NCBI GenBank assembly: GCA_965224245.1 | Contig: OZ245046.1 | Coordinates: 256,001 to 320,000, forward strand | Source of the DNA: Candidatus Eiseniibacteriota bacterium | GTDB lineage: Bacteria > Eisenbacteria > RBG-16-71-46 > CAZAMP01 | Reading direction: 5' to 3' | DNA length: 64,000 nucleotides | Shown here: positions 1 through 64,000 of the stretch, in pieces | Layout of the letters: each line of letters opens with the position of its first letter | Numbering within the stretch: the first letter of the stretch is position 1 | The notes under the pieces: generated by a model | Database searches by the model: none | Told to the model about the DNA's origin: nothing | What the model saw: the letters and a program-made list of their open reading frames with translations, nothing else | Translations under genes and position numbers: made by a program

Positions 1-989
1 CGGTGACGGGCCGTATCCGTCGCGGCGTCGCCCAGGGTGCTCACCCGCGTCGACGGCCGCTGGGGATCGGTGTCCCGGATCAGCTGATGAATCTCGGAGT
101 ACGCGATGGAGCGAAGCTTGACCGGATCGACGGGAGTCGTACCCGTCAGGAGCTCGTAGAGCAGCACCCCCAGAGAGTAGATGTCGGTTCGGGTATCGAC
201 GTCCAGGCCGGACATCTCGGCCTGCTCGGGGCTCATGTACTCCGGCGTGCCGATGAACTGGTGATACTGGGTGAAGAGCGTCTTCTCGGTGAGCCGGTGA
301 CTGGTCGCCTTGGCGATCCCGAAATCGATGACCTTGGGGACCGGGGTCCCGTCGTGAAGCGTGATCATCACGTTCGAGGGCTTGATGTCCCGGTGAATGA
401 TCCCCTTCTGGTGCGCGTGCTGGACGGCGCCGCAGACCCCGAGGAAGAGCTCCAGCCGATCCCGGGTGGAGAGGTTGTTCTCGTCGCAGTACTTCGTGAT
501 CGGGACCCCGCGGACGAGCTCCATCACGAAGAAGGGACGCCCGGTGCTGGTGGCGCCGGCATCCAGGACGCGCGCGATGTTGGGGTGGTCCATCAGGGCG
601 AGGGCCTGTCGCTCGGCCTCGAAGCGCGCGATGACCTGCTTTGTGTCCATCCCGAGCTTGATGATCTTCAGCGCCACCTTGCGTCGCACCGGCTCTTCCT
701 GCTCGGCCATGTAGACGCTGCCGAAGCCGCCCTCGCCGATCTTCTGCAGCAGCTTGTAGCGGCCCACCCGCGTGCCGGGACCCTCGGAGGGAGAAGAGGC
801 GGGAGTGGTCACGGTTTCGACGTCGAGGAAGCTTCCGGCGTCGCGCTGTGCGTCGAGCAACGTGGCGACCTCGGCTCGGAGCTCGGCATCGTCGCCGCAC
901 GCGGCCTCGAGAAAGGCGGCCCGATCGGCGGGGGAGACCTCTGAGGCCGCGTGAAAGATCGCCTTCGCTCGTTCCCATCGGTCCATCAT
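1..989 (-). CDS. Ser/Thr protein kinase (ECF-associated, Hanks type), 3' end outside window
   Basis: Not in the ORF track (no stop in window). Manual translation gives [15 protein letters not shown]...[41 protein letters not shown]; start overlaps the TGA of the STAS gene. Confidence 0.95.
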
Positions 990-1339
990 CATCGGTCTCC
1001 CGGGGCCTGGGCGGTCGACATCGCGGCGACGGCCTCGTCACACGTCTCGTAGCACGGAATGATCGGAACGAGGCCGACCACGCGCAGCAGCGACTGGAGT
1101 CTCGGGCCGAGCCCCACCAGCGCCATCGCGCGCCCGGCGTTCAGCGCCGAGCCGTACGCGGCCGCGAGGATTCCGACACCGCAGCTCGTCATGTGCGTCA
1201 CCTGGGTCAGATCGACGATCACCGGCCCGGCATCGAGACCGACCTCGCGGCGGAAGCGCTCCAGGAACCCGTAGGCGTCCTTGTGATCCGAGACGAGGCC
1301 GCTGAGCGCGTACACGCGGCACTCTCGTGGGTCCATCAT
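989..1339 (-). CDS. STAS-domain anti-sigma factor antagonist (SpoIIAA/RsbV-like)
   Basis: [19 protein letters not shown] and [17 protein letters not shown] match the STAS pattern; 116 aa. Confidence 0.85.
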
Positions 1340-1363
1340 GGCAGCCGCTCCTGTTCGTGGCGG

Positions 1364-1981
1364 TCAGTTTCCTTCGGATCGTGGGGTCTCCGAGGCGTCC
1401 GGCTCCGACAGCTCCCGGAACAGCCAGGCGCGGGCCACGGCCCACTCTCGCCGGACGGTGCGGTCGGTCACGCTCAGGGCCTCCGCAATCTCCTGCATGC
1501 TCAGGCCGGCGAAGAACCGCAGCCGGACGATCTCGGCCATTCTCGGGTCTCGATCCTCCATGCGACGGATCGCCCGATCGACGGACATGATGTCCTCGAG
1601 GGGGGGAGGCTCCTGTCCCAGATCGAGGGAGTCGACGGTGAGGCGCTGCCAGCCGCCACCCCGCTTCACCCGGCCCCGGGCCCTGGCGTGCTCGATCAGG
1701 ATCCGGCGCATGGCCTCGGCGGCCGCGGCGTAGAAGTGCCCACGTCCCTCCCAGGTGACGGCCGAGTCGCCGACGAGCCGCATGTACGCCTCGTGAACGA
1801 GCGCGGTGGGCTGAAGCGTGTGGTCGGGTCGCTCGCGCGCCATCCTCTTCGCCGCCGAGCCGCGAAGCTGGTCGTAGACGAGCGGGAGCAGCTCGTCGAT
1901 GGCCCCGGCCTCGCCGCGGGCCGCCCGGTCGAGAATCCTCGTCACGTCTTCGGCGTGGGGGCCGGTCTCGGAGTCCGCCAC
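1364..1981 (-). CDS. ECF sigma factor, kinase-associated ECF43-like
   Basis: DVTRILD..LLPLVYDQLR..HTLQPTALVHEAYMRL..LRFFAGLS..EIAEAL..TVRREW; GTG start at 1981 after GGAGAG (ATG at 2017 is an alternative). Confidence 0.92.
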   Translation of the reverse strand: MADSETGPHAEDVTRILDRAARGEAGAIDELLPLVYDQLRGSAAKRMARERPDHTLQPTALVHEAYMRLVGDSAVTWEGRGHFYAAAAEAMRRILIEHARARGRVKRGGGWQRLTVDSLDLGQEPPPLEDIMSVDRAIRRMEDRDPRMAEIVRLRFFAGLSMQEIAEALSVTDRTVRREWAVARAWLFRELSEPDASETPRSEGN

Positions 1982-2239
1982 GAGCTCTCCAGGGTAGGGG
2001 ACGCGAAGCAGGGACATGGTCGACCATGGTATCGCGCCGGATGTCGGAAGCCGACCACGTGACGTCCGGAGTCCCGGCCTCATCTCCAGATGGTAGCGCA
2101 CGAGCGCCCATGCCCGCTCTTCGTGACGGGCGCGCGGTCCCGTCCGACCTCGCGGGCGACGCCTGCGCCCACCCTGCTCGTCCGGCACCGGCCTATCACC
2201 GGCCTGAGGTCGCTCTCCCCGCGAGCCCGTACTCGTCGG

Positions 2240-2575
2240 GTACACTGGCTTCAACCATCAACCTCACTTCACGGAGCCCATCATGATCCGATCTCGGCCG
2301 AGTCCTTTCCGGAGCCGGGAAGCACCGGAAGCTATGCCGCGGATGCCACGTTCACCAACGGGACGTTGACGTGGGCGGCCGGATCGATGGACGACGACCA
2401 CCAGGGCGTCACGCTGGACATCCAGGAGCTGACCACGACCATACTGGTCGGGCGCCTCTTCGGTACGCTCGTGCGGCGCGACCCCATGGACCCGGACGTC
2501 ATCCTCGACTCGATCGGCTTGAACATGACGTTCCGGTCGGGACTGTTCGACGGGAGCTGGCCGTGCGCGGAATAG
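2240..2575 (+). other. possible gene remnant or hypothetical protein C-terminus
   Basis: 3' part of ORF 2090-2575 reads like protein (GTLTWAAGSMDDDHQGVTLDIQELTTTILVGRLFGTL) but has no convincing start. Confidence 0.3.
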
Positions 2576-2695
2576 GGTGACGGGTCGCGAGAACCCGGTG
2601 CCACCGCGGGCGCCGGGGCGGCATCGCCGGGACCCTCTCGCTCGACGGGTCCCGGCGTTCAGGCAACGGCGTCGTCGTTCACGTGGAGGCGCGAG

Positions 2696-3274
2696 TCAAC
2701 CCTCCTTCGCCTCGGCGAGCTTCGCGCGCTCGGGGATCTCATCCGGAGGCAGCCCCGAGCTCGCTTCGAGGCGCCCGCTGAAGTTGAAGAACGAGATCAG
2801 TGCCGTGGCCTCCCAGATCGTCTTCTCGCTCCACCCGCTCGCCTTCAGCTCGGCGACGTCGTCGGCGCCCACGAGGCTCGGCGTCTCGGTCAGCTTGCTC
2901 GCGTATCGGAGAAGGGCTCGCGTGTCGGGCTCCAGCTGGTATTCGGGCCAGGTCGTCGCGAACTCGGGCCCCATGTGCTCATCCCGCGTGAGGCGGCGAA
3001 CTGCCGCCGTGTGAAGCCCGAGTCAGGGGGCGCCGCCCACCTTTCCGTTGACCACCGTCGCCAGCATCTCTCGCTGGAGTCGGCTCATGCCGGACGACTT
3101 GCCGAGGTGCAGGTAGTTGTAGAGCATGCCGGCCGGTCCGGCGACTCGGAGATCGACCGCGAGGATCTGGAAGATCCCCGGAACGACGCCGCCATACTGG
3201 CCCCTGACCCAGCGAAAGAAGAGTGTTCGCAGCCCGCGTGCGCGATCGGGCGCGATCGTCCGGATGTTCGCCAT
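2696..3274 (-). CDS. AhpD/carboxymuconolactone decarboxylase-like protein, probable selenoprotein (Sec TGA at 3023-3025)
   Basis: ORFs 3023-3283 and 2696-2974 are in one frame and join through TGA: SRLQREMLATVVNGKVGGAP-U-LGLH..RALLRYASKLTETP..DDVAELKASGWSEKTIWEATALISFFNFSGRL; hairpin follows the TGA. Confidence 0.85.
2992..3008 (-). promoter_or_regulatory. putative bacterial SECIS hairpin of the AhpD-like gene
   Basis: GGCGGC-AGTTC-GCCGCC beginning 14 nt after the in-frame TGA; G at loop position 2. Confidence 0.7.
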
Positions 3275-3890
3275 CGTCACCATCCCTTCTCGAGAGAGCT
3301 CGTGCGCGCGACATCAGGCATCGCGTTCGGGTCGAGTTCGAGCGCTGGCCGCGCTCGAGGACGACCGGGCCGTCACGGCAGCCGTGACGCAAAGGAGGCG
3401 AGAGGGTGCTGGATGCGCTGGCAGCCGTCCAGGAGAACCCACCCCGTCATCGCCGTGGGGAGAGGAGCGGAGAGAGGATGTGGGCGGTCGAGAGCGGACC
3501 CCGCTCGCATCACCGGGTGGCTCGGGACGACCGATCCCGCGGCCGACGTTTCGAGCCAGGTTGGTCACCAGAGGCCTCTCCAGCCCCGAGCGGCGCCCGG
3601 TGAGCTCATCGGTGGGTACCGGCGTGGGCACGGATATCGCCGTATCTCCGGCCACCCGGATCCGAACCGTACGATTGTTCAACACCGAAAGGGCCCCGAC
3701 GGCGTACAATTGTGCGTGGCCACATACAGCGACCTCGCTGGATGTCCTCGGTCTATTCAGATTCTTGCATGATGTGAGAGTCAAAAAACGTGACCAGGAT
3801 CGCCCTCCCGCACGCCCGTGCGAGGCTGGTCCGTTCGACACCGCGGTAAGGATGCGCGATGCCGAAAATCTGCACCGCTGGAGGACTCAC

Positions 3891-6800
3891 GTGAGAATCA
3901 CGAGTCGAACTCTGAGCGTTGCGGGCGCGGAGGCATTTGCGGCGGGTCTGTTCGTGATGCTCGTCGCCGCGCTTCCCGCGAACGCGGCCGTCGATGACGT
4001 GGAGCTGGACGGCAACGGATACGACGAGGTCGATCCGGCCGACGACTGGGACGTCATCACGAGCACTGGCGGAAGCTCCGTCATCGCCACACCCGTGATC
4101 CCGGACCCGGCGGGGAACAACATCTTCACCACCGGCGGCTCCAAGGACATCGAGGATGTCTCGTCGTGGGCCTGGACCGAAGGAAGCGTTCCCGACAAGG
4201 ACGAGATCACCAACGCGATGGCCGCGCTCTACACCGGCAACAAGCTCTACTTCGCCGCGGATCGCTTCGCGAACAACGGCGATGCGTCTCTCGGGTTCTG
4301 GCTGTTCCAGAATCCGATCGGTCTCGAGCCGGATGGATCGTTCAGCGGTGTGCACGCCGTCGGGGACATCCTCATCCTGGCCGACTTCGTCCAGGGCGGT
4401 GCGACCACGATCGTGCCCCGCGTGTTCCGGTGGGTAGGCGACGGCTCGGGCTCGGAAGGGAACATCGACGAGATCATCGTGGGCGTCGAGACGGCGAGCG
4501 CCATCACGAACGCGCTCGTCGAGTGCGCACCGTGGCCGTACGAGCCCAAGTTCCCCGAGGAGTGTCCTCCCGGATGTGACGACCCGAACTGCCACCCGCC
4601 GAGCTCGTTCTTCGAGGGCGGTCTCGACCTCGGATTGCTCGGCGTGAACCCCTGCTTCAGCTCCTTCCTGGTCGAGACCCGCTCTTCACAGTCGGTGTCG
4701 GCTCAGCTCAAGGACTTCGTCCTCGGCGACTTCACCACGAACCCGACCTGCGAGATCACCGGTGCGCCCGAACTCTGCGAGGGTGAGACGGCCGAGTACT
4801 GCTCGAGCTGCGATCTTTCCATCGGCACGTACCTGTGGGAGGTCGTGAGCGGTGACGCGACGATCGTGGGCGCCGATGACGGATCCTGCGTCGACGTCCA
4901 GGCGGGCACGACGAACTTCACGCTGAAGCTCAGCGTGGTCGGGGTCGACGGCTGCCCCGGCGAGTTCTTCAAGGAGGTCGTGGTCAATCCGCTCCCGGTC
5001 TGCGACATCGGAGGACCGGACGAGGTCTGCGAGGACTCCGAGAACGAGCACTGTGCATCGTGCGGAACCGGCGACTTCGACTACGCGTGGAGCATCGCGG
5101 GAGACGGCGAGATCACGACGCCCCTCGACGGCTCGTGCGTCACGGTCCTGGCGGGTGCCGACGCGATCCTCACCGGCGTGTCCTCCTACACGCTCACGCT
5201 CACCGTCACCTCGGCGGATGGGTGCGTGGACACGTTCGAGAAGACGGTGAACGTCAACCCCAACCCCGTCGTGACCGTCGCGGACAACGAGGCGTGCGAT
5301 GGCGACACGGCCGAGCTGTGCGCCGAGGTGGCGCTCGGGGAGTATCCCTTCACGTTCTCGTGGACGGGCCCCGGTGGCTTCGTCTCGGCCGACTCGTGCA
5401 TCACGGTCGGCGTGGAGGGGACGTACTCGGTCACCGTCACCGACGCCAACGGCTGCGAGGGCTCCGGCTCCGGTGACCTCACGATCCACGACAACCCCGT
5501 GGTCACGGTCGACGACAACGAAGCATGCGACGGCGACACGGCCGAGCTGTGTGCGGAGGTGTCCGTGGGTCAGTATCCCTTCTCGTTCGCGTGGACGGGC
5601 CCCGGTGGGTTCGTCTCGGCCGACTCGTGCATCACGGTCGGCGTGGAGGGAACGTACTCGGTCACCGTCACCGACGCCAACGGCTGCGAGGGCTCCGGCT
5701 CCGGGGACCTCACGATCCACGACAACCCCGTGGTCACGGTGGACGACAACGAGGCGTGCGACGGCGACACGGCCGAGCTGTGTGCCGGGGTATCGGTGGG
5801 TCAGTACCCGTTCTCGTTCGCGTGGACGGGCCCCGGTGGATTCGTCTCGGCCGACTCGTGCATCACGGTCGGCGTGGAGGGGACGTACTCGGTCACCGTC
5901 ACCGATGCCAACGGCTGCGAAGGCACCGGCTCAGGGGATCTCACGATCCACGACAACCCTGTGGTGACCGTCGACGATCGGGATGCCTGCGAGGGCTTCA
6001 GTGCCGAGCTGTGTGCCGAGGTGTCGGTGGGCCAGTATCCGTTCACGTTCGCGTGGACGGGCCCCGGTGGGTTCGTCTCGGCCGACTCGTGCATCACGGT
6101 CGGCGTCGCGGGCACCTACGAGGTCACGGTGACCGACGACAACGGATGCGTCGGGACGGGATCCGGTGATCTGACGATCAACCCGGGTCTGGTGATCAAG
6201 ATCGACGACCAGGAAGCGTGTGACGGCGATACGGCCGAGCTCTGCGCCCAGGTCAACGGTGGCGAGTATCCGTTCTCGTTCTCGTGGACGGGCCCCGGTG
6301 GGTTCGTCTCGGCCGACTCGTGCATCACGGTCGGCGTCGACGGGACGTACTCGGTCACCGTGGTCGACGTGAACGGGTGCGAGGGCTCCGGCTCCGGAGA
6401 CCTCACGGTTCACGACAACCCGGTGGTCACGGTGGACGACGACGAGGCGTGCGACGGTGACACGGCCGAGCTGTGCGCCGTGGTATCCGGCGGCCAGTAT
6501 CCGTTCACGTTCTCGTGGACGGGCCCCGGTGGGTTCGTCTCGGCCGACTCGTGCATCACCGTCGGCGTGGAGGGTGAGTACTCCGTCATGGTGACGGACG
6601 ACAACGGCTGCGAAGGCACCGGCTCCGGGGATCTCACGATCCACGACAACCCCGTGGTGACCGTCGATGATCGGGAGGCCTGCGAGGGCTTCACGGCCGA
6701 GTTGTGTGCCGAGGTGTCGGTGGGCCAGTATCCGTTCACGTTCGCGTGGACCGGCCCCGGTGGGTTCGTCTCGGCCGACTCGTGCATCACGGTCGGCGAC

Positions 6801-8729
6801 GCGGGCACCTACGAGGTCACGGTGACCGACGACAACGGATGCGTCGGGACGGGATCCGGTGATCTGACGATCAACCCGGGTCTGGTGATCAAGATCGACG
6901 ACCAGGAAGCGTGTGACGGCGATACAGCCGAGCTCTGCGCCCAGGTCAACGGTGGCGAGTATCCGTTCTCGTTCTCGTGGACGGGCCCCGGTGGGTTCGT
7001 CTCGGCCGACTCGTGCATCACGGTCGGCGTCGACGGGACGTACTCGGTCACCGTGGTCGACGTGAACGGGTGCGAGGGCTCCGGCTCCGGAGACCTCACG
7101 GTTCACGACAACCCGGTGGTCACGGTGGACGACGACGAGGCGTGCGACGGTGACACGGCCGAGCTGTGCGCCGTGGTATCCGGCGGCCAGTATCCGTTCA
7201 CGTTCTCGTGGACGGGCCCCGGTGGGTTCGTCTCGGCCGACTCGTGCATCGCGGTCGGCGTCGGGGGCACGTACGAGGTCACGGTGACCGACGACAACGG
7301 GTGCGAAGGCTCCGGGTCGGGTGACGCGACCATCCACGACAACCCGACGTGCTCGCTCGATCCCCCCGATCCGCTGCCCGAGTGCGGCTCCACGGGGAAC
7401 ACGCTGAGCGGTCCGGACGGGATGACCACGTACCTGTGGGAGCTCACGTCCGCTCCCGCCGGCTGGATGATCACCGGCGGTGCCGACCAGCAGACCGTCA
7501 CGTACACGGCCGGCGATGAAGGGGATGCGACGTTCCAGCTGACCATCACCGACGGCAACGGCTGCGTGGGCATGTGTGACGTCATGTTCTCGTGCACGCC
7601 GCCGCCTCCGGTCGACAAGTTCTGCACGTTCACGCAGGGCTTCTACGGCAACCCGGGTGGTCGCTTCAACGGGATCCCCACGCTGGATCTGATCAAGGCG
7701 TTGATCACGCCGGGGAACCCCCTCGTGGTCGGCGTGCCCGGCATGGCCCGTTCGCTCGAAGGCCTGCTCGGTGGCGGTGGTCGCTCCGTGACCTGGGAGG
7801 GAGGAGCGTCCGGCGGATACGTGTTCGAGGACTGCCCGGAGGAGCCCAACGGGGATCCCGGCGTCGCCGAACACTGCGTGATCGAGCGTCTGCCGGCCGG
7901 TGGTCCCGCGGAGGAGCTTCCGCTGGGGCTCGGTGACGTGACCGTCGATCCCTCGGACTGCGACACCGATCCGCCGCTGCCGATGCGGAACGGCAAGTAT
8001 CGGAACGTGCTGCTCGGTCAGACGATCACGCTGTCGCTGAACGTCCGGGTCGACGAGAACCTGAGCGATCTCGGGGTCTGCCGCGTGATGAAGACCGCGT
8101 CGGTGAACCCGGGACCGGACGGATGCTACGGGACCGAAGACGACCTGCTGCATCATCCGGGCGGAGACACGACGAGCGTGTACATTCCCGAGTCGGTCCT
8201 CCAGAAGCTGGACGACGACCCGGGTCTCGACACGACCGTCGGGGGCATTCTCGAGCTCGCGAACTGGGCGCTCGCCGGCCTGCTGGATCCGGATACGGAC
8301 CCGAGTCCGAGCGAGATCAGCGACGCGGCGGCGGCCATCAACGAAGGCTTCGACGAGTGCCGCTTCCTGATCTACTGCGGTGAAGGCGATGCCTCCGATC
8401 CAATGCTGGTGACGTCGCCGACCCGCGAGGACCACGTCCCGATCCCGTTCTCGCTGGGGGGCAACTACCCGAACCCGGTCCGCAGTGCCACGACGATTCA
8501 CTTCACGCTCGCGGAGCGGAGTGAGATCCGACTCGCCGTCTACGACGTCTCGGGTCGGCAGGTCGCCCTCCTCCTGGAGGGGTCGCTGAGGGCCGGAAGC
8601 CACCGTGCGGTGTGGGACATGGTCGATCGAGGGGACTTCTCGGCCGGAATCTACTTCTACCGGCTCGATGCTGCCGGTGCCAGCGGCTCGGCGTTCACCG
8701 AGACCCGCAGGATGCTGGTCCTGAGGTAA
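3891..8729 (+). CDS. large secreted Cys-rich repeat protein (SprB/Ig-like repeats) with C-terminal FlgD/T9SS-like sorting domain
   Basis: GGAGGA then GTG at 3891; signal peptide ending ALPANA; 77-aa repeats with YSVTVTDANGC; C-terminus NYPNPV..IHFTL..YDVSGRQV..GIYFYRL. Confidence 0.9.
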   Translation: MRITSRTLSVAGAEAFAAGLFVMLVAALPANAAVDDVELDGNGYDEVDPADDWDVITSTGGSSVIATPVIPDPAGNNIFTTGGSKDIEDVSSWAWTEGSVPDKDEITNAMAALYTGNKLYFAADRFANNGDASLGFWLFQNPIGLEPDGSFSGVHAVGDILILADFVQGGATTIVPRVFRWVGDGSGSEGNIDEIIVGVETASAITNALVECAPWPYEPKFPEECPPGCDDPNCHPPSSFFEGGLDLGLLGVNPCFSSFLVETRSSQSVSAQLKDFVLGDFTTNPTCEITGAPELCEGETAEYCSSCDLSIGTYLWEVVSGDATIVGADDGSCVDVQAGTTNFTLKLSVVGVDGCPGEFFKEVVVNPLPVCDIGGPDEVCEDSENEHCASCGTGDFDYAWSIAGDGEITTPLDGSCVTVLAGADAILTGVSSYTLTLTVTSADGCVDTFEKTVNVNPNPVVTVADNEACDGDTAELCAEVALGEYPFTFSWTGPGGFVSADSCITVGVEGTYSVTVTDANGCEGSGSGDLTIHDNPVVTVDDNEACDGDTAELCAEVSVGQYPFSFAWTGPGGFVSADSCITVGVEGTYSVTVTDANGCEGSGSGDLTIHDNPVVTVDDNEACDGDTAELCAGVSVGQYPFSFAWTGPGGFVSADSCITVGVEGTYSVTVTDANGCEGTGSGDLTIHDNPVVTVDDRDACEGFSAELCAEVSVGQYPFTFAWTGPGGFVSADSCITVGVAGTYEVTVTDDNGCVGTGSGDLTINPGLVIKIDDQEACDGDTAELCAQVNGGEYPFSFSWTGPGGFVSADSCITVGVDGTYSVTVVDVNGCEGSGSGDLTVHDNPVVTVDDDEACDGDTAELCAVVSGGQYPFTFSWTGPGGFVSADSCITVGVEGEYSVMVTDDNGCEGTGSGDLTIHDNPVVTVDDREACEGFTAELCAEVSVGQYPFTFAWTGPGGFVSADSCITVGDAGTYEVTVTDDNGCVGTGSGDLTINPGLVIKIDDQEACDGDTAELCAQVNGGEYPFSFSWTGPGGFVSADSCITVGVDGTYSVTVVDVNGCEGSGSGDLTVHDNPVVTVDDDEACDGDTAELCAVVSGGQYPFTFSWTGPGGFVSADSCIAVGVGGTYEVTVTDDNGCEGSGSGDATIHDNPTCSLDPPDPLPECGSTGNTLSGPDGMTTYLWELTSAPAGWMITGGADQQTVTYTAGDEGDATFQLTITDGNGCVGMCDVMFSCTPPPPVDKFCTFTQGFYGNPGGRFNGIPTLDLIKALITPGNPLVVGVPGMARSLEGLLGGGGRSVTWEGGASGGYVFEDCPEEPNGDPGVAEHCVIERLPAGGPAEELPLGLGDVTVDPSDCDTDPPLPMRNGKYRNVLLGQTITLSLNVRVDENLSDLGVCRVMKTASVNPGPDGCYGTEDDLLHHPGGDTTSVYIPESVLQKLDDDPGLDTTVGGILELANWALAGLLDPDTDPSPSEISDAAAAINEGFDECRFLIYCGEGDASDPMLVTSPTREDHVPIPFSLGGNYPNPVRSATTIHFTLAERSEIRLAVYDVSGRQVALLLEGSLRAGSHRAVWDMVDRGDFSAGIYFYRLDAAGASGSAFTETRRMLVLR
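5256..7334 (+). repeat. intragenic tandem repeat, 9 x 231 bp (77 aa), with a 693-bp higher-order duplication
   Basis: Each unit has 4 Cys and WTGPGGFVSADSCI; identical 96-aa antisense ORFs at 6116-6406 and 6809-7099 are 693 bp apart. Confidence 0.95.
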
Positions 8730-8744
8730 CCAAGCTCCACTCTG

Positions 8745-8775
8745 ACGCGACCCCGGGGACTCCCCGGGGTCGCGT
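8745..8775 (+). terminator. GC-rich hairpin, probable terminator
   Basis: ACGCGACCCCGGGG-ACT-CCCCGGGGTCGCGT just after the stop at 8729; no U-tract. Confidence 0.6.
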
Positions 8776-9008
8776 TCGTCCAGCCGAGCCCACAATCGCT
8801 TTCACCGCCACGAGTTGAAGGACCCGGCTCGCATCCCGGGCACGGGGCCATCTGCCCGACCGGGTCGGTGATCCGCGGACCGGTTTCACCGGGACCCTGA
8901 CGACCCCGACCGTTCAACGACCCACCTCCTCCCCGTTCGCTTCGACGGACGCCGGCATTACCTCGTTGAGGGCCATCCATGAGCGCCGGCGATCAGCAGG
9001 AGGGAACG

Positions 9009-12000
9009 ATGACTGTCGGAGCCCGTTACGCCAGACACATCCTGATCTGGAGCATGAGCGTGATCCCGGCCCTGCCGGCAGGGGCCCGAGCCCAATGCCC
9101 CGAGCCGCTTCTGGTGCTCGAGACGCTGCTGGGCAACGTCGACTTCGGCAGCGAGGTCACGACGCTCGACTTCAACGCCGACGGCTACGACGACATTGCC
9201 GTGGGTGGCCCCGTGACCTGCCTCGAGTGCCCGGACGCGGGCTACGTTCGCCTGTTCTACGGTGGACCCTCGTCCGATGCCCTCGAGGACTTCGCACTGG
9301 CCGGGCAGTATCCCGACGAGGACTTCGGCATCGCGGTCGACGCGGCCGGGGACGTCAACGGCGACGGGTACGACGATCTCGTCGTCGGCGCCCGCAAGGC
9401 ATCGGAAGGCGGGATCAAGGCAGGAAAGGCGTATGTGTTCTTCGGAGGCCCCGATCCCGATCCCACCCCGGACATGGTCCTCATCGGCCCCTGGGCATAC
9501 GCCTTCTTCGGAGACGACGTGGCCGGACTGGGTGACGTCAACGGGGACGGCTACGACGACATCATCGTGGGAGCCCCCGCCGACGACCAGATCATCGACG
9601 ACAATGGGTGGGCGTTCATCTTCTACGGGGGGTCGACTCCGGACACGATCGCCGACATCGAGATCGAGGGCGTGGCGATCGACGACAACTTCGGGACGGC
9701 GGTCGCCTCGGCGGGAGACATCAACGGCGACGGACGTCCCGACGTCATCGTGGGCGCTCCGGGGAACGACGCGTTCGGTGACGAGAACCGCGGCCGTGCG
9801 TACGTCCTCTTCATGGGCAGCCTCGCCGACGAGTTCATCGACGTTCCGTACACCGGGGAGGCCGCGGGCGATCTCTTCGGAGCACGCGTGGAGACGATCG
9901 GTGACCTGAACGACGACGGGTACGACGACGTGATGGTCGGCGCGGCCCGCAACGGATCGCTGATGGAGCTGGCCGGCGCGGTCTACGTGTTCGAGGGCGG
10001 GCCGGGCATTCCCGATGGCGACGTCGACCTCGTCTTGCGCGGGACGGAACCTCAGGAGACCTTCGGCGTCACGCTGGCGAATGTCGGGGATCTCACCGGG
10101 GACGGCTTCGACGAGATCGCTGTCGGATCCCTCTGGGGGACGTACGCGGGGCGCGTGTATCTCTTTCGCGGCGGGCCGGACGCGGATGCGACCGCTGACC
10201 TCGTGCTCGACGGGGGCGGCCAGTTCGACTACTTCGGCAACGACCTCGGGCGATCCGCGGACTTCGACGACGACGGGAAGCTCGAGCTCGTCGTGGGCGC
10301 GTCCGGGGAGAACCGGGTCTACGTCTACGACGACGGCCTGCTCACGGACTGCAACGAGAACCTCGTTCCCGATCGGTGCGACATCGCGGGAGGAACCTCT
10401 CTCGACTGCAACGACAACGACGTTCCGGACGAGTGTGAGACCGACTGCAACGAGAACGGCGTGCCCGACGACTGCGACATCGCCGATGGCACCTCCGAGG
10501 ACTGCAACCTCGATGCGGTTCCCGACGAGTGTCAGGCCGACTGCGACGGCAACGGGATTCCCGACGACTGCGACATCGCCGGCGGTGCGCCCGATTGCGA
10601 CGCCAATGGCGTGCTCGATGCGTGCGACATTCTGGACGGCGCCCCCGACTGCAACGCGAACGGCGTGCCGGACCTCTGTGACGTGCACCCGAGCATCACG
10701 GTGACCGCGGATGCTCCAGACGAGGAGCTGGGGACATCGGTGGCGTTTGCCGGCGATCTCGACGGAGATGGCTCGACGACGTCGCCATCGGCGTTCCGGG
10801 AGCCGACGGCGCCGGTGTGGACGCCGGCGAGGTGCTCGTGCTCTTCGGCGGCCCGGGCGCGGATGGCATCGCCGATCTCGTGCTTCCGGGAGCCGCTTCG
10901 GGCGACGCGTTCGGTGCGGCGGTCGCCGGTGCCGGAGACGTGAACGCGGACGGGTTCGACGATCTCGTCGTCGGCGCGCCGGGCTCCAGTGCGAGTGGGC
11001 TCGACAGCGGCGTTGCCTACCTGTTTCTCGGCGGCGATCCGATGGATCCGGTTGCGGACCGGAGCTTCGTGAGAGCGAGCGGCGACCGGCTGGGCAGCGC
11101 CGTCGCCGGTGCCGACGTCGACGACGACGGCTTCTCCGACCTGATCGTCGGCGCGCCGGCCGACGATCCCGTACGCCGCGGCCGGGTCCTCCTGTACCGC
11201 GGCGGCCCGGGCGTACCGGACGGCACGCACGATCAGATGCTCGAGGGAACGATGGATGGTGACCGTTTCGGCGCGGCCGTCGCCGCGGTCGGTGACGCCG
11301 ATGGGGACGGCTACGTGGATGTCCTCGTGGGCGCGCCGGGCTGGAACGGCATGGGCTTCGAGACCGGACGGGCGTCGCTCTACGTCGGGCGACCGTCCGG
11401 CCAACTCGTGCTGGCGGGGCACTTCAACGGACAGCTGGCGGGGGATCGCTTCGGGGCCACGGTGGCCGGGGCAGGGGACGTGAACGCCGACGGCTTCGAC
11501 GATCTCCTGGTCGGTGCACCGGACAGGTCGACGTTTCAGCCGCGCTCCGGGCGCGTGTACCTGTACCACGGCGCGCCGTTCGTGGACGGCGGCATCGACG
11601 CGCAGTTCACCGGACAGGCCGCGCACGCGCGCCTGGGGGTGGCGGCGACCGGGGCGGGGGACCTCGATGGCGACGGGTTCGGCGACGTCGTGATCGGCGC
11701 AGAGCGGTCCTCTTCGCTCGAGGGGGCCGTGTTCGTCTACTTCGGCGAAGCGTGGACCGACGAGAGTCCCGACCGCGTGGTCCTCGGGACCACCGCCGAC
11801 GACCGACTGGGGGCGGCGCTCGGTGCCGGCGCCGACTTCGACGCGGACGGCGTGATGGACATCCTCCTCGGCGCACCCGGACAGGGGCTCGGAGGGGAGG
11901 TCATCATCGCCGACGTGACCAGTGCGTTCGAGGATTGCAACGACAACGGTGTCGGTGATGCCTGCGACATTGCCGACGGGACGTCTCTGGACGAGAACGG

Positions 12001-12331
12001 CAACGGCATTCCCGACGAGTGCGAGCCCCTCGGCGCCCCGGTCGTATCGCCGACCGCCATCACCCTGTCCGCCGTGACTCCGAGCCCCACGATCGGCGAG
12101 GCTCGACTCGAGCTTCGTCTCTCTCGCACGGCACCGGTCGAGCTGACCATCTTCGACGCCCGAGGGCGGTCGGTGGCGGTGCTCCACGACGGGGTCCTGG
12201 TCGCGGGCAGCCACACCTTCCGCTGGTCAGGTCGGTCGCGCTCCGGAGCCCCGGTCGGTCCCGGCGTGTATTACTTCCGGTTGACCGCGGCGGACCGCAC
12301 GTGGACGCGCCAGCTGCTCCGGATCCGCTGA
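9009..12331 (+). CDS. FG-GAP (integrin-alpha beta-propeller) repeat protein with DCNxNGxPDxCD repeats and C-terminal sorting domain; frameshifted near 10772
   Basis: Many GDVNGDGYDDxxVGA repeats; ORFs 8979-10943 and 10817-12331 join if one base is restored at GGC^TC GAC GAC (GDLDGDG-x-DDVAIGVPG); C-terminus IFDARGR..PGVYYFRL. Confidence 0.85.
10347..10683 (+). repeat. Asp/Cys-rich DCNxNGxPDxCD repeats (putative Ca-binding linker)
   Basis: About seven copies, e.g. DCNENGVPDDCD, DCDGNGIPDDCD, DCNANGVPDLCD, between the two FG-GAP blocks. Confidence 0.8.
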
Positions 12332-12538
12332 TTCGCGAACGCCCGACGGAACGAAACGAAGCGGGGTTCGATGGTGGCGTTTCGCGATTGAAACCGATGA
12401 CGTGATGCCGAAGCGGGGCGAACCGTCGTTCAGGCAACGCCGAGTTGACTCCGCGAGTCCCCACGCCACACACTGCATCGCGCCTCGAGCCTTTCCGTGA
12501 TCACGCTCACGCGATCTGGATGTGCCATTGGAGGAGTG

Positions 12539-13084
12539 ATGAAGCCGTACGTTGCGCCGGGTGTCGTCGTCGTCCTGTCACTGATGAGCGGCATCGTGCT
12601 CGCGAAGCCGCAAGGCGATCTGATCGCCGAGGGAGAGCGTCTCGTTCACGTTCTCGACTGCAACATCTGCCACTCACCGAAGGTCTTCACCGAGCAAGGC
12701 CCGGTGCCGGACACGAGCCGGCTTCTGTCCGGTCATCCGGCCGGGGATCCGATGCCGGAGATCCCCTCGGGACTGGTCGGTCCGGAGGGCTGGGGTGGCC
12801 TCTTCAACAATCACATGACGGCATGGGCCGGGCCCTGGGGTGTGAGCTTCGCGTTCAATCTCACCCCCGACGAGGAGACCGGCATCGGAGTCTGGACCGA
12901 GGAGATGTTCGTCGGGTCCATTCGCAACGGAAAGCACATGAGCGTCGGACGTCCCGTGTTGCCGCCGATGCCGTGGCCCGCCTACTCGCGACTCACCGAC
13001 GAGGAGCTCAGGGCCATCTTCGCGTACCTGAAGTCGGTCCCGCCGATCAAGAACAAGGTGCCGGACCCCGTCGCGCCGCAGTGA
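12539..13084 (+). CDS. periplasmic c-type cytochrome
   Basis: Signal peptide; CNICH heme motif; NLTPDEETGIGVWT and PPMPW (axial Met) motifs; RBS GGAGGAG. Confidence 0.88.
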   Translation: MKPYVAPGVVVVLSLMSGIVLAKPQGDLIAEGERLVHVLDCNICHSPKVFTEQGPVPDTSRLLSGHPAGDPMPEIPSGLVGPEGWGGLFNNHMTAWAGPWGVSFAFNLTPDEETGIGVWTEEMFVGSIRNGKHMSVGRPVLPPMPWPAYSRLTDEELRAIFAYLKSVPPIKNKVPDPVAPQ

Positions 13085-13117
13085 GCCCCTCGACCACGAT
13101 CCCCATCCGATAAACGA

Positions 13118-13150
13118 GGAGGCCGAGCGCAGGCGCTGCGCTCGGCCTCC
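13118..13150. terminator. bidirectional hairpin between convergent genes
   Basis: GGAGGCCGAGCGCAG-GCG-CTGCGCTCGGCCTCC. Confidence 0.7.
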
Positions 13151-13182
13151 CCGCAGGTTTGGACCGCTTCGTCCGACGTCGC

Positions 13183-15660
13183 TTATCGCGTCACGACGAG
13201 CTGCTTCGAGAGCGACGCGCCGTTGGCCTCGAGCCGTGCGTAGTACACGCCCGGCGTGAGGTCCGTCACGTCGACCTGCACGTTGTCCACGATCTTGTCG
13301 GCATGGCGATCGGCCAGCATGCGAACCAGACGCCCCGACACGTCGTAGAGGCCGAGACGGATGTGACCCTCCTTGCGAAGCGCGAAGCGGATCGTGGCCT
13401 GCTGCGCGACGGGATTGCCGAGAACCCGCATGGTCAACGGCTGGATCACCGGGTTCGCCGAGCCTACCGCCACCGGATCCAGGCCCGAGATGTCGAGCTC
13501 CCACATGCCGCGACCGTGCGTGGCCACGCGAAGGAAGCGGCCGGTTTCGTGGAGCCGGATGTCGTCCACGACCACGTGCGGCAGTCCCACGTTCAGCGGG
13601 ATCCACGAGCTTCCGGCGCCGAACGACACGTATACCGCGAGGTCGCTACCGACGAAGTACCAGTTCGGATTGGACGGGTCGATCGCGATCGAGTTCATGG
13701 GCTCGTCCGGGAGACCGGCATCGATCGGGGTCCACGTCATGGCCTGATCGGTCGTCTTCTGCATCTGGGGGATGCCGGGGTTGTACGTGGAGAGCGTCAC
13801 CACGAACGTGTTCGGATCGGTCGGATGACAGTAGACGTCGCTGATCGAGCCACCAGAGGCGAGCCCGTTCGTGCGGTCTTCCCAGGTCGCGCCACCGTCT
13901 GTGGAGACGTACACGCGTGTCGAGGTCGTCACCACCAGGACCTGCGGGTTGTCGCGACACTGGTGAATGGACCTCGCCGACCCGGAGATGGTTCCGATGG
14001 AGCTCCACGACGTCCCACGGTTGGTGGTCTTGTAGATGTTCGTGTTGTGGACGGCGTAGAGCGTCTGGGGATTGGCGAAGTCCATGTGGGTCGGGGTCTC
14101 CCACGGACCGGCCTCGGTGATCCCGCTCATGATCTGATTCATCCCGGGGCCGCCGGTGAGGCTTCGGTAGTGCTCGCCGAACTGGATCTCGGCGTACACG
14201 ACATCCGCGTCGTTGTAGTCGATCTCGCACTGGAAGCCGTCGGCGCCGAGGATGCGCGTGTGGTTGAGCGTGCCACTGTAGCGCCAGGTCCCGTTGTCCT
14301 GGGTGCCACCGACCGCACGCGTCGGCAGCGTGACCGAGTGGTTCATCGCGTAGTACTGCAGCGTGGTGAGCCCGCTGTTCCGGCTGCCGAACGTCTCGCC
14401 CGAGTTGATGCTGCGGTAGACGCCGCCGTCGGTTCCGACCCACATGATGTCCGGGTTCACCGGATCCCAGAACGTCGCGTGATGATCCACGTGAACGTTG
14501 CCCGCGATCGTGCTGAACGAGGACCCGCCGTTGGTCGAGCGATGGAGCTCGATGCCGCCCGACCACACGCGGTTGGCGTTCTGGGGATCCACGGAGATCG
14601 TGAGGTTGTACCAGCCCTGCGGGCCGTAGTGGCTGCCCCCGAAGACCTGCGAGAAGCTCGTGCCACCGTTGGTGGACTTCCAGATCCCCAGCATCGAGCC
14701 GTTGCCGTCGATGGCCCAGTAGATGACCTCGGGATTGGCGTCGGTGAGCGCGAAGCGCATGTTGCCGAGGTTCGTGGTGGGGGTTCCAAGGGTCACGAGC
14801 GACCACGTGGCGCCGTCGTCGTTCGAGACGTGGAAGCCGACGCCGCGTCGACACGCGAACATCGTGGAGCTCGAGCCCCGCTTCAGCTCGACGTCCCGCC
14901 AGGAGCCCGGCTCGATCAGGTCCCAGTTGTCGCCACCGTCGGTGGAGCGGTAGAGACCGTTCTCCTGGGCCACCACGAGCGTTCCCGTCGTCGGGTTGTG
15001 CTCGATCTCGAACTGGTCGCGGCCCTGGGACATGTCGTAGCTGAGGCCCGTCATCGACCAGGTCGCGCCCGCGTCCTCGGAGACGAGCAGGCCCACCCCG
15101 TGCACGGCGTCGATGTTGTTCCAGCCCTCGCCGGTCGCGATCCAGATGCGGTCGGGATTGTTGACGTCGATCTCAATAGCGCTGATCGCCAGCGTGGGCA
15201 GGAAGTCGTCGAGCGGCGCCCACGTGACCCCGGTATCGGTCGACTTCCAGATGCCACCGCTGGCGAAGCCGGCGTACACGACGTCAGAGTTGGACGGATC
15301 GACCTCGATCGCCAGGCAGCGACCGGCGACGTTGGTGGGACCGAGCGTGAACCACGTCGCACCGACCCGTCCCGTCTCCCGGACCATGTCCTGGAGCTGC
15401 TGGAAGGCCTCCCAGCGGGCTCCCGGCCTCATGTTGCCGTCGGCATCCAGACGCGGCTCGGTGAACCACTTGTAGCGCATGTAGGGCTTGAAGCCCGTGC
15501 CCGAGGTCTGGACCTCCGAGGGGAACTTCCCGATGAACTCCGCGTACTTGGCGTCCATCCGATCGAAGTACTCTCGGATCGTTTCCTGGGCGGCGAGCCT
15601 CCCGGGCGCGAGTGCAAGTGCGAACCCGATGAGTGTGATCGCGGTGGCGCTACGGAGCAT
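13183..15660 (-). CDS. BNR/Asp-box (VPS10-like) beta-propeller protein with C-terminal sorting domain
   Basis: Repeated SxDxGxTW, HVDHH, GGTQDNG, ATHGRGMW; signal peptide; C-terminus YDVSGRLVR..PGVYYARL. Confidence 0.9.
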   Translation of the reverse strand: MLRSATAITLIGFALALAPGRLAAQETIREYFDRMDAKYAEFIGKFPSEVQTSGTGFKPYMRYKWFTEPRLDADGNMRPGARWEAFQQLQDMVRETGRVGATWFTLGPTNVAGRCLAIEVDPSNSDVVYAGFASGGIWKSTDTGVTWAPLDDFLPTLAISAIEIDVNNPDRIWIATGEGWNNIDAVHGVGLLVSEDAGATWSMTGLSYDMSQGRDQFEIEHNPTTGTLVVAQENGLYRSTDGGDNWDLIEPGSWRDVELKRGSSSTMFACRRGVGFHVSNDDGATWSLVTLGTPTTNLGNMRFALTDANPEVIYWAIDGNGSMLGIWKSTNGGTSFSQVFGGSHYGPQGWYNLTISVDPQNANRVWSGGIELHRSTNGGSSFSTIAGNVHVDHHATFWDPVNPDIMWVGTDGGVYRSINSGETFGSRNSGLTTLQYYAMNHSVTLPTRAVGGTQDNGTWRYSGTLNHTRILGADGFQCEIDYNDADVVYAEIQFGEHYRSLTGGPGMNQIMSGITEAGPWETPTHMDFANPQTLYAVHNTNIYKTTNRGTSWSSIGTISGSARSIHQCRDNPQVLVVTTSTRVYVSTDGGATWEDRTNGLASGGSISDVYCHPTDPNTFVVTLSTYNPGIPQMQKTTDQAMTWTPIDAGLPDEPMNSIAIDPSNPNWYFVGSDLAVYVSFGAGSSWIPLNVGLPHVVVDDIRLHETGRFLRVATHGRGMWELDISGLDPVAVGSANPVIQPLTMRVLGNPVAQQATIRFALRKEGHIRLGLYDVSGRLVRMLADRHADKIVDNVQVDVTDLTPGVYYARLEANGASLSKQLVVTR

Positions 15661-15992
15661 AGATTGCCTCCATCCTTCGAGAGCTGGAAGTGGCCCGATG
15701 AGGGGTCCCTCCCGAAGGACGGCCGGCTAACCCCGTATACGAGCTCGGATCGAAAGTGATTGACGATCGAAGCATTGTATCAGAGATACCCTCGATGTGA
15801 GAGGCCACGTTGGGGGATGGTGGAGAACGCCACCTGCATAGAAACCGTTTGTCCAGGTTTTGCGCCGCTGGTTCACTTCTCACGCGATGCGCGCCGCGCT
15901 CGATCGAGATTTGGGGTGCATGCAAGGACGCCGCTCCGCCGGGGCACGTAGCCGCCCTGAGTGCGACGCGTTCGGGAGGGTCCTCGGCTCGC

Positions 15993-17654
15993 CTACACGG
16001 TCTCGAGGTACCGGTGGATCATGCTGATCGACGCGGAGCCCTGTCCCACCGCCGTGGCCACGCGCCGGACCGCGCCGTGACACACGTCGCCCGCCGCGAA
16101 GATGCCGGGGACGCTGGACTCCAGGAGGAACGGGTCACGCCCCAGCCTCCAGCCGCGGGGGCGCCGGCCGTCTCGAAACAGATCGGGCCCCGTGAGGACG
16201 AAGCCGTCCGGGTCCTGCTCGACCAGGTCCGCGACGAAGCCGGCGTTCGGAACGGCTCCGACGAAGATGAACACGGCGTCCGCCGACATCGTCTCTTCCT
16301 CGGAGGTCGCCGCACACCGGACCGTGATCGATTCCAGCCGATCGGTTCCCTCGACCGCGACGACCTCGCTCTGCACGAGGACGTCGATGTTCCCCGTCCC
16401 GCCGATCTGATCGATCAGGTAGCGCGCCATGCTCTTCTCGAGCGACTCTCCCCGGACCACCATCGTGACCCTGGACGCGAATCGCGAGAGGAAGAGGGCT
16501 CCCTGTCCGGCCGAGTTGGCGCCCCCGACGACGAACACATGGCCGCCTCGGTAGTGCGCGGCCTCGGTGTTCGTGGCACCGTAGTACACCGATGCGCCGG
16601 TGAGACGATCGATGCCGGTCGCATCCAGCCTTCGGACGCGAACGCCAGTCGCGATCAGCAGCGCGTGGCAGCTCACGTCGGAGCCGTCGGCGAGCGTGAC
16701 GATTCGATAGGAGTCTTCCACTCGCACCCCGGTGACCTCCTGGGCCGTCACGATCTCCGCCCCCAGTCGCTTGGCCTGCGCGGTGGCCCGGCGTGCCAGG
16801 TCGGCGCCGCTGAGCCCGCGGGGAAAGCCGAGGTAGTTCTCGATGCGCGCGCTCGTGCCTGCCTGCCCCCCGGTCGCATCCTTCTCGATCACCAGCGTCC
16901 GCAGACCTTCAGACGCGCCGTAGACGGCGGCCGCCAGGCCGGCCGGTCCGGCGCCGGCGATGATCAGGTCGTAGAACGGGAGCTTCCCCCGGGTCTGTAG
17001 CCCCAGTCTCTCGGCCAGGACCCGGGAGTCGGGGTCGACGAGCGAGCTTCCGTCGGGGAAGAACACGATCGGGAACGTGGGGCGGTCCAGGCCGAGGGTG
17101 GCGAGCAGCTCCTTCGCCTCGGGGTTCTTCTCTACGTCCAGCCACTGGTAGGGGATCTGATTGCGGGCCAGAAAGTCCTTCGCGTTGTGACAACGGGCCG
17201 ACCACTGGGTGCCGGCCACCCGGATCCCGTCGTAGGGGACCGGGACCGAGGCCTGCCAGTCGCTCAGCAGATCGTCCAGCACCGGATAGAGATGCTCCTC
17301 GGGCGGGTCCCACGGCTTCATCAGGTAGTGATCGAGGCCGACCCGGTTGATGCTGGCGATCGCGGCGTCGGTGTCCGCGTACGCCGTGAGAAGCACCTTG
17401 CGCGCGTCCGGATACAGCTTGGAGGCGTGCTCCAGGAACTGGGTCCCCGTCATCTCGGGCATGCGCTGATCGACCAGGAACAGCGCGATCGGGGTGTTTC
17501 GCTGCTTGAGCTTGCGGACCACCTCCAGCGCTTCCGGCGCGGAGCCGGCCTTGGCGATCCGGTATCCGGCACGGTAGTGCGCGCGCAGGTCCCGCTCGAC
17601 CGCGTTCAGGACCTGTGGCTCGTCATCCACGAGCAGCAAGACGGGTTTCGTCAC
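15993..17654 (-). CDS. response regulator receiver / glutaredoxin-like / thioredoxin reductase-like fusion
   Basis: GTG start overlaps upstream stop (GTGA); LLVDDE..DQRMP..KPW receiver; WSARC Grx-like segment; GAGPAG, IENYLGFP, VVGGANSA, FAAGD; TrxR CxxC replaced by YYGATNTE. Confidence 0.9.
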   Translation of the reverse strand: MTKPVLLLVDDEPQVLNAVERDLRAHYRAGYRIAKAGSAPEALEVVRKLKQRNTPIALFLVDQRMPEMTGTQFLEHASKLYPDARKVLLTAYADTDAAIASINRVGLDHYLMKPWDPPEEHLYPVLDDLLSDWQASVPVPYDGIRVAGTQWSARCHNAKDFLARNQIPYQWLDVEKNPEAKELLATLGLDRPTFPIVFFPDGSSLVDPDSRVLAERLGLQTRGKLPFYDLIIAGAGPAGLAAAVYGASEGLRTLVIEKDATGGQAGTSARIENYLGFPRGLSGADLARRATAQAKRLGAEIVTAQEVTGVRVEDSYRIVTLADGSDVSCHALLIATGVRVRRLDATGIDRLTGASVYYGATNTEAAHYRGGHVFVVGGANSAGQGALFLSRFASRVTMVVRGESLEKSMARYLIDQIGGTGNIDVLVQSEVVAVEGTDRLESITVRCAATSEEETMSADAVFIFVGAVPNAGFVADLVEQDPDGFVLTGPDLFRDGRRPRGWRLGRDPFLLESSVPGIFAAGDVCHGAVRRVATAVGQGSASISMIHRYLETV

Positions 17655-19903
17655 GACTGGTTGTCCCCTCCGGCCGCCGGCTCCTCCACGGAGAGCTGCA
17701 GCGGCAGACGAATCGAGAAGCAGGTTCTCCCGGGCGCCGACGACACCGAGATCTCGCCCCGGTGTCGGTGCACGACGAGGTTGCGGCTGATGTTGAGCCC
17801 CAGACCGGTACCTTCGCCCGGAGGCTTGGTGGTGAAGAAGGGATCGAAGATGTCGCTCTGGATCTCCTCGGGGATTCCGTTCCCATCGTCCTCGATCTCG
17901 ACCACGACCCACGAGGCTTCCGTACGTGTCCGAAGGACGAGAGTTCCCCGGCCTCCCATGGCGTCGATCGCGTTGTCGATGATGTTGGTCCAAACCTGGT
18001 TCAGCTCGCTTCCGTGGGCCTCGATGGCCGGTAGATCCTCCGCGTACTCCCGCCTGACCGTGATCCCGCCCCTCAGCTTGCTCCGGAGAATGACCAGCGT
18101 GTTGTCGAGGCCCTCGTGCACGTCCACCGACTGGATCGGCGCCTGGTCCATGTAGCTGTATGCCTTGAGCGCCTTGACGATCTCGGTGATGCGCCCCGTG
18201 CCCAGACCGATCGCGCCGAGCAGACTGTAGATCGTGTGGGTGCAGCCGACCCACTCGAGCAGCACGGGGAGCTGATCCGGCGTGCACTGCTTCTCGAGCT
18301 CCGAGAGCTCCTGCACGTCGTAGCCGAGGCTCACCAGGGCGGGTGCCAGGGTCCAGGCATCATCGACGTTGCGCTGTTCCAGCCACGTCTCCAGCGCCGA
18401 CTCGTCGTCGGCCCGGGTCAGAGCGTCCTGCGTGAGGGTGCTCTCGGCGCGCTCACGGGCTCGACGGTCCAGGGCCGTGAAGGTGCCGACCGGATCTCCA
18501 CCGATCTTAGACGGATCCAGTCTCAGGTGTGCGTCCTGGAGCTGCCTGAACACCGTTTGGAGCTGAACGGCTCCTCGCTGGGCGGCCGCCGCCGGGTTGT
18601 TCAGCTCGTGGGCCATTCCCGCGCTGAGCCTTCCCAGCGAGACCAGCTTCTCTTGCAGGATCAGCTGGTTCTGAGTCTCCCCGAGCTGCCGCAGCGTGCT
18701 CTCGAGGGCTTCGTTCTTCCGCCGCAGCTCCCTGGCGCTCTCGCGGAGCGCCTGCTCGCTCTTGCGCAAGGCCTCCTCGGCCTGCTTGCGCTCGCGGATG
18801 TCGCGGATGATTCCGGTGTAGTAGCGGTCGTCCTTCACCGTCCACGTCGAGAGCGACAGCTCGATCGGGAGCTCTTCTCCGCTGGCCGCGCGCGCGAACA
18901 GCTCCACGGTGGTGCCGATGACCCGGCTCTCTCCACCGGCCGTGACACGGTCCATTCCGGTGCGGTGCGCGTCGTGGAATCGGTGAGGAATGATCAGCTC
19001 GAGCGGCTGGCCGATCGCGTCCTCGGCGGAGTATCCGAGTATCCGGGTCGCCGCGTTGTTCCAGCTGACGATGACTCCCCGTTGATCCGCCGAGATGATG
19101 GCGTCGATCGCCGCCTCGGTGACCGATCTGAACTTCTGCTCCGCCTGCTTGCGCTCGCTGATGTCGCGGATGATTCCGGTGTAGTAGCGCTCGTCGTGCA
19201 GAAACCAGGTCGCCAGCGACAGCTCCACCGGGAACTCGCTTCCGTCCTTCCTCACCGCGGCGAGCTCGACGGTCTTTCCGATCACGTTGCTCGCCCCTCC
19301 CGAGCTCACCCGGCGCACGCCGGCGCGGTGCTGCTCCCGGAACCGGTCGGGGATGATCAGGTCGATCGGCTTACCGATCACCTCGTCCTCGGTGAAGCCG
19401 AACAGCGCCACGGCCGCGCTGTTCCACGATCGAATGTTGCCACGGGAGTCACCGGAGATGATGGCATCGATCGCGGATTCCATCACCGATCGGAACTTCG
19501 CCTCCGATTCGCTGAGCGCCGCCCGCACCTTGGAGACCGTGACCTGACGCTCGACCCGGGCCAGCACCTCTCTGGCCTCGAAGGGCTTGGTGATGAGGTC
19601 GTCGCCCAGCTCGACGCACTTCACCCTCGACTCGGGATCGTCGGCGAGCGGCATCAGGATGACCGGGATGTACTGGGTCCTCGGATCTCGCTTGAGCCGC
19701 TCGCACAGGGCGAACGAGTCGAGGTCGGGAAGGTCGACACCCTGGAGCACGACGTTGGGGTTCACGTCGATGATGCGCTCGAACGCGCCGTCTCCACCGG
19801 TGGCCGTGTCCACGTGGTAGGCGCTGTCGCGCAGGAGCGTCCCGAGCACGCTCACGCTCTCCGGATCGGAATCCAGGATGTAGACGTGTCCTCGGTCAGG
19901 CAC
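17651..19903 (-). CDS. hybrid sensor histidine kinase (REC-PAS-PAS-HisKA-HATPase)
   Basis: AHELNNP H-box; NQVWTNIIDNA, DDGNGI, FDPFFTTK, GTGLGL; two similar PAS/PAC domains. Confidence 0.93.
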   Translation of the reverse strand: MPDRGHVYILDSDPESVSVLGTLLRDSAYHVDTATGGDGAFERIIDVNPNVVLQGVDLPDLDSFALCERLKRDPRTQYIPVILMPLADDPESRVKCVELGDDLITKPFEAREVLARVERQVTVSKVRAALSESEAKFRSVMESAIDAIISGDSRGNIRSWNSAAVALFGFTEDEVIGKPIDLIIPDRFREQHRAGVRRVSSGGASNVIGKTVELAAVRKDGSEFPVELSLATWFLHDERYYTGIIRDISERKQAEQKFRSVTEAAIDAIISADQRGVIVSWNNAATRILGYSAEDAIGQPLELIIPHRFHDAHRTGMDRVTAGGESRVIGTTVELFARAASGEELPIELSLSTWTVKDDRYYTGIIRDIRERKQAEEALRKSEQALRESARELRRKNEALESTLRQLGETQNQLILQEKLVSLGRLSAGMAHELNNPAAAAQRGAVQLQTVFRQLQDAHLRLDPSKIGGDPVGTFTALDRRARERAESTLTQDALTRADDESALETWLEQRNVDDAWTLAPALVSLGYDVQELSELEKQCTPDQLPVLLEWVGCTHTIYSLLGAIGLGTGRITEIVKALKAYSYMDQAPIQSVDVHEGLDNTLVILRSKLRGGITVRREYAEDLPAIEAHGSELNQVWTNIIDNAIDAMGGRGTLVLRTRTEASWVVVEIEDDGNGIPEEIQSDIFDPFFTTKPPGEGTGLGLNISRNLVVHRHRGEISVSSAPGRTCFSIRLPLQLSVEEPAAGGDNQS

Positions 19904-19923
19904 CCGAGTCGCCTCCCTGCCCG

Positions 19924-20748
19924 TCAGTCGCGGTGCGCAACGAACGAGATGGACTGCATCGGAGCGGCCACCGGCCCGGGACCGAGCTTCCGGGTGAGCG
20001 CGGCCTCGACGGCGCGAGTCGCCTCTTCCGCCACGCCCCGCTCCGCGAGGGCGGCGCCCAGCGGAGATCCCGAGACCAGGCCCTGGACCACCGCGCGAAC
20101 GGATGGCGCACGGCTGACCCCGGGATTGACCGACACGTTGATCCGGCCAAAGCCGGCCTCCTCCAGCTCTCCGCGTATCACGCGCAGATCATGATACCCG
20201 AAGGGCACGCTGAGGAAGACCGGAGGATCGGCGGGGAACAGATTCACGACCGTTTCGTGCACGAGCCGGGCCAGCCGGTTGCGGGCGAGAGAGTCCCACA
20301 CGTTGAAGACGAACGTTCCTCCGTCTCGTAGCACACGCAACGCCTCGCGGTAGCCGCGGACGTGATCCTCGAAGAACATGACCCCGAACTGGCAGGCAAC
20401 CGCATCGAAGGACTCGTCGTCGAACGGCAGATCCAGTCCGTCGGCAATCCGGAAGGACACGTTCTCCGATCCGGACAGGCGCGTCTCCGCCTGTCGGAGC
20501 ATGGCCGGGTTCACGTCGGATGCCACCACGGTCGCCGCGCCGCCGAGGGCGTGCGCCAGATGGCGGGTGAGCACTCCGGTTCCGGCCGCGGTCTCCAGAA
20601 CCGCCCCCCCGGCCGGAACCGACACGAGGCCGGCGAGGTCGCGGGCGAAGTCCTCGAAGATCAGAGGGACGAGGTGGTCGTCGTACGACTGCACGATCGA
20701 CTCGGCGAAGCTGGCGGTGGTCGTGGTCACGGCGTACATCCTTTCCAT
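19924..20748 (-). CDS. class I SAM-dependent methyltransferase (UbiE-like)
   Basis: VLETAAGTG, DLPFDDESFDAVACQFGVMFF; start may be GTG at 20730. Confidence 0.9.
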   Translation of the reverse strand: MERMYAVTTTTASFAESIVQSYDDHLVPLIFEDFARDLAGLVSVPAGGAVLETAAGTGVLTRHLAHALGGAATVVASDVNPAMLRQAETRLSGSENVSFRIADGLDLPFDDESFDAVACQFGVMFFEDHVRGYREALRVLRDGGTFVFNVWDSLARNRLARLVHETVVNLFPADPPVFLSVPFGYHDLRVIRGELEEAGFGRINVSVNPGVSRAPSVRAVVQGLVSGSPLGAALAERGVAEEATRAVEAALTRKLGPGPVAAPMQSISFVAHRD

Positions 20749-20935
20749 ATGGGGTTCGCCCACAGTTCGAAAACCGGCGCGAGAACCTGCAAGACGACCC
20801 GCCGTTCGACGCGGCTGGTGGATCCGGAGGGTGACTCGGTGGCTGGCTGGAGCTTATGATCAGTCGCTTGAACGCGTGTTCAACAAGCGCTGCGAGCATC
20901 CCCGGTGCCCGCGGGACCCTCACCGTGGAGTCGAC

Positions 20936-22492
20936 ATGACCGACGAGTCGCGAAAGCCCGCCGCCGACGGCGACGCCGTGGAGATCTTCCCCACAAAGGG
21001 GGCGACGACCCGCCACGAGCTGGATCTCCCGGGCGGGAAGATCCGATACCGCGCGATCGCCGACTGGATCACCCTCCGCAAGATACAGAAGCCGGTCGCC
21101 AAGGTCTTTCACACCGCGTACCTGGCGGACCTGCCCGAGGGCACGCCGCGTCCGCTGACCTTCGTGTTCAACGGGGGACCCGGCGCCGCGTCGGCGTACC
21201 TCCACATGGGCGCGCTCGGCCCCAAGCGCATCGCGTTCGGCAAGGTGGGAACGCTACCGCAGCCTCCCACCGAGGTCGTCGACAACGAGCAGAGCTGGCT
21301 GGGCTTCACGGACCTCGTGTTCATCGATCCCATCGGGACCGGTTTCAGCCGCGCACTCGAGGACGAGAAGGGCGAGAAGGAGGCGAAGAAGAACGACGGG
21401 GCGAAGTCCTCCGGTAGTCCCCAGGACCCGAAGGAGAATCCGGAGTTCTGGGAGATCGAGAAGGACCTCGACGCCCTCGGCGAGTTCATCCGACGGTTCC
21501 TGTCGCAGCACCACCGATGGATGTCGCCGCTGTTCGTCGCCGGCGAGAGCTACGGCGGCTTCCGGGTGGCCAAGATGGCCCGACGCCTCCAGCAGACACA
21601 CGGCGTCGGTCTCAACGGAGCGATCCTGATCTCCCCGGCCATCGAGACCGAGTCGCTCAGCGGGACCGACTACGACCTCACGTACTGGGTGGAGCTCTTT
21701 CCGTCCCTCGCCGCCGCCGCACACCACCACGGCCGCGCCCGTCATCACCCCGAGGGCGCCACGCTGGAGACGGTGCTCGAGGATGCACAGGCGTTCGCGC
21801 GCAACGACCTCTCGCGCTGGCTCGCACAAGGAGATGCCCTCGGCGACGACGAGCGGTCCCTGCTGATCAAGACGATGGCCGATCTGATCGGCCTGCCCGA
21901 GTCCACGGTGACCCGCAGCGGCGGCCGCATCGCGTCGACCGTGTTCTGCCGGCAGCTTCTCCGCGAGGAGCGCCGACTGTGCGGCCACTACGACGCCTCG
22001 ATCACCAGCGTCGATCCCTTCCCGGACCGCGACCAGTACGAGGGACCCGACCCGACGCTGTTCTCGATCGATCGTCTCTACGCGAGCGCCGTCAACCACC
22101 ACCTCCGGAGCAACCTCGAGCTCGACACCGAGCTCGACTACCGGCTCCTGAGCATGGAGGTGAACGCGGCCTGGAAGGATCGCTCACGCGATCACGTGTT
22201 CCGGAAGCTGACCGGCGCCATGGACGACCTTCGATACGGCATGAGCCTGAACGAGCACATGAAGGTCTTGATCGCGCACGGCTACTACGATCTCGTCACT
22301 CCGTTCTTCGGGAGCGAGCGACTGATCGCGCACATGAAGCTGACGCCGTCGCAGCGGAGGAACCTCGTGACTCGACACTTCAGAGGCGGGCACATGTTCT
22401 ACAGCTGGGACGAGTCACGCCAGGCATTCCTCAGAGAGACGGAGCGCTTCTACGCGTCGGCCCTGCCGGGCGGCGGAGCCGCGATCGCGTGA
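20936..22492 (+). CDS. peptidase S10 family serine carboxypeptidase
   Basis: FNGGPGAAS, FIDPIGTGFS, GESYGG, GYYDLVTP, GGHMFY. Confidence 0.93.
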   Translation: MTDESRKPAADGDAVEIFPTKGATTRHELDLPGGKIRYRAIADWITLRKIQKPVAKVFHTAYLADLPEGTPRPLTFVFNGGPGAASAYLHMGALGPKRIAFGKVGTLPQPPTEVVDNEQSWLGFTDLVFIDPIGTGFSRALEDEKGEKEAKKNDGAKSSGSPQDPKENPEFWEIEKDLDALGEFIRRFLSQHHRWMSPLFVAGESYGGFRVAKMARRLQQTHGVGLNGAILISPAIETESLSGTDYDLTYWVELFPSLAAAAHHHGRARHHPEGATLETVLEDAQAFARNDLSRWLAQGDALGDDERSLLIKTMADLIGLPESTVTRSGGRIASTVFCRQLLREERRLCGHYDASITSVDPFPDRDQYEGPDPTLFSIDRLYASAVNHHLRSNLELDTELDYRLLSMEVNAAWKDRSRDHVFRKLTGAMDDLRYGMSLNEHMKVLIAHGYYDLVTPFFGSERLIAHMKLTPSQRRNLVTRHFRGGHMFYSWDESRQAFLRETERFYASALPGGGAAIA

Positions 22493-22501
22493 GGGTGGCG
22501 C

Positions 22502-22798
22502 CTACGCGGATCGCGCGCTCGGCGCCTCGAGCTCGTCCACGTAGGCCCGGATCTCCTCTCGCGTGAACTTGTTGAGCTCGACGATCCTGGCCTGGTGACG
22601 AAACTGAGGCGGCACGATCTGGATCGCCTCCTCGCGGCTCTCCAGCTCGGCGACCAGCCATCCGACGTGGACACCGTCCCGGCAGCCCCAGTCGGCGTGC
22701 GTCATGAAGTGCGAGCCGTATTGCTCGATCGAGGCGAGAGCGGTGACGCACGAGGCATGGTCGCTTCCGTGCGTGAGCTCGATCATGTATCGGGGCAT
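22502..22798 (-). CDS. small hypothetical protein
   Basis: MPRYMIELTH..HADWGCRDGVHVGW..ARIVELNKF; RBS GAGAGG. Confidence 0.7.
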   Translation of the reverse strand: MPRYMIELTHGSDHASCVTALASIEQYGSHFMTHADWGCRDGVHVGWLVAELESREEAIQIVPPQFRHQARIVELNKFTREEIRAYVDELEAPSARSA

Positions 22799-23023
22799 GG
22801 CTCGAAACCTCTCTCCTGGGCGATGGATGATCGGCACGGCGCCGCGATGCCCGCCACGTCGCCGCCTTCGCCGCTCGGCGAACTCAGATGACAGTTCGAA
22901 ACCCGGGGCACGACCCTGCAACGCCATCTCGCACGCCGCCCGGAGAGGTGGCCGCTTCGGCCATAACACGTTGCCATCATTTGAGTTGATGCCTCGACCC
23001 GACGCGTGCCCCGTGCCGGCCGG

Positions 23024-24355
23024 TCAGCTCGCCACGCGGAGCCGCACGACCTTGGGATGGAGCCCCGGCGAGTGGGAGTAGGCGGCGTAGACGTCGCCGG
23101 ACTCCTGGTCCACGTCGAGGTGCCGGATGAACGCGTCCGGGGTCGTGAGCGCGTACTCGACGATCTTCCCGCTGCGAGCGTCGATGCAAGCGATGGCATC
23201 GTTGGCGCACTGGGAGACCCACACGCGGCCCCGCGCGTGATCGATCCGCGCGCAGTACGGGAGGCTGTTCCCGGTGGGAAACTCGAGCTCGGCGAACGTC
23301 TCGGTGTCCGGATCGAAGCGAGCGATCTTGCCGTTGGCGAACTCCGGGACCCAGACGCTCCCATCGGAGGCCACGTCGAGCCGGCGTGGCCCGCTGAACG
23401 AGGTCGGGAGGTAGTAGGAGCGGAACGCGCCGGCATCCGGGTCGTAAGCGAGCAGTCGGTTGCCGCCGAGCTCGGTGCACCAGACGGTGCCGTCGGGCCC
23501 CACCCGCAGACCGTAGGGAATGGGGGTGGCGATCGTGAACTGCTCGTTGGGCGGGACCTCGATGAGCACGGTGCGTCCCGTCGTGCCGTCGACGTACCCC
23601 ATGCGGATCGGGTCGAACGTGAAGTGGCCGTTGAACCAGACACGCTCCCGGGAGTCGAGCATCGTGCTGTGCGGGTACATCTCGATGTCGTAGTGATCCC
23701 AGGCCCCATCCGCCGCACGATATCGGGACATCTTCCGCGTCATGCCGCCGGCCACCCACCAGTCTCCGGACGGTCCCACGTCCAGCGCGCGCGGGTTGCC
23801 ACCGGGTCCCGGGATCGGCTCCTCGTGCCACGTCCCCGCGTCCGGGTCGAGCACGTACATCCGATTGGTCTGCATGCCGGTCACCAGGATCCGGCCGTCT
23901 CCGAGCACCCGGAGGTCGTGGGGGAGGTCGCGGGGCTCGGGCAGATCCCACTCGGTGATCGAGACGCCGTCGGTCACGCGCACGTCCACCGCCGAGCGCG
24001 CCGCCGCCTTCGCGACGGTCTGCTCGGTCAGGTGCTCGGCGAGAAAGCGAGCCGTCGCGGCGGCATCGCGCTCTGGCGACATCACCGGGAACGGCGTGTG
24101 GGCGCCGGAGAACATGAGCATCTTCCGGACCGAGGCCTCGAAGCCCGCGGAATCGGGCAGCGCACCGTCGGCATACAGGATGCGATCGTTCAGGGAGTGA
24201 CAGCCCATGCAGTCGAGGATGAGCTTTCGCTTCTCCTCGCCGTCGGGGAAGAGTGCGAGAAGATCGGACGCCCGCGCGCCGCCGGCGGCGGCGTCCGGCG
24301 CCCCGATCGAGGCGAGCACACACGCGAGCGATGCGGCGATCGTCGAACGAGTCAA
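23024..24355 (-). CDS. secreted cytochrome c / virginiamycin B lyase (Vgb)-like beta-propeller fusion
   Basis: Signal peptide; CMGCH; repeats PHDL.., PYGLRVGPDGTVWCTE, PRRLDVASDGSVWVPEF. Confidence 0.8.
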   Translation of the reverse strand: MTRSTIAASLACVLASIGAPDAAAGGARASDLLALFPDGEEKRKLILDCMGCHSLNDRILYADGALPDSAGFEASVRKMLMFSGAHTPFPVMSPERDAAATARFLAEHLTEQTVAKAAARSAVDVRVTDGVSITEWDLPEPRDLPHDLRVLGDGRILVTGMQTNRMYVLDPDAGTWHEEPIPGPGGNPRALDVGPSGDWWVAGGMTRKMSRYRAADGAWDHYDIEMYPHSTMLDSRERVWFNGHFTFDPIRMGYVDGTTGRTVLIEVPPNEQFTIATPIPYGLRVGPDGTVWCTELGGNRLLAYDPDAGAFRSYYLPTSFSGPRRLDVASDGSVWVPEFANGKIARFDPDTETFAELEFPTGNSLPYCARIDHARGRVWVSQCANDAIACIDARSGKIVEYALTTPDAFIRHLDVDQESGDVYAAYSHSPGLHPKVVRLRVAS

Positions 24356-24505
24356 GGCACGCTCCCGTGGATGGGGTGGGTTGCCCGGTGGCCACCCCCA
24401 TGGGAACGCGCCGGAGCCGTGCGAGGTTGCAGAGAGCGCGGGGACGGCGGAGCACGTGGGGATCGTGCCCGCGCCCGTCCGACCGCGCCCGGGAGGATTC
24501 GATCC

Positions 24506-25558
24506 TCACCGCACATCCAGGAGTCTGGAGAAGTACGGCAGAACCTCGGTGTACAGTCGGCCCTCGCGTCCCCACAACCGGCTCCGATGATCCCCGTTGT
24601 ACATCTCGAACGTGTGCTCGACCCCGAGCTCCGTCAGGACGCGCGAGAGCTCCCGCGACGTCAGCGGGATGTGCGTGAAGCTCTCCTCGAAGGCGGAGTC
24701 GAACCGCAGACTCCGCAGTCGGGACAGCGATTCCACGTAGTCGGGCACCATGTAGATGAGCATCTGTGACTGCCACCGCTCGAAGCCGGGATGAGCCGGC
24801 GCGAGCCCCTCGTCGCTCACCGCGAACGGGAGGTCGGTCATCAGCGGGACGTCGGGGTTCGGCGCGAAGGACTGGCTGACCGCCACCAGCGCGTGGACGT
24901 AGAAGCCGGTGCCGTCGAGGTCCTCCGGGCGCTTCACTCCATCGAGCTCGAGGAAGGCCCGGTTCTCGGTGGATACGTCTCCACCCCAGCCGAGGAGGGA
25001 AGGGTTCAGCCCGTAGGCCACGCTGAAGACCGTCGGGTGCTTCATGGCCAGCTTGATCGCCCCGTGCCCGCCCATGGAGTGGCCGGTGATCCCGCGTCCC
25101 TCCGCCGTGGGGACCGTCCGGTAGTGCGCATCCACGAACGAGACCAGATCGTCCGCCACGAAGTCCTCCCAGTCACCCCGGGTCGGGGAGTTCGTGTAGT
25201 GCGAGGCCTCGTCGCAGTGCGGGACGACCACGATCATCTCCCGGACCGAGCCGCCATCGATGCCCGTGTCCATCAACGCCTGGATCGTGTCGTAGCCCGG
25301 GTGCTCGTCGTTCCACGGCCGCGTCCAGGTCGTGTTGGAGTCGTATATCCCGTGAAGAATATATAGCGTCGGGTAGCGACGGTCGGGCGCTGCCTCGTAG
25401 CTGGGCGGCAGGTAGACCGACACCTCGCGCGTGGTCGGGATGTCGAGCAGGTTTCCCTCGAGGGAGGGGCCGGGCACGGTCGTGTTCGTGAGCGTGCCGC
25501 CCGCGAGCACCGGCGAGACCGCGATCAGCGTGGCGAGCGAGATGGCGAGTGTCCGCAT
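24506..25558 (-). CDS. secreted alpha/beta-hydrolase esterase
   Basis: VYLPPSY..YPTLYILHG; GHSMGG nucleophile elbow; YNGDH. Confidence 0.9.
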   Translation of the reverse strand: MRTLAISLATLIAVSPVLAGGTLTNTTVPGPSLEGNLLDIPTTREVSVYLPPSYEAAPDRRYPTLYILHGIYDSNTTWTRPWNDEHPGYDTIQALMDTGIDGGSVREMIVVVPHCDEASHYTNSPTRGDWEDFVADDLVSFVDAHYRTVPTAEGRGITGHSMGGHGAIKLAMKHPTVFSVAYGLNPSLLGWGGDVSTENRAFLELDGVKRPEDLDGTGFYVHALVAVSQSFAPNPDVPLMTDLPFAVSDEGLAPAHPGFERWQSQMLIYMVPDYVESLSRLRSLRFDSAFEESFTHIPLTSRELSRVLTELGVEHTFEMYNGDHRSRLWGREGRLYTEVLPYFSRLLDVR

Positions 25559-25620
25559 GCGTTTCTCCTCAGGTTGGGGTGAGTACGTCGCGGAGAATGT
25601 GCGAGTCGGACGTGTCGCGT

Positions 25621-25644
25621 CGTCTCGCTGAGCCCAGCGAGACG
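25621..25644. promoter_or_regulatory. inverted repeat between AraC and esterase genes (operator or terminator)
   Basis: CGTCTCGCTG-AGCC-CAGCGAGACG. Confidence 0.5.
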
Positions 25645-25676
25645 CTTTTTCTCGGATTTCCTCGGGGGAGGCGGGG

Positions 25677-26750
25677 CTAGACGGCAGCCGCCCGAAACTC
25701 GGAGGGCGTCATCCCGTGCGACTCGCGGAAGACCCGGTAGAAGGCGGCCTTGCTGTTGAACCCGGACTCGTACACCAGCTCGAGAACGGAGCGGTGCCGC
25801 TGTGCGGGGTCGCGCGCCAGGCGCTCGAACTCGGCCAGGCGGTAGCGGTTGATGAGCGCGTAGAAGTTCGTGTCGAGGCCCTCCCGGATCACCGCCGACA
25901 GGTGGCTCTCCTTCGACCGGAGCGCGGCCGCGAGATCCCCGAGACTCAGGTCCGGCTGGAGCCAGGGACGCTCGGTCTCGAGGTAGACCGTCAGACGCGA
26001 GACCTCGTCCGGCAGGTCGAGGCCGGGTGCCGGCCGCGGTCGGAGCGCCAGCACCCAGGGGCGCTGCAGGACCATCCACGAGGCCAGATAGATCACCACG
26101 GTGAGAACGAGGCTCGCGAAGGGATCGGACTCGAACGGCAGCGAGATTCCGAGCCGCTCGGCGAACGCCGCGGCGTAGATCGCGCCGGCCAGCCCCATGA
26201 TCGCGAGCACGCCGTGGCGCAGCCAGGCGAGCCCCGCCGCGCGGCGTCCCGACGCGCGGGCCTCCAGGGCCTGGTCGGACAGCGTCCGGAACGTGGCCGC
26301 CGCATAGCCGATCAGGAAGCCCAGCTTGAGCAGCATGTAGACCGGGACGGTGGGACCGCCGGCCAGGAATGCGAGGCGGTGGTCGGCGTCGCTCAGAACG
26401 AGCCACGCGGTTCCCCACAGCATCATGCCCGCGGCCAGTGGCACGAAGTGTCGCGCATCGCGGGCACGAACCCCGCGTGCCGGCTCGACGAGTGAGCGGG
26501 CGAACAGCAGCATCAGCGGTCCGATCGCCAGCTCGGTGTTGATGTTGAGGAACACCAGGAGACTGGAGGCCGAGAACGGAAGTCGGCCGATGACGGCCCC
26601 GGCCGCGATCATCGTCACGGCGACGCCGATCAGCGCCGCCAGGAGCCGCGCCGCGGTGCGATCGGAGCTTCGACGCAGCAGAAGGGCGCCGCACAGGAAG
26701 AGCCCCTGAACGCCTCCGATCGCGAACACCGTGGTCCAGAGTTCGGTCAT
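25677..26750 (-). CDS. membrane-anchored AraC family transcriptional regulator
   Basis: Multi-TM N-terminus; C-terminus NFYALINRYRL..GFNSKAAFYRVFR..GMTPSEFR; ATGA overlap with upstream kinase stop. Confidence 0.92.
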   Translation of the reverse strand: MTELWTTVFAIGGVQGLFLCGALLLRRSSDRTAARLLAALIGVAVTMIAAGAVIGRLPFSASSLLVFLNINTELAIGPLMLLFARSLVEPARGVRARDARHFVPLAAGMMLWGTAWLVLSDADHRLAFLAGGPTVPVYMLLKLGFLIGYAAATFRTLSDQALEARASGRRAAGLAWLRHGVLAIMGLAGAIYAAAFAERLGISLPFESDPFASLVLTVVIYLASWMVLQRPWVLALRPRPAPGLDLPDEVSRLTVYLETERPWLQPDLSLGDLAAALRSKESHLSAVIREGLDTNFYALINRYRLAEFERLARDPAQRHRSVLELVYESGFNSKAAFYRVFRESHGMTPSEFRAAAV

Positions 26751-29092
26751 GGCGACAGAGTACGACGGGCGATCGGGAGTGTTCCAGCGGTGCCACGGTC
26801 GCCCCGCCCGTCCGGCTCGCCCGGCGCCGCCACCACGAACGGTATCTCCGCCAGCTGCTCGGGTGCCTTGCCGACCTCGCGCAGGAAGGGAACCCACCGC
26901 GGATCAACGTGGAGGCTGGCGAACAGGGGGTCCGACACGATCTCGGCGAACGTGCCGGCGTTCCGCCGCTCCGTCTCGAGCCACTCGAAGGCGAGGTCGG
27001 GCTCGTTCCGGAAGGCGTGCACGCCGGCGATGTTGTAGGCCGCATCCTTCCGGTGCGCCGTCACGAGACGGGAGAGTGCGGCGTCGGACTCGGCCTTCCT
27101 CCCGAGCGCATGGTAGGCCATGGGCAGACCGATCATGCGGAAGACCTCCACGGCCTCCTGGTCGAACTCCGTGAGCGCTCCGTGCGCGTCCCCGCCGAGC
27201 AGCCTGGCAACGCCGATCTGGTAGTGCGCGACACCGTTGCCGGGGCTGAGGCTGAGCACGATCCGGTAGGACGCGATGGCGTCGTCGAGGCGTCCGGCGT
27301 TGAGCTGGCTGGTGCCCTGGTTGAACAGGCTGCTCACGTTCACGGCATCCCGAACGGTGATGGCCTCCCACAGCGTGACCGCCTCGTCACACCGGCCGAG
27401 CAGGTTGAGCAGCGTGGCGGCGTTTCCGAGCGCGCGCGGATTGGCCGGATCGAGTGTCGTCGCCCGCTCCAGGTACTGCGCCGCGGCGGCGAAGTCGCCC
27501 TCGCCGTACATCGCGTCGAAGGCGAGCCCGGCGTACGCGGGTGCGTACTGCGGATCGATCCGGAGTGCCTCGGTGTTGGCCTCGCGAGCCCGGGCAAACC
27601 CCTCCTCGGGAGGCATCAGGCCCGCCACCGCCTTGTTGCCGAAGTTCGTGGCCAGTGTGGCCCAGGCCGGCGCGTACTCCGGATCGATCTCGAGTACCCG
27701 CCGGAGGAGCGCGTCGGACTTCTCGAAGCCGTCCTTCACCGTCTGCCGGGCGAGCTGAATGCTCCGGAGGTAGAGCGCGTAGGCCTCGGGGTCCGTCTTG
27801 CGCGTCGTGGGCGTGTCGCCGAGCATGCTGATCCGGAGCTGCTTGACGACATCGGCCGCGATCTCATCCTGTATGGTGAAGATGTCGTCGAGCTTGCGAT
27901 CCCAGGTCTGGGACCAGACATGGAAGCCGCCCACGGCGCGAACGAGCTGCGCTCCGATCCGTACCCGGTCGCCCGATTTGCGCACCGACCCCTCGAGCAC
28001 GTGCGCCACCCGGAGCTGCCGCGCGATCTCCGGGATCCCGACGTCCTTGCCCTTGTACGAGAACGACGACGTCCGCGCGGTCACCCTGAGCTCCGGGATC
28101 CGGGTCAACAGGTTCAGGAGCTCCTCCGAGATGCCGTCGGCGAAGTACTCCTGACTCCGGTCGGGGGACATGTCCGCGAACGGCAGCACCGCGATCGAGT
28201 GGCGCTCCGCGGAGACGGCGGGACCGGTCTCGGTGATGCCCGACTCCACCTCTTTCTGAAGGGCGCGTAGCTCGTTGCGGACGTCGAGCGCGGCCTGATG
28301 GCGATCGGACGGCTCCTTGGACAGACAGAGAGAGATGATGCGACCGAGCTGCCGCGGTAGCTCCGGCCTCAGCTGCGTGACGGACGGCGGCGTGTCGCGC
28401 AGAATCGCCGACGCGACGTCCAGGTTGCTGGCGCCACCGAAGGGCCGCTCACCGACGGTCATCTCGTACAGCACGATGCCCAGCGAGAAGATGTCGCCAC
28501 GAGCGTCGATCTCCCGACCCCGCAGCTGTTCGGGCGACATGTAGGGCACGGTACCCATCACCATGCCCTCCTCGGTGAGGGTGGGGAGCGTGTCGGCGTC
28601 CTCCGTCGGGGCCGCCATGGTCCCGACGCGCTTGGCCAGTCCGAAGTCCAGCACCTTCACGCGTCCGTCCACTGTGATCATGACGTTGGCAGGCTTGAGG
28701 TCCCGGTGGATCACGCCCTTCGCGTGCGCCGCGGCGAGCGCATCCGCCAGCGTGGTGCCGATGTCGAAGACGCGGGCCAGCGGGAGACCCCCGGGCGGGA
28801 TCATCGCGTCGAGGCGCTGGCCCTCGACGAGCTCCATGACCAGGAAGTGCACACCTGCGTCTTCCTCGACGGAGTGGAGGGTCACGATGGAGGGGTGGGA
28901 GACTCCGGCCAGCGTCCGCGCCTCGCGCTCGAAGCGCTCCCGCCAGGCCCGGTCCGATGCCATGGCCGCCGGCAGCACCTTGAGGGCCACGTCGCGATCG
29001 AGCCTGGAATCGTGGGCGCGGTACACCTCGCCCATGCCGCCCTTGCCGACGAGGCTCGTGATCACGTAGTGCCCGAGGGCTCCACCGACCAT
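26747..29092 (-). CDS. Ser/Thr protein kinase with TolB-N-like domain and TPR repeats
   Basis: GKGGMGEVY, HRDLKPAN, DFGLAK, GTVPYMSPEQ; SIAVLPFADMS..EYFADGISEEL; TPRs. Confidence 0.93.
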   Translation of the reverse strand: MVGGALGHYVITSLVGKGGMGEVYRAHDSRLDRDVALKVLPAAMASDRAWRERFEREARTLAGVSHPSIVTLHSVEEDAGVHFLVMELVEGQRLDAMIPPGGLPLARVFDIGTTLADALAAAHAKGVIHRDLKPANVMITVDGRVKVLDFGLAKRVGTMAAPTEDADTLPTLTEEGMVMGTVPYMSPEQLRGREIDARGDIFSLGIVLYEMTVGERPFGGASNLDVASAILRDTPPSVTQLRPELPRQLGRIISLCLSKEPSDRHQAALDVRNELRALQKEVESGITETGPAVSAERHSIAVLPFADMSPDRSQEYFADGISEELLNLLTRIPELRVTARTSSFSYKGKDVGIPEIARQLRVAHVLEGSVRKSGDRVRIGAQLVRAVGGFHVWSQTWDRKLDDIFTIQDEIAADVVKQLRISMLGDTPTTRKTDPEAYALYLRSIQLARQTVKDGFEKSDALLRRVLEIDPEYAPAWATLATNFGNKAVAGLMPPEEGFARAREANTEALRIDPQYAPAYAGLAFDAMYGEGDFAAAAQYLERATTLDPANPRALGNAATLLNLLGRCDEAVTLWEAITVRDAVNVSSLFNQGTSQLNAGRLDDAIASYRIVLSLSPGNGVAHYQIGVARLLGGDAHGALTEFDQEAVEVFRMIGLPMAYHALGRKAESDAALSRLVTAHRKDAAYNIAGVHAFRNEPDLAFEWLETERRNAGTFAEIVSDPLFASLHVDPRWVPFLREVGKAPEQLAEIPFVVAAPGEPDGRGDRGTAGTLPIARRTLSP

Positions 29093-29241
29093 GCAGAACC
29101 TCCCAAGTTGTTGACTCGGAAAAGGCTATGGGAACTCATGGGGGCTGGTCAAGAGGGTCCCTTCCGGTGCGAGGGCGACGACGCTCGATCAACGGATCCG
29201 GCAGACGCGCACCGACTCGCGGCCGCGGCAGGTTCTCGGGC

Positions 29242-29271
29242 TTGACAAATAAGTAAATAGTTACTTACAAT
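29242..29271 (+). promoter_or_regulatory. sigma70 promoter with embedded palindromic operator
   Basis: TTGACA (29242-47) N18 TACAAT (29266-71); TAAGTAA-ATAG-TTACTTA at 29250-29267. Confidence 0.8.
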
Positions 29272-29278
29272 AAGATCC

Positions 29279-29938
29279 ATGAAGCTGACCGCCCGCAAGC
29301 CGTCGATGGAGCGGCGAGAGGAAATCGCCCGCGCGGTCCTCCACATCATCGGCAGACAGGGGCTCCGGTCGTTGACCACGAGCACGCTGGCCGCCGAGGT
29401 GGGCGTGACCACGGGCGCGCTCTATCGCCACTTCGCCTCGCTGGACGAGATCCTCACCGAGACCGTCCGCCACGGTGTCGACCGGATTCAGGCCACGTTC
29501 CCCGACGAGGGGCTTCCTCCCCTGGAGCGACTCTTGACGCTGGCCGGAAACCGCGTCCGGCTGCTTCGCGGCGAGCCCGGACTCGCGTGGCTGCTCCGGT
29601 CGGAGCAAGCGTACCTGGCGCTCCCCGAGGAAGCGGGAAGGAGTCTCCGCCAGGCCGCCCGGCGCAGCCGGCAGTTCCTGCGGCGTGCACTGGCCGATGG
29701 CGCCGCGGACGGGACGATTCGGAGCGACATCGAGCCGGACGTCCTGCTCGTGACCGTTCTCGGCACGATCCATGGGCTCGTCGGACACGGCGGCCCGTCG
29801 GCGTCGCGGTCGGGGTACCGGCGGCCCGGTCCCGACCGTGTCCTCTCGGGTCTCGCCCGGTTGCTCGAGCCGCATCCCGAGTCGGCACGAACGCCGGCTT
29901 CCAGACCGTTTGATGACGATCGTCGAACAAGGAGATGA
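29279..29938 (+). CDS. TetR/AcrR family transcriptional regulator
   Basis: RREEIARAVL..LTTSTLAAEVGVTTGALYRHF HTH. Confidence 0.92.
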   Translation: MKLTARKPSMERREEIARAVLHIIGRQGLRSLTTSTLAAEVGVTTGALYRHFASLDEILTETVRHGVDRIQATFPDEGLPPLERLLTLAGNRVRLLRGEPGLAWLLRSEQAYLALPEEAGRSLRQAARRSRQFLRRALADGAADGTIRSDIEPDVLLVTVLGTIHGLVGHGGPSASRSGYRRPGPDRVLSGLARLLEPHPESARTPASRPFDDDRRTRR

Positions 29939-29941
29939 GTC

Positions 29942-30616
29942 ATGACCATCGGACTCGACAGTCGAGTCGGACAGATCGCCGCGGAGCATCCGTCCGCCAC
30001 GCGGGTCTTTGCCCGGCACCACATCGACTTCTGCTGTGGAGGCGGCAAGGCGCTGGGAGAGGTATGCGAGCAGAATGGCCTGGACGGCTCGGCGGTCCTG
30101 GCGGAGATCGAGCGTGAGCTCGCGTCGCCATCGCCCGGAGAGATCTCGTGGGAGGACGCTCCCCTCGACGAGCTGATCGAGCACATCCTCGTCACGTACC
30201 ACGCACCTCTTCGGGAAGAGCTGCCTCGCCTGGAGGGGATGGCGCGTAAGGTCGCCGACGTCCACCGGGACAAGCGACCCGACATGCTTCCCGAGCTGGT
30301 GGCGGTGTTCACCGGTCTCCGGGAAGAGCTCGAGCAGCACATGGAGAAGGAGGAGCAGATCCTGTTCCCGATGATCCGGCGAGGGGAGGGTGAGATGGCG
30401 ATGGGCCCGATCTCGGTCATGGAGCACGAGCACGAGAGCGCGGGACGGGCGCTCACCCGGTTGCGCGAGCTGACCGGAGACTATCGGGTGCCCGAGGAAG
30501 CCTGCACGACGTGGCGTGCATTGTGGCACGGACTCGAGACTCTCGAGAGCGCCATGCACCAGCACATTCACCTCGAGAACAACATCCTCTTTCCGCGTTC
30601 CCTCGGGGCTCGTTGA
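29942..30616 (+). CDS. ric: iron-sulfur cluster repair di-iron protein (Ric/YtfE/ScdA)
   Basis: IDFCCGG, HMEKEEQILFP, MEHEH, HIHLENNILFP. Confidence 0.95.
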   Translation: MTIGLDSRVGQIAAEHPSATRVFARHHIDFCCGGGKALGEVCEQNGLDGSAVLAEIERELASPSPGEISWEDAPLDELIEHILVTYHAPLREELPRLEGMARKVADVHRDKRPDMLPELVAVFTGLREELEQHMEKEEQILFPMIRRGEGEMAMGPISVMEHEHESAGRALTRLRELTGDYRVPEEACTTWRALWHGLETLESAMHQHIHLENNILFPRSLGAR

Positions 30617-30840
30617 GCGTCGGGCGAATCGGTACGTGACGGGGACCCGTCCGGGGCGCGAGCCCGCCGAGGCGGACAATGGCCATCATCCGCGCCGGCG
30701 CTCTGTCCCTCGGCGCGTCCCGACGTGCTGCGCCCAGGGTGTTGCAGCGGGGGTGATGGGCGAGGATACTGTCGTTCACCGCCGAGACGTGGCCACGATG
30801 CGGATCGGTGGCGTCAGTCGTGCCGGACCGGGAGTGAGCG

Positions 30841-31305
30841 ATGTTTCGACCTGCAGTGCTGATCATGCTTGTGCTCGTTCCGTTCACGAGCCTGGCCGGC
30901 GAGCCCACGGTCGCCGATCTGGGCTGGCTGGCGGGCTGCTGGTCGAGCGACGGGCGAGAGGCCGAGTCGGGTGAGCAGTGGATGGCGCCGGCCGGCGGGA
31001 CGATGCTAGGGGTCGCCCGCACCGTCCGCGACTCGAAGACGGTCGCCTACGAGTTCCTCCGCATCCAGGAGAAGGACGGGACCCTCGTCTACGTCGCCTC
31101 GCCGTCGGGTCAGAGCACGACGGAGTTCCCGCTGGAGCGCATCACCGAGGACGAGGTGGTCTTCGCGAACCCGGAGCACGACTTCCCGCAACGCATCGCG
31201 TACCGGCGTGCGTCGGACACGTCGCTGCTCGCTCGCATAGAAGGAACGGTGGACGGAGAGCTGCGTGGCATCGACTTTCCGATGACGCGAGTCGCGTGTC
31301 CGTAG
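30841..31305 (+). CDS. secreted DUF6265-like protein
   Basis: Signal peptide; DLGWLAGCW..EQWMAPAGGTMLG..FANPEHDFPQRIAY. Confidence 0.8.
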   Translation: MFRPAVLIMLVLVPFTSLAGEPTVADLGWLAGCWSSDGREAESGEQWMAPAGGTMLGVARTVRDSKTVAYEFLRIQEKDGTLVYVASPSGQSTTEFPLERITEDEVVFANPEHDFPQRIAYRRASDTSLLARIEGTVDGELRGIDFPMTRVACP

Positions 31306-31438
31306 GTCGGCGCAGGATCTGAGCCGGGGCGGAGCGTTGGCGACGTCGTCACGGGGTGCGCGGCGTGGCAGGAACGGGCATGCGGGGAGAGCCGGGATGC
31401 CGACTCCCGCCACGTGCCGATGAGCTCGCGCGGTCGAG

Positions 31439-32578
31439 CTACGGCAACTCGATCCGCTCGACGGTCCCGCCTCCGGCGCATACGCTGCAGTTGCTGACAT
31501 AGGCGGCCCCATCCGGGCCGACGGCCACGCCACCCGGCATGATCAGCCCCTCGGACGCGAGGACGTCGCGACCGCCGTCGTGAACGCGCACGAGAGCGCC
31601 GGCCGGGTCCCCGCTCAGAAGCGAGTGGGTGGCGATCTCGAGCACGAGCAGCGAGCCGTCCGGAGCGAACGCGATCCCGATCACGTTCGTGAAGCCGTCG
31701 GCATACACAGACACCGATCCCGACTCGTCGACGCGATAAACGCGGGCCCCGCCCACCGGGAACGGGAAGCCCGTCAGCTCGCCGACGTAGCAGGCGCCGT
31801 CGGGTCCGATCGCGACGGACGTGGGCACCGACTGCATCGGAATCGTCCCTTCGCCGAAGTCGGGCGGCAGCGGGACCAGGCGGGATGGAAACACCGCGAG
31901 CGTCGTCGTGTACCCGCTGGGGCTCACCGCCACCAGCGCGTTCCCACCGGCGTCGGTCACCAGCCGGTCGCTCGCTCTGGCCACGAGCCCGAAGGGGTTG
32001 CTGTCCAAGTCCCCGCCGTCGGGGTTGTCGCTGGCCTCGTGAGCGGAGACGTCGGCGACGCTCCGCCACTCGCCGCCCGCCGAGACCTTCACGAGCGTTC
32101 CCAGTGCTGGCGCCAGGCCGGCGAGCTGGCTCGCGTCGTCGCGTGCCGCCGGATCCTGCCCGAGTCCGACCGCGACCAGGAGGTTGCCGCGCCCCTGGAC
32201 CGAGATGCCGTGAGGGCCGCCGGCACCACCGCCGTCCGGCCCGGCGAGGGACGGAAGCCCCGCGGCCACACGAGTCTGATGGCCGCGCCAGACGCGGGTG
32301 ACGGCTCCGGTGAAGCCGAGGCAAACGTCACCTTCCGCGCCCGGGATGCACGGTCCTTCGCCGCCTCGACCCGCCTCGGCGACGTACAGCGCGCCCTCGG
32401 GACCGAACGCGATGCCGCGAGGGTTGTCGAGTCCAGCCGCGACCGTGGTCATCGCGGCCGGCGAGCCGAGTCGATCCGATGGCGCCGGGTCGTCCTGAGG
32501 ATTCGTCGTCGTCTGCTCGCACCCCACCACCACCAGGATGGACAGAGCGAGAATCGGCACTGCGAGATGTCTTCTCAT
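31439..32578 (-). CDS. ScyD/ScyE family beta-propeller lipoprotein
   Basis: Lipobox VVGC; GLDNPRGIAFGPEGALYVAEAG; DSNPFGL; QSVPTSVAIGPDGACYVGELTGFPF. Confidence 0.85.
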   Translation of the reverse strand: MRRHLAVPILALSILVVVGCEQTTTNPQDDPAPSDRLGSPAAMTTVAAGLDNPRGIAFGPEGALYVAEAGRGGEGPCIPGAEGDVCLGFTGAVTRVWRGHQTRVAAGLPSLAGPDGGGAGGPHGISVQGRGNLLVAVGLGQDPAARDDASQLAGLAPALGTLVKVSAGGEWRSVADVSAHEASDNPDGGDLDSNPFGLVARASDRLVTDAGGNALVAVSPSGYTTTLAVFPSRLVPLPPDFGEGTIPMQSVPTSVAIGPDGACYVGELTGFPFPVGGARVYRVDESGSVSVYADGFTNVIGIAFAPDGSLLVLEIATHSLLSGDPAGALVRVHDGGRDVLASEGLIMPGGVAVGPDGAAYVSNCSVCAGGGTVERIELP

Positions 32579-32794
32579 CGGTTGCTCCTGCGTGAAGTGC
32601 TCTGGGAATGGCCCTCGGGTTGGGTGAGGTTCGGAACCGGCTGCTCCTGCCGACCGAGGCGGCGGCCGCCGAGAGTAGCGCCGCGCGGCGGGAATCATAG
32701 ACTAGGTTTCGTACCGAGGATAGTCCATGAGTGAGCGGGGCGCGGGAGCGCACTGGGCGCTCACCACGTCGCTTCACGACCCGGGTGGTGATCC

Positions 32795-33857
32795 TCTGTC
32801 CGGCCACGGAGTCTCCGTTCGCCGGCATCATCCCGCACTCCGAGACCGGCGATCTGGCGCCGGTCGGACCCTCGTTCAGCACCGGGTGGAACGTCACCTG
32901 TCCGGCGCCGGGGTTTCATGCGTACGAGCCGCACATCTTGCCCGCGATCTTCCCGCTGGCGTTTCAGGACACCTTCCGGAACGACCTCGGCTTCTTGAAC
33001 TTCACCGTCCCGGTCCTGTTCAACCTGCCGCCGCTCGACTTCCTGAGCCGGATCGCCGCGTACCCGTTCCGGCTCGCGGTGAGCCGGCGCGATCCGATCT
33101 ACTATCCGAAGGACGCTGTGCCCTTCCGGTTCGTCGGTCTCTCGACGGGGATCTCGTGGCAGACGCTCGACGAGAACTTCAGCTCGCTGGCCTACACGCC
33201 GGGGCAGTACGATCAGTTCTTCGACAGCGTGCTCTTTCACCTCATCGACGCCGGCTTCGACAGCACCACGACCGCCGTCTCCGGCGAGTACGTGTTAGAG
33301 AACTTCTCGCGACCGTTTTATCAGGTCTCCTTCTACATCGGGGAACACCTGAGCAGCGAGAGCATGGTCCGCAATGCCGGGCGCAGTTCGGTGTCGACGT
33401 CGAGTTCAGCAACATCGCGCCCCACAGGTACCGGGCCGACGTGAACCTGTGGGAGCTTGCGGGGAGCCTCCGCTACAGCGTGAGAGCCGATGCGATCCAG
33501 CCGTTCGTGAAGGCGGGATACGGCTGGAGCTGGTGTCGGCTCGAGGACGTCCAGGCCAACGGCGTTCCGTTCGACCCGTCGACGACCGACTGGATCACGC
33601 CGGGGATCTGGCCCAATACCTGGCACATCGGTGCCGGATTCGAGATCGTTCCGTTCCGGCGGATCGGCAAGCTCCCGCGGGGTGCCGAGCTGGCGATCCG
33701 GTTCGAGTATTCCCGCTACTACCAGGGGCTCGGACTGGATCTGTCGGACGTGTCGCCGGAGACGCTCTCCACGATCTTCCAGACCCTCGACGACGTGCCG
33801 ATCGACGAGCGGGTGACCCGGGACGATCTCACCATCGGTCTCACGGTCTCGTTCTGA
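32795..33857 (+). pseudogene. 5'-truncated, frameshifted outer-membrane-type protein
   Basis: Frame of ORF 32731-33444 is protein-like up to SESMVRNA, then continues in the frame of ORF 32727-33857 (QFGVDVEFS..QPFVKAGYGWSW..IGLTVSF); one base missing near 33378; no signal peptide or clear start. Confidence 0.6.
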
Positions 33858-34225
33858 TCGGTCGCGATCGGATCAATGGCTGGACCCGATCCCCTCGTGC
33901 GGTTCCCGGTGGCGTGACGGCGCCCTCTCCGGCGTGACGACCGGCCTCGGCGCCACCTTGGCGCTCGGGCGATCGACAGCCTGACGAGGTCCGCCAGCGA
34001 TGCCCGGATGTCCGGATCGGCCGCTCCGTCGGGTTCACGCCGTGCCGATCGACGACCTCGGCTGATGGGTTTCGCCGCCGGACTGCGGTTTCTCCATCGA
34101 CCGGGGCCTGGGGCCCGGGTCTCGTCATGTTGCCCCGCGAGATTCCCGTCGCTCCGCCCGCGCGCCCGCCGGCGGGGTCGAGTGTGGGCGGCCATGCTCA
34201 TGATCGCCAAAAGCGAGGACAGGAC

Positions 34226-34708
34226 ATGCCGAGACGCGTGATGTATGGATGGGTGATGGTGCTGGCGGCTCTCGCCGCCATTCGCACGATCGCCGCGAGC
34301 GGTGCCCAGTCGACGCCACACCTCGAGGAGATCACCGCCGCGCAGATCGCCGACCCCGAGGCGCCCGACCTGTCGCCGGCTCACTCGCAGCGACGAACTC
34401 CTGGTCGACTGGAAGCCGTCATGGCCGGCGCGGGTCCGGAGACCGGGGTCGTGTTCACCGACGCCCGACATGGTCTGGAGCCGCTGCCACTGAACGATCT
34501 CGAGGTCGCGAAGCTGGCCATGGCCCGGGCCGCGGTCGAGGCGGCGGACAGAGCCGGCACACGGTCGGTGCGGCCGCCCCGGCGACCGCGCTCGAGGATC
34601 GATGGCCACGTGGAGGCGGACAAGCTGGAGCGCCGTCGCACGATGACCCCGCGAGAGACGAGAAACAGACCGGGCGTTCCCGATGAAGCCTGGGAGGTGG
34701 CCCGATGA
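34226..34708 (+). CDS. hypothetical secreted protein
   Basis: RBS GAGGA; signal-peptide-like N-terminus; ATGA overlap with the next gene. Confidence 0.55.
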   Translation: MPRRVMYGWVMVLAALAAIRTIAASGAQSTPHLEEITAAQIADPEAPDLSPAHSQRRTPGRLEAVMAGAGPETGVVFTDARHGLEPLPLNDLEVAKLAMARAAVEAADRAGTRSVRPPRRPRSRIDGHVEADKLERRRTMTPRETRNRPGVPDEAWEVAR

Positions 34709-37700
34709 GACCGCTGACTCTGGTGTCGTTGGTGATGCTGTGCGCGGCGGATCTGGGCGTTTCGCTCGCGCAGGAGTATCCGGAGCCGCAGCTCGGTTGC
34801 TTCAGCTGCACCCTCCGGGAGGCGGGACAGGCACGACCCGAGCCGGGCGACGTCGACCGAACGGACTGCGTCGTGTCGAGCGACGCGACGAGCCTGGACG
34901 CGCGCAGGGCGGGATACGTCGACCTCGATACGGCCCATTATGCCCGCGGATCGGTGCTGAACGTCATCGTCTTCGTCAACCACGGAGATGCGGAGGCTCA
35001 GTACGTCTGGGATGCGGCCGAGCGAGAGGAGGCCGGCTGCAAGGCGGCGGAGGCAAAGCGATTCTATCTCGAGCACATGCCGCCGATCGGCTTCATCACG
35101 TTCGACAACGAGAATGAGGACTGCTTCTTCTACTACGAGGTCACGCTGCCGTACGACATCAACGATCTGGCCGGCGCCGAGGGGTTCGAGAAGTGGATGG
35201 TCACCGATGCGGCCGAGGCATTGGGTTTCATCAACCAGGGCACCGACGGGTCGGTGATCGACGACATGACCATCTGGCTCCAGGACTGGGGTGGTGGATG
35301 GGACAACGTGATCGTCAGCTTCATGCCCGCCGACTACAACTTCCGCGCGCGGGCATCCACGTCGGCGGCCTACATCCGGATCGATCAGTACGAGGAGTGG
35401 GGCGTGTGGGCCCACGAGTGGGGCCACGTCTTCGGTGCCTGCGACGAGTACAGCGACTGGAACGACGACGTGGGAGCCCTCACGTGTGACGACGACATCA
35501 ACTGCAACGACGTCTGCCAGGGTGGGTACCTGATCGTCGACGACGCCGACATCTTCAACGGCAACTGCGACCTCTGCGAGGGGAGCACGGAATGCATCAT
35601 GCGCTCCGGTCGCACCGAGTACGACCATCCCCCGTGCATGTACACGTATCAGAACTGGGCGTGGGTGGACGAGAACGGTAACGATCTGCTCGACAAGACG
35701 AGAGGCTGGGATCCCTTTGCGGGAGCGGTGTACGAGATATTCGAGCTCGCCCACAACGAGGCGAAGATCAACACGGACACCGACCGGGGATACGTGGCCA
35801 ACCAGCGCTGGACGAGCTGGAGCACGATCGCGGTGCGATCGGGGGCCGGCGCCGACCATTCGATCGCGATCTACGGTGAGAACAACCGCAACCACAATCT
35901 CGCCTGGTCCGTCGGTCACGCCGGGATCGAGTTCGTGGTCGGCGACTTCAACCACAACAACCGCGGGCAGGATCACGTGATGCTGGTCGGGCACGGCGAA
36001 TACGAGCTCCTGTACGAGGCCGGCAACCAGATGCTGTTTCCCGACGGCGTCGAACGGAACAGGACATGGAACGCCGACGACGTGGTTCGGACCTACGACG
36101 TGCCGCTGTTCAAGGACGAGTACATCGTGTTCATCCTCGAGAACAACACACCCGGACTCGATCTCGGGATGGCTCTGTTCGGCTCCAACGGTGATACCTA
36201 CTACGCGGGACGCGCCAGTGCGCTGTGGGAGGCCGACGCGAACGGAGCCGGTCTCAGCGAGTTCGAGGGGCTCTCGGTTCCCCGGGACGACGTGTACGGA
36301 CTGGTCGTCTGGTCGAACACTCCCGCAGGCGGCGACTTCTCGATCACGGTCGGACCGTCGATCCGGACGCTGGACGAGAAGGACCCGACCGCGTCCGAGG
36401 ATCTGGCGCTCTACGAGTTCACGCCGTCAGCGGGCTACTGGGCCGTGATGGCGGCCCGTCCCGGTGAGAGCTCCAACCTCAAGCTGAGCCTCTTCGAGGA
36501 ATCGACGTTCGAGACCAGGCTCGCCACGTCGGGTGCTTATCCGAACGTCGAGTTCATCGCGGCCGACTACGGCGGTGGGGCCTCCACCGACTACCTTCGC
36601 GTTTTGCGACAGAGCGGGACCTCGTTCGCGTGGACCGAGTGGGAGCAAGGCGACGAGATTCTGGGCGGTTGGTACAACGACACGTGGTCGGCGGGAGACA
36701 TCTGCCGGGTGTGGGACGCCCACCTTCGGGGCGGCGAGACGTACCGCTTCCAGCAGTACGGCGACGTGTTCTCGCCGGTGAACGTCGGAATCTACGTGCT
36801 CAGCTCCGCCGATGGCGACCCGTACAAGCAACGGAGCGCGGCCGAAGCGGGGAGCAATGGAACGTCGGCTCTCGGAGAGTGGTTCACGTTCACCGCTCCC
36901 ACCGACGACTGGTACGGCGCCGTCATGATCGGCAACGACGAGTCCTCTGGCTGGTACGACATGGGGGTCGGCCCCCAGGTCTCGCTGGTCGAGCAGGCGC
37001 CCTACGAGGCACCCGACGAGATCATCTGGATCGACGCTACCACGGTGGCCGCGTCGTGGGCGTCCCTCGGAGTCCGGGCCGGCGCGGGCGCGGAGTCGAG
37101 CCTGACCTTGTGGACGTGCGAGAACTGCGATCTGTTGTGCTTCGAGGAACTCGAGACCGAGGACGTCGGCCCGCGCTACATCGTGATCGACGCCAACCAC
37201 GAGCCGGCAGCCACGTACTTTGCGCGTGCCGATCGTCGGGTGGGGACGGCAGCCCAGGCCGTGTCGTTCGATGTCGCCTCGCCCAGTGACATCGTCCTGA
37301 GCGATCCGACCGAGATCGAGACGACCGATGGCAGCTTCTCGGTGGGCGAGGTGGTTCAGATCTGGGACCTCGACCTCATGGTGGCGCCGCTGAGCGTGGC
37401 GATCGAGGTGGAGCCGCTCGATCCGTCGCTCGACGTCGGAGTGGCGCTGTTCGGGTCGGCCGGCGGGTCGACCGTTCAGAGCTCGGACGGAGCCATCGAA
37501 TCGGCCGACCGACTCGGCCCGGGCGGCACGGAGGTGATCTCGTTCTCACAGGCGAACGACGTGTACGGCGTGGTCATCACCAATCAGAACGGGGCGCCGG
37601 GTGCCTATCGCATCCGCGTCGGCGATGCGGATATCATAGACGTCGCGAGCGTCGAGCTTCCGTGGACCCTCGGCTTTCGCCTGGTCGACGCGTCGGCGCG

Positions 37701-37929
37701 CCGGTTCGTGGTGGATCTTCCGGAAGCGATGAAGGTATCGCTGGACGTGTTCGACGTTCGTGGACGCCGGGTCCGCACTCTGGTCGACGAGGATCTCGGT
37801 GCGGGGCGCCATGCCGTCGCATGGGATGGAGCGGCCCGCGATGGCTCACGCATCGGTGCCGGCGTCTACTTCGCGCGGCTGACCGCCGCCGAAGACGTGC
37901 TCACGCTAAAGGTCTGCTTGCCGAGATGA
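34705..37929 (+). CDS. secreted zinc metallopeptidase with repeated beta-sandwich domains and C-terminal sorting domain
   Basis: HEWGHVFGACDEY zinc motif, CIM Met-turn; C-terminus FDVRGRRVRTL..WDG..GVYFARL. Confidence 0.85.
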   Translation: MRPLTLVSLVMLCAADLGVSLAQEYPEPQLGCFSCTLREAGQARPEPGDVDRTDCVVSSDATSLDARRAGYVDLDTAHYARGSVLNVIVFVNHGDAEAQYVWDAAEREEAGCKAAEAKRFYLEHMPPIGFITFDNENEDCFFYYEVTLPYDINDLAGAEGFEKWMVTDAAEALGFINQGTDGSVIDDMTIWLQDWGGGWDNVIVSFMPADYNFRARASTSAAYIRIDQYEEWGVWAHEWGHVFGACDEYSDWNDDVGALTCDDDINCNDVCQGGYLIVDDADIFNGNCDLCEGSTECIMRSGRTEYDHPPCMYTYQNWAWVDENGNDLLDKTRGWDPFAGAVYEIFELAHNEAKINTDTDRGYVANQRWTSWSTIAVRSGAGADHSIAIYGENNRNHNLAWSVGHAGIEFVVGDFNHNNRGQDHVMLVGHGEYELLYEAGNQMLFPDGVERNRTWNADDVVRTYDVPLFKDEYIVFILENNTPGLDLGMALFGSNGDTYYAGRASALWEADANGAGLSEFEGLSVPRDDVYGLVVWSNTPAGGDFSITVGPSIRTLDEKDPTASEDLALYEFTPSAGYWAVMAARPGESSNLKLSLFEESTFETRLATSGAYPNVEFIAADYGGGASTDYLRVLRQSGTSFAWTEWEQGDEILGGWYNDTWSAGDICRVWDAHLRGGETYRFQQYGDVFSPVNVGIYVLSSADGDPYKQRSAAEAGSNGTSALGEWFTFTAPTDDWYGAVMIGNDESSGWYDMGVGPQVSLVEQAPYEAPDEIIWIDATTVAASWASLGVRAGAGAESSLTLWTCENCDLLCFEELETEDVGPRYIVIDANHEPAATYFARADRRVGTAAQAVSFDVASPSDIVLSDPTEIETTDGSFSVGEVVQIWDLDLMVAPLSVAIEVEPLDPSLDVGVALFGSAGGSTVQSSDGAIESADRLGPGGTEVISFSQANDVYGVVITNQNGAPGAYRIRVGDADIIDVASVELPWTLGFRLVDASARRFVVDLPEAMKVSLDVFDVRGRRVRTLVDEDLGAGRHAVAWDGAARDGSRIGAGVYFARLTAAEDVLTLKVCLPR

Positions 37930-38041
37930 GGTCACGTGCCCGGGTCGCGTCGTTCGACCCGGGCACTCGTCTCGTCGAGGGGAAGGGCTCGCCGACGGGG
38001 AAGGAAACGAGCCGTCGTCGCCGGCCACCTACCGCACGACG

Positions 38042-41000
38042 TCAGTCGTCGCGTTCGCTCTCGTGATCGCGACGTACCTCGTCGATTTGGTGGGCGAGCG
38101 CGGAGTCGGGCGAGACGTCGAGTCGCTCCGCGATCGCCTCGGCCTCCGTGAGTGCGTCGCGTGCGCGGGTGGGATCCCCGTACTTCCGCTCGAGCCGACT
38201 GAGCGTGCAGAGCACCAGCGCGACCTCGAGATCGATCCCGACGTCCCGGAGGATGCGAAGGCCCTCGTCGACGCAGCGACCGGCCTCTCTCGCGCGTCCG
38301 AGTGCCAGGTGAATGGCACCGAGGCTTCCCAGGGTGATACCGACCTCGGGATCGTTACCAACCTCGCGATGGCGGGCGAGTGCTTCCTCGTAGCACGCGA
38401 CCGCATCGTCGAAGCACTGCCGGTCCCGATGGATGTCGCCGAGCCCGGCCAGAGCCGTGGCCTCGGCGCCGCGGTCGCCCAGTTCCCGGTGGATGGCCAG
38501 CGCCCGCTCGTAGCAGACGCGGGACTCGTCCCCTCGACCCAGCTGGCGTAGCAGGCCACCCAGGTTGATCAGCGCGATCGCCTCGTTGCGCCGATCGCGA
38601 GTCTCACGGTAGATGGCCAGGGCCGACTCGTAGCATTCACGTGCCGCGTGGAGATTGCCTTGCTCGCTTTCCAGGTTTCCGAGATTCACCAGAACGACGC
38701 CTTCGTCGTGCGGGTTGCCGACCTCGCGATGCACGGCGAGGGCACGTTCGTAGTGGTCGCGCGCTTCGTCCGGGAGTCCTTGCAGTCGGAGCGCGGTTCC
38801 CAGATTGCCCAGGTCCATCCCCTCCCGTGGCCGGTTGCCGACCTCGCGATCGATGCTGAGCGCGCGCTCGAAGTAGCGTCGCGATTCCCCCAATGCGCCC
38901 CTCTGCGCCAGGAAGACGCCGAGGTTCCCCAGCACCGTTCCCTCGCCGCGCCGGTCACCGATCTGGCGGTGCACGTCGAGCGCGGCCTCGTAGCTGCGGC
39001 GTGCCTCGTCGGTCTCCCCATGCTTGGCGTGAAAGCCGCCCAGGTGGTCGAGCACCAGTCCCTCACCGAGCCGGTTGCCGACGCTCCGGTGGCTCGCGAG
39101 CGCCGCCTCGAACGCCTCGCGCGCTTCCTCGCTGCGGCCCTGACGGTGATGGAGGTTTCCGAGGTTCACGAGCGCGACCCCCTCGCTCCGGCCGTTGCCG
39201 ACCTCACGGTGAATCGCCAGCGCTGCCTCGAGGTGCTTCCGTGCGGACTCCATCCGACCGAGCTCCAGGTGAACGAGGCCCAGATTGCCCAGCACGATGC
39301 CCTCCTCGCGCCGGTTGGAGACCTCGCGATGAATCTGGATCGAGAGCTCGAGCAGCTCCTCGGTCTCCTCGAAGCGCCCCTCGCGCCCGAGGACACCGGC
39401 CAGGTTGCCGACCGCCGTACCTTCGGCGCGCCGGTCGCCGAGCTCACGATGAAGGGCGATTGCCGCCTCGTAGTGTCCGCGCGCCTCATCGAGCTCACCC
39501 GACGACCGCTCCGCGGACGCGAGTGCGCCGTAGACACGCGCACGCCGGTGTGGATCATCGAGCGGCTCCAGAACCTCTCTGCCGAGCTCCACCGAGAGCG
39601 CGAACGGGCCACGCAGATCGAGCACGGCGTTGGCGGCGAGGTACGTGTCCGCCGCGACTTCTGCGTCGCCGCGGTCCAGCGCGCGCCGGCAGCCGGCGAC
39701 GAAGTTGTCCAGCTCGATCAGAAAGGCGGCCCACGTCGATTCGCCCTCGCGGCGATCGAGGCCCTCGATCGAGGAGGAAGAGCCCATCGCCGCGAAGTAC
39801 GCTCCGTGGCGGGCCTCGACGGCGGCACGGTCCTCGCCCGGCGCGCCGCGTCCGGTGATCCCGGCCACGTCGCCGGTGGGCGAGCGCTCCGCGAGCCGCT
39901 CCGAGGCGTACTCGTGTATCGTGGCGTACATGTCGAAACGGGGCACGCCGCCCGCGACGCTGGTGCGGAGCCAGCTTCCGTCCACGAGCGACTGGATCAC
40001 GTCCAGCACCGGCGGTGCGGACTCGTGGGCGCCGAGGTCGAGCACCGCTTCCGCCGCGGGCAGCGTGAATCCGCCGTCGAACACCGAGAGCTGTGCGACC
40101 GCCGATCGTTCCCACGACCGAAGAAACTCCCAGGACCAGTCCAGCGACGTCTCGAACGTGGCGTGGCGTCCGTGAGGCCCACCGGTCAAGATGCCAAGTC
40201 GATCCTCGAGTCGGTCATGCAGCTCGTCCAGGCTCAGCACCCGCAGTCGAGAGGCCGCCAGCTCGATGGCCAGGGGCAGACCATCGAGCTTCCGAACGAT
40301 CGTCTCCACACGCGTGCGGGCTGCACCCAGTGCGAAGCCCGGGCGCTGCTCACGTGCGCGCACCGCGAACAGCTCGGCGCCCGCGCCCTCCGGCTCCAGT
40401 GGATCGAGCGGGAGGTCGATCTCCTCCTCGAGCTGGAGGCGCCGGCGACTCGTCGCGAGAAAGCGCGTCTCGCCGCCCATCTCGAGCCAGCGACCGAGCG
40501 TCGCATCCGCCTCGCCGACGACGTGCTCGAAGTTGTCGAGGATGACGAGGCTCCGGCGGCGCTCCCGGAGCACGTGTCCCAGCTGGACGATCGGATCACC
40601 CCTCGCGATCGGGACGTCCAGGGTGACCGCGAGCGCGTGGGCGATCGCGCCGGCGGACCGCGCATCGCTGAGGTCGCAGAACCATGCTCCGCCGGGCCAG
40701 CGCGCGAGGCTCTCCCACGCGTAGCGCAGCGCCAGGCGCGTCTTCCCTGCTCCTCCCGGTCCCCGCAACGTCACGAGGCGACGGTGGTCCGTGTGGGTGG
40801 CCTCCGGCTCGAGCCGCCCGTGTAGGGTCTCGAGCTCGGTCGTGCGCCCGACGAACGGATCTCTCTCGGGTGGCAGCTCGAACGGAACTCGCTCTCCGAG
40901 CTCCGTCCGCCCGTCGAGCGCCTGGATGACCTCGCGCGCCGTCGAGAATCGCTCGCCCGGATCCTTCGAGATGAGCTTCAGAATCGTGTGCTCCCACGTC

Positions 41001-42004
41001 GGCTCCAGCGGAACGAACTCCGCGGGCGACGGTGGCGTGTGGTCGCTGCCGGCGAGGATCAGCGCGCGCGGTGGAAGATGGCCGTACGGCAAGCGTCCCG
41101 TGGTCAGCTCGTACAGCACGACCCCGAGCGCGTAGAGATCGCTCGAGGGGCCGCTCTCGCCCTCGATGAACTGCTCGGGAGCCATGTACGCGGGCGTCCC
41201 GACCAGACGCCGGCGCTCGGGCCGAGCGCCTGCCGCCTCGCTCGCGTCTCCTGCATCGGCGTCGGCCGGTACGAGCTGCACGGCGAGCCCGAAATCGGTG
41301 ATGACCGCCCGCTCCCGATCCCGCTCAGGCTCCGGTACCAGCATGATGTTGCCCGGCTTCAGGTCCCGATGGACGACGCCGGCGCGATGTGCGGCGTCGA
41401 GGCCCGCCACCACCTGCCGAACGATCGGCAGCGCCGCTCGGGCCGACATGGGTCCCCGAGAGCGAACGCGCCGCGCCAACGTCTCCCCGGACAGAAGCTC
41501 CATCGTGAGGTAGATGAGTCCGCGGCGCCGATCCCGACCCATCTCGTAGATCCGGCAGACGTTCGCGTGCGTCACCGACCGCGCCAGCAGAACCTCTTGC
41601 TTGAACGCGCGCAGCGCGGAGCGGCTCGTCGCGATCTCCGCACGGATCAGCTTCAACGCAACCGCCACGTCCAGCAGCTCGTCGATCGCCTCGTAGACCT
41701 CTCCCATGCCGCCTCGGTCCAGGAACGCGACGACGCGGTAGCGGTCGTCGACCCGCTCGCCGACCGCGAGTCGCTGAGCCGGTGGCTCGGCCGCGTGCTC
41801 GGCGTCGTTCGCCGGGTGATCAAGAAGCGGAGGGACCGGGAGCTCGCAGGTTCTCATCACGCGGACGATAAGGTCCTCGACCTCGCGTCGCAGCTCGTCG
41901 TCGTCCGAGCACTCTCGGTCGAGAAAGCGGGTGCGGACGGCCGCTTCGAGGGAGACCGCCTCATCGAACAGCTCGAACACGCGACGTTCGCGGTCCTCGA
42001 TCAT
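38042..42004 (-). CDS. Ser/Thr kinase - STAND-type P-loop NTPase - TPR multidomain protein
   Basis: HRDLKPGN, DFGLA, GTPAYMAPEQ; Walker A GPGGAGKT, LILDNFEH, LDGLPLAIELAA; many 40-aa ALAIHREVGNRxxEG..LGNLG repeats; ATGA overlap with the ECF stop. Confidence 0.93.
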   Translation of the reverse strand: MIEDRERRVFELFDEAVSLEAAVRTRFLDRECSDDDELRREVEDLIVRVMRTCELPVPPLLDHPANDAEHAAEPPAQRLAVGERVDDRYRVVAFLDRGGMGEVYEAIDELLDVAVALKLIRAEIATSRSALRAFKQEVLLARSVTHANVCRIYEMGRDRRRGLIYLTMELLSGETLARRVRSRGPMSARAALPIVRQVVAGLDAAHRAGVVHRDLKPGNIMLVPEPERDRERAVITDFGLAVQLVPADADAGDASEAAGARPERRRLVGTPAYMAPEQFIEGESGPSSDLYALGVVLYELTTGRLPYGHLPPRALILAGSDHTPPSPAEFVPLEPTWEHTILKLISKDPGERFSTAREVIQALDGRTELGERVPFELPPERDPFVGRTTELETLHGRLEPEATHTDHRRLVTLRGPGGAGKTRLALRYAWESLARWPGGAWFCDLSDARSAGAIAHALAVTLDVPIARGDPIVQLGHVLRERRRSLVILDNFEHVVGEADATLGRWLEMGGETRFLATSRRRLQLEEEIDLPLDPLEPEGAGAELFAVRAREQRPGFALGAARTRVETIVRKLDGLPLAIELAASRLRVLSLDELHDRLEDRLGILTGGPHGRHATFETSLDWSWEFLRSWERSAVAQLSVFDGGFTLPAAEAVLDLGAHESAPPVLDVIQSLVDGSWLRTSVAGGVPRFDMYATIHEYASERLAERSPTGDVAGITGRGAPGEDRAAVEARHGAYFAAMGSSSSIEGLDRREGESTWAAFLIELDNFVAGCRRALDRGDAEVAADTYLAANAVLDLRGPFALSVELGREVLEPLDDPHRRARVYGALASAERSSGELDEARGHYEAAIALHRELGDRRAEGTAVGNLAGVLGREGRFEETEELLELSIQIHREVSNRREEGIVLGNLGLVHLELGRMESARKHLEAALAIHREVGNGRSEGVALVNLGNLHHRQGRSEEAREAFEAALASHRSVGNRLGEGLVLDHLGGFHAKHGETDEARRSYEAALDVHRQIGDRRGEGTVLGNLGVFLAQRGALGESRRYFERALSIDREVGNRPREGMDLGNLGTALRLQGLPDEARDHYERALAVHREVGNPHDEGVVLVNLGNLESEQGNLHAARECYESALAIYRETRDRRNEAIALINLGGLLRQLGRGDESRVCYERALAIHRELGDRGAEATALAGLGDIHRDRQCFDDAVACYEEALARHREVGNDPEVGITLGSLGAIHLALGRAREAGRCVDEGLRILRDVGIDLEVALVLCTLSRLERKYGDPTRARDALTEAEAIAERLDVSPDSALAHQIDEVRRDHESERDD

Positions 42005-42579
42005 GGGGACGCATCCGGTGCATCCAGCTCCCTGGCGAGCCAGGAGCGACAGAACCGCCATCGGCGCTCGACCGTGCTGTGAGAGAGCCGGAGCACGTCG
42101 GCGATCTCCGGAATCGTCAGGCCCGTGAAGTAGCGGAGCAAGACGATCTGGATCTTGTCCGCGTGCGCCTTCTCGAGCCGGCGAAGCGCCTGGTCGAGCG
42201 CGATGACGTCGTCACTGGACGCGTCGACGAACGCCAGGACGGAGGTGAGCGTCTGTCGTTGACGGTCTCCGCCGCGCTTCAGCGATCCCTTTCGGCGCGC
42301 TTCCTCGACCAGGAGATCGCGCATCGTGCGCGCGGCGGTGCAGTAGAAGTGGTTCCGTCCGCTCCAGCTGATTGCGCGCCGGTCGACGAGCCGAAGGTAT
42401 GCCTCGTGCACGAGCGCCGTGGTGTCCAGCGTCTCTCCCGGTCGCAGTCGCGCCCGCTGGGCAGTGGCCAGTCCGCGGAGTCTGTCGTACACCCTGGCGA
42501 ACACCTGCTCGGCGGCGGCGCCGTCGCCTCGTCCAGCGCGGTTCAGGAGCTCCGTGATGGGAGCGGTGTCGTCCGACAT
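42001..42579 (-). CDS. ECF sigma factor, kinase-associated ECF43-like
   Basis: ITELL..VYDRLR..TLDTTALVHEAYLRL..LRYFTGLT..EIA..TVERRW; RBS GGAGG. Confidence 0.92.
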   Translation of the reverse strand: MSDDTAPITELLNRAGRGDGAAAEQVFARVYDRLRGLATAQRARLRPGETLDTTALVHEAYLRLVDRRAISWSGRNHFYCTAARTMRDLLVEEARRKGSLKRGGDRQRQTLTSVLAFVDASSDDVIALDQALRRLEKAHADKIQIVLLRYFTGLTIPEIADVLRLSHSTVERRWRFCRSWLARELDAPDASP

Positions 42580-42857
42580 CACCGCCTCCGGGAATGAGCG
42601 GAGGATCAAGGCCCGCGTCGACGTTCCGATCGGCGCAGACACCCACAACGTCTCAATTCTACCGCACGTGGGATTTTAGGAGCCCGATGTCGTCGTGTCC
42701 ACAAGTGGCAATCCCGTGCGGCCGATGTGAAGGCCGAGCCCCGACATGACGAGTGCGACCGATCGGCAGCGTCAGGCGCGTTTGAGAACGAACTCGTCCG
42801 CCCCGGCAGGCCCGGAACGCGGCGCTGTCGCCGGTCCGGGAGAAGGCTGTTTGCCGA

Positions 42858-43658
42858 TCAGAGGCGCTCCAGCTCGTGCCAGACGAGGCGCCGGCCCACG
42901 AGCCCAGGCCCGACCGCCAGCGGCTCGTAGGTTCCGGCTCTGTGCGCGTCGAATGCGGCCGTCTGACGAAACGGAGACCCGTCGATCAGTCGATGCCACG
43001 CCGCCCAGTCCCACAGAAGCACGTCGTCGGTGCCCTCGTGGACCTCGCCGGCACGCGAGCCGCTCAGGATCTCGAACCGGCAAGCCTGGGTCTCGACGCG
43101 CCGACCCGGATCCCAGGCCGTTCCGAACGCCGAGCACCGGAGCCGACCGAAGGGGGCATCGACCTCCCATCGAGAGTGGCGGTCGGGCTCGGTGAGCCGG
43201 TGAGTCGACAGATCCATCAGGTCGAGCTGGATCAGATACCGAGCGCCGCCGACCAGATGCCGGGCGACACACGTCAGGTGACTCGCCGCGCGAGTCTCGC
43301 TCGTGAGGTATCCAAGGCCTCCGATCGGACAGTACGCGCCGTCGACGGGGCGGCCGAGATCGAAGTCAGCCATGTCGCCCTCGATCAGCGTCGGCTCGGG
43401 GAGATCGCTCGCGTGCATGCGATCTCTTGCGCGCTGCAGCATCGTCGGTGATCGATCGATCCCGACGAGGCGAGCACCCCGCCTGGCGAGCGCGGGGAAC
43501 ATCCGCCCCGAGCCGCATCCCGGCTCGAGGAGCGTGGGGGACACCGGAGCGGAATGGCCGGACACGAGTCGTTCCAGCAGCCAGTCGGCATCCGCGTTGG
43601 TGTCCCACGAGAAGGCCGCGTCGTAGAGGTCCGCATGTGCGTCGAAGATCCCGGACAC
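42858..43658 (-). CDS. class I SAM-dependent methyltransferase
   Basis: LLEPGCGSGR, GIDRSPTML, EGDMADFDL. Confidence 0.88.
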   Translation of the reverse strand: MSGIFDAHADLYDAAFSWDTNADADWLLERLVSGHSAPVSPTLLEPGCGSGRMFPALARRGARLVGIDRSPTMLQRARDRMHASDLPEPTLIEGDMADFDLGRPVDGAYCPIGGLGYLTSETRAASHLTCVARHLVGGARYLIQLDLMDLSTHRLTEPDRHSRWEVDAPFGRLRCSAFGTAWDPGRRVETQACRFEILSGSRAGEVHEGTDDVLLWDWAAWHRLIDGSPFRQTAAFDAHRAGTYEPLAVGPGLVGRRLVWHELERL

Positions 43659-43681
43659 AGCGACCGTCCCCTGTGAGGGCG

Positions 43682-44950
43682 TTACCGCAGGACCGTCACC
43701 GTCCGCGTGACATCCCGACCGGACGCGCCGAGCGCACCCGCCGAGGTCAGCCGCACGAAGTAGACACCCGGCGCGACTCGCTCACCGCGGTCGGTCCGGC
43801 CGTCCCATGCGAGCGAGTGTCGTCCCGCCTCCAGGCCGTCGACGGCGATCGAGCGCACGGCGCGTCCGGCGGCGTCGAACACGTTCATCACGACGTTCCC
43901 GCTGGACGCGAGGTCGAACCGGACGACGGTCGACGCGCGGAACGGATTCGGATGAGGGGCATGAAGCAAGGTGGTCGTCGACGGCGTCAGCGGATCATCG
44001 GCGCCGACCACGGGACCCATCTCGTACGTCCACAGATCCCACTCGAGGCGGCTCGTGCTCAGCCCCGCCAGGAAGTAGAGCGAGTCGCCGATCAGGAACG
44101 AGCCCGGAGCCCATCGCCCCGAGCCCGGATGCGGCGGCAGCTGGATCCAGGTGTCGGTGTCGCCGTCGTACTGCCAGAACTCGCCCTGGTCGAGCTGGAC
44201 GTGGTCGGTTCCCTCACCGCTCAGGACGTAGCCCTTTCCGTCCCAGCTGAACTGGGTGCCCGCCACGCGTCCCTCGCCGGGGAAGTCGGTCATCCGGGTC
44301 CAGGTGTCGGTGATCGGATCGAACCGATAGAAGTCGCGGTATATCCCGCCGCCGTGTCCGAAGCCCACGTAGGGGACGTCCCCGATGTTGAAGTAGTAGG
44401 GGTGATGCCGCCGCGGCCCGGGCAGGTCGTCGTGCTGTAGCCACGAGTCGGTGGCGATGTCGTACTCCCACCAGTCGCCCAGGTTGCCGATCGCGGAGCC
44501 GCCACATCCGACGTAGATCTTCCCGTCGTCGGTGATGACGAACGCCGGGTGCGTGCGGGGCTGTCCGGGAAGGCTCGTCAGCTCGGCCCATGTCCCGGTC
44601 GTCGGATCGTACTCCCACAGGTCGGCGAGGTACGTGGAGCCCACTGCCAGCCCGAAGCCGAGGTATCCTTTGCCGCCGTAGGCCCCCCCGTACGCATAGC
44701 CACGATCGGGTCCGGGGAAGTCCGGCAGGACCGCCCAGGAATCGCCGACCGGGTCGTAGCGAAAGAAATCATCCGTGGCCCCCGCGCCCGATGTCGAGCC
44801 CGTGACGACGTAGCCGTACCCGTCGAGGGTGAACGTGACGGGATGATGACGTCCGGGAGACGGCATGCTGGTCCGTTCGTTCCAGAGACCGGCATGGGCG
44901 GTAGACGTCGCGACGACGACGAGCAACGAACAGATCAGGCTCGAAGACAT
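43682..44950 (-). CDS. Kelch-repeat protein with C-terminal sorting domain
   Basis: Repeats of DFxxYDPxxDxW..DFPG..R; signal peptide; PHPNPF..FDAAGR..WDG..PGVYFVRL. Confidence 0.9.
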   Translation of the reverse strand: MSSSLICSLLVVVATSTAHAGLWNERTSMPSPGRHHPVTFTLDGYGYVVTGSTSGAGATDDFFRYDPVGDSWAVLPDFPGPDRGYAYGGAYGGKGYLGFGLAVGSTYLADLWEYDPTTGTWAELTSLPGQPRTHPAFVITDDGKIYVGCGGSAIGNLGDWWEYDIATDSWLQHDDLPGPRRHHPYYFNIGDVPYVGFGHGGGIYRDFYRFDPITDTWTRMTDFPGEGRVAGTQFSWDGKGYVLSGEGTDHVQLDQGEFWQYDGDTDTWIQLPPHPGSGRWAPGSFLIGDSLYFLAGLSTSRLEWDLWTYEMGPVVGADDPLTPSTTTLLHAPHPNPFRASTVVRFDLASSGNVVMNVFDAAGRAVRSIAVDGLEAGRHSLAWDGRTDRGERVAPGVYFVRLTSAGALGASGRDVTRTVTVLR

Positions 44951-45238
44951 GGATCCTCCAGCGTCGGGGTCTTGCGGATGGAATGGACGGGCCAGTCGAC
45001 GAGGGAGTCTAGCATCCGGGCGTGCGCTTCCTAAAAGGCCCGATCGCCGCCGTCATCCAGACGGCTGCGGGCCGAGGATCGGGTCTCGCCGCCCGGGCGG
45101 ACGTCGTCGGTCTCCGCTCACGTTATGATCACGCGGCGGCCAGACCCGGAATCGACCGGCGCGGGCTGCGAAGCTCCCGGGGAGGACACATGCACGGATC
45201 GTCCGCTCGATGAGCACTGCCGGCCGGGAGTCGCGTCG

Positions 45239-45796
45239 ATGAGCGACATCACGCGCCTCTTGAGAGCCGTCGAGCGCGGGGAGGCCGGGTCCGCCGACGA
45301 GCTCATGCGGGTCGTCTACGCCGAGCTCCGGCGGATCGCCGCGCACAAGATGGCCCGCGAGCAGCCCGGGCAGACCCTCCAGACCACCGCTCTCGTTCAC
45401 GAGGCCTGGCTCCGACTGGGTGGCGACCACTCGTCTCGCTGGGAGAACCGGGCCCACTTCTTCGCCGCCGCGGCCGAGGCGATGCGTCGCATCCTCGTCG
45501 ACAACGCACGTCGCAAGAGACGACTCAAGCACGGTGGCGACCTCGAGCGCGTGGAGCTCGACCACGCGCAGCTCGCGGTCCCGCTCCGGGACGACGACGT
45601 GCTGGCCGTGGACGAGGCACTCGACCTCCTCGAACAAAACGATCCCCGCGCGGCCCGGATGATCCATCTCTGCTTCTTCCTCGGGATGACCCAGCAGGAA
45701 GCGGCGGACACGATGGGAATCTCGGTGAGCACGGCCGAACGAACATGGGCCTATGCCCGTGCGTGGCTGTACCGGCGGATCCGGGACGACCGCTAG
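45239..45796 (+). CDS. ECF sigma factor, kinase-associated ECF43-like
   Basis: MSDITRLL..VYAELRRIA..TLQTTALVHEAWLRL..ERTWAYARAWL. Confidence 0.93.
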   Translation: MSDITRLLRAVERGEAGSADELMRVVYAELRRIAAHKMAREQPGQTLQTTALVHEAWLRLGGDHSSRWENRAHFFAAAAEAMRRILVDNARRKRRLKHGGDLERVELDHAQLAVPLRDDDVLAVDEALDLLEQNDPRAARMIHLCFFLGMTQQEAADTMGISVSTAERTWAYARAWLYRRIRDDR

Positions 45797-45894
45797 CCGG
45801 ATCTCGACGCGCCGCGACTTTTGGTGAGGGAAGATGTGCCGTCACGGCGCATGCAGAGGTGCGAACAGGTTTCTCTGGTGGAAGGAGCACCTCG

Positions 45895-48800
45895 ATGGAC
45901 GAGGACCCGCGCATCAAGGACATCTTCCTGCGCGCACGCGAGCTGGCGTCGACGCGGGAGCGCGAGGCGTACCTCAACGAGATCTGTGCCGGCGACGGTG
46001 AGCTGCGGGAGCAGGTCGAGTCGTTGCTTCGCTCCGAGGATGAAGCCGGGACGTTTCTTCAGCTCACCGAGCGAGAGCACGCCGGGTCGGTCCTCGGTGA
46101 GGGCCCCGGCACCGTCGTCGGGCGCTACAAGCTCCTCGAGGAGATCGGCCGCGGCGGGTTCGGCGTCGTGTACATGGCCGAGCAGCTCGAACCGGTACGG
46201 CGGAAGGTGGCGCTCAAGGTCATCAAGGCCGGGATGGACACGCGCGAGGTGATCGCACGCTTCGAGGCGGAGCGCCAGGCACTCGCCCTGATGGATCACC
46301 CCAACATCGCCCGTGTGCTGGACGCCGGAGCCACCGAGGCGGGGCGTCCCTACTTCGTCATGGAGCTGGTCCGCGGGCTGCCCGTGACCGAGTTCTGCGA
46401 CCGGGAATCGCTCTCCTACCGCGAGCGTCTGGAGATCTTCGTCGCGATCTGCCACGCGGTGCAACACGCCCACCAGAAGGGTGTCATCCACCGCGACCTG
46501 AAGCCGAGCAACGTGCTCGTCAGCGTGCACGACGGCCGGCCGGTTCCCAAGGTGATCGACTTCGGCGTGGCCAAGGCGCTCGGACAGAGCCTCACCGAGC
46601 GGACGCTGTTCACCGGGTTCCACGACATGATCGGCACGCCCGCCTACATGAGTCCGGAGCAGGCCCAGCTCAGCGGCCAGGACGTCGACACGCGCAGCGA
46701 CGTGTACTCGCTCGGGATCCTGCTCTACGAGCTTCTGGTCGGGACGACGCCGTTCGATCGGGACACGCTGGGCAAGGCCGCGCTCGACGAGATCCGGCGG
46801 ATGATCCGGGAGACGGATCCGCCAACGCCCTCCCAGCGACTCCGGACGCTCGGAGGAAAGCTGCCGGAGATCGCACGATTTCGCGCCACCGACGCCGCGA
46901 CTCTGGCCCGGACGGTCCGCGGCGAGCTGGACTGGATCGTGATGAAGGCGCTGGAGAAGGACCGACGCCGCCGGTACGAGACGTCCGATGCGCTCGCCCA
47001 GGATGTCGGCCGCTACCTGAACGACCAGCCGGTCGTCGCGGCGGCGCCCGGTGCCGGCTACGTCATGCGGAAGTTCGTGCGGCGACACCGCGTCGGGATC
47101 GTCACCGCCGGTGCGTTTCTGACGTTGCTCGTCGCGGGCACGGTCGTGAGCACCTGGCAGGCTATTCGTGCGTCCCGGGCGGAGCAGGCCCAGCGCGTCC
47201 TGCGCGAGCGGGCCGACGAGGCCCGGGACGTCGAGACACGACTTCGCAGGCTGGCTGACGCCCGCCAGCGAATCGCGCGCGCGAGCCTTCTCGTGCGCGA
47301 GGGTGACCTCGAGGCAGCCGACACGCTCGTCGGATCGATCGACTCGCTGATGGTCGACCTGGATCCCGTCGAGGCCGGGGAGATCCACACCGCGATCGGG
47401 GCCTGGCGCGCGCGCAACGCGGAGTGGTCGCGCGCGGCGACGAGCTTCGGACGGGTCATCGAGGCCGATCCGGGGAGCTTCGATGCGCGTCACCGGCTGG
47501 CACCGGTGTACGTCCAGGTCGGGGACTCGCTCCGCTACGACGCCCTGCGCACGGAGATGCTGGACCGGTTCGGCGACACGCACGATCCGTTCGTGGCGGC
47601 GAGCCTGGTGAAGGACTGTCTCATCAGACCGTGGACGCCCGCGGCGATGGACACCCTCGCGCACCTGGCCGACACGGTGCTGGATCGGGAACCGGACGTG
47701 CGGCAGCGCCGACGTCTCCTCCTCGCCCGGGGACTCCTCGACTACCGGCGCGGCCGGTTCACGGCCGCCGAAGCAGCCCTGCGCGAGGTGGCCGAGGGGG
47801 GCGAGTGGGAGCGCAACCTGGACGAGGACGTTCAGGCGTACATGCTTCTGGCCATGTCCCGTCTGAAGCTCGGTCGCGCCTCCGAGGCACGCGCCACGCT
47901 CGTCAATGGTCTGGGGATCGCACGCGACGCTCTCCCGGCGGATGAGACGGCGCTCGTGGGCTGGCGGGACTGGAACGAGTGGATCCTGTCGACGGCCTTG
48001 ATGGACGAGGCCACGCGACTCGTCGAGGGATCCACCTCGTCGAGCGCGGTGACCGATTCGCCGCCGGCTTCCGGTCGATCGCCGGAGCCCGCCGCTGGCC
48101 ATGCCGATCGCGCGGCCCTCATGCTGTCCCGGGGCGTCGAGGCGTCGCTCACCATCTTTCCCGCGCGGCTCGGCGGTCAGGCGTTCGGACGGGTGTCGGG
48201 TGTGATCGGCACGCTGCTGGAGCAGATGGGACTCCGACACATCGCGCTCGAGGAGACCGTGTTCGACCCCGGTCCCGAGACGGGGATGCCTCACGTGATC
48301 GAGGCGTTCGGTCGGTTCGTCGTCGAGCACCCGATCGCGAGCGAGTACGCGCTGTACGCCGAGTACAACGGCACGCGTGAGACAGGTGTCGTCGAGCTGC
48401 GTGCCGTCGTGGTCGATCGCGACGGAAACCTGGTATGGCAGGACCGTCTGGGCCGTGAGGACGCGGCGTTCAGCGAGATCCCCGGGCCCGACCCCATGAG
48501 CGTGACCGTGCTCCTCGTGGAGCGACTGTGTCCATCGTTCGGCCTGAGCGAGGAGACCCAGCGGGCCGCGGCTCCCGGCGAGATGGCGAGGCGATCGCGC
48601 GAGAGCAGCGGACTGCCTCCGGACGACGAGCTCGCGCTACTGGACGCGAGACGTGAGGCACTTCGGCGCGCCGGCGGAGACGCCACGCTGGCCGTCTACT
48701 CACCCCGGGTTCAGGGAGCCGCCGATGCGGGGGAGGCGGCGCGACTCGCGCGGCAAATCGCGGACCGAGGGCTGTGTCGCGCGTCGGCGGTGGCGACCCC

Positions 48801-49110
48801 GCTCTCGATCGAGGCCTCGCAGAAGGGACCGAACGAGCTCCGGATCCTGTGGGATCTGGCCCGCGCCTTCCGCGAGCACGTCCGCGCGCATCCACCCGAT
48901 GCGGACTATGCCCTCTACGCCGACTTCGTCTTCGACCCCGGACGCTGGGAGCAGGGGTACGTTCACTTCGTGGTCTGCGATCGGTCGGGGGAGTGGGTCG
49001 TCGTGGACCTGCAGAACTCCGAGCACGCGGACTACCAGAAGGTGAAGCCGACGTCGGAGGACGCGTGCTCGAGGCTCCTCGTCGAGCGACTCCGGCAGGT
49101 GCTTCTGTGA
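45895..49110 (+). CDS. membrane Ser/Thr kinase with TPR region and duplicated C-terminal domain
   Basis: GRGGFGVVY, HRDLKPSN, DFGVAK, GTPAYMSPEQ, GELDWIVMKALEKDR; TM segment; RBS AAGGAG. Confidence 0.93.
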   Translation: MDEDPRIKDIFLRARELASTREREAYLNEICAGDGELREQVESLLRSEDEAGTFLQLTEREHAGSVLGEGPGTVVGRYKLLEEIGRGGFGVVYMAEQLEPVRRKVALKVIKAGMDTREVIARFEAERQALALMDHPNIARVLDAGATEAGRPYFVMELVRGLPVTEFCDRESLSYRERLEIFVAICHAVQHAHQKGVIHRDLKPSNVLVSVHDGRPVPKVIDFGVAKALGQSLTERTLFTGFHDMIGTPAYMSPEQAQLSGQDVDTRSDVYSLGILLYELLVGTTPFDRDTLGKAALDEIRRMIRETDPPTPSQRLRTLGGKLPEIARFRATDAATLARTVRGELDWIVMKALEKDRRRRYETSDALAQDVGRYLNDQPVVAAAPGAGYVMRKFVRRHRVGIVTAGAFLTLLVAGTVVSTWQAIRASRAEQAQRVLRERADEARDVETRLRRLADARQRIARASLLVREGDLEAADTLVGSIDSLMVDLDPVEAGEIHTAIGAWRARNAEWSRAATSFGRVIEADPGSFDARHRLAPVYVQVGDSLRYDALRTEMLDRFGDTHDPFVAASLVKDCLIRPWTPAAMDTLAHLADTVLDREPDVRQRRRLLLARGLLDYRRGRFTAAEAALREVAEGGEWERNLDEDVQAYMLLAMSRLKLGRASEARATLVNGLGIARDALPADETALVGWRDWNEWILSTALMDEATRLVEGSTSSSAVTDSPPASGRSPEPAAGHADRAALMLSRGVEASLTIFPARLGGQAFGRVSGVIGTLLEQMGLRHIALEETVFDPGPETGMPHVIEAFGRFVVEHPIASEYALYAEYNGTRETGVVELRAVVVDRDGNLVWQDRLGREDAAFSEIPGPDPMSVTVLLVERLCPSFGLSEETQRAAAPGEMARRSRESSGLPPDDELALLDARREALRRAGGDATLAVYSPRVQGAADAGEAARLARQIADRGLCRASAVATPLSIEASQKGPNELRILWDLARAFREHVRAHPPDADYALYADFVFDPGRWEQGYVHFVVCDRSGEWVVVDLQNSEHADYQKVKPTSEDACSRLLVERLRQVLL

Positions 49111-49823
49111 GGCAACAGCGTGGCCGGCAGCGTCGCGGTGATCTCGCGCGCGGTGAGGGCACGGCGTCGCGACGCTTCCACGATCGACTGCGACGCATCG
49201 TCTCCGGCGTCGGTAGCCTCATGATGCTACTCGCGACGTGGCCGACGTTGGGGGGATCGGTGGTCGTGGAGCCGGCAGGCGGCATCGCCGTTCCCCTGGG
49301 CCGTGACGCGGAGTCCGCCGGCGCGGGCGTGTCCCTCGGCGTGGCCCTCGCGTCCGAGGGGGATCGGACGAGCTACGGCTTCGTGCTGGCACGACACGAG
49401 CTACGACCATGTCCCGAGTCGTACGCACTCCCGCCGGGCTGGGGCACGGTGAAGAGCATCGCCGCTCACACGACGATCTGGACGCTCAGCATCGGACTGC
49501 GCCATGCATTGCTCCACTCGGGCTCCCTCCGTTGCGATGGCGGCGTGGAGGTCGGTCGCTACCACCGGACGTCCACGCTCGATCTGACGGTCGCGACCAC
49601 CGGGGCTCCCGCCTCGATCGCGAGGCGCTTCGGCGATCGGGCCTTCGGTACGGGTATCGAGCTGCGCACGACGCTCGGGGTGGGATCGTCCGAGGTCGGC
49701 GTCCGAGCCGCCTATCGTCGGTCGCTGGCGGAACTCTCGGTCGACGCGCCACTCGAGCTGGCCAGCGTTCATCTGGTGTGGGCGTTTCGGGTCCGCGGCA
49801 CGCGGGACGGCGGGTCGCCATGA
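49107..49823 (+). CDS. hypothetical protein, possible outer-membrane beta-barrel
   Basis: Alternating beta-strand pattern; GTGA/ATGA overlaps at both ends; start may be ATG at 49221. Confidence 0.55.
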   Translation: MRQQRGRQRRGDLARGEGTASRRFHDRLRRIVSGVGSLMMLLATWPTLGGSVVVEPAGGIAVPLGRDAESAGAGVSLGVALASEGDRTSYGFVLARHELRPCPESYALPPGWGTVKSIAAHTTIWTLSIGLRHALLHSGSLRCDGGVEVGRYHRTSTLDLTVATTGAPASIARRFGDRAFGTGIELRTTLGVGSSEVGVRAAYRRSLAELSVDAPLELASVHLVWAFRVRGTRDGGSP

Positions 49824-50695
49824 GACGACGACACCGTCTTCGCCTCGGGATCGTCCTGGTCGCATCCGCGAGTGTGCACGCGGGGTGTGGCCTCGAGGAT
49901 CTCCATCTGGACCTGCGGTTCGACGGGCAGACCGAGGAGATCGGCCCCGTCTTCGTCGACCGGGAGCTCGTCGTCGTGAACGTGCCGGAGGGCGTCGCGT
50001 GGCCGCGAGGCGATCACTACTACCGATCGCTATGGCTCGATCCCGCGACGGAGAGCACGACTGTGGTGCCGATCCTGGATGGTCAGGTTCTGCTGCGTCG
50101 AAGGGGTCGCTTCGTCACGCCCCGCGATCCTCACGAGCCCCCGCTACGACCTGGCACGTCCCACACGCCGGGCCGGGGGAGGCTCGACGCGTCGTGGGAC
50201 GCGGCCACGGCCCAGTGGGTCTTCACGGCGACGCCGCTGACCACGGGCACGCTCGAGATCCCGACGGCTCCCGTGCTGCTCCGTCCATCGCCGGGAACCG
50301 ACCACGTCGGTCGCGACTCCCTGCGAGCCACCTGGAGGGCGCCCGGGTTCGAGAGTCCCGGGCGTGTCTGGCTGGTCGTAGCCGCGCCGGACACGGCGTG
50401 GAGCGTGGGTCGGTTCTACCCCGGCCCGGACAGCATGTCGATCGGCTTGCCCGCAATCGCACCGACCGATGCCGTTCTCGCCGCGGTGCTGCAGTCCGGG
50501 AACAGCTTCGAAGACCCGGCTCGCCCGCTTCACGATCAGGTCTTCGGCATGGCGGTGGTGGTCTGGTCCGAGCCGGTCCCGATTCGCGTGGGCGCTTCGG
50601 GCGTGGGCTCGGTGCCCGCACCGCGTCGGTCCGGAACGACGAGCGGCTGCGCCGAAGACGGTGGACCCCGCGGACCGAAGAGTGGGCATCGCTAG
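49820..50695 (+). CDS. hypothetical lipoprotein
   Basis: MRRRHRLRLGIVLVASASVHAGC lipoprotein-like signal. Confidence 0.6.
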   Translation: MRRRHRLRLGIVLVASASVHAGCGLEDLHLDLRFDGQTEEIGPVFVDRELVVVNVPEGVAWPRGDHYYRSLWLDPATESTTVVPILDGQVLLRRRGRFVTPRDPHEPPLRPGTSHTPGRGRLDASWDAATAQWVFTATPLTTGTLEIPTAPVLLRPSPGTDHVGRDSLRATWRAPGFESPGRVWLVVAAPDTAWSVGRFYPGPDSMSIGLPAIAPTDAVLAAVLQSGNSFEDPARPLHDQVFGMAVVVWSEPVPIRVGASGVGSVPAPRRSGTTSGCAEDGGPRGPKSGHR

Positions 50696-50741
50696 CGGAG
50701 CACGTGAGCACGCAACCGACCGCCGCGACGAAGGAGAGTCG

Positions 50742-51413
50742 ATGCACAAACGGTCATCGGGATGGCGTAGGTGGAGTCGATCGGCGACGGTCGCGTCGCT
50801 GGTCACCCTCGCGCTCGATCGCGTGTCCGCCGGAGCCGAGGTGGGCGCGGCTACTCCGCCGGCGCCCGGGAGCCCGCGTCCGGACGCCGCGGCCCACGGC
50901 GCCTCGCCGGCGACGAGCGGCGCGCATGGCTCTTCACTCTACTCGCTCGTTGGAACCGTGCTGCCGATGCTGGGCGGTATCGCCCTCGCGGTGAAGACCG
51001 ACGGCGGCGTGGCCAACACGGTCGCGTTCGCCGGCCTGTTCTGGGGCGGCGCCATCGTTGGTCCCTCGCTCGGCTACGTACACGGCGGAGCCACGCGCCG
51101 GGGGCTCGAGGGGCTCGCTTTGCGCGCCGGAGCCTTTGCGGTGGCATGGGCGCTGGCGCCCACGCACGACTTCGACGATGGGATCGTGCCCAACCCGTCC
51201 TTCAATCTCGCGACCGGCGAGGGCGGCGGCGATGTGGGCATCTGGATCCTCGCGACGGCGGGAATCCTCGTATCCGGCATCCACGACATCATTCGCGTCG
51301 ACGGGACCGTGGGCGCCCGGTCCGACCGAGTGAGCTCCTTGCACGCGACGGTGCTGCCGGACGCCGGCGGTAGTGGATGCCGCCTGGGCGTCGAGTGGCG
51401 GATCTCCTTCTAG
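50742..51413 (+). CDS. hypothetical membrane protein
   Basis: RBS AAGGAG; hydrophobic segments, VGPSLGY motif, C-terminal GVEWRISF. Confidence 0.65.
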   Translation: MHKRSSGWRRWSRSATVASLVTLALDRVSAGAEVGAATPPAPGSPRPDAAAHGASPATSGAHGSSLYSLVGTVLPMLGGIALAVKTDGGVANTVAFAGLFWGGAIVGPSLGYVHGGATRRGLEGLALRAGAFAVAWALAPTHDFDDGIVPNPSFNLATGEGGGDVGIWILATAGILVSGIHDIIRVDGTVGARSDRVSSLHATVLPDAGGSGCRLGVEWRISF

Positions 51414-51528
51414 CAGGTGGGAGCGGTCCGGCGTGCCCGTTGCAGGATCTCGGCGGGTATTACGAACTGATACTCGAACCGATACCCTCGATGCGACCGA
51501 CGTCGTTCCCATCCGAAGGAGCAGTCCG

Positions 51529-52320
51529 ATGACGCAAGACTCGCGTTCTCCCCGGTCCCCCAACGTCGATACCGAGGAGCTTCGCCGGGCCATTCGACAG
51601 GAGTACCAGGAGGTGGCCGACGATCCCGGAAAGGGGTTCCACTTCCACACCGGTCGCGCACTGATCGCGATCGTCGGCTACGAGGATGAGTGGCTCTCCG
51701 GAATCCCCGAATCGGCCATCGAGTCGTTCGCGGGCACCGGCAACCCCTTTGCCTTGGGCGAGCCCGCTGCGGGGGAGAGGGTCGTCGACGTCGGATCGGG
51801 AGGTGGGATCGACTCGCTCATCGCGGCTCGCATGGTGGGCCCGACGGGAGCCGTGGTCGGGATCGACATGACCCCGGAGATGCTCCGGAAGGCGCGCGCC
51901 GCCGCCGAGGAATCGGGGCTGGGCAACGTCGAGTTCCGTGACGCGTACATGGAGGCGCTGCCGGTGCCCGATGGGTGGGCCGACGTCGTGATCTCCAACG
52001 GTGTGCTGAACCTGACGCCCGACAAGGACACCGCCCTCGGTGAGATGTTCCGGGTGCTGCGCCCGGGAGGCCGGCTCCAGATCGCCGACATCCTGGTGGA
52101 TCGTCCGGTTCCGGAGGGCGCGAAGCGGGACATCGACCTCTGGACCGGGTGAATCGCCGGTGCTCTGCTGGAAGCAGAGCTGGAAGCCACCGTCCTCGCC
52201 GCGGGGTTCCGCGACTTCGAGATCACGTGGAAAGCCGAGGTGTTCGCCGGCGCGCCCCAGGCGTCGAGCGCCAGCGCGTTCGGCACCATGGGGATCAACT
52301 TCCGGGCGCGCAAGCCCTGA
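51529..52320 (+). CDS. ArsM-like SAM-dependent methyltransferase, probable selenoprotein (Sec TGA at 52150-52152)
   Basis: VVDVGSGGG, GIDMTPEML, DVVISNGVLNL; frame continues DLWTG-U-IAGAL..AAGFRDFEI..INFRARKP to a stop at 52318-52320; matches the ArsM W-x-G-C-(I/V)-A-G-A-L motif. Confidence 0.88.
52162..52180 (+). promoter_or_regulatory. putative bacterial SECIS hairpin of the ArsM-like gene
   Basis: GCTCTGC-TGGAA-GCAGAGC beginning 9 nt after the in-frame TGA. Confidence 0.75.
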
Positions 52321-52639
52321 GCCCGGCGATACCCGGTCGCCTCGTCGGCGGCGCGCGGTTGTGATTCCACGTCACCCGGCCCGGCTCTCCGCGTTCGGGA
52401 CGGTGGCGTGCGTTGCGTCGGCGAAACCTCGCGGCGGTCCACGACTTTGATGCCGATGCATCATGGCGTCCCCACGGCCCCGCCCCGAGAATGCTCGGCT
52501 GGACTCCATCATCGTCGAAGACCGATCGCGACCGTTGTGGCCCGGATCCGCGGTCCCCGTGCGCCGGAGTCCCCTGCGCAGGAGCCCGCGCAGACAGCTC
52601 GTCGGCTGGCCACGCTCCAACCCGTTCGGAGGCTTCGTC

Positions 52640-53455
52640 ATGTTGCCAGACATCACCCGCATCCTAGCCAGTGCCGTCGTCGTGGCGGCCATCATCCCGA
52701 CGACGGCCGCAGGGGTCGAACGAACGATCTGGACCAGCCCGCTCGGCGCCATCGTGGGGGACTCCCGCATGGCCGTCGCGCCGGGCATTCCGCTCTCGAG
52801 CATCCGGGTGACGTCGACGACCGCGGGCGATCTGCAGTGGGTGTGCTTCGGGCTGACCGTTCCCGAGGAGGCCCAGATCGTCGGCGTGCGGCTGTGCTAC
52901 GAGCTGGCCGATTCGAGGAGCTTCATCTCCCAGACGCGGATCACGCTGCTCACGACGCCGGACTTCGACCTCGCCGTCTACGACGACCCAACCGACCACA
53001 CCGATCCGGGACCCACGTGCTACTACTCGACTGCCGCGCCGGTGTTCGTCGAGGGGACCTGCACGCTGGAGCTGCGCCTGAACTTCGCGTCTCCGGACCA
53101 CTGGATCGACATCGGCGCGATCGGCATCGTGATCGACGACCCCACGATCGCCGCGCCCGACGTCGCGCTCTCCGAGAGCGGGATGCGGCTCGAGCAGAAC
53201 GTTCCGAACCCGTTCAATCCGCAGACGTCGATCCGCTACGCCGTCACCGCGGAGGACTGGATTCGCGTGGACATCCACGACGTTCAGGGGCGCCTCGTCC
53301 GCACGCTGGTCGATGACCTGCAGCAGCCCGCGCAGTACCACGTATCGTGGGACGGCACGGATGATGGTGGGAGTCCCCTGGCATCCGGTACGTACTACTA
53401 CACGGTACGGATCGGGAACGAGCAGGCCTCGCGCAAGATGGTGATGCTGAAGTAG
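52640..53455 (+). CDS. small secreted protein with C-terminal FlgD/T9SS-like sorting domain
   Basis: Signal peptide; LEQNVPNPFNPQTSIRY..WDGTDDGG..SGTYYY..RKMVMLK. Confidence 0.85.
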   Translation: MLPDITRILASAVVVAAIIPTTAAGVERTIWTSPLGAIVGDSRMAVAPGIPLSSIRVTSTTAGDLQWVCFGLTVPEEAQIVGVRLCYELADSRSFISQTRITLLTTPDFDLAVYDDPTDHTDPGPTCYYSTAAPVFVEGTCTLELRLNFASPDHWIDIGAIGIVIDDPTIAAPDVALSESGMRLEQNVPNPFNPQTSIRYAVTAEDWIRVDIHDVQGRLVRTLVDDLQQPAQYHVSWDGTDDGGSPLASGTYYYTVRIGNEQASRKMVMLK

Positions 53456-53493
53456 TCACGCGCCTTCCGGCACGCATCCGGCCGGACGAGAAC

Positions 53494-53521
53494 GGGGCCG
53501 AGCGGCGAACCGCTCGGCCCC
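53494..53521. terminator. bidirectional hairpin between convergent genes
   Basis: GGGGCCGAGCGG-CGAA-CCGCTCGGCCCC. Confidence 0.7.
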
Positions 53522-53570
53522 TTCCGATTCACGCCTCCGCGACGGGAGCGTCGGTCCTCCGTGGTTCGCG

Positions 53571-55511
53571 TCAGCGAATGATCACGAGGCGTCCCGTGTG
53601 AACCTCGGACGGCGTCCGAAGCCTGTAGAAGTAAATGCCGCCCGGCACGGCGTTGCCGCTCTCGTCACGGCCGTCCCACTCGGCGTGATGCAGGCCCGCG
53701 GCCGTGAAGCCGCTGGCCAGCGAGCGGATCTCCCGTCCGTTCACGTCGAAGACGCCCAGCTCGACCGAGGCGCCGGTCTCCAGCCAGAATCCGATGTGCG
53801 TGTCGGTGTGGAACGGGTTCGGGTCCACGTTCACGGCGGTGGACCGTGCGAGGCGTGATCCGTCGCAGCCCGCCGTGCAGCTGTTGCCATCCTCGTCACA
53901 GGTCTGCTCGTTCGCCCCGGCATCGTACGTGAGGCCGGCACCCGAGACGCCGGTCACCGTGAACGCCCAGCAGTAGCTGCTCGCATTGCGGACGCGATCC
54001 GAGTCCAGCGTCACCTGGCCGCTTCCGTCGGTCACGCCGCTCTCGGTGCTGGACGTGGTTCCGGCGTAGGTACCCGTGACCGTTGCGTTCGCCTGCGGTC
54101 CATGGGTCGACGTGTGGACGGAGACCGTCGTGCGCGCTCGCGTCCACGGGCCCTGCTGCACGATCGAGAGCGACACCGCGCCCACGTGAACCGCGTCCGC
54201 CGGCGGGCAGGCATCGGTCGACGTCGTCGCCGTGTTCGAGTAGGCGGACGTTCCGGCGCAGTTGGACGCCGACACCCGGTACGAGTAGCTCGTGTCGCAG
54301 GTGAGACCGGAGTCGTGGTAGCTCGTCGTGTTCGCGCCGACCGTCGCGATCTGGGTGAAGCCGCCGCCGGAGTCGCGTTCGATGGCGAACTGGTCCTCGT
54401 CGGAGCTGGCGTCGGTCCAGCTCAGGTCGATCTCGGTGTCACTGGCGGCCGTCGCGGAGAGACCGGTCGGTGCGGTGGGCGGACCCGTCGCCTCACAGCC
54501 GCTCAGCCAGCCCGGCGTGGCGGCGGCGGACCAGCAGTGCATGCGACTGACCTGCTGACTGGTGAACGTGTCGTAGCACGAGTCAGGGGCGTAGCCCATG
54601 TAGTTCTCGGGCTGCGTGGCTCCCCACGCCGTTCCCTGACAGTCGCTGCCCCCAGGCGGCGAGCAGTTGTAGTTCGTCGGGGTCGGCGGCGTGTCCGAGC
54701 AGAAGTCCCCGCGCACGTCACCCTCGACACCGGACGCAAACTCGTAGCAGCTGCCGCACGACGTGACCTCGCTGACCCCGTGGTGCGTGTGCCAGAGACC
54801 GAGGCAGTGTCCCATCTCGTGCGCGGCCGTCTTCTGGCCCGCTCCCCAGTACGCCGAGTTCATCCACAGGCCACCCCGGTTCGTCAGCGCGTCCGGATCC
54901 CAGGGGAACGTGCCGATACCCAGGAGAACGCCGAACGGGCTCGAGTCCTGGCAGGAAATGAAGATGTTGCAGCTGTTCGCGGGATCTTCCGCGTACTGAT
55001 CCTTCATGGCCAGGATGTCCGCGTACCACGTCGAGTTGTACGGGTGATACTTGGTGATGCAGTGGAAGTCGTTGTCGTTGTGAAAGCGGGTGGCCACGAG
55101 ATTGAAGGAGATGCCGGTGCCCGCGTAGTCCGCGGCGAGCTGAGCCATCCCGGCGTCGACCTCCGCCTGACCGACGCCGCTCGGGCCCTGGCCCGACGAG
55201 CTGTTCATGACGTGCACGATGACGTTGACGGTCTTGGCGGAGGTCGACGTTCCGTCGCGTGTCGCCGGAACGTCGCAGGCGCCTTCGGTGGGGCAGCCAC
55301 TCCCCCGAAACGTGTCGTCGGAGATGCCGACGCGCTCGTAATATAGGTCCGTGGTCGGGCACAGGAAGGGGACGGTCTGTCCCGTCTCCGGATCCACGGC
55401 GGGTTGCTCGGGAATTGCGGTTGCCGATCCCGCCCCCACGAGACAGGCGACAACCCCGACGATCCAGCGACCGAGTCGAAGAGACGAACGCTGACCGGAT
55501 CTGCTACTCAT
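53571..55511 (-). CDS. M43 (pappalysin/ulilysin-like) zinc metalloprotease with FN3 domain and C-terminal sorting domain
   Basis: HEMGHCLGLWHT, GDFCSDTPP, ENYMGY, FTSQQVSRM; FN3 (APTGLSAT..LSWTD..YSYRVSA); PNPF..WDGRD..GIYFYRL. Confidence 0.92.
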   Translation of the reverse strand: MSSRSGQRSSLRLGRWIVGVVACLVGAGSATAIPEQPAVDPETGQTVPFLCPTTDLYYERVGISDDTFRGSGCPTEGACDVPATRDGTSTSAKTVNVIVHVMNSSSGQGPSGVGQAEVDAGMAQLAADYAGTGISFNLVATRFHNDNDFHCITKYHPYNSTWYADILAMKDQYAEDPANSCNIFISCQDSSPFGVLLGIGTFPWDPDALTNRGGLWMNSAYWGAGQKTAAHEMGHCLGLWHTHHGVSEVTSCGSCYEFASGVEGDVRGDFCSDTPPTPTNYNCSPPGGSDCQGTAWGATQPENYMGYAPDSCYDTFTSQQVSRMHCWSAAATPGWLSGCEATGPPTAPTGLSATAASDTEIDLSWTDASSDEDQFAIERDSGGGFTQIATVGANTTSYHDSGLTCDTSYSYRVSASNCAGTSAYSNTATTSTDACPPADAVHVGAVSLSIVQQGPWTRARTTVSVHTSTHGPQANATVTGTYAGTTSSTESGVTDGSGQVTLDSDRVRNASSYCWAFTVTGVSGAGLTYDAGANEQTCDEDGNSCTAGCDGSRLARSTAVNVDPNPFHTDTHIGFWLETGASVELGVFDVNGREIRSLASGFTAAGLHHAEWDGRDESGNAVPGGIYFYRLRTPSEVHTGRLVIIR

Positions 55512-55641
55512 CGCTCCCCCTTGGTGAGAATCGTGCGAGGCGGATCGGGTGTACCCCGGCCGCCTCGTGCACGTGTTGGCTCAGTCTATTGAATACAGAC
55601 GCCGAGGGTACCATCAATCCCGCGACGAGTCGTGGTGCATG

Positions 55642-57078
55642 TCACCGCTCATCCGATCCGGTGCACGTGTGACAGCGGGCGCCGAGCTCGCGGACGACGT
55701 CGACCAGCGCGTCGACGTCCTCGGGCCGGATCCGCCAGCTCGCGATCGCGGGGCGGAGCGCCACCTTCCCGCCCTGCGTCGTAGTCCCCGCGTAGACGCG
55801 TCCGTCGGCCAGCAGCTCCTCGCCGAGTCGGCGATTGAGTGCGTTCAGCCGCTCCTCGGACAGCCCACGCGGGTTGTAGCGGAAGCACACGATGTTGAGC
55901 GGGACCTCGGCCAGACGTTCGAGGTCGGACGCGGCGTCGACGCGGTCGGCCAGCCGCTGTGCGAGGTCGAGATGCGACTCGATGAGGTCGCGATAGCCGC
56001 TCCGGCCGTAGGCGTAAAGCGTGGCCCATACCGCGAGGGAGCGGGCGCGCCGTGAGCTCTCTGGCCCGATCGAACCCATGTTCGGTCCGGCGTCGGCGTC
56101 CGGAAGGTATGCGCCGGAGTAAGTGAACGACCGCTCCATCACGCCTCGGTCTCGTACGAATGCGAAGCCGCAGTCGTATGGCACGTTGAGCCACTTGTGT
56201 CCGTCGACGGTGATCGAGTCGGCGCGTTCCGCGCCCGCCGCGAGATGCGCGGTGCGGGGGCTCACCCGGGCGAAGAGGCCGAACGCGCCGTCGACGTGAA
56301 GCCACGCGCCATGGGTCTCCGCCAGCTCCGCCATCGTGTCGATCGGATCGAAGTCGCCGGCGTTCACCTCGCCCGCGTTGCCGATCAGGATCGCGGGGGC
56401 GCCGCGGAGCCGCTCGAGCTCCGTCCGGAGCGCATCCACGTCGAGCCGTCCCACCGCGTCCCGCGAGAACGTCCGGACGGAGGAGCGTCCCATCCCCAGC
56501 ATCCCGATCGCCTTCCGGGCACTCGCGTGGACGTAGCCGCTGGAGAAGACCGGCGCCTGAGGAAGGCCCTGGAGCCCGTCGGTCCCGATGTCGACCCCGT
56601 GCCGCTCGCCCCACCACTGCCGGGCCGCGGTGAGCCCGACGACGTTCGCCATCGTGGCGCCGGAGACCATGACGCCGGTCATCGACGACGGGAGCCCGAG
56701 GAGGGTCTTCAGCCAGCCGAGACTCAAGAGCTCCAGCGACAGTGCCAGCGGGGAGGAAACCCATGCGTATGCGCATTGATCGAGGGCGGTGGTCAGCCAG
56801 TCGGCGCCGAGCGCCGCCGGCGTGGTCCCGCCGATCACGAAGTGGAAGAACCGAGAGCCCGCCGAGTGGGCCGCGCCGTCGAGCCCGCCCGCCAGGCGCC
56901 GTAGCGCGTTCACGGCGCCGTGTCCGTCCTCCGGGAACGCCTCGTCGAACGCGCGCGCGACCGCCTCGGCATTCGGGGCACGAGCCGCCCTGCCGTCGAC
57001 CCCGGCCAGATACTGCGTGGCCTCGGCGATCGCGTCCGTGATCACGGCCTCGATCTCGGCCCGGCTCGGGCGCACCAT
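55642..57078 (-). CDS. group II PLP-dependent decarboxylase (aromatic/acidic amino acid decarboxylase family)
   Basis: WLHVDGAFG, DSITVDGHKWLNVPYDCG, SRRARSL; RBS GAGGAG. Confidence 0.92.
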   Translation of the reverse strand: MVRPSRAEIEAVITDAIAEATQYLAGVDGRAARAPNAEAVARAFDEAFPEDGHGAVNALRRLAGGLDGAAHSAGSRFFHFVIGGTTPAALGADWLTTALDQCAYAWVSSPLALSLELLSLGWLKTLLGLPSSMTGVMVSGATMANVVGLTAARQWWGERHGVDIGTDGLQGLPQAPVFSSGYVHASARKAIGMLGMGRSSVRTFSRDAVGRLDVDALRTELERLRGAPAILIGNAGEVNAGDFDPIDTMAELAETHGAWLHVDGAFGLFARVSPRTAHLAAGAERADSITVDGHKWLNVPYDCGFAFVRDRGVMERSFTYSGAYLPDADAGPNMGSIGPESSRRARSLAVWATLYAYGRSGYRDLIESHLDLAQRLADRVDAASDLERLAEVPLNIVCFRYNPRGLSEERLNALNRRLGEELLADGRVYAGTTTQGGKVALRPAIASWRIRPEDVDALVDVVRELGARCHTCTGSDER

Positions 57079-57279
57079 GACATCTCCTCGTTCTGGATCG
57101 GACGACGGTGGAGTCGCGGCCCCAGCACGGCTCGCCGACGGCAGCGCGACGCCGGCCGCCGGCCCGCGGGGGCGCTCACGCTTCACGACGTCCGGGGACG
57201 TCCGGTCGAGTGATACACTGTAGCGAACTTCAGCCAGCAGGGGGATCTCATCGATCGCCGTCTCGTCGTCGCTCTGGTC

Positions 57280-59133
57280 GTGACCGTGGTAGCCGTCGCC
57301 GCCGTGGCCATGATCATGCGGGTTCTGGAGGGTGATGCCGGCGCGGACCTGCCGCCGATCGATCCCGAGGTCATCCCCGCCGACGGGTACGTCGGCTCCG
57401 ACGCCTGCCGCTCCTGCCACGAGCGCGAGCACACGGCCTGGCATGCCTCCTACCACCGGTCGATGACCCAGCTCGCCAGCCCCGCGTCGGTTCTGGCTCC
57501 ATTCGACGGCACCGAGCTCGCACTGGAGGGCGTGACGTGGCGGCTGAGCCGTCGCGGTGACACGTTCTGGGTGAACGGTCGCGAGCGACATCCGGAGACC
57601 GGCGAGATCGTCCAGCTCGAACGGCGCATCGTCATGACGACCGGTTCGCACAACTACCAGATGTACTGGATGGAGTCCGCCGGATCGGGCATGGCGCCGT
57701 TTCCACTGGTGTACCTCCTGTACGACCGCGTGTGGATTCCGCGCAAGTCGCGCTTTCTCGCACCTCCCGCCGAGCGGACGCCGATCGAGACCGGCCGGTG
57801 GAGCGTTCACTGCATCAAGTGCCACGCGACGCACGGTCAGCCCCGCCACGGTCCGCTCGAGGAGACCCGCGTGGCCGAGCTCGGGATCAGCTGCGAGATG
57901 TGCCACGGCCCGGGCCAGGAGCACGTGCGACGGCACGGCTCGCTGTTCCGGCGACTCGGGCTCTCCCGAGACGGGGGGCCGGACTCGACGATCGCGAACC
58001 CCGAACGTCTACCACATGATCGATCCGCCGAGGTCTGCGGCCAGTGTCACAGCATCGAGGTGTTCCTGACCCGCGAGGATGCGTTCGACTGGCAACACGA
58101 GGGGAGCCGATACCGGCCCGGGGATCGGCTCGAGGAGTTCCAGACGATCGTGTCCGGCCGTCTCGAGGAGAACCCGCCGGAGGTCCGCGAGTACCTCGAC
58201 CAGCATCCGATCTTTCGGCTTCAGAACTGCTTCTGGTCCGACGGCGTGCTCCGCGTGACGGGCCGCGAGCTCCACGGTCTGAAGGAGACACCCTGCTACC
58301 AGCGCGGTGAGCTGAGCTGCATCTCGTGTCATCGGCTGCACCGCGCCGACCGGGATGATCGATCACTGGAGGAGTGGGCCGACGATCAGCTGCGCCGGGA
58401 CATGCGCGGGAACGAGGCCTGCACGCAGTGCCACTCGCGGTACCGCGATCCCGGCGTGCTCGCCGCTCACACTCACCATCCACTGGACTCGTCGGGCAGC
58501 GCGTGCCAGAACTGCCACATGCCGTACACGACGTGGGGTCTGCTCCGCGCGATTCGGAGCCACACCGTGGAGTCCCCGAGCGTGCGGACGAGTCTCGAGA
58601 CCGGCCGGCCGAACGCCTGCAACCAGTGTCATCTGGATCGCACGATGCGGTGGGCGGCCGAGACGCTGCACGACTGGTACGGCACCGAGATCCCCGAGAT
58701 GTCCGACGACGAAGGAACCGTGGCCGCCTCGATCCTGTGGGCGCTGTCCGGTGATGCGGTCCAGCGTGCGCTCATGGCATGGAGCATGGGCTGGGAGCCG
58801 GCGCGCGAGGTCTCCGGCGCGCAGTGGATGGTGCCGTTTCTCTGCACGCTCCTCGTGGATCCGTACGATGCGGTTCGCTTCAGCGCCCAGCGCTCGCTCC
58901 GGGGCTACCCCGAGTATCGCGGTCTGACCGCCGACTCGCTGCGCGCGGCGTCGAAGGAGCGACAGTCCGCGATGATGAGCGCCGTTCTCACCGACTGGAG
59001 CAACGGGCTACCGGCGAGCGCGGGCCGGGTCGGCTCACAGCTTCTACTCCTGGCCGACGGTCGGATGAACCTGGAGAAGCTCCGGAGCCTGGCCGCGTTG
59101 CGAAACGACCGCGACCTCGTCCTCTTCGAGTGA
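57280..59133 (+). CDS. membrane-anchored octaheme c-type cytochrome
   Basis: Eight CxxCH motifs: CRSCH, CIKCH, CEMCH, CGQCH, CISCH, CTQCH, CQNCH, CNQCH; N-terminal hydrophobic anchor; start uncertain. Confidence 0.9.
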   Translation: MTVVAVAAVAMIMRVLEGDAGADLPPIDPEVIPADGYVGSDACRSCHEREHTAWHASYHRSMTQLASPASVLAPFDGTELALEGVTWRLSRRGDTFWVNGRERHPETGEIVQLERRIVMTTGSHNYQMYWMESAGSGMAPFPLVYLLYDRVWIPRKSRFLAPPAERTPIETGRWSVHCIKCHATHGQPRHGPLEETRVAELGISCEMCHGPGQEHVRRHGSLFRRLGLSRDGGPDSTIANPERLPHDRSAEVCGQCHSIEVFLTREDAFDWQHEGSRYRPGDRLEEFQTIVSGRLEENPPEVREYLDQHPIFRLQNCFWSDGVLRVTGRELHGLKETPCYQRGELSCISCHRLHRADRDDRSLEEWADDQLRRDMRGNEACTQCHSRYRDPGVLAAHTHHPLDSSGSACQNCHMPYTTWGLLRAIRSHTVESPSVRTSLETGRPNACNQCHLDRTMRWAAETLHDWYGTEIPEMSDDEGTVAASILWALSGDAVQRALMAWSMGWEPAREVSGAQWMVPFLCTLLVDPYDAVRFSAQRSLRGYPEYRGLTADSLRAASKERQSAMMSAVLTDWSNGLPASAGRVGSQLLLLADGRMNLEKLRSLAALRNDRDLVLFE

Positions 59134-59341
59134 CGCCCGATCGGTGGGTGACGCGCGGTGGGTGGGCGAGCCGGTCCGACGACCCGAGCGGGTTGCCCGG
59201 ATCCGGCGCTGGCCCTAGAATCGGTCCCAGGGTCGATTCTCCGCCGGATTGCCTCGTCGACAGCCGTTCGCGCCGCGTGTCGCGGCAGTGGACCATCACG
59301 ACGACGCCCGGGCGTCGTCACGTCCTGACGTGGGAGGTCAC

Positions 59342-60946
59342 GTGTTGGATTCACCGTGGATCGGGAGTACTCGGCTGGTCGCGTACGCATGGCTGACCGT
59401 CACGTGGTGTATCGGTCCCGTCGCTCACGCCGTTCCATGTGAGGCCCCCGACAACGGTGCGGGCACGGTCGATCTTCCGGTCGCGGGCTGCGGCTACCTC
59501 TCACCGGACGACGTGCATCTCGTCGTCGATGGCCTGCCGGCGGACACCGAGATCCTGGCGAAGACCGAGTGCGCCAAGTTCTTCAACGTCGAGGTCATGC
59601 CCGGGGGATCGCTCGAGGGGGAGATCGCGAGCTTCGACGCATACCTGTTCCTGGACATGACCGGGACCGGCGAGCTGACGGGCTTCGACAAGTTCCTCGC
59701 CGTACCGATCCACTGCGAGGTGCACACCGGGCCGCGCACGCCCGGCGACCCCGTCCAGCGTTTTCCCGGCGACGTCCACATCCTCGAGGGGGAGATCTTC
59801 GGCGATCCCGACTTCGAGCTTCTCTCCATCCATGCCGGAACCGATTTCGGCATGCCGAGCCCCGGCGAGACGACGCTGACCCGTCTCCCCGACGGCAACT
59901 GGAACGTCGACAGCTTCTTCGACATCGCCTACCGCATCGAGTTCGTGGGCGCGCGCGGCAGCATGCTCGACGGCCTCTCCGGCATCACGACCGCGTCGTC
60001 GGCGATGCAAGGTGGCGAGCCGGCGACCGTCGACGAACCGTGCATGCAGCCGGACGACGGAACGGGGACCGTGGTGCTGCCCCCCCGAGACTGCAACTAC
60101 CTCGCGCCGCACGAGATCGCGCTGTCGATCGACGGGCTTCCCCCGGAGACCTCGATATGGGTCCATCCGACCTGCAACCGCTTCATCGACGTCGTCGCCG
60201 AGCCCGGGGGGTCGCTCGGCGGAGAGATCCAGATGTTCGACGCGTCGCTCGCGCTGATGATGCAGGGCACCGGTGAGCTGGAGGGCTTCTCGAGGAGCCT
60301 GATCGTGCCGGTCGCCTGCGAGACGAACACCGGTCCCCGCGACCCGAGCAAGCCGGTTCAGCTGTTCGCGAGCGAGCTGATGCAGATGCAAGGGATGATC
60401 ACCGGTGATCCGGACTTCGAGCTTCTCCAGATCGTGGCGGGCACGGACGCCGGGCTTCCCAGCCCCGGTGCCACCCAGCTCACGCAGTCGCCGACGGGCG
60501 GCGACTGGACCGTCGACAGCTTCTTCGACATCGCCTATCGCATCGACTTCGTGGGTGCACCCGGAAGCGTGCTCGAGGACCTGTCGGGCTCGACGGTCGG
60601 AGCGGTTCGCATGGGCACCGGTGACGAGACCGCCGTCGCGACCGCGGAGATCGGGCCGCCGATCCCGGGCGCCCGTCTGGAAGCGGCTCGACCGAACCCG
60701 TTCAGTCCGACGACGAGCCTTCCCTTCGTCCTCGATCGGGCCGGTCTCGTCGAGATCCGCATCTACGACGTCGCCGGTCGCCGGGTGCGGAGCCTCGTGA
60801 ACGAGGACCTCGACGCCGGACGACACGAGGTGAGCTGGAACGGGCGGGACGCCGGGGGCAATCTCGTCGGGCTCGGGACGTACTTCTACGAGCTGCGTGT
60901 CGACGGCGGCGTCATCGCCGCACGCCGGGCCGTGATGCTGCAGTGA
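59342..60946 (+). CDS. secreted protein with two tandem VDSFFDI domains and C-terminal sorting domain
   Basis: RBS GGAGG + GTG; two 201-aa units starting at 59435 and 60038; RPNPF..YDVAGRRVR..GTYFYEL. Confidence 0.85.
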   Translation: MLDSPWIGSTRLVAYAWLTVTWCIGPVAHAVPCEAPDNGAGTVDLPVAGCGYLSPDDVHLVVDGLPADTEILAKTECAKFFNVEVMPGGSLEGEIASFDAYLFLDMTGTGELTGFDKFLAVPIHCEVHTGPRTPGDPVQRFPGDVHILEGEIFGDPDFELLSIHAGTDFGMPSPGETTLTRLPDGNWNVDSFFDIAYRIEFVGARGSMLDGLSGITTASSAMQGGEPATVDEPCMQPDDGTGTVVLPPRDCNYLAPHEIALSIDGLPPETSIWVHPTCNRFIDVVAEPGGSLGGEIQMFDASLALMMQGTGELEGFSRSLIVPVACETNTGPRDPSKPVQLFASELMQMQGMITGDPDFELLQIVAGTDAGLPSPGATQLTQSPTGGDWTVDSFFDIAYRIDFVGAPGSVLEDLSGSTVGAVRMGTGDETAVATAEIGPPIPGARLEAARPNPFSPTTSLPFVLDRAGLVEIRIYDVAGRRVRSLVNEDLDAGRHEVSWNGRDAGGNLVGLGTYFYELRVDGGVIAARRAVMLQ

Positions 60947-61023
60947 CGTGGACGTGACACACACGCTTTGACGCGGGTGAGAACGGGTCGGCGGGGAGGC
61001 GTCGTATCGCCCCCCGGGCAGGT

Positions 61024-61536
61024 TCAGCCGTGGTCTTGACCCAGCGTCTTGCGAAGTCGGGCCAGTGCTCGCCTGAGTCGTGTGAGCGCCCCCTTCCCGA
61101 GCGCCCGTTCGAGCTCGGCCGTCGTCTCCTGAATCGCGTGAAGGCCTGCCTCGAGTCCCTTCAGGCCTTCTGGCGTGTAGCGGACGATCCGGGCCCGTGA
61201 GTCCAGGGGATCGACGTCCACACGGACGATCCCCCTCGTTACGAGCTCGCCGACGATCGATCCGATGTACTGCTTGGAGACCCCGACGCGGCGAGCGAGC
61301 TCGCCCATTCGTGTGCCCGGCAGGTCCAGACTGCGGAGTGTGGCCACGTACACCGCCGGCAACGCGTCGATCCATCCCTGCTCGATGAGGTGCCGGCGGA
61401 TCCGGGCCTCGAACGCCTCGAACGTCGCGAGGAGCTCGCGTCCGAGGTTGTCTTGCCGGAGACGGGTCAGCTCGTCCGGCAGCTCGAGTGTCGATGCGCC
61501 GTGCGGCGCGTTCCCGACGGGTCGTTTCCTGTTCAC
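61024..61536 (-). CDS. MarR family transcriptional regulator
   Basis: GTRMGELARRVGVSKQYIGSIVGELVTRGIV..DPLDSRARIVRYT; GTG start at 61536 is uncertain. Confidence 0.9.
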   Translation of the reverse strand: MNRKRPVGNAPHGASTLELPDELTRLRQDNLGRELLATFEAFEARIRRHLIEQGWIDALPAVYVATLRSLDLPGTRMGELARRVGVSKQYIGSIVGELVTRGIVRVDVDPLDSRARIVRYTPEGLKGLEAGLHAIQETTAELERALGKGALTRLRRALARLRKTLGQDHG

Positions 61537-61537
61537 G

Positions 61538-61592
61538 TTGACACGATAGTACGCTGATCGTACCATGTCGATAGTACAGTGATCGTACTATC
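61538..61592 (+). promoter_or_regulatory. sigma70 promoter overlapped by two tandem palindromic operators
   Basis: TTGACA (61538-43) N17 TACCAT (61561-66); GATAGTAC-N7-GTACCATG (61545-67) and GATAGTAC-N7-GTACTATC (61570-92). Confidence 0.85.
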
Positions 61593-61602
61593 TGGAGGTG
61601 AG

Positions 61603-62946
61603 ATGTTCGGGATCGACCGCGCCCTCCGGCGTGAACCGCGACGCGGGGCGTCCGCCTGGTTTCGGTTCGCCGCGTTCGCCGTGCTGCTCCTTCCGCCGGT
61701 GGCGTGCTCCTCGCCGGTCCCGCGCGGCGCGGAGACCCATCAGCTGGAGGCAGGTGGACGATCGCGTCGTTACCACGTCGTGGGTGCGCGGGTCCGTGCC
61801 GGAGTACCCGACGGTGGGCGGCCCATCATCATCATGCTTCACGGATTCCGGCAAACACCAAGGGACCTGCAGGAGCTGGCCGATCTGGAGCGCGTCCACG
61901 GCGCCGGCGAGGCGATTCTCGTGTACCCCGAGGGTGTCGAGCGGAGCTGGAACGATGGGGACGACAGCAAGCCCGCCACCACGAAGGGAGTGGATGATCT
62001 GGCATTCCTCACGGCGCTGCTCGACGATCTCGGATCGCGCCAGTCGATCGACGAGGATCGGATCTACGCCGTTGGGTTCTCGAACGGTGGGTTCTTCCTG
62101 CTACGAAACGTCTGCATGCTCTCCGAACGACTCGCCGCGATCGCCGTGGTTGCCGCCGGTGCGTACCCTCGCATGGACACGTACTGCGGCGGATACCGCA
62201 CGGTTGCCACGATGGTGGTCCTCGGTACCGAGGACCCCCTCACGCGATGGGACGGGTGGAACGGTGACCCGCGGCGCCCGTCGGCCACCGGCTACGTCCT
62301 CTCGCGTCTGAACGCGTGCGCGCCCGCGCCGGACACCTTGGACGTTCCGGACATGGCCGACGACGGCACGCGTGTTCGGATCCTCCGCTACACCGGCTGC
62401 CGTGACGAATCCCAGATCGTGTTTGCTCAAGTCGACGGTGGCGGACACGCCTGGCCGGGCGGGCGCGCGTACCTGCCTGCGGCCTTGATCGGGGCCACGT
62501 CTCGCGACTGGGATGCGAGTACGGCCATTGCGGACTTCTTCGAGCAGCATCGGCGTCGTGTTCCGAGCGCGTCACTGTCGGACACGTTGCGGGACGCGCT
62601 CGCGGAGGGGGCCGAGCTTCGGGCCCGGCTCACGACCTGGCTGGAGACACCTGGCCGCGATCACGTGCGCGTGGAATGGGAGATCAACCGGCTCGGCTAC
62701 TCGCTCCTTCGCGAGCAGCGAGCGTCGGATGCCGTCGACGTGTTTCGTCTGGGCAGAGAGCTCTTCCCCGGGTCGTTCAACGTGCACGACAGCCTCGGAG
62801 AAGCACTGGCCGTCGCGGGACGAGCCGAAGAAGCGATCGCCAGCTACCGGCGATCGCTCGAGATCGAACCCGGTAACACGAATGCGGCCGAGCAGATCGC
62901 TCGCCTGCAAGAGATCGGGTCCACGCCGTCCTCGGACGGCCCATGA
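61603..62946 (+). CDS. LpqP/PHB depolymerase-like esterase lipoprotein with C-terminal TPR
   Basis: IIMLHG, LVYPEG..WN, VDDLAFL, GFSNGG, GGGHAWPG; INRLGY..NVHDSLGEA TPR; RBS GGAGGT. Confidence 0.9.
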   Translation: MFGIDRALRREPRRGASAWFRFAAFAVLLLPPVACSSPVPRGAETHQLEAGGRSRRYHVVGARVRAGVPDGGRPIIIMLHGFRQTPRDLQELADLERVHGAGEAILVYPEGVERSWNDGDDSKPATTKGVDDLAFLTALLDDLGSRQSIDEDRIYAVGFSNGGFFLLRNVCMLSERLAAIAVVAAGAYPRMDTYCGGYRTVATMVVLGTEDPLTRWDGWNGDPRRPSATGYVLSRLNACAPAPDTLDVPDMADDGTRVRILRYTGCRDESQIVFAQVDGGGHAWPGGRAYLPAALIGATSRDWDASTAIADFFEQHRRRVPSASLSDTLRDALAEGAELRARLTTWLETPGRDHVRVEWEINRLGYSLLREQRASDAVDVFRLGRELFPGSFNVHDSLGEALAVAGRAEEAIASYRRSLEIEPGNTNAAEQIARLQEIGSTPSSDGP

Positions 62947-62959
62947 ACGGGTGGGATCG

Positions 62960-63325
62960 ATGCGCATGAAGCAGCTCGTGGAGACGTGGTTCGCGTCATG
63001 GGAGGCGGGAGACGTGCAGGAGATCCCGGTCGATCCGGACTTCCGGCACGTGAGCCCCTACGGAACGATCGAGGGGAGGGACGCGTACCTCTCGCTCGTC
63101 GAGGCCAACCTCGACAGCTTCCTGGGGCATCGGTTCGAGATCCGCGATGCGTTGTATGAGTCCGACCGGGCCTGCGTCCGGTACACCACGTCCAAGGGGG
63201 ACTGGTCGATGGAAGTGGCCGAGTGGTTCTACCTCGGCCACGACCGGATCGGCGAGATCGTGTCCTACTACAACGTGGGACGCGCCAGCTACGCGGAATC
63301 GTTCGACCGGCCCCCCGATCGGTGA
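62960..63325 (+). CDS. SnoaL/NTF2-like protein
   Basis: KQLVETWFASWEAGD..DFRHVSPYGTIEGRDAYL..IGEIVSYY. Confidence 0.8.
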   Translation: MRMKQLVETWFASWEAGDVQEIPVDPDFRHVSPYGTIEGRDAYLSLVEANLDSFLGHRFEIRDALYESDRACVRYTTSKGDWSMEVAEWFYLGHDRIGEIVSYYNVGRASYAESFDRPPDR

Positions 63326-63377
63326 GACGGCCGATGCTCGTCGTCGGGGCGGCCGGACGCGATGCCGTCGCGGGACC

Positions 63378-63932
63378 CTATCGACGTCGAAGCGACGACT
63401 CGGCGTCGATCAGCAATGCCTTTAACGTCGCAAAGCTGTCCGCGTCCCCGAGCGAGTGCTCGGTGAGATTGTAGGTGGCCACCGGCCGGTTCTCCCCATC
63501 CAGCACCAGCACGTCGCGGTATTCGATCGGCCAGACCGACCACACGTCCTCCTCGGGAACGTCCTGGAGCCACGGGAGCGTGCGCCCGTTGCACATCTCC
63601 TCGTTCCCCGACTCGAGACCGATTCCATTGATCCCCAGAATGTTGATCTCGTCGTGCCCCTCGGACGCGAGCTCCGCCTGCATCGTGTTCAGGTAGCCGA
63701 ACTGGCTACGACAGTAGCCTCACGTGGCGTGCCCGAAGTACCAGGCCGACACGCGGCCCTCGAACGTGCGCGGAGACACGGACTCGTCGTGAGTGGCCGA
63801 GTTGGGGTTCACGTCGGTCAGCGAGAAGTCGGAGACGACCTCGGCGCCGCCGGTGTCCCCGGTAGGGTCGGCAGGCGCCTTCTGCTCGTCCGAACACCCG
63901 AGCGTCGCGACGAGCGCGAGCGTCGAGATCAC
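63378..63932 (-). CDS. thioredoxin-fold (AhpC/TSA/redoxin-like) lipoprotein, probable selenoprotein with UxxC (Sec TGA at 63720-63722)
   Basis: ORFs 63720-63932 and 63378-63683 join in frame: DFSLTDVNPNS..WYFGHAT-U-GYCRSQFGYLNTMQAEL..ILGIN..LPWLQD; lipobox TLGC; frame stays open to the window end, so the true start may lie upstream. Confidence 0.88.
63693..63709 (-). promoter_or_regulatory. putative bacterial SECIS hairpin of the redoxin gene
   Basis: GTAGCC-AGTTC-GGCTAC beginning 10 nt after the in-frame TGA. Confidence 0.75.
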
Positions 63933-64000
63933 GGAGATCGGGGCGAAGGACCGAGGCGCGTCGATCCGGCGATGCCGGAGGCGACGAGCACGACGTCGAA

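Follow-up and report, generated by a model that had tools for sequence, protein, structure and literature searches.

Three TGA-interrupted genes in a 64-kb bacterial DNA window are predicted members of known selenoprotein families

Are three unrelated genes, each interrupted by a single in-frame TGA within the 64,000 nucleotides analyzed here (the window), damaged, miscalled, or written in a code that includes selenocysteine (Sec)? The sequence-only reading of this DNA took the last view. The open reading frame list and the read-through translations place the three broken frames, with one TGA each, where that reading had put them, and the evidence below makes it very probable that genes A, B, and C are undamaged and encode selenoproteins through the usual bacterial Sec pathway. 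Their families are already catalogued as selenoproteins, and the genes are further members. The features are as follows.

2696..3283, minus strand: gene A, AhpD-like "peroxidase-related enzyme," 195 aa, ATG at 3283, stop TGA at 2696-2698
3023..3025, minus strand: predicted Sec codon of A, context GGAP-U-LGLH
2992..3008, minus strand: candidate SECIS of A, 6-bp G+C stem, loop AGUUC, 17 nt after U, -11.6 kcal/mol
51529..52320, plus strand: gene B, ArsM-like SAM-dependent methyltransferase, 263 aa, ATG at 51529, stop TGA at 52318-52320
52150..52152, plus strand: predicted Sec codon of B, context LWTG-U-IAGA
52162..52180, plus strand: candidate SECIS of B, 7-8 bp stem, loop (U)GGA(A), 12 nt after U, -11.7 kcal/mol
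63378..64000, minus strand, continuing past the window end: gene C, TUGYCR thioredoxin-fold protein, stop at 63378-63380
63720..63722, minus strand: predicted Sec codon of C, context HAT-U-GYCR, first position of U-x-x-C
63693..63709, minus strand: candidate SECIS of C, 6-bp stem, loop AGUUY, 13 nt after U

A stop codon read as Sec leads ordinary gene finders to split each of these genes. Gene A is called as fragments 3023..3283 and 2696..2974 (86 and 92 aa), gene C as 63720..63932 and 63378..63683, and gene B as 51373/51529..52152; the protein collection itself holds a 207-aa product of B that stops at the Sec codon (P0146) and a 101-aa C-terminal fragment of C (P0005). An alternative upstream GTG start at 51373 is possible for B, and the likely ATG of C lies about 19 nt past the window end, in the upstream frame of L021, the sequence-only reading having taken the GTG at 63932. 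Nevertheless, as that reading had noticed, family similarity runs across the TGA in all three genes when they are compared with NCBIfam profiles. Protein A scores 89 bits against TIGR01926 (cut-off 81.8) and has no Pfam match; among PDB chains it matches the AhpD-like 3c1l (E 7.8e-22) and 6k40, and 2pfx is also a relative. Protein C scores 221 bits against NF053656 (cut-off 100) over profile positions 1-146 of 146, with the exact T-U-G-Y-C-R motif, and its only Pfam matches, SCO1-SenC (17.7 bits) and Redoxin (16.8 bits), are below their cut-offs. Protein B stays under the curated cut-off of every NCBIfam model, including NF008823, which spans its TGA (235 bits vs 263), and NF041537 (245 bits vs 510), and its Cys-form relatives P0148 and P0164 likewise remain under the NF008823 cut-off at 236-237 bits. 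It does score 77-108 bits against Pfam Methyltransf_31 (108), _25, and _11, its SAM-binding Rossmann motif VVDVGSGGG aligns to that of ArsM, and beyond the TGA its frame runs for 55 more codons to a genuine stop, with the C-terminus FRARKP as in homologues.

The expectation that homologues carry Cys opposite each TGA was borne out by the alignments of A, B, and C. The Sec of A aligns with the second Cys of CxxC(xxxH) in solved AhpD-like proteins, and Cys forms in the database read KPCLSLH at this place. In alignment to 5evj and 4fr0, the Sec of B falls on the last of the Cys residues that bind As(III) in solved ArsM, in the motif G-C-[VIL]-[AS]-G-A. Of the 119 closest database homologues, 113 have Cys in this column, and the codon there is TGC or TGT in 20/20 Cys-form ArsM loci of relatives. 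At the Sec column of C, nine full-length database homologues have Cys (six), W (two), or Ser (one). The W there is TGA read as Trp by a gene caller.

A bacterial SECIS is a hairpin within the coding region, lying a short fixed distance after the UGA and carrying a G, often GU, in its apical loop, as in Escherichia coli fdhF. Rules for bacterial SECIS elements are given by Zhang and Gladyshev (2005), cited in a 2026 review (PMC13188914). The compact hairpin reported on the 3' side of each TGA is present 12-17 nt downstream in A, B, and C. Its energy alone is not beyond chance at 68.6% GC, for hairpins as stable as those of A (-11.6 kcal/mol) and B (-11.7) follow about 4% of 286 out-of-frame TGAs used as controls, and one as stable as that of C (-8.1) follows 19%. 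A suitable stem-loop, 12-28 nt after the UGA and with G as the first or second base of its loop, was found in 13/13 predicted selenoprotein genes of the genome, and in 11 of the 13 its energy is -8 kcal/mol or lower, vs 19% of the 286 controls, a comparison that is partly circular because some genes were first picked from a hairpin-filtered list. The loop AGUUC is common to three of the 13. The reality of the putative elements thus rests on conservation and covariation and not on hairpin energy.

The three hairpins differ in this respect. For C, 96.1% of 102 cells are paired, five of the six pairs have changed on both sides (27 cells), and 0/500 shuffles reach the pairing or the covariation score, so that compensatory support for the predicted element is strong. 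The minimum-energy hairpin directly after the UGA of C was rejected; it is 71.6% paired, was matched by 119/500 shuffles, and is not the conserved one, which starts 13 nt after U. For A, 99.0% of 402 cells are paired in 67 distinct sequences, and again none of 500 shuffles scores as high for pairing or for covariation. Pair 19-33 is GC in 59 sequences, GU in four, AU in two, and UA in two, with none unpaired, and only one pair shows double changes, a count that 142/500 shuffles reach. This scarcity of covariation is due to conservation of the peptide encoded there, TAAVRRL, and compensatory support for the candidate SECIS of A is weak but consistent. For B, the comparison covers five sequences only, with register shifts: G009 and G026 share its hairpin, in G012 a G-C pair has become C-G by compensatory change, and G027 forms another hairpin, of 6 bp, at this site, where six Cys forms have none.

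Decoding of these codons as Sec would require dedicated machinery. As the sequence-only reading had stated, none of selA, selB, selC, and selD is in the window. The genome (6.94 Mb, 68.6% G+C, estimated 97.4% complete) nevertheless contains all four components above curated cut-offs in profile searches: selA (516 bits, cut-off 268), selB (324 bits, or 353 including a C-terminal piece, cut-off 242), selD (378 bits), which has an in-frame TGA of its own in the context SGAG-U-ASK, and tRNA-Sec with anticodon tca (71.9 bits, cut-off 47). The W printed at the sites by some metagenome gene callers might suggest that UGA is instead recoded as Trp, Cys, or Gly through a variant code or near-cognate suppression. 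However, TGA is the main stop codon, ending 1335 of 1932 long high-coding frames (69%), and the complete Sec machinery, the invariable coincidence of the site with a redox or ligand Cys position, and the bacterial SECIS spacing and loop G of the downstream hairpins all argue against such recoding, which we regard as very improbable.

Slightly less credible still is the view that each TGA arose by nonsense mutation or sequencing error and that the genes are pseudogenes or artifacts. Every frame is formally broken, and the gene caller of the collection did produce the truncated P0005 and P0146, but the coding signal persists beyond each TGA, the hairpins of A and C covary, and independent homologues carry TGA at the same codon. 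That codon is TGA in 17/17 homologues of C among 41 genomes of the same class, and in five loci for B (its own, G009, G026, G012, and G027). For A, four genomes have TGA there: its own, G014 (72% identity), and one MAG each of Rubrobacter and Thermomicrobiaceae. Of 80 metagenome loci fetched, 73 yielded the motif, with TGA in 71 and TTA (Leu) in two, so that either Sec is not absolutely required or the two TTA copies have lost activity. The letters themselves also held: at the TGAs of B and C, contigs re-assembled from three and two public runs, respectively, show no mismatch to the window. These runs belong to a single study and the source sample is probably among them, so they are not independent. 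That each locus is two separate small genes flanking a true stop is the least probable view of all, since, although A and C each have an ATG 12-16 codons past the TGA that callers use, single-domain profiles and solved structures align straight over the TGA, AlphaFold models C as a single compact thioredoxin fold in which U lies at a helix N-terminus, and B is devoid of any downstream start.

With A, B, and C taken as predicted selenoprotein genes, how far does the window represent its genome? From the density of such genes, the sequence-only reading had extrapolated to a selenoprotein-rich organism with a mis-annotated redox proteome. At least 13 selenoprotein genes are predicted in the 6.94 Mb, which gives approximately one per 530 kb; the window, with one per 21 kb, has about 25 times the average density of the genome. 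The organism is therefore moderately rich, and the extrapolation was overstated; bacterial maxima of 57 and 63 are reported in the part of the review available to us (PMC13188914). The prediction of mis-annotation holds for A, B, and C and extends to at least 10 further genes of the genome that are mis-called likewise, but TGA occurs in only 3/14 Redoxin-family and 0/6 CMD-family matches, indicating a mostly ordinary redox proteome. The outcome is mostly confirmatory, and the leads that it offers are an abundant metagenomic Cys-free "GAPU" form of AhpD-like protein and a Cys-free ArsM-like methyltransferase for which arsenite is probably not the substrate.

Decoding would follow the established pathway, here applied to A, B, and C by inference. 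SelD would make selenophosphate, SelA would turn Ser-tRNA(Sec) into Sec-tRNA(Sec), and SelB, on binding the SECIS hairpin 12-17 nt downstream, would bring Sec-tRNA(Sec) to the in-frame UGA. The apical loop would present a G at position 1 or 2, here within (A)GUU(C) or GG(A).

The predicted products differ in the chemistry that they might support. Protein C has a signal peptide with a conserved lipobox Cys; its AlphaFold model (pLDDT 88.9, pTM 0.82) places U71 just before helix 72-90, and in the PDB it most resembles ResA, DsbE/CcmG-type, and lipoprotein thioredoxins (target-normalized TM 0.69-0.78). It is likely a ResA/TlpA-like oxidoreductase with a U-x-x-C center, exported and probably held by a lipid anchor.

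Protein A would adopt the AhpD fold with a single Sec in place of the second Cys of CxxC. The redox pair of C-x-x-U/C is incomplete, as the first Cys is Gly in A (G-A-P-U) and its orthologues, while the accompanying His is kept; the protein has no Cys at all, leaving Sec as its sole chalcogen residue. The absence of a partner Cys makes the intramolecular disulfide-type bond of AhpD impossible, and A most likely cycles via selenenic acid or a selenenyl-sulfide with an external thiol. Such Cys-less forms are common in metagenomes, and single-Cys relatives exist.

Protein B is likewise without any Cys and probably belongs, as a Rossmann-fold SAM methyltransferase, to the ArsM superfamily. Its only conserved metalloid-binding Cys is the last, as Sec: the N-terminal CC cluster is deleted, the Cys of "GCGNP" is Thr, and that of "SNCV" is Gly. 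All five Sec forms share these two replacements, as do 118-119 of the 119 closest homologues, but 20/20 Cys-form ArsM of relatives keep Cys. In the red-alga enzyme the metalloid-binding Cys residues are C72, C174, and C224; the positions compared here come from the alignment to 5evj and 4fr0. Because B lacks two Cys used by bona fide ArsM, arsenite methylation is doubtful and "ArsM-like" denotes homology only; the NCBI name for the Cys forms is simply "methyltransferase domain-containing protein." The enzyme most likely binds a substrate, probably other than arsenite, on the selenol for methyl transfer. Some relatives are fused to a TusA-like domain.

We place less than even confidence in a further reading, that A and B represent two unrecognized "lone-chalcogen" subfamilies, in which Sec (or one Cys) would be the only S/Se side chain able to do redox or ligand chemistry, and not simple Cys-to-Sec swaps of AhpD and ArsM. 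If that were true, B would be a SAM methyltransferase unable to chelate As(III) as ArsM does, and the fusion of its relatives to TusA-like sulfur-carrier domains would suggest that it methylates S or Se species bound to the selenol. A would then act as a peroxidase or reductase through a monoselenol, unlike the dithiol cycle of AhpD.

How, then, do these genes compare with known systems? The hairpins resemble the SECIS of E. coli fdhF in lying within the coding region at a short distance and in their apical-loop G, and differ in their short (6-8 bp), perfect stems, for which SelB binding is predicted. Gene C is a plain member of NF053656, the "TUGYCR motif thioredoxin fold (seleno)protein," with nothing material different; the family name is absent from the literature searched and documented only as a database model. 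C also resembles ResA/TlpA/DsbE-type extracytoplasmic thiol:disulfide oxidoreductases with UxxC in its ResA/DsbE-like fold, signal peptide, and conserved Cys. ArsM selenoproteins with the motif UxxG stand under "experimentally verified" in the part of the review available to us (PMC13188914), and eight GOS sequences appear in the available part of an earlier survey (PMC2398784). B shares with these (NF008823/PRK11873) the SAM-methyltransferase fold and U-I-A-G at the last metalloid-binding Cys, in contrast with its loss of the N-terminal Cys cluster and of the "GCGNP" and "SNCV" Cys. Its best NCBIfam matches, all below cut-off, are NF008823 and the double selenoproteins NF041537, NF041536, and NF047649, from which it differs in being single-domain with one Sec. 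"AhpD-like 1/2" are tabulated as selenoproteins by Zhang and Gladyshev in that same part of the survey (PMC2398784), and the 2026 review gives AhpD-like selenoproteins as CxxU, as do all four AhpD-type entries in the portion of its table available to us (PMC13188914). A shares their fold family, the Sec at the second position of CxxC-xxx-H, the His, and the downstream SECIS, but the dithiol or selenol-thiol couple of the published CxxU forms gives way in A to a Gly and a single predicted selenol.

The sequence-only reading had proposed that three genes of the window are each interrupted by a single in-frame TGA, and this is borne out, as the ORF list shows the breaks and read-through gives the following three continuous proteins, which are very probably intact and decoded with selenocysteine (Sec, U) at the UGA.

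Read-through proteins of the window
3283..2696, minus strand: gene A, AhpD-like; TGA at 3023-3025, context VNGKVGGAP-U-LGLHTAAV
51529..52320, plus strand: gene B, ArsM-like methyltransferase; TGA at 52150-52152, context DIDLWTG-U-IAGALLE
stop at 63378, minus strand: gene C, thioredoxin-fold lipoprotein; TGA at 63720-63722, context WYFGHAT-U-GYCRSQF

The true stop of gene B is the next TGA, at 52318, which gives a C-terminus (...FRARKP) that is the same in homologues. The frame of gene C is open beyond the window end, and the likely ATG, ~19 nt outside, would add a basic, hydrophobic, Cys-ended signal peptide. The Sec machinery, for which a genome-wide search had been suggested, is complete in the genome that holds the window (6.94 Mb, 68.6% G+C, 27 contigs, estimated completeness 97.4%): selA (516 bits), selB (324 bits, or 353 with its C-terminal piece), selD (378 bits, interrupted by a TGA of its own in SGAG-U-ASK), and tRNA-Sec (71.9 bits, anticodon tca) were all found, each of them outside the window, where Rfam and tRNA scans gave no match. 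Reassignment of TGA can be dismissed because, of 1932 long frames with strong coding signal, 1335 end in this codon. At the TGA of gene B (three runs) and of gene C (two runs), zero differences were seen in Logan contigs assembled from public runs, all from one study that probably includes the source sample. As to the aligned homologues, the suggested comparison found Cys at the TGA column for all three genes.

Gene A matches the NCBIfam model TIGR01926, "peroxidase-related enzyme" (89 bits, cut-off 81.8); Pfam gave no family for it, and it was missed by a PF02627 search of the genome. Its TGA orthologues are found in the relative G014, a Rubrobacter MAG, and a Thermomicrobiaceae MAG, and of 80 metagenome loci retrieved, 73 allowed the motif to be placed and 71 of these have TGA at the site. 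The remaining two GAPU orthologues (among loci L092-L171) have TTA (Leu), one base from TGA; such copies are either inactive or a sign that the residue is dispensable. The Sec column in 17 database homologues holds Cys in seven, W in eight, L in one, and a gap in one. When gene A is aligned to solved AhpD-like proteins, U falls on the second Cys of CxxC-xxx-H, the first Cys is replaced by Gly, and the protein contains no Cys at all. The same holds for the orthologues and for single-Cys relatives (...KPCLSLH), and more distant paralog-type genes in related genomes have CxxU or CxxC. Because the first Cys is Gly and no other Cys exists, the protein would be unable to run the intramolecular dithiol cycle of AhpD, and we infer from the sequence that its recycling must depend on an external thiol.

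Gene C scores 221 bits against NF053656, the NCBIfam model "TUGYCR motif thioredoxin fold (seleno)protein" (cut-off 100), and only sub-threshold redoxin matches were obtained from Pfam. Its AlphaFold model (pLDDT 88.9) has a thioredoxin fold with U at the N-terminal end of the first long helix, and in the PDB it is matched best by ResA, DsbE/CcmG-type, and lipoprotein thioredoxins. Homologues exist in 17 of 41 same-class genomes, including its own, and all 17 have TGA at the same codon. In nine full-length database homologues the column is Cys in six, Ser in one, and W in two, the last reflecting a gene caller that read TGA as Trp. Gene C is a plain member of its family, a predicted exported U-x-x-C oxidoreductase. 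A tandem TUGYCR-type protein, P0011, was also seen in the database; its first domain is without both redox residues (S...S), and its second ends right after ...YYFGAAT, the position where TGA would fall.

The energy of the downstream hairpin was rejected as a discriminator of Sec codons since such hairpins are too frequent at control TGAs: among 286 out-of-frame controls, perfect-stem hairpins of -8 kcal/mol or lower were found at 19%, of -11.6 kcal/mol or lower at ~4%, and the -10 kcal/mol level was reached by 9%. The evidence for SECIS elements, the hairpins 3' of the UGA, is instead covariation. In gene C, the helix formed by alignment columns 14-19 and 25-30 around an AGUUY loop shows pairing in 96.1% of the 102 cells, with both-side changes in five of six pairs; none of 500 shuffles matched its observed pairing or covariation score, and slid controls of the helix reduced pairing to 28-54%. 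The minimum-energy hairpin directly after the UGA of gene C was rejected, as it did not surpass the shuffles. The helix of gene A is 99.0% paired across 67 distinct sequences, and its pair 19-33 is GC in 59, GU in 4, AU in 2, UA in 2, and unpaired in none, and the remaining changes are from G-C to G-U. The covariation signal of gene A is limited because the encoded peptide TAAVRRL is conserved. The hairpin of gene B is common to three of the five available sequences; in the relative G012 one G-C pair has become C-G by compensatory change, and G027 carries another hairpin, of 6 bp, at this distance in a shifted register. Six Cys forms of gene B have no hairpin at that place.

The designation of gene B as ArsM-like holds only in terms of homology. 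The nearest arsenite methyltransferase model is NF008823 (235 bits, cut-off 263), and three curated double selenoproteins (NF041537, NF047649, and NF041536) are also near in their methyltransferase parts; gene B is under the cut-offs of all four, and Pfam finds only generic methyltransferase domains. The TGA form occurs at five loci (its own genome, G009, G026, G012, and G027), and the Sec column is TGC or TGT in 20 Cys-form ArsM loci from relatives. Cys occupies this column in 113 of the 119 closest database homologues, and the other six have W (three), Y (one), R (one), or a gap (one). Thr stands at the Cys of "GCGNP" and Gly at that of "SNCV", and the N-terminal Cys cluster is missing. These ligand Cys are missing in all five Sec forms and in 118-119 of the 119 closest homologues, and are retained in 20/20 Cys-form ArsM of relatives. 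Because of this loss, and because no close homologue reaches the ArsM cut-off, a function as arsenite methyltransferase is unsupported for this subfamily. In some close Cys-form relatives (P0148, P0161, P0179, and others), the C-terminus is extended by a fused TusA-like sulfur-carrier domain (PF01206), in which the motif G-C-A-x-G-P is conserved; the fusion hints that the subfamily may work on sulfur or selenium species.

A TGA scan, a within-genome search for Sec/Cys paralogues, and family searches gave at least 13 selenoprotein genes in the genome.

Selenoprotein genes counted in the genome
Genes A, B, and C: three
SelD: one
SelW-like protein (YCVQ-U): one
Deiodinase-like protein: one
Omp28-related protein: one
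ResA/TlpA-like proteins: two
Thioredoxin-TPR protein: one
UshA-like proteins (C-x-U): three, the third assigned via paralogues and motif

Among the scanned genes of the 13, only A, C, and SelD reach an NCBIfam cut-off, and the SelW-like gene is above its Pfam cut-off. In all 13, the UGA is followed 12-28 nt later by a stem-loop whose loop has G at its first or second position, a comparison with some circularity, since part of the candidates came initially from a list filtered for hairpins; the loop AGUUC appears three times. TGA is present in 3 of 14 Redoxin matches and in 0 of 6 CMD matches of the genome. The density of the window had been taken as the sign of a selenoprotein-rich organism, and with at least 13 genes the organism is moderately rich, but the extrapolation went too far: given a genome average of ~1 gene per 530 kb, the three genes within 64 kb form a local cluster at ~25 times the average, and the density of the window is no measure of the whole genome. 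Distances of 48 kb and 11.6 kb separate genes A, B, and C, which are not in operons. The highest numbers of selenoprotein genes reported for bacteria are 57 and 63, according to a recent review (PMC13188914).

Other in-frame TGAs, none of them among the 13, were seen on the same contig: in a BamB/PQQ-repeat-like protein (L087, 2464458), a T9SS-tailed protein (L088, 3620613), a protein without family match (L089, 2478027), and a further locus (L090, 2224909). All four have coding signal on both sides of the TGA and a hairpin downstream, and profile scans of the first three found no selenoprotein family. A fifth (L091, 991415) falls within a repeat protein of the LVIVD type, whose units continue on either side; its column is mostly V, L, or I, not Cys, in ~130 paralogous repeat alignments. 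This TGA may be a nonsense mutation, an error, or a codon with a role other than that of redox Sec. A codon-usage scan found no fourth credible in-frame-TGA gene in the window. Of the filters tried, a crude GC3 filter failed to detect gene A and selected antisense frames, and false positives remained in a codon log-odds scan, for example a LapA/LapB-like pair and the stop codon that genuinely ends an NqrF-like gene ahead of an ApbE-like one. Elsewhere in the window, a regulatory cluster downstream of gene A (1-2111, minus strand) comprises an ECF sigma factor (PF07638, 204 bits), a STAS-domain protein, and a Ser/Thr kinase-like frame. At 3891-8729 (plus strand) lies the gene for a secreted protein of very large size (~1600 aa), with roughly ten near-identical Cys-rich repeats of ~77 aa followed by a FlgD-Ig/T9SS-type C-terminal domain, which is also found in at least three further proteins (52463-53455, plus; 53571-55397, minus; 59342-60946, plus).

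Genes A, B, and C are additional examples of already catalogued selenoprotein families. Selenoproteins of the AhpD-like (CxxU) and arsenite S-adenosylmethyltransferase kinds were already on the lists of the ocean metagenome surveys (PMC2398784), and the 2026 review (PMC13188914) counts 119 families or subfamilies, with four AhpD-type entries, all CxxU, three ArsM-type double selenoproteins, and ArsM itself (NF008823, UxxG) under "experimentally verified". The name "TUGYCR" has no occurrence in the literature searched and exists as a curated NCBIfam model. In the main texts of that literature, no description was found of the Cys-less motif of gene A or of the loss of ligand Cys in gene B. Gene A differs from the AhpD-type selenoproteins of the review, whose motif is CxxU, in having a Cys-less one, and gene B shares with the solved ArsM structures (5evj and 4fr0) the SAM motif and the last metalloid-binding position, where U takes the place of Cys, but has lost the other ligand Cys.
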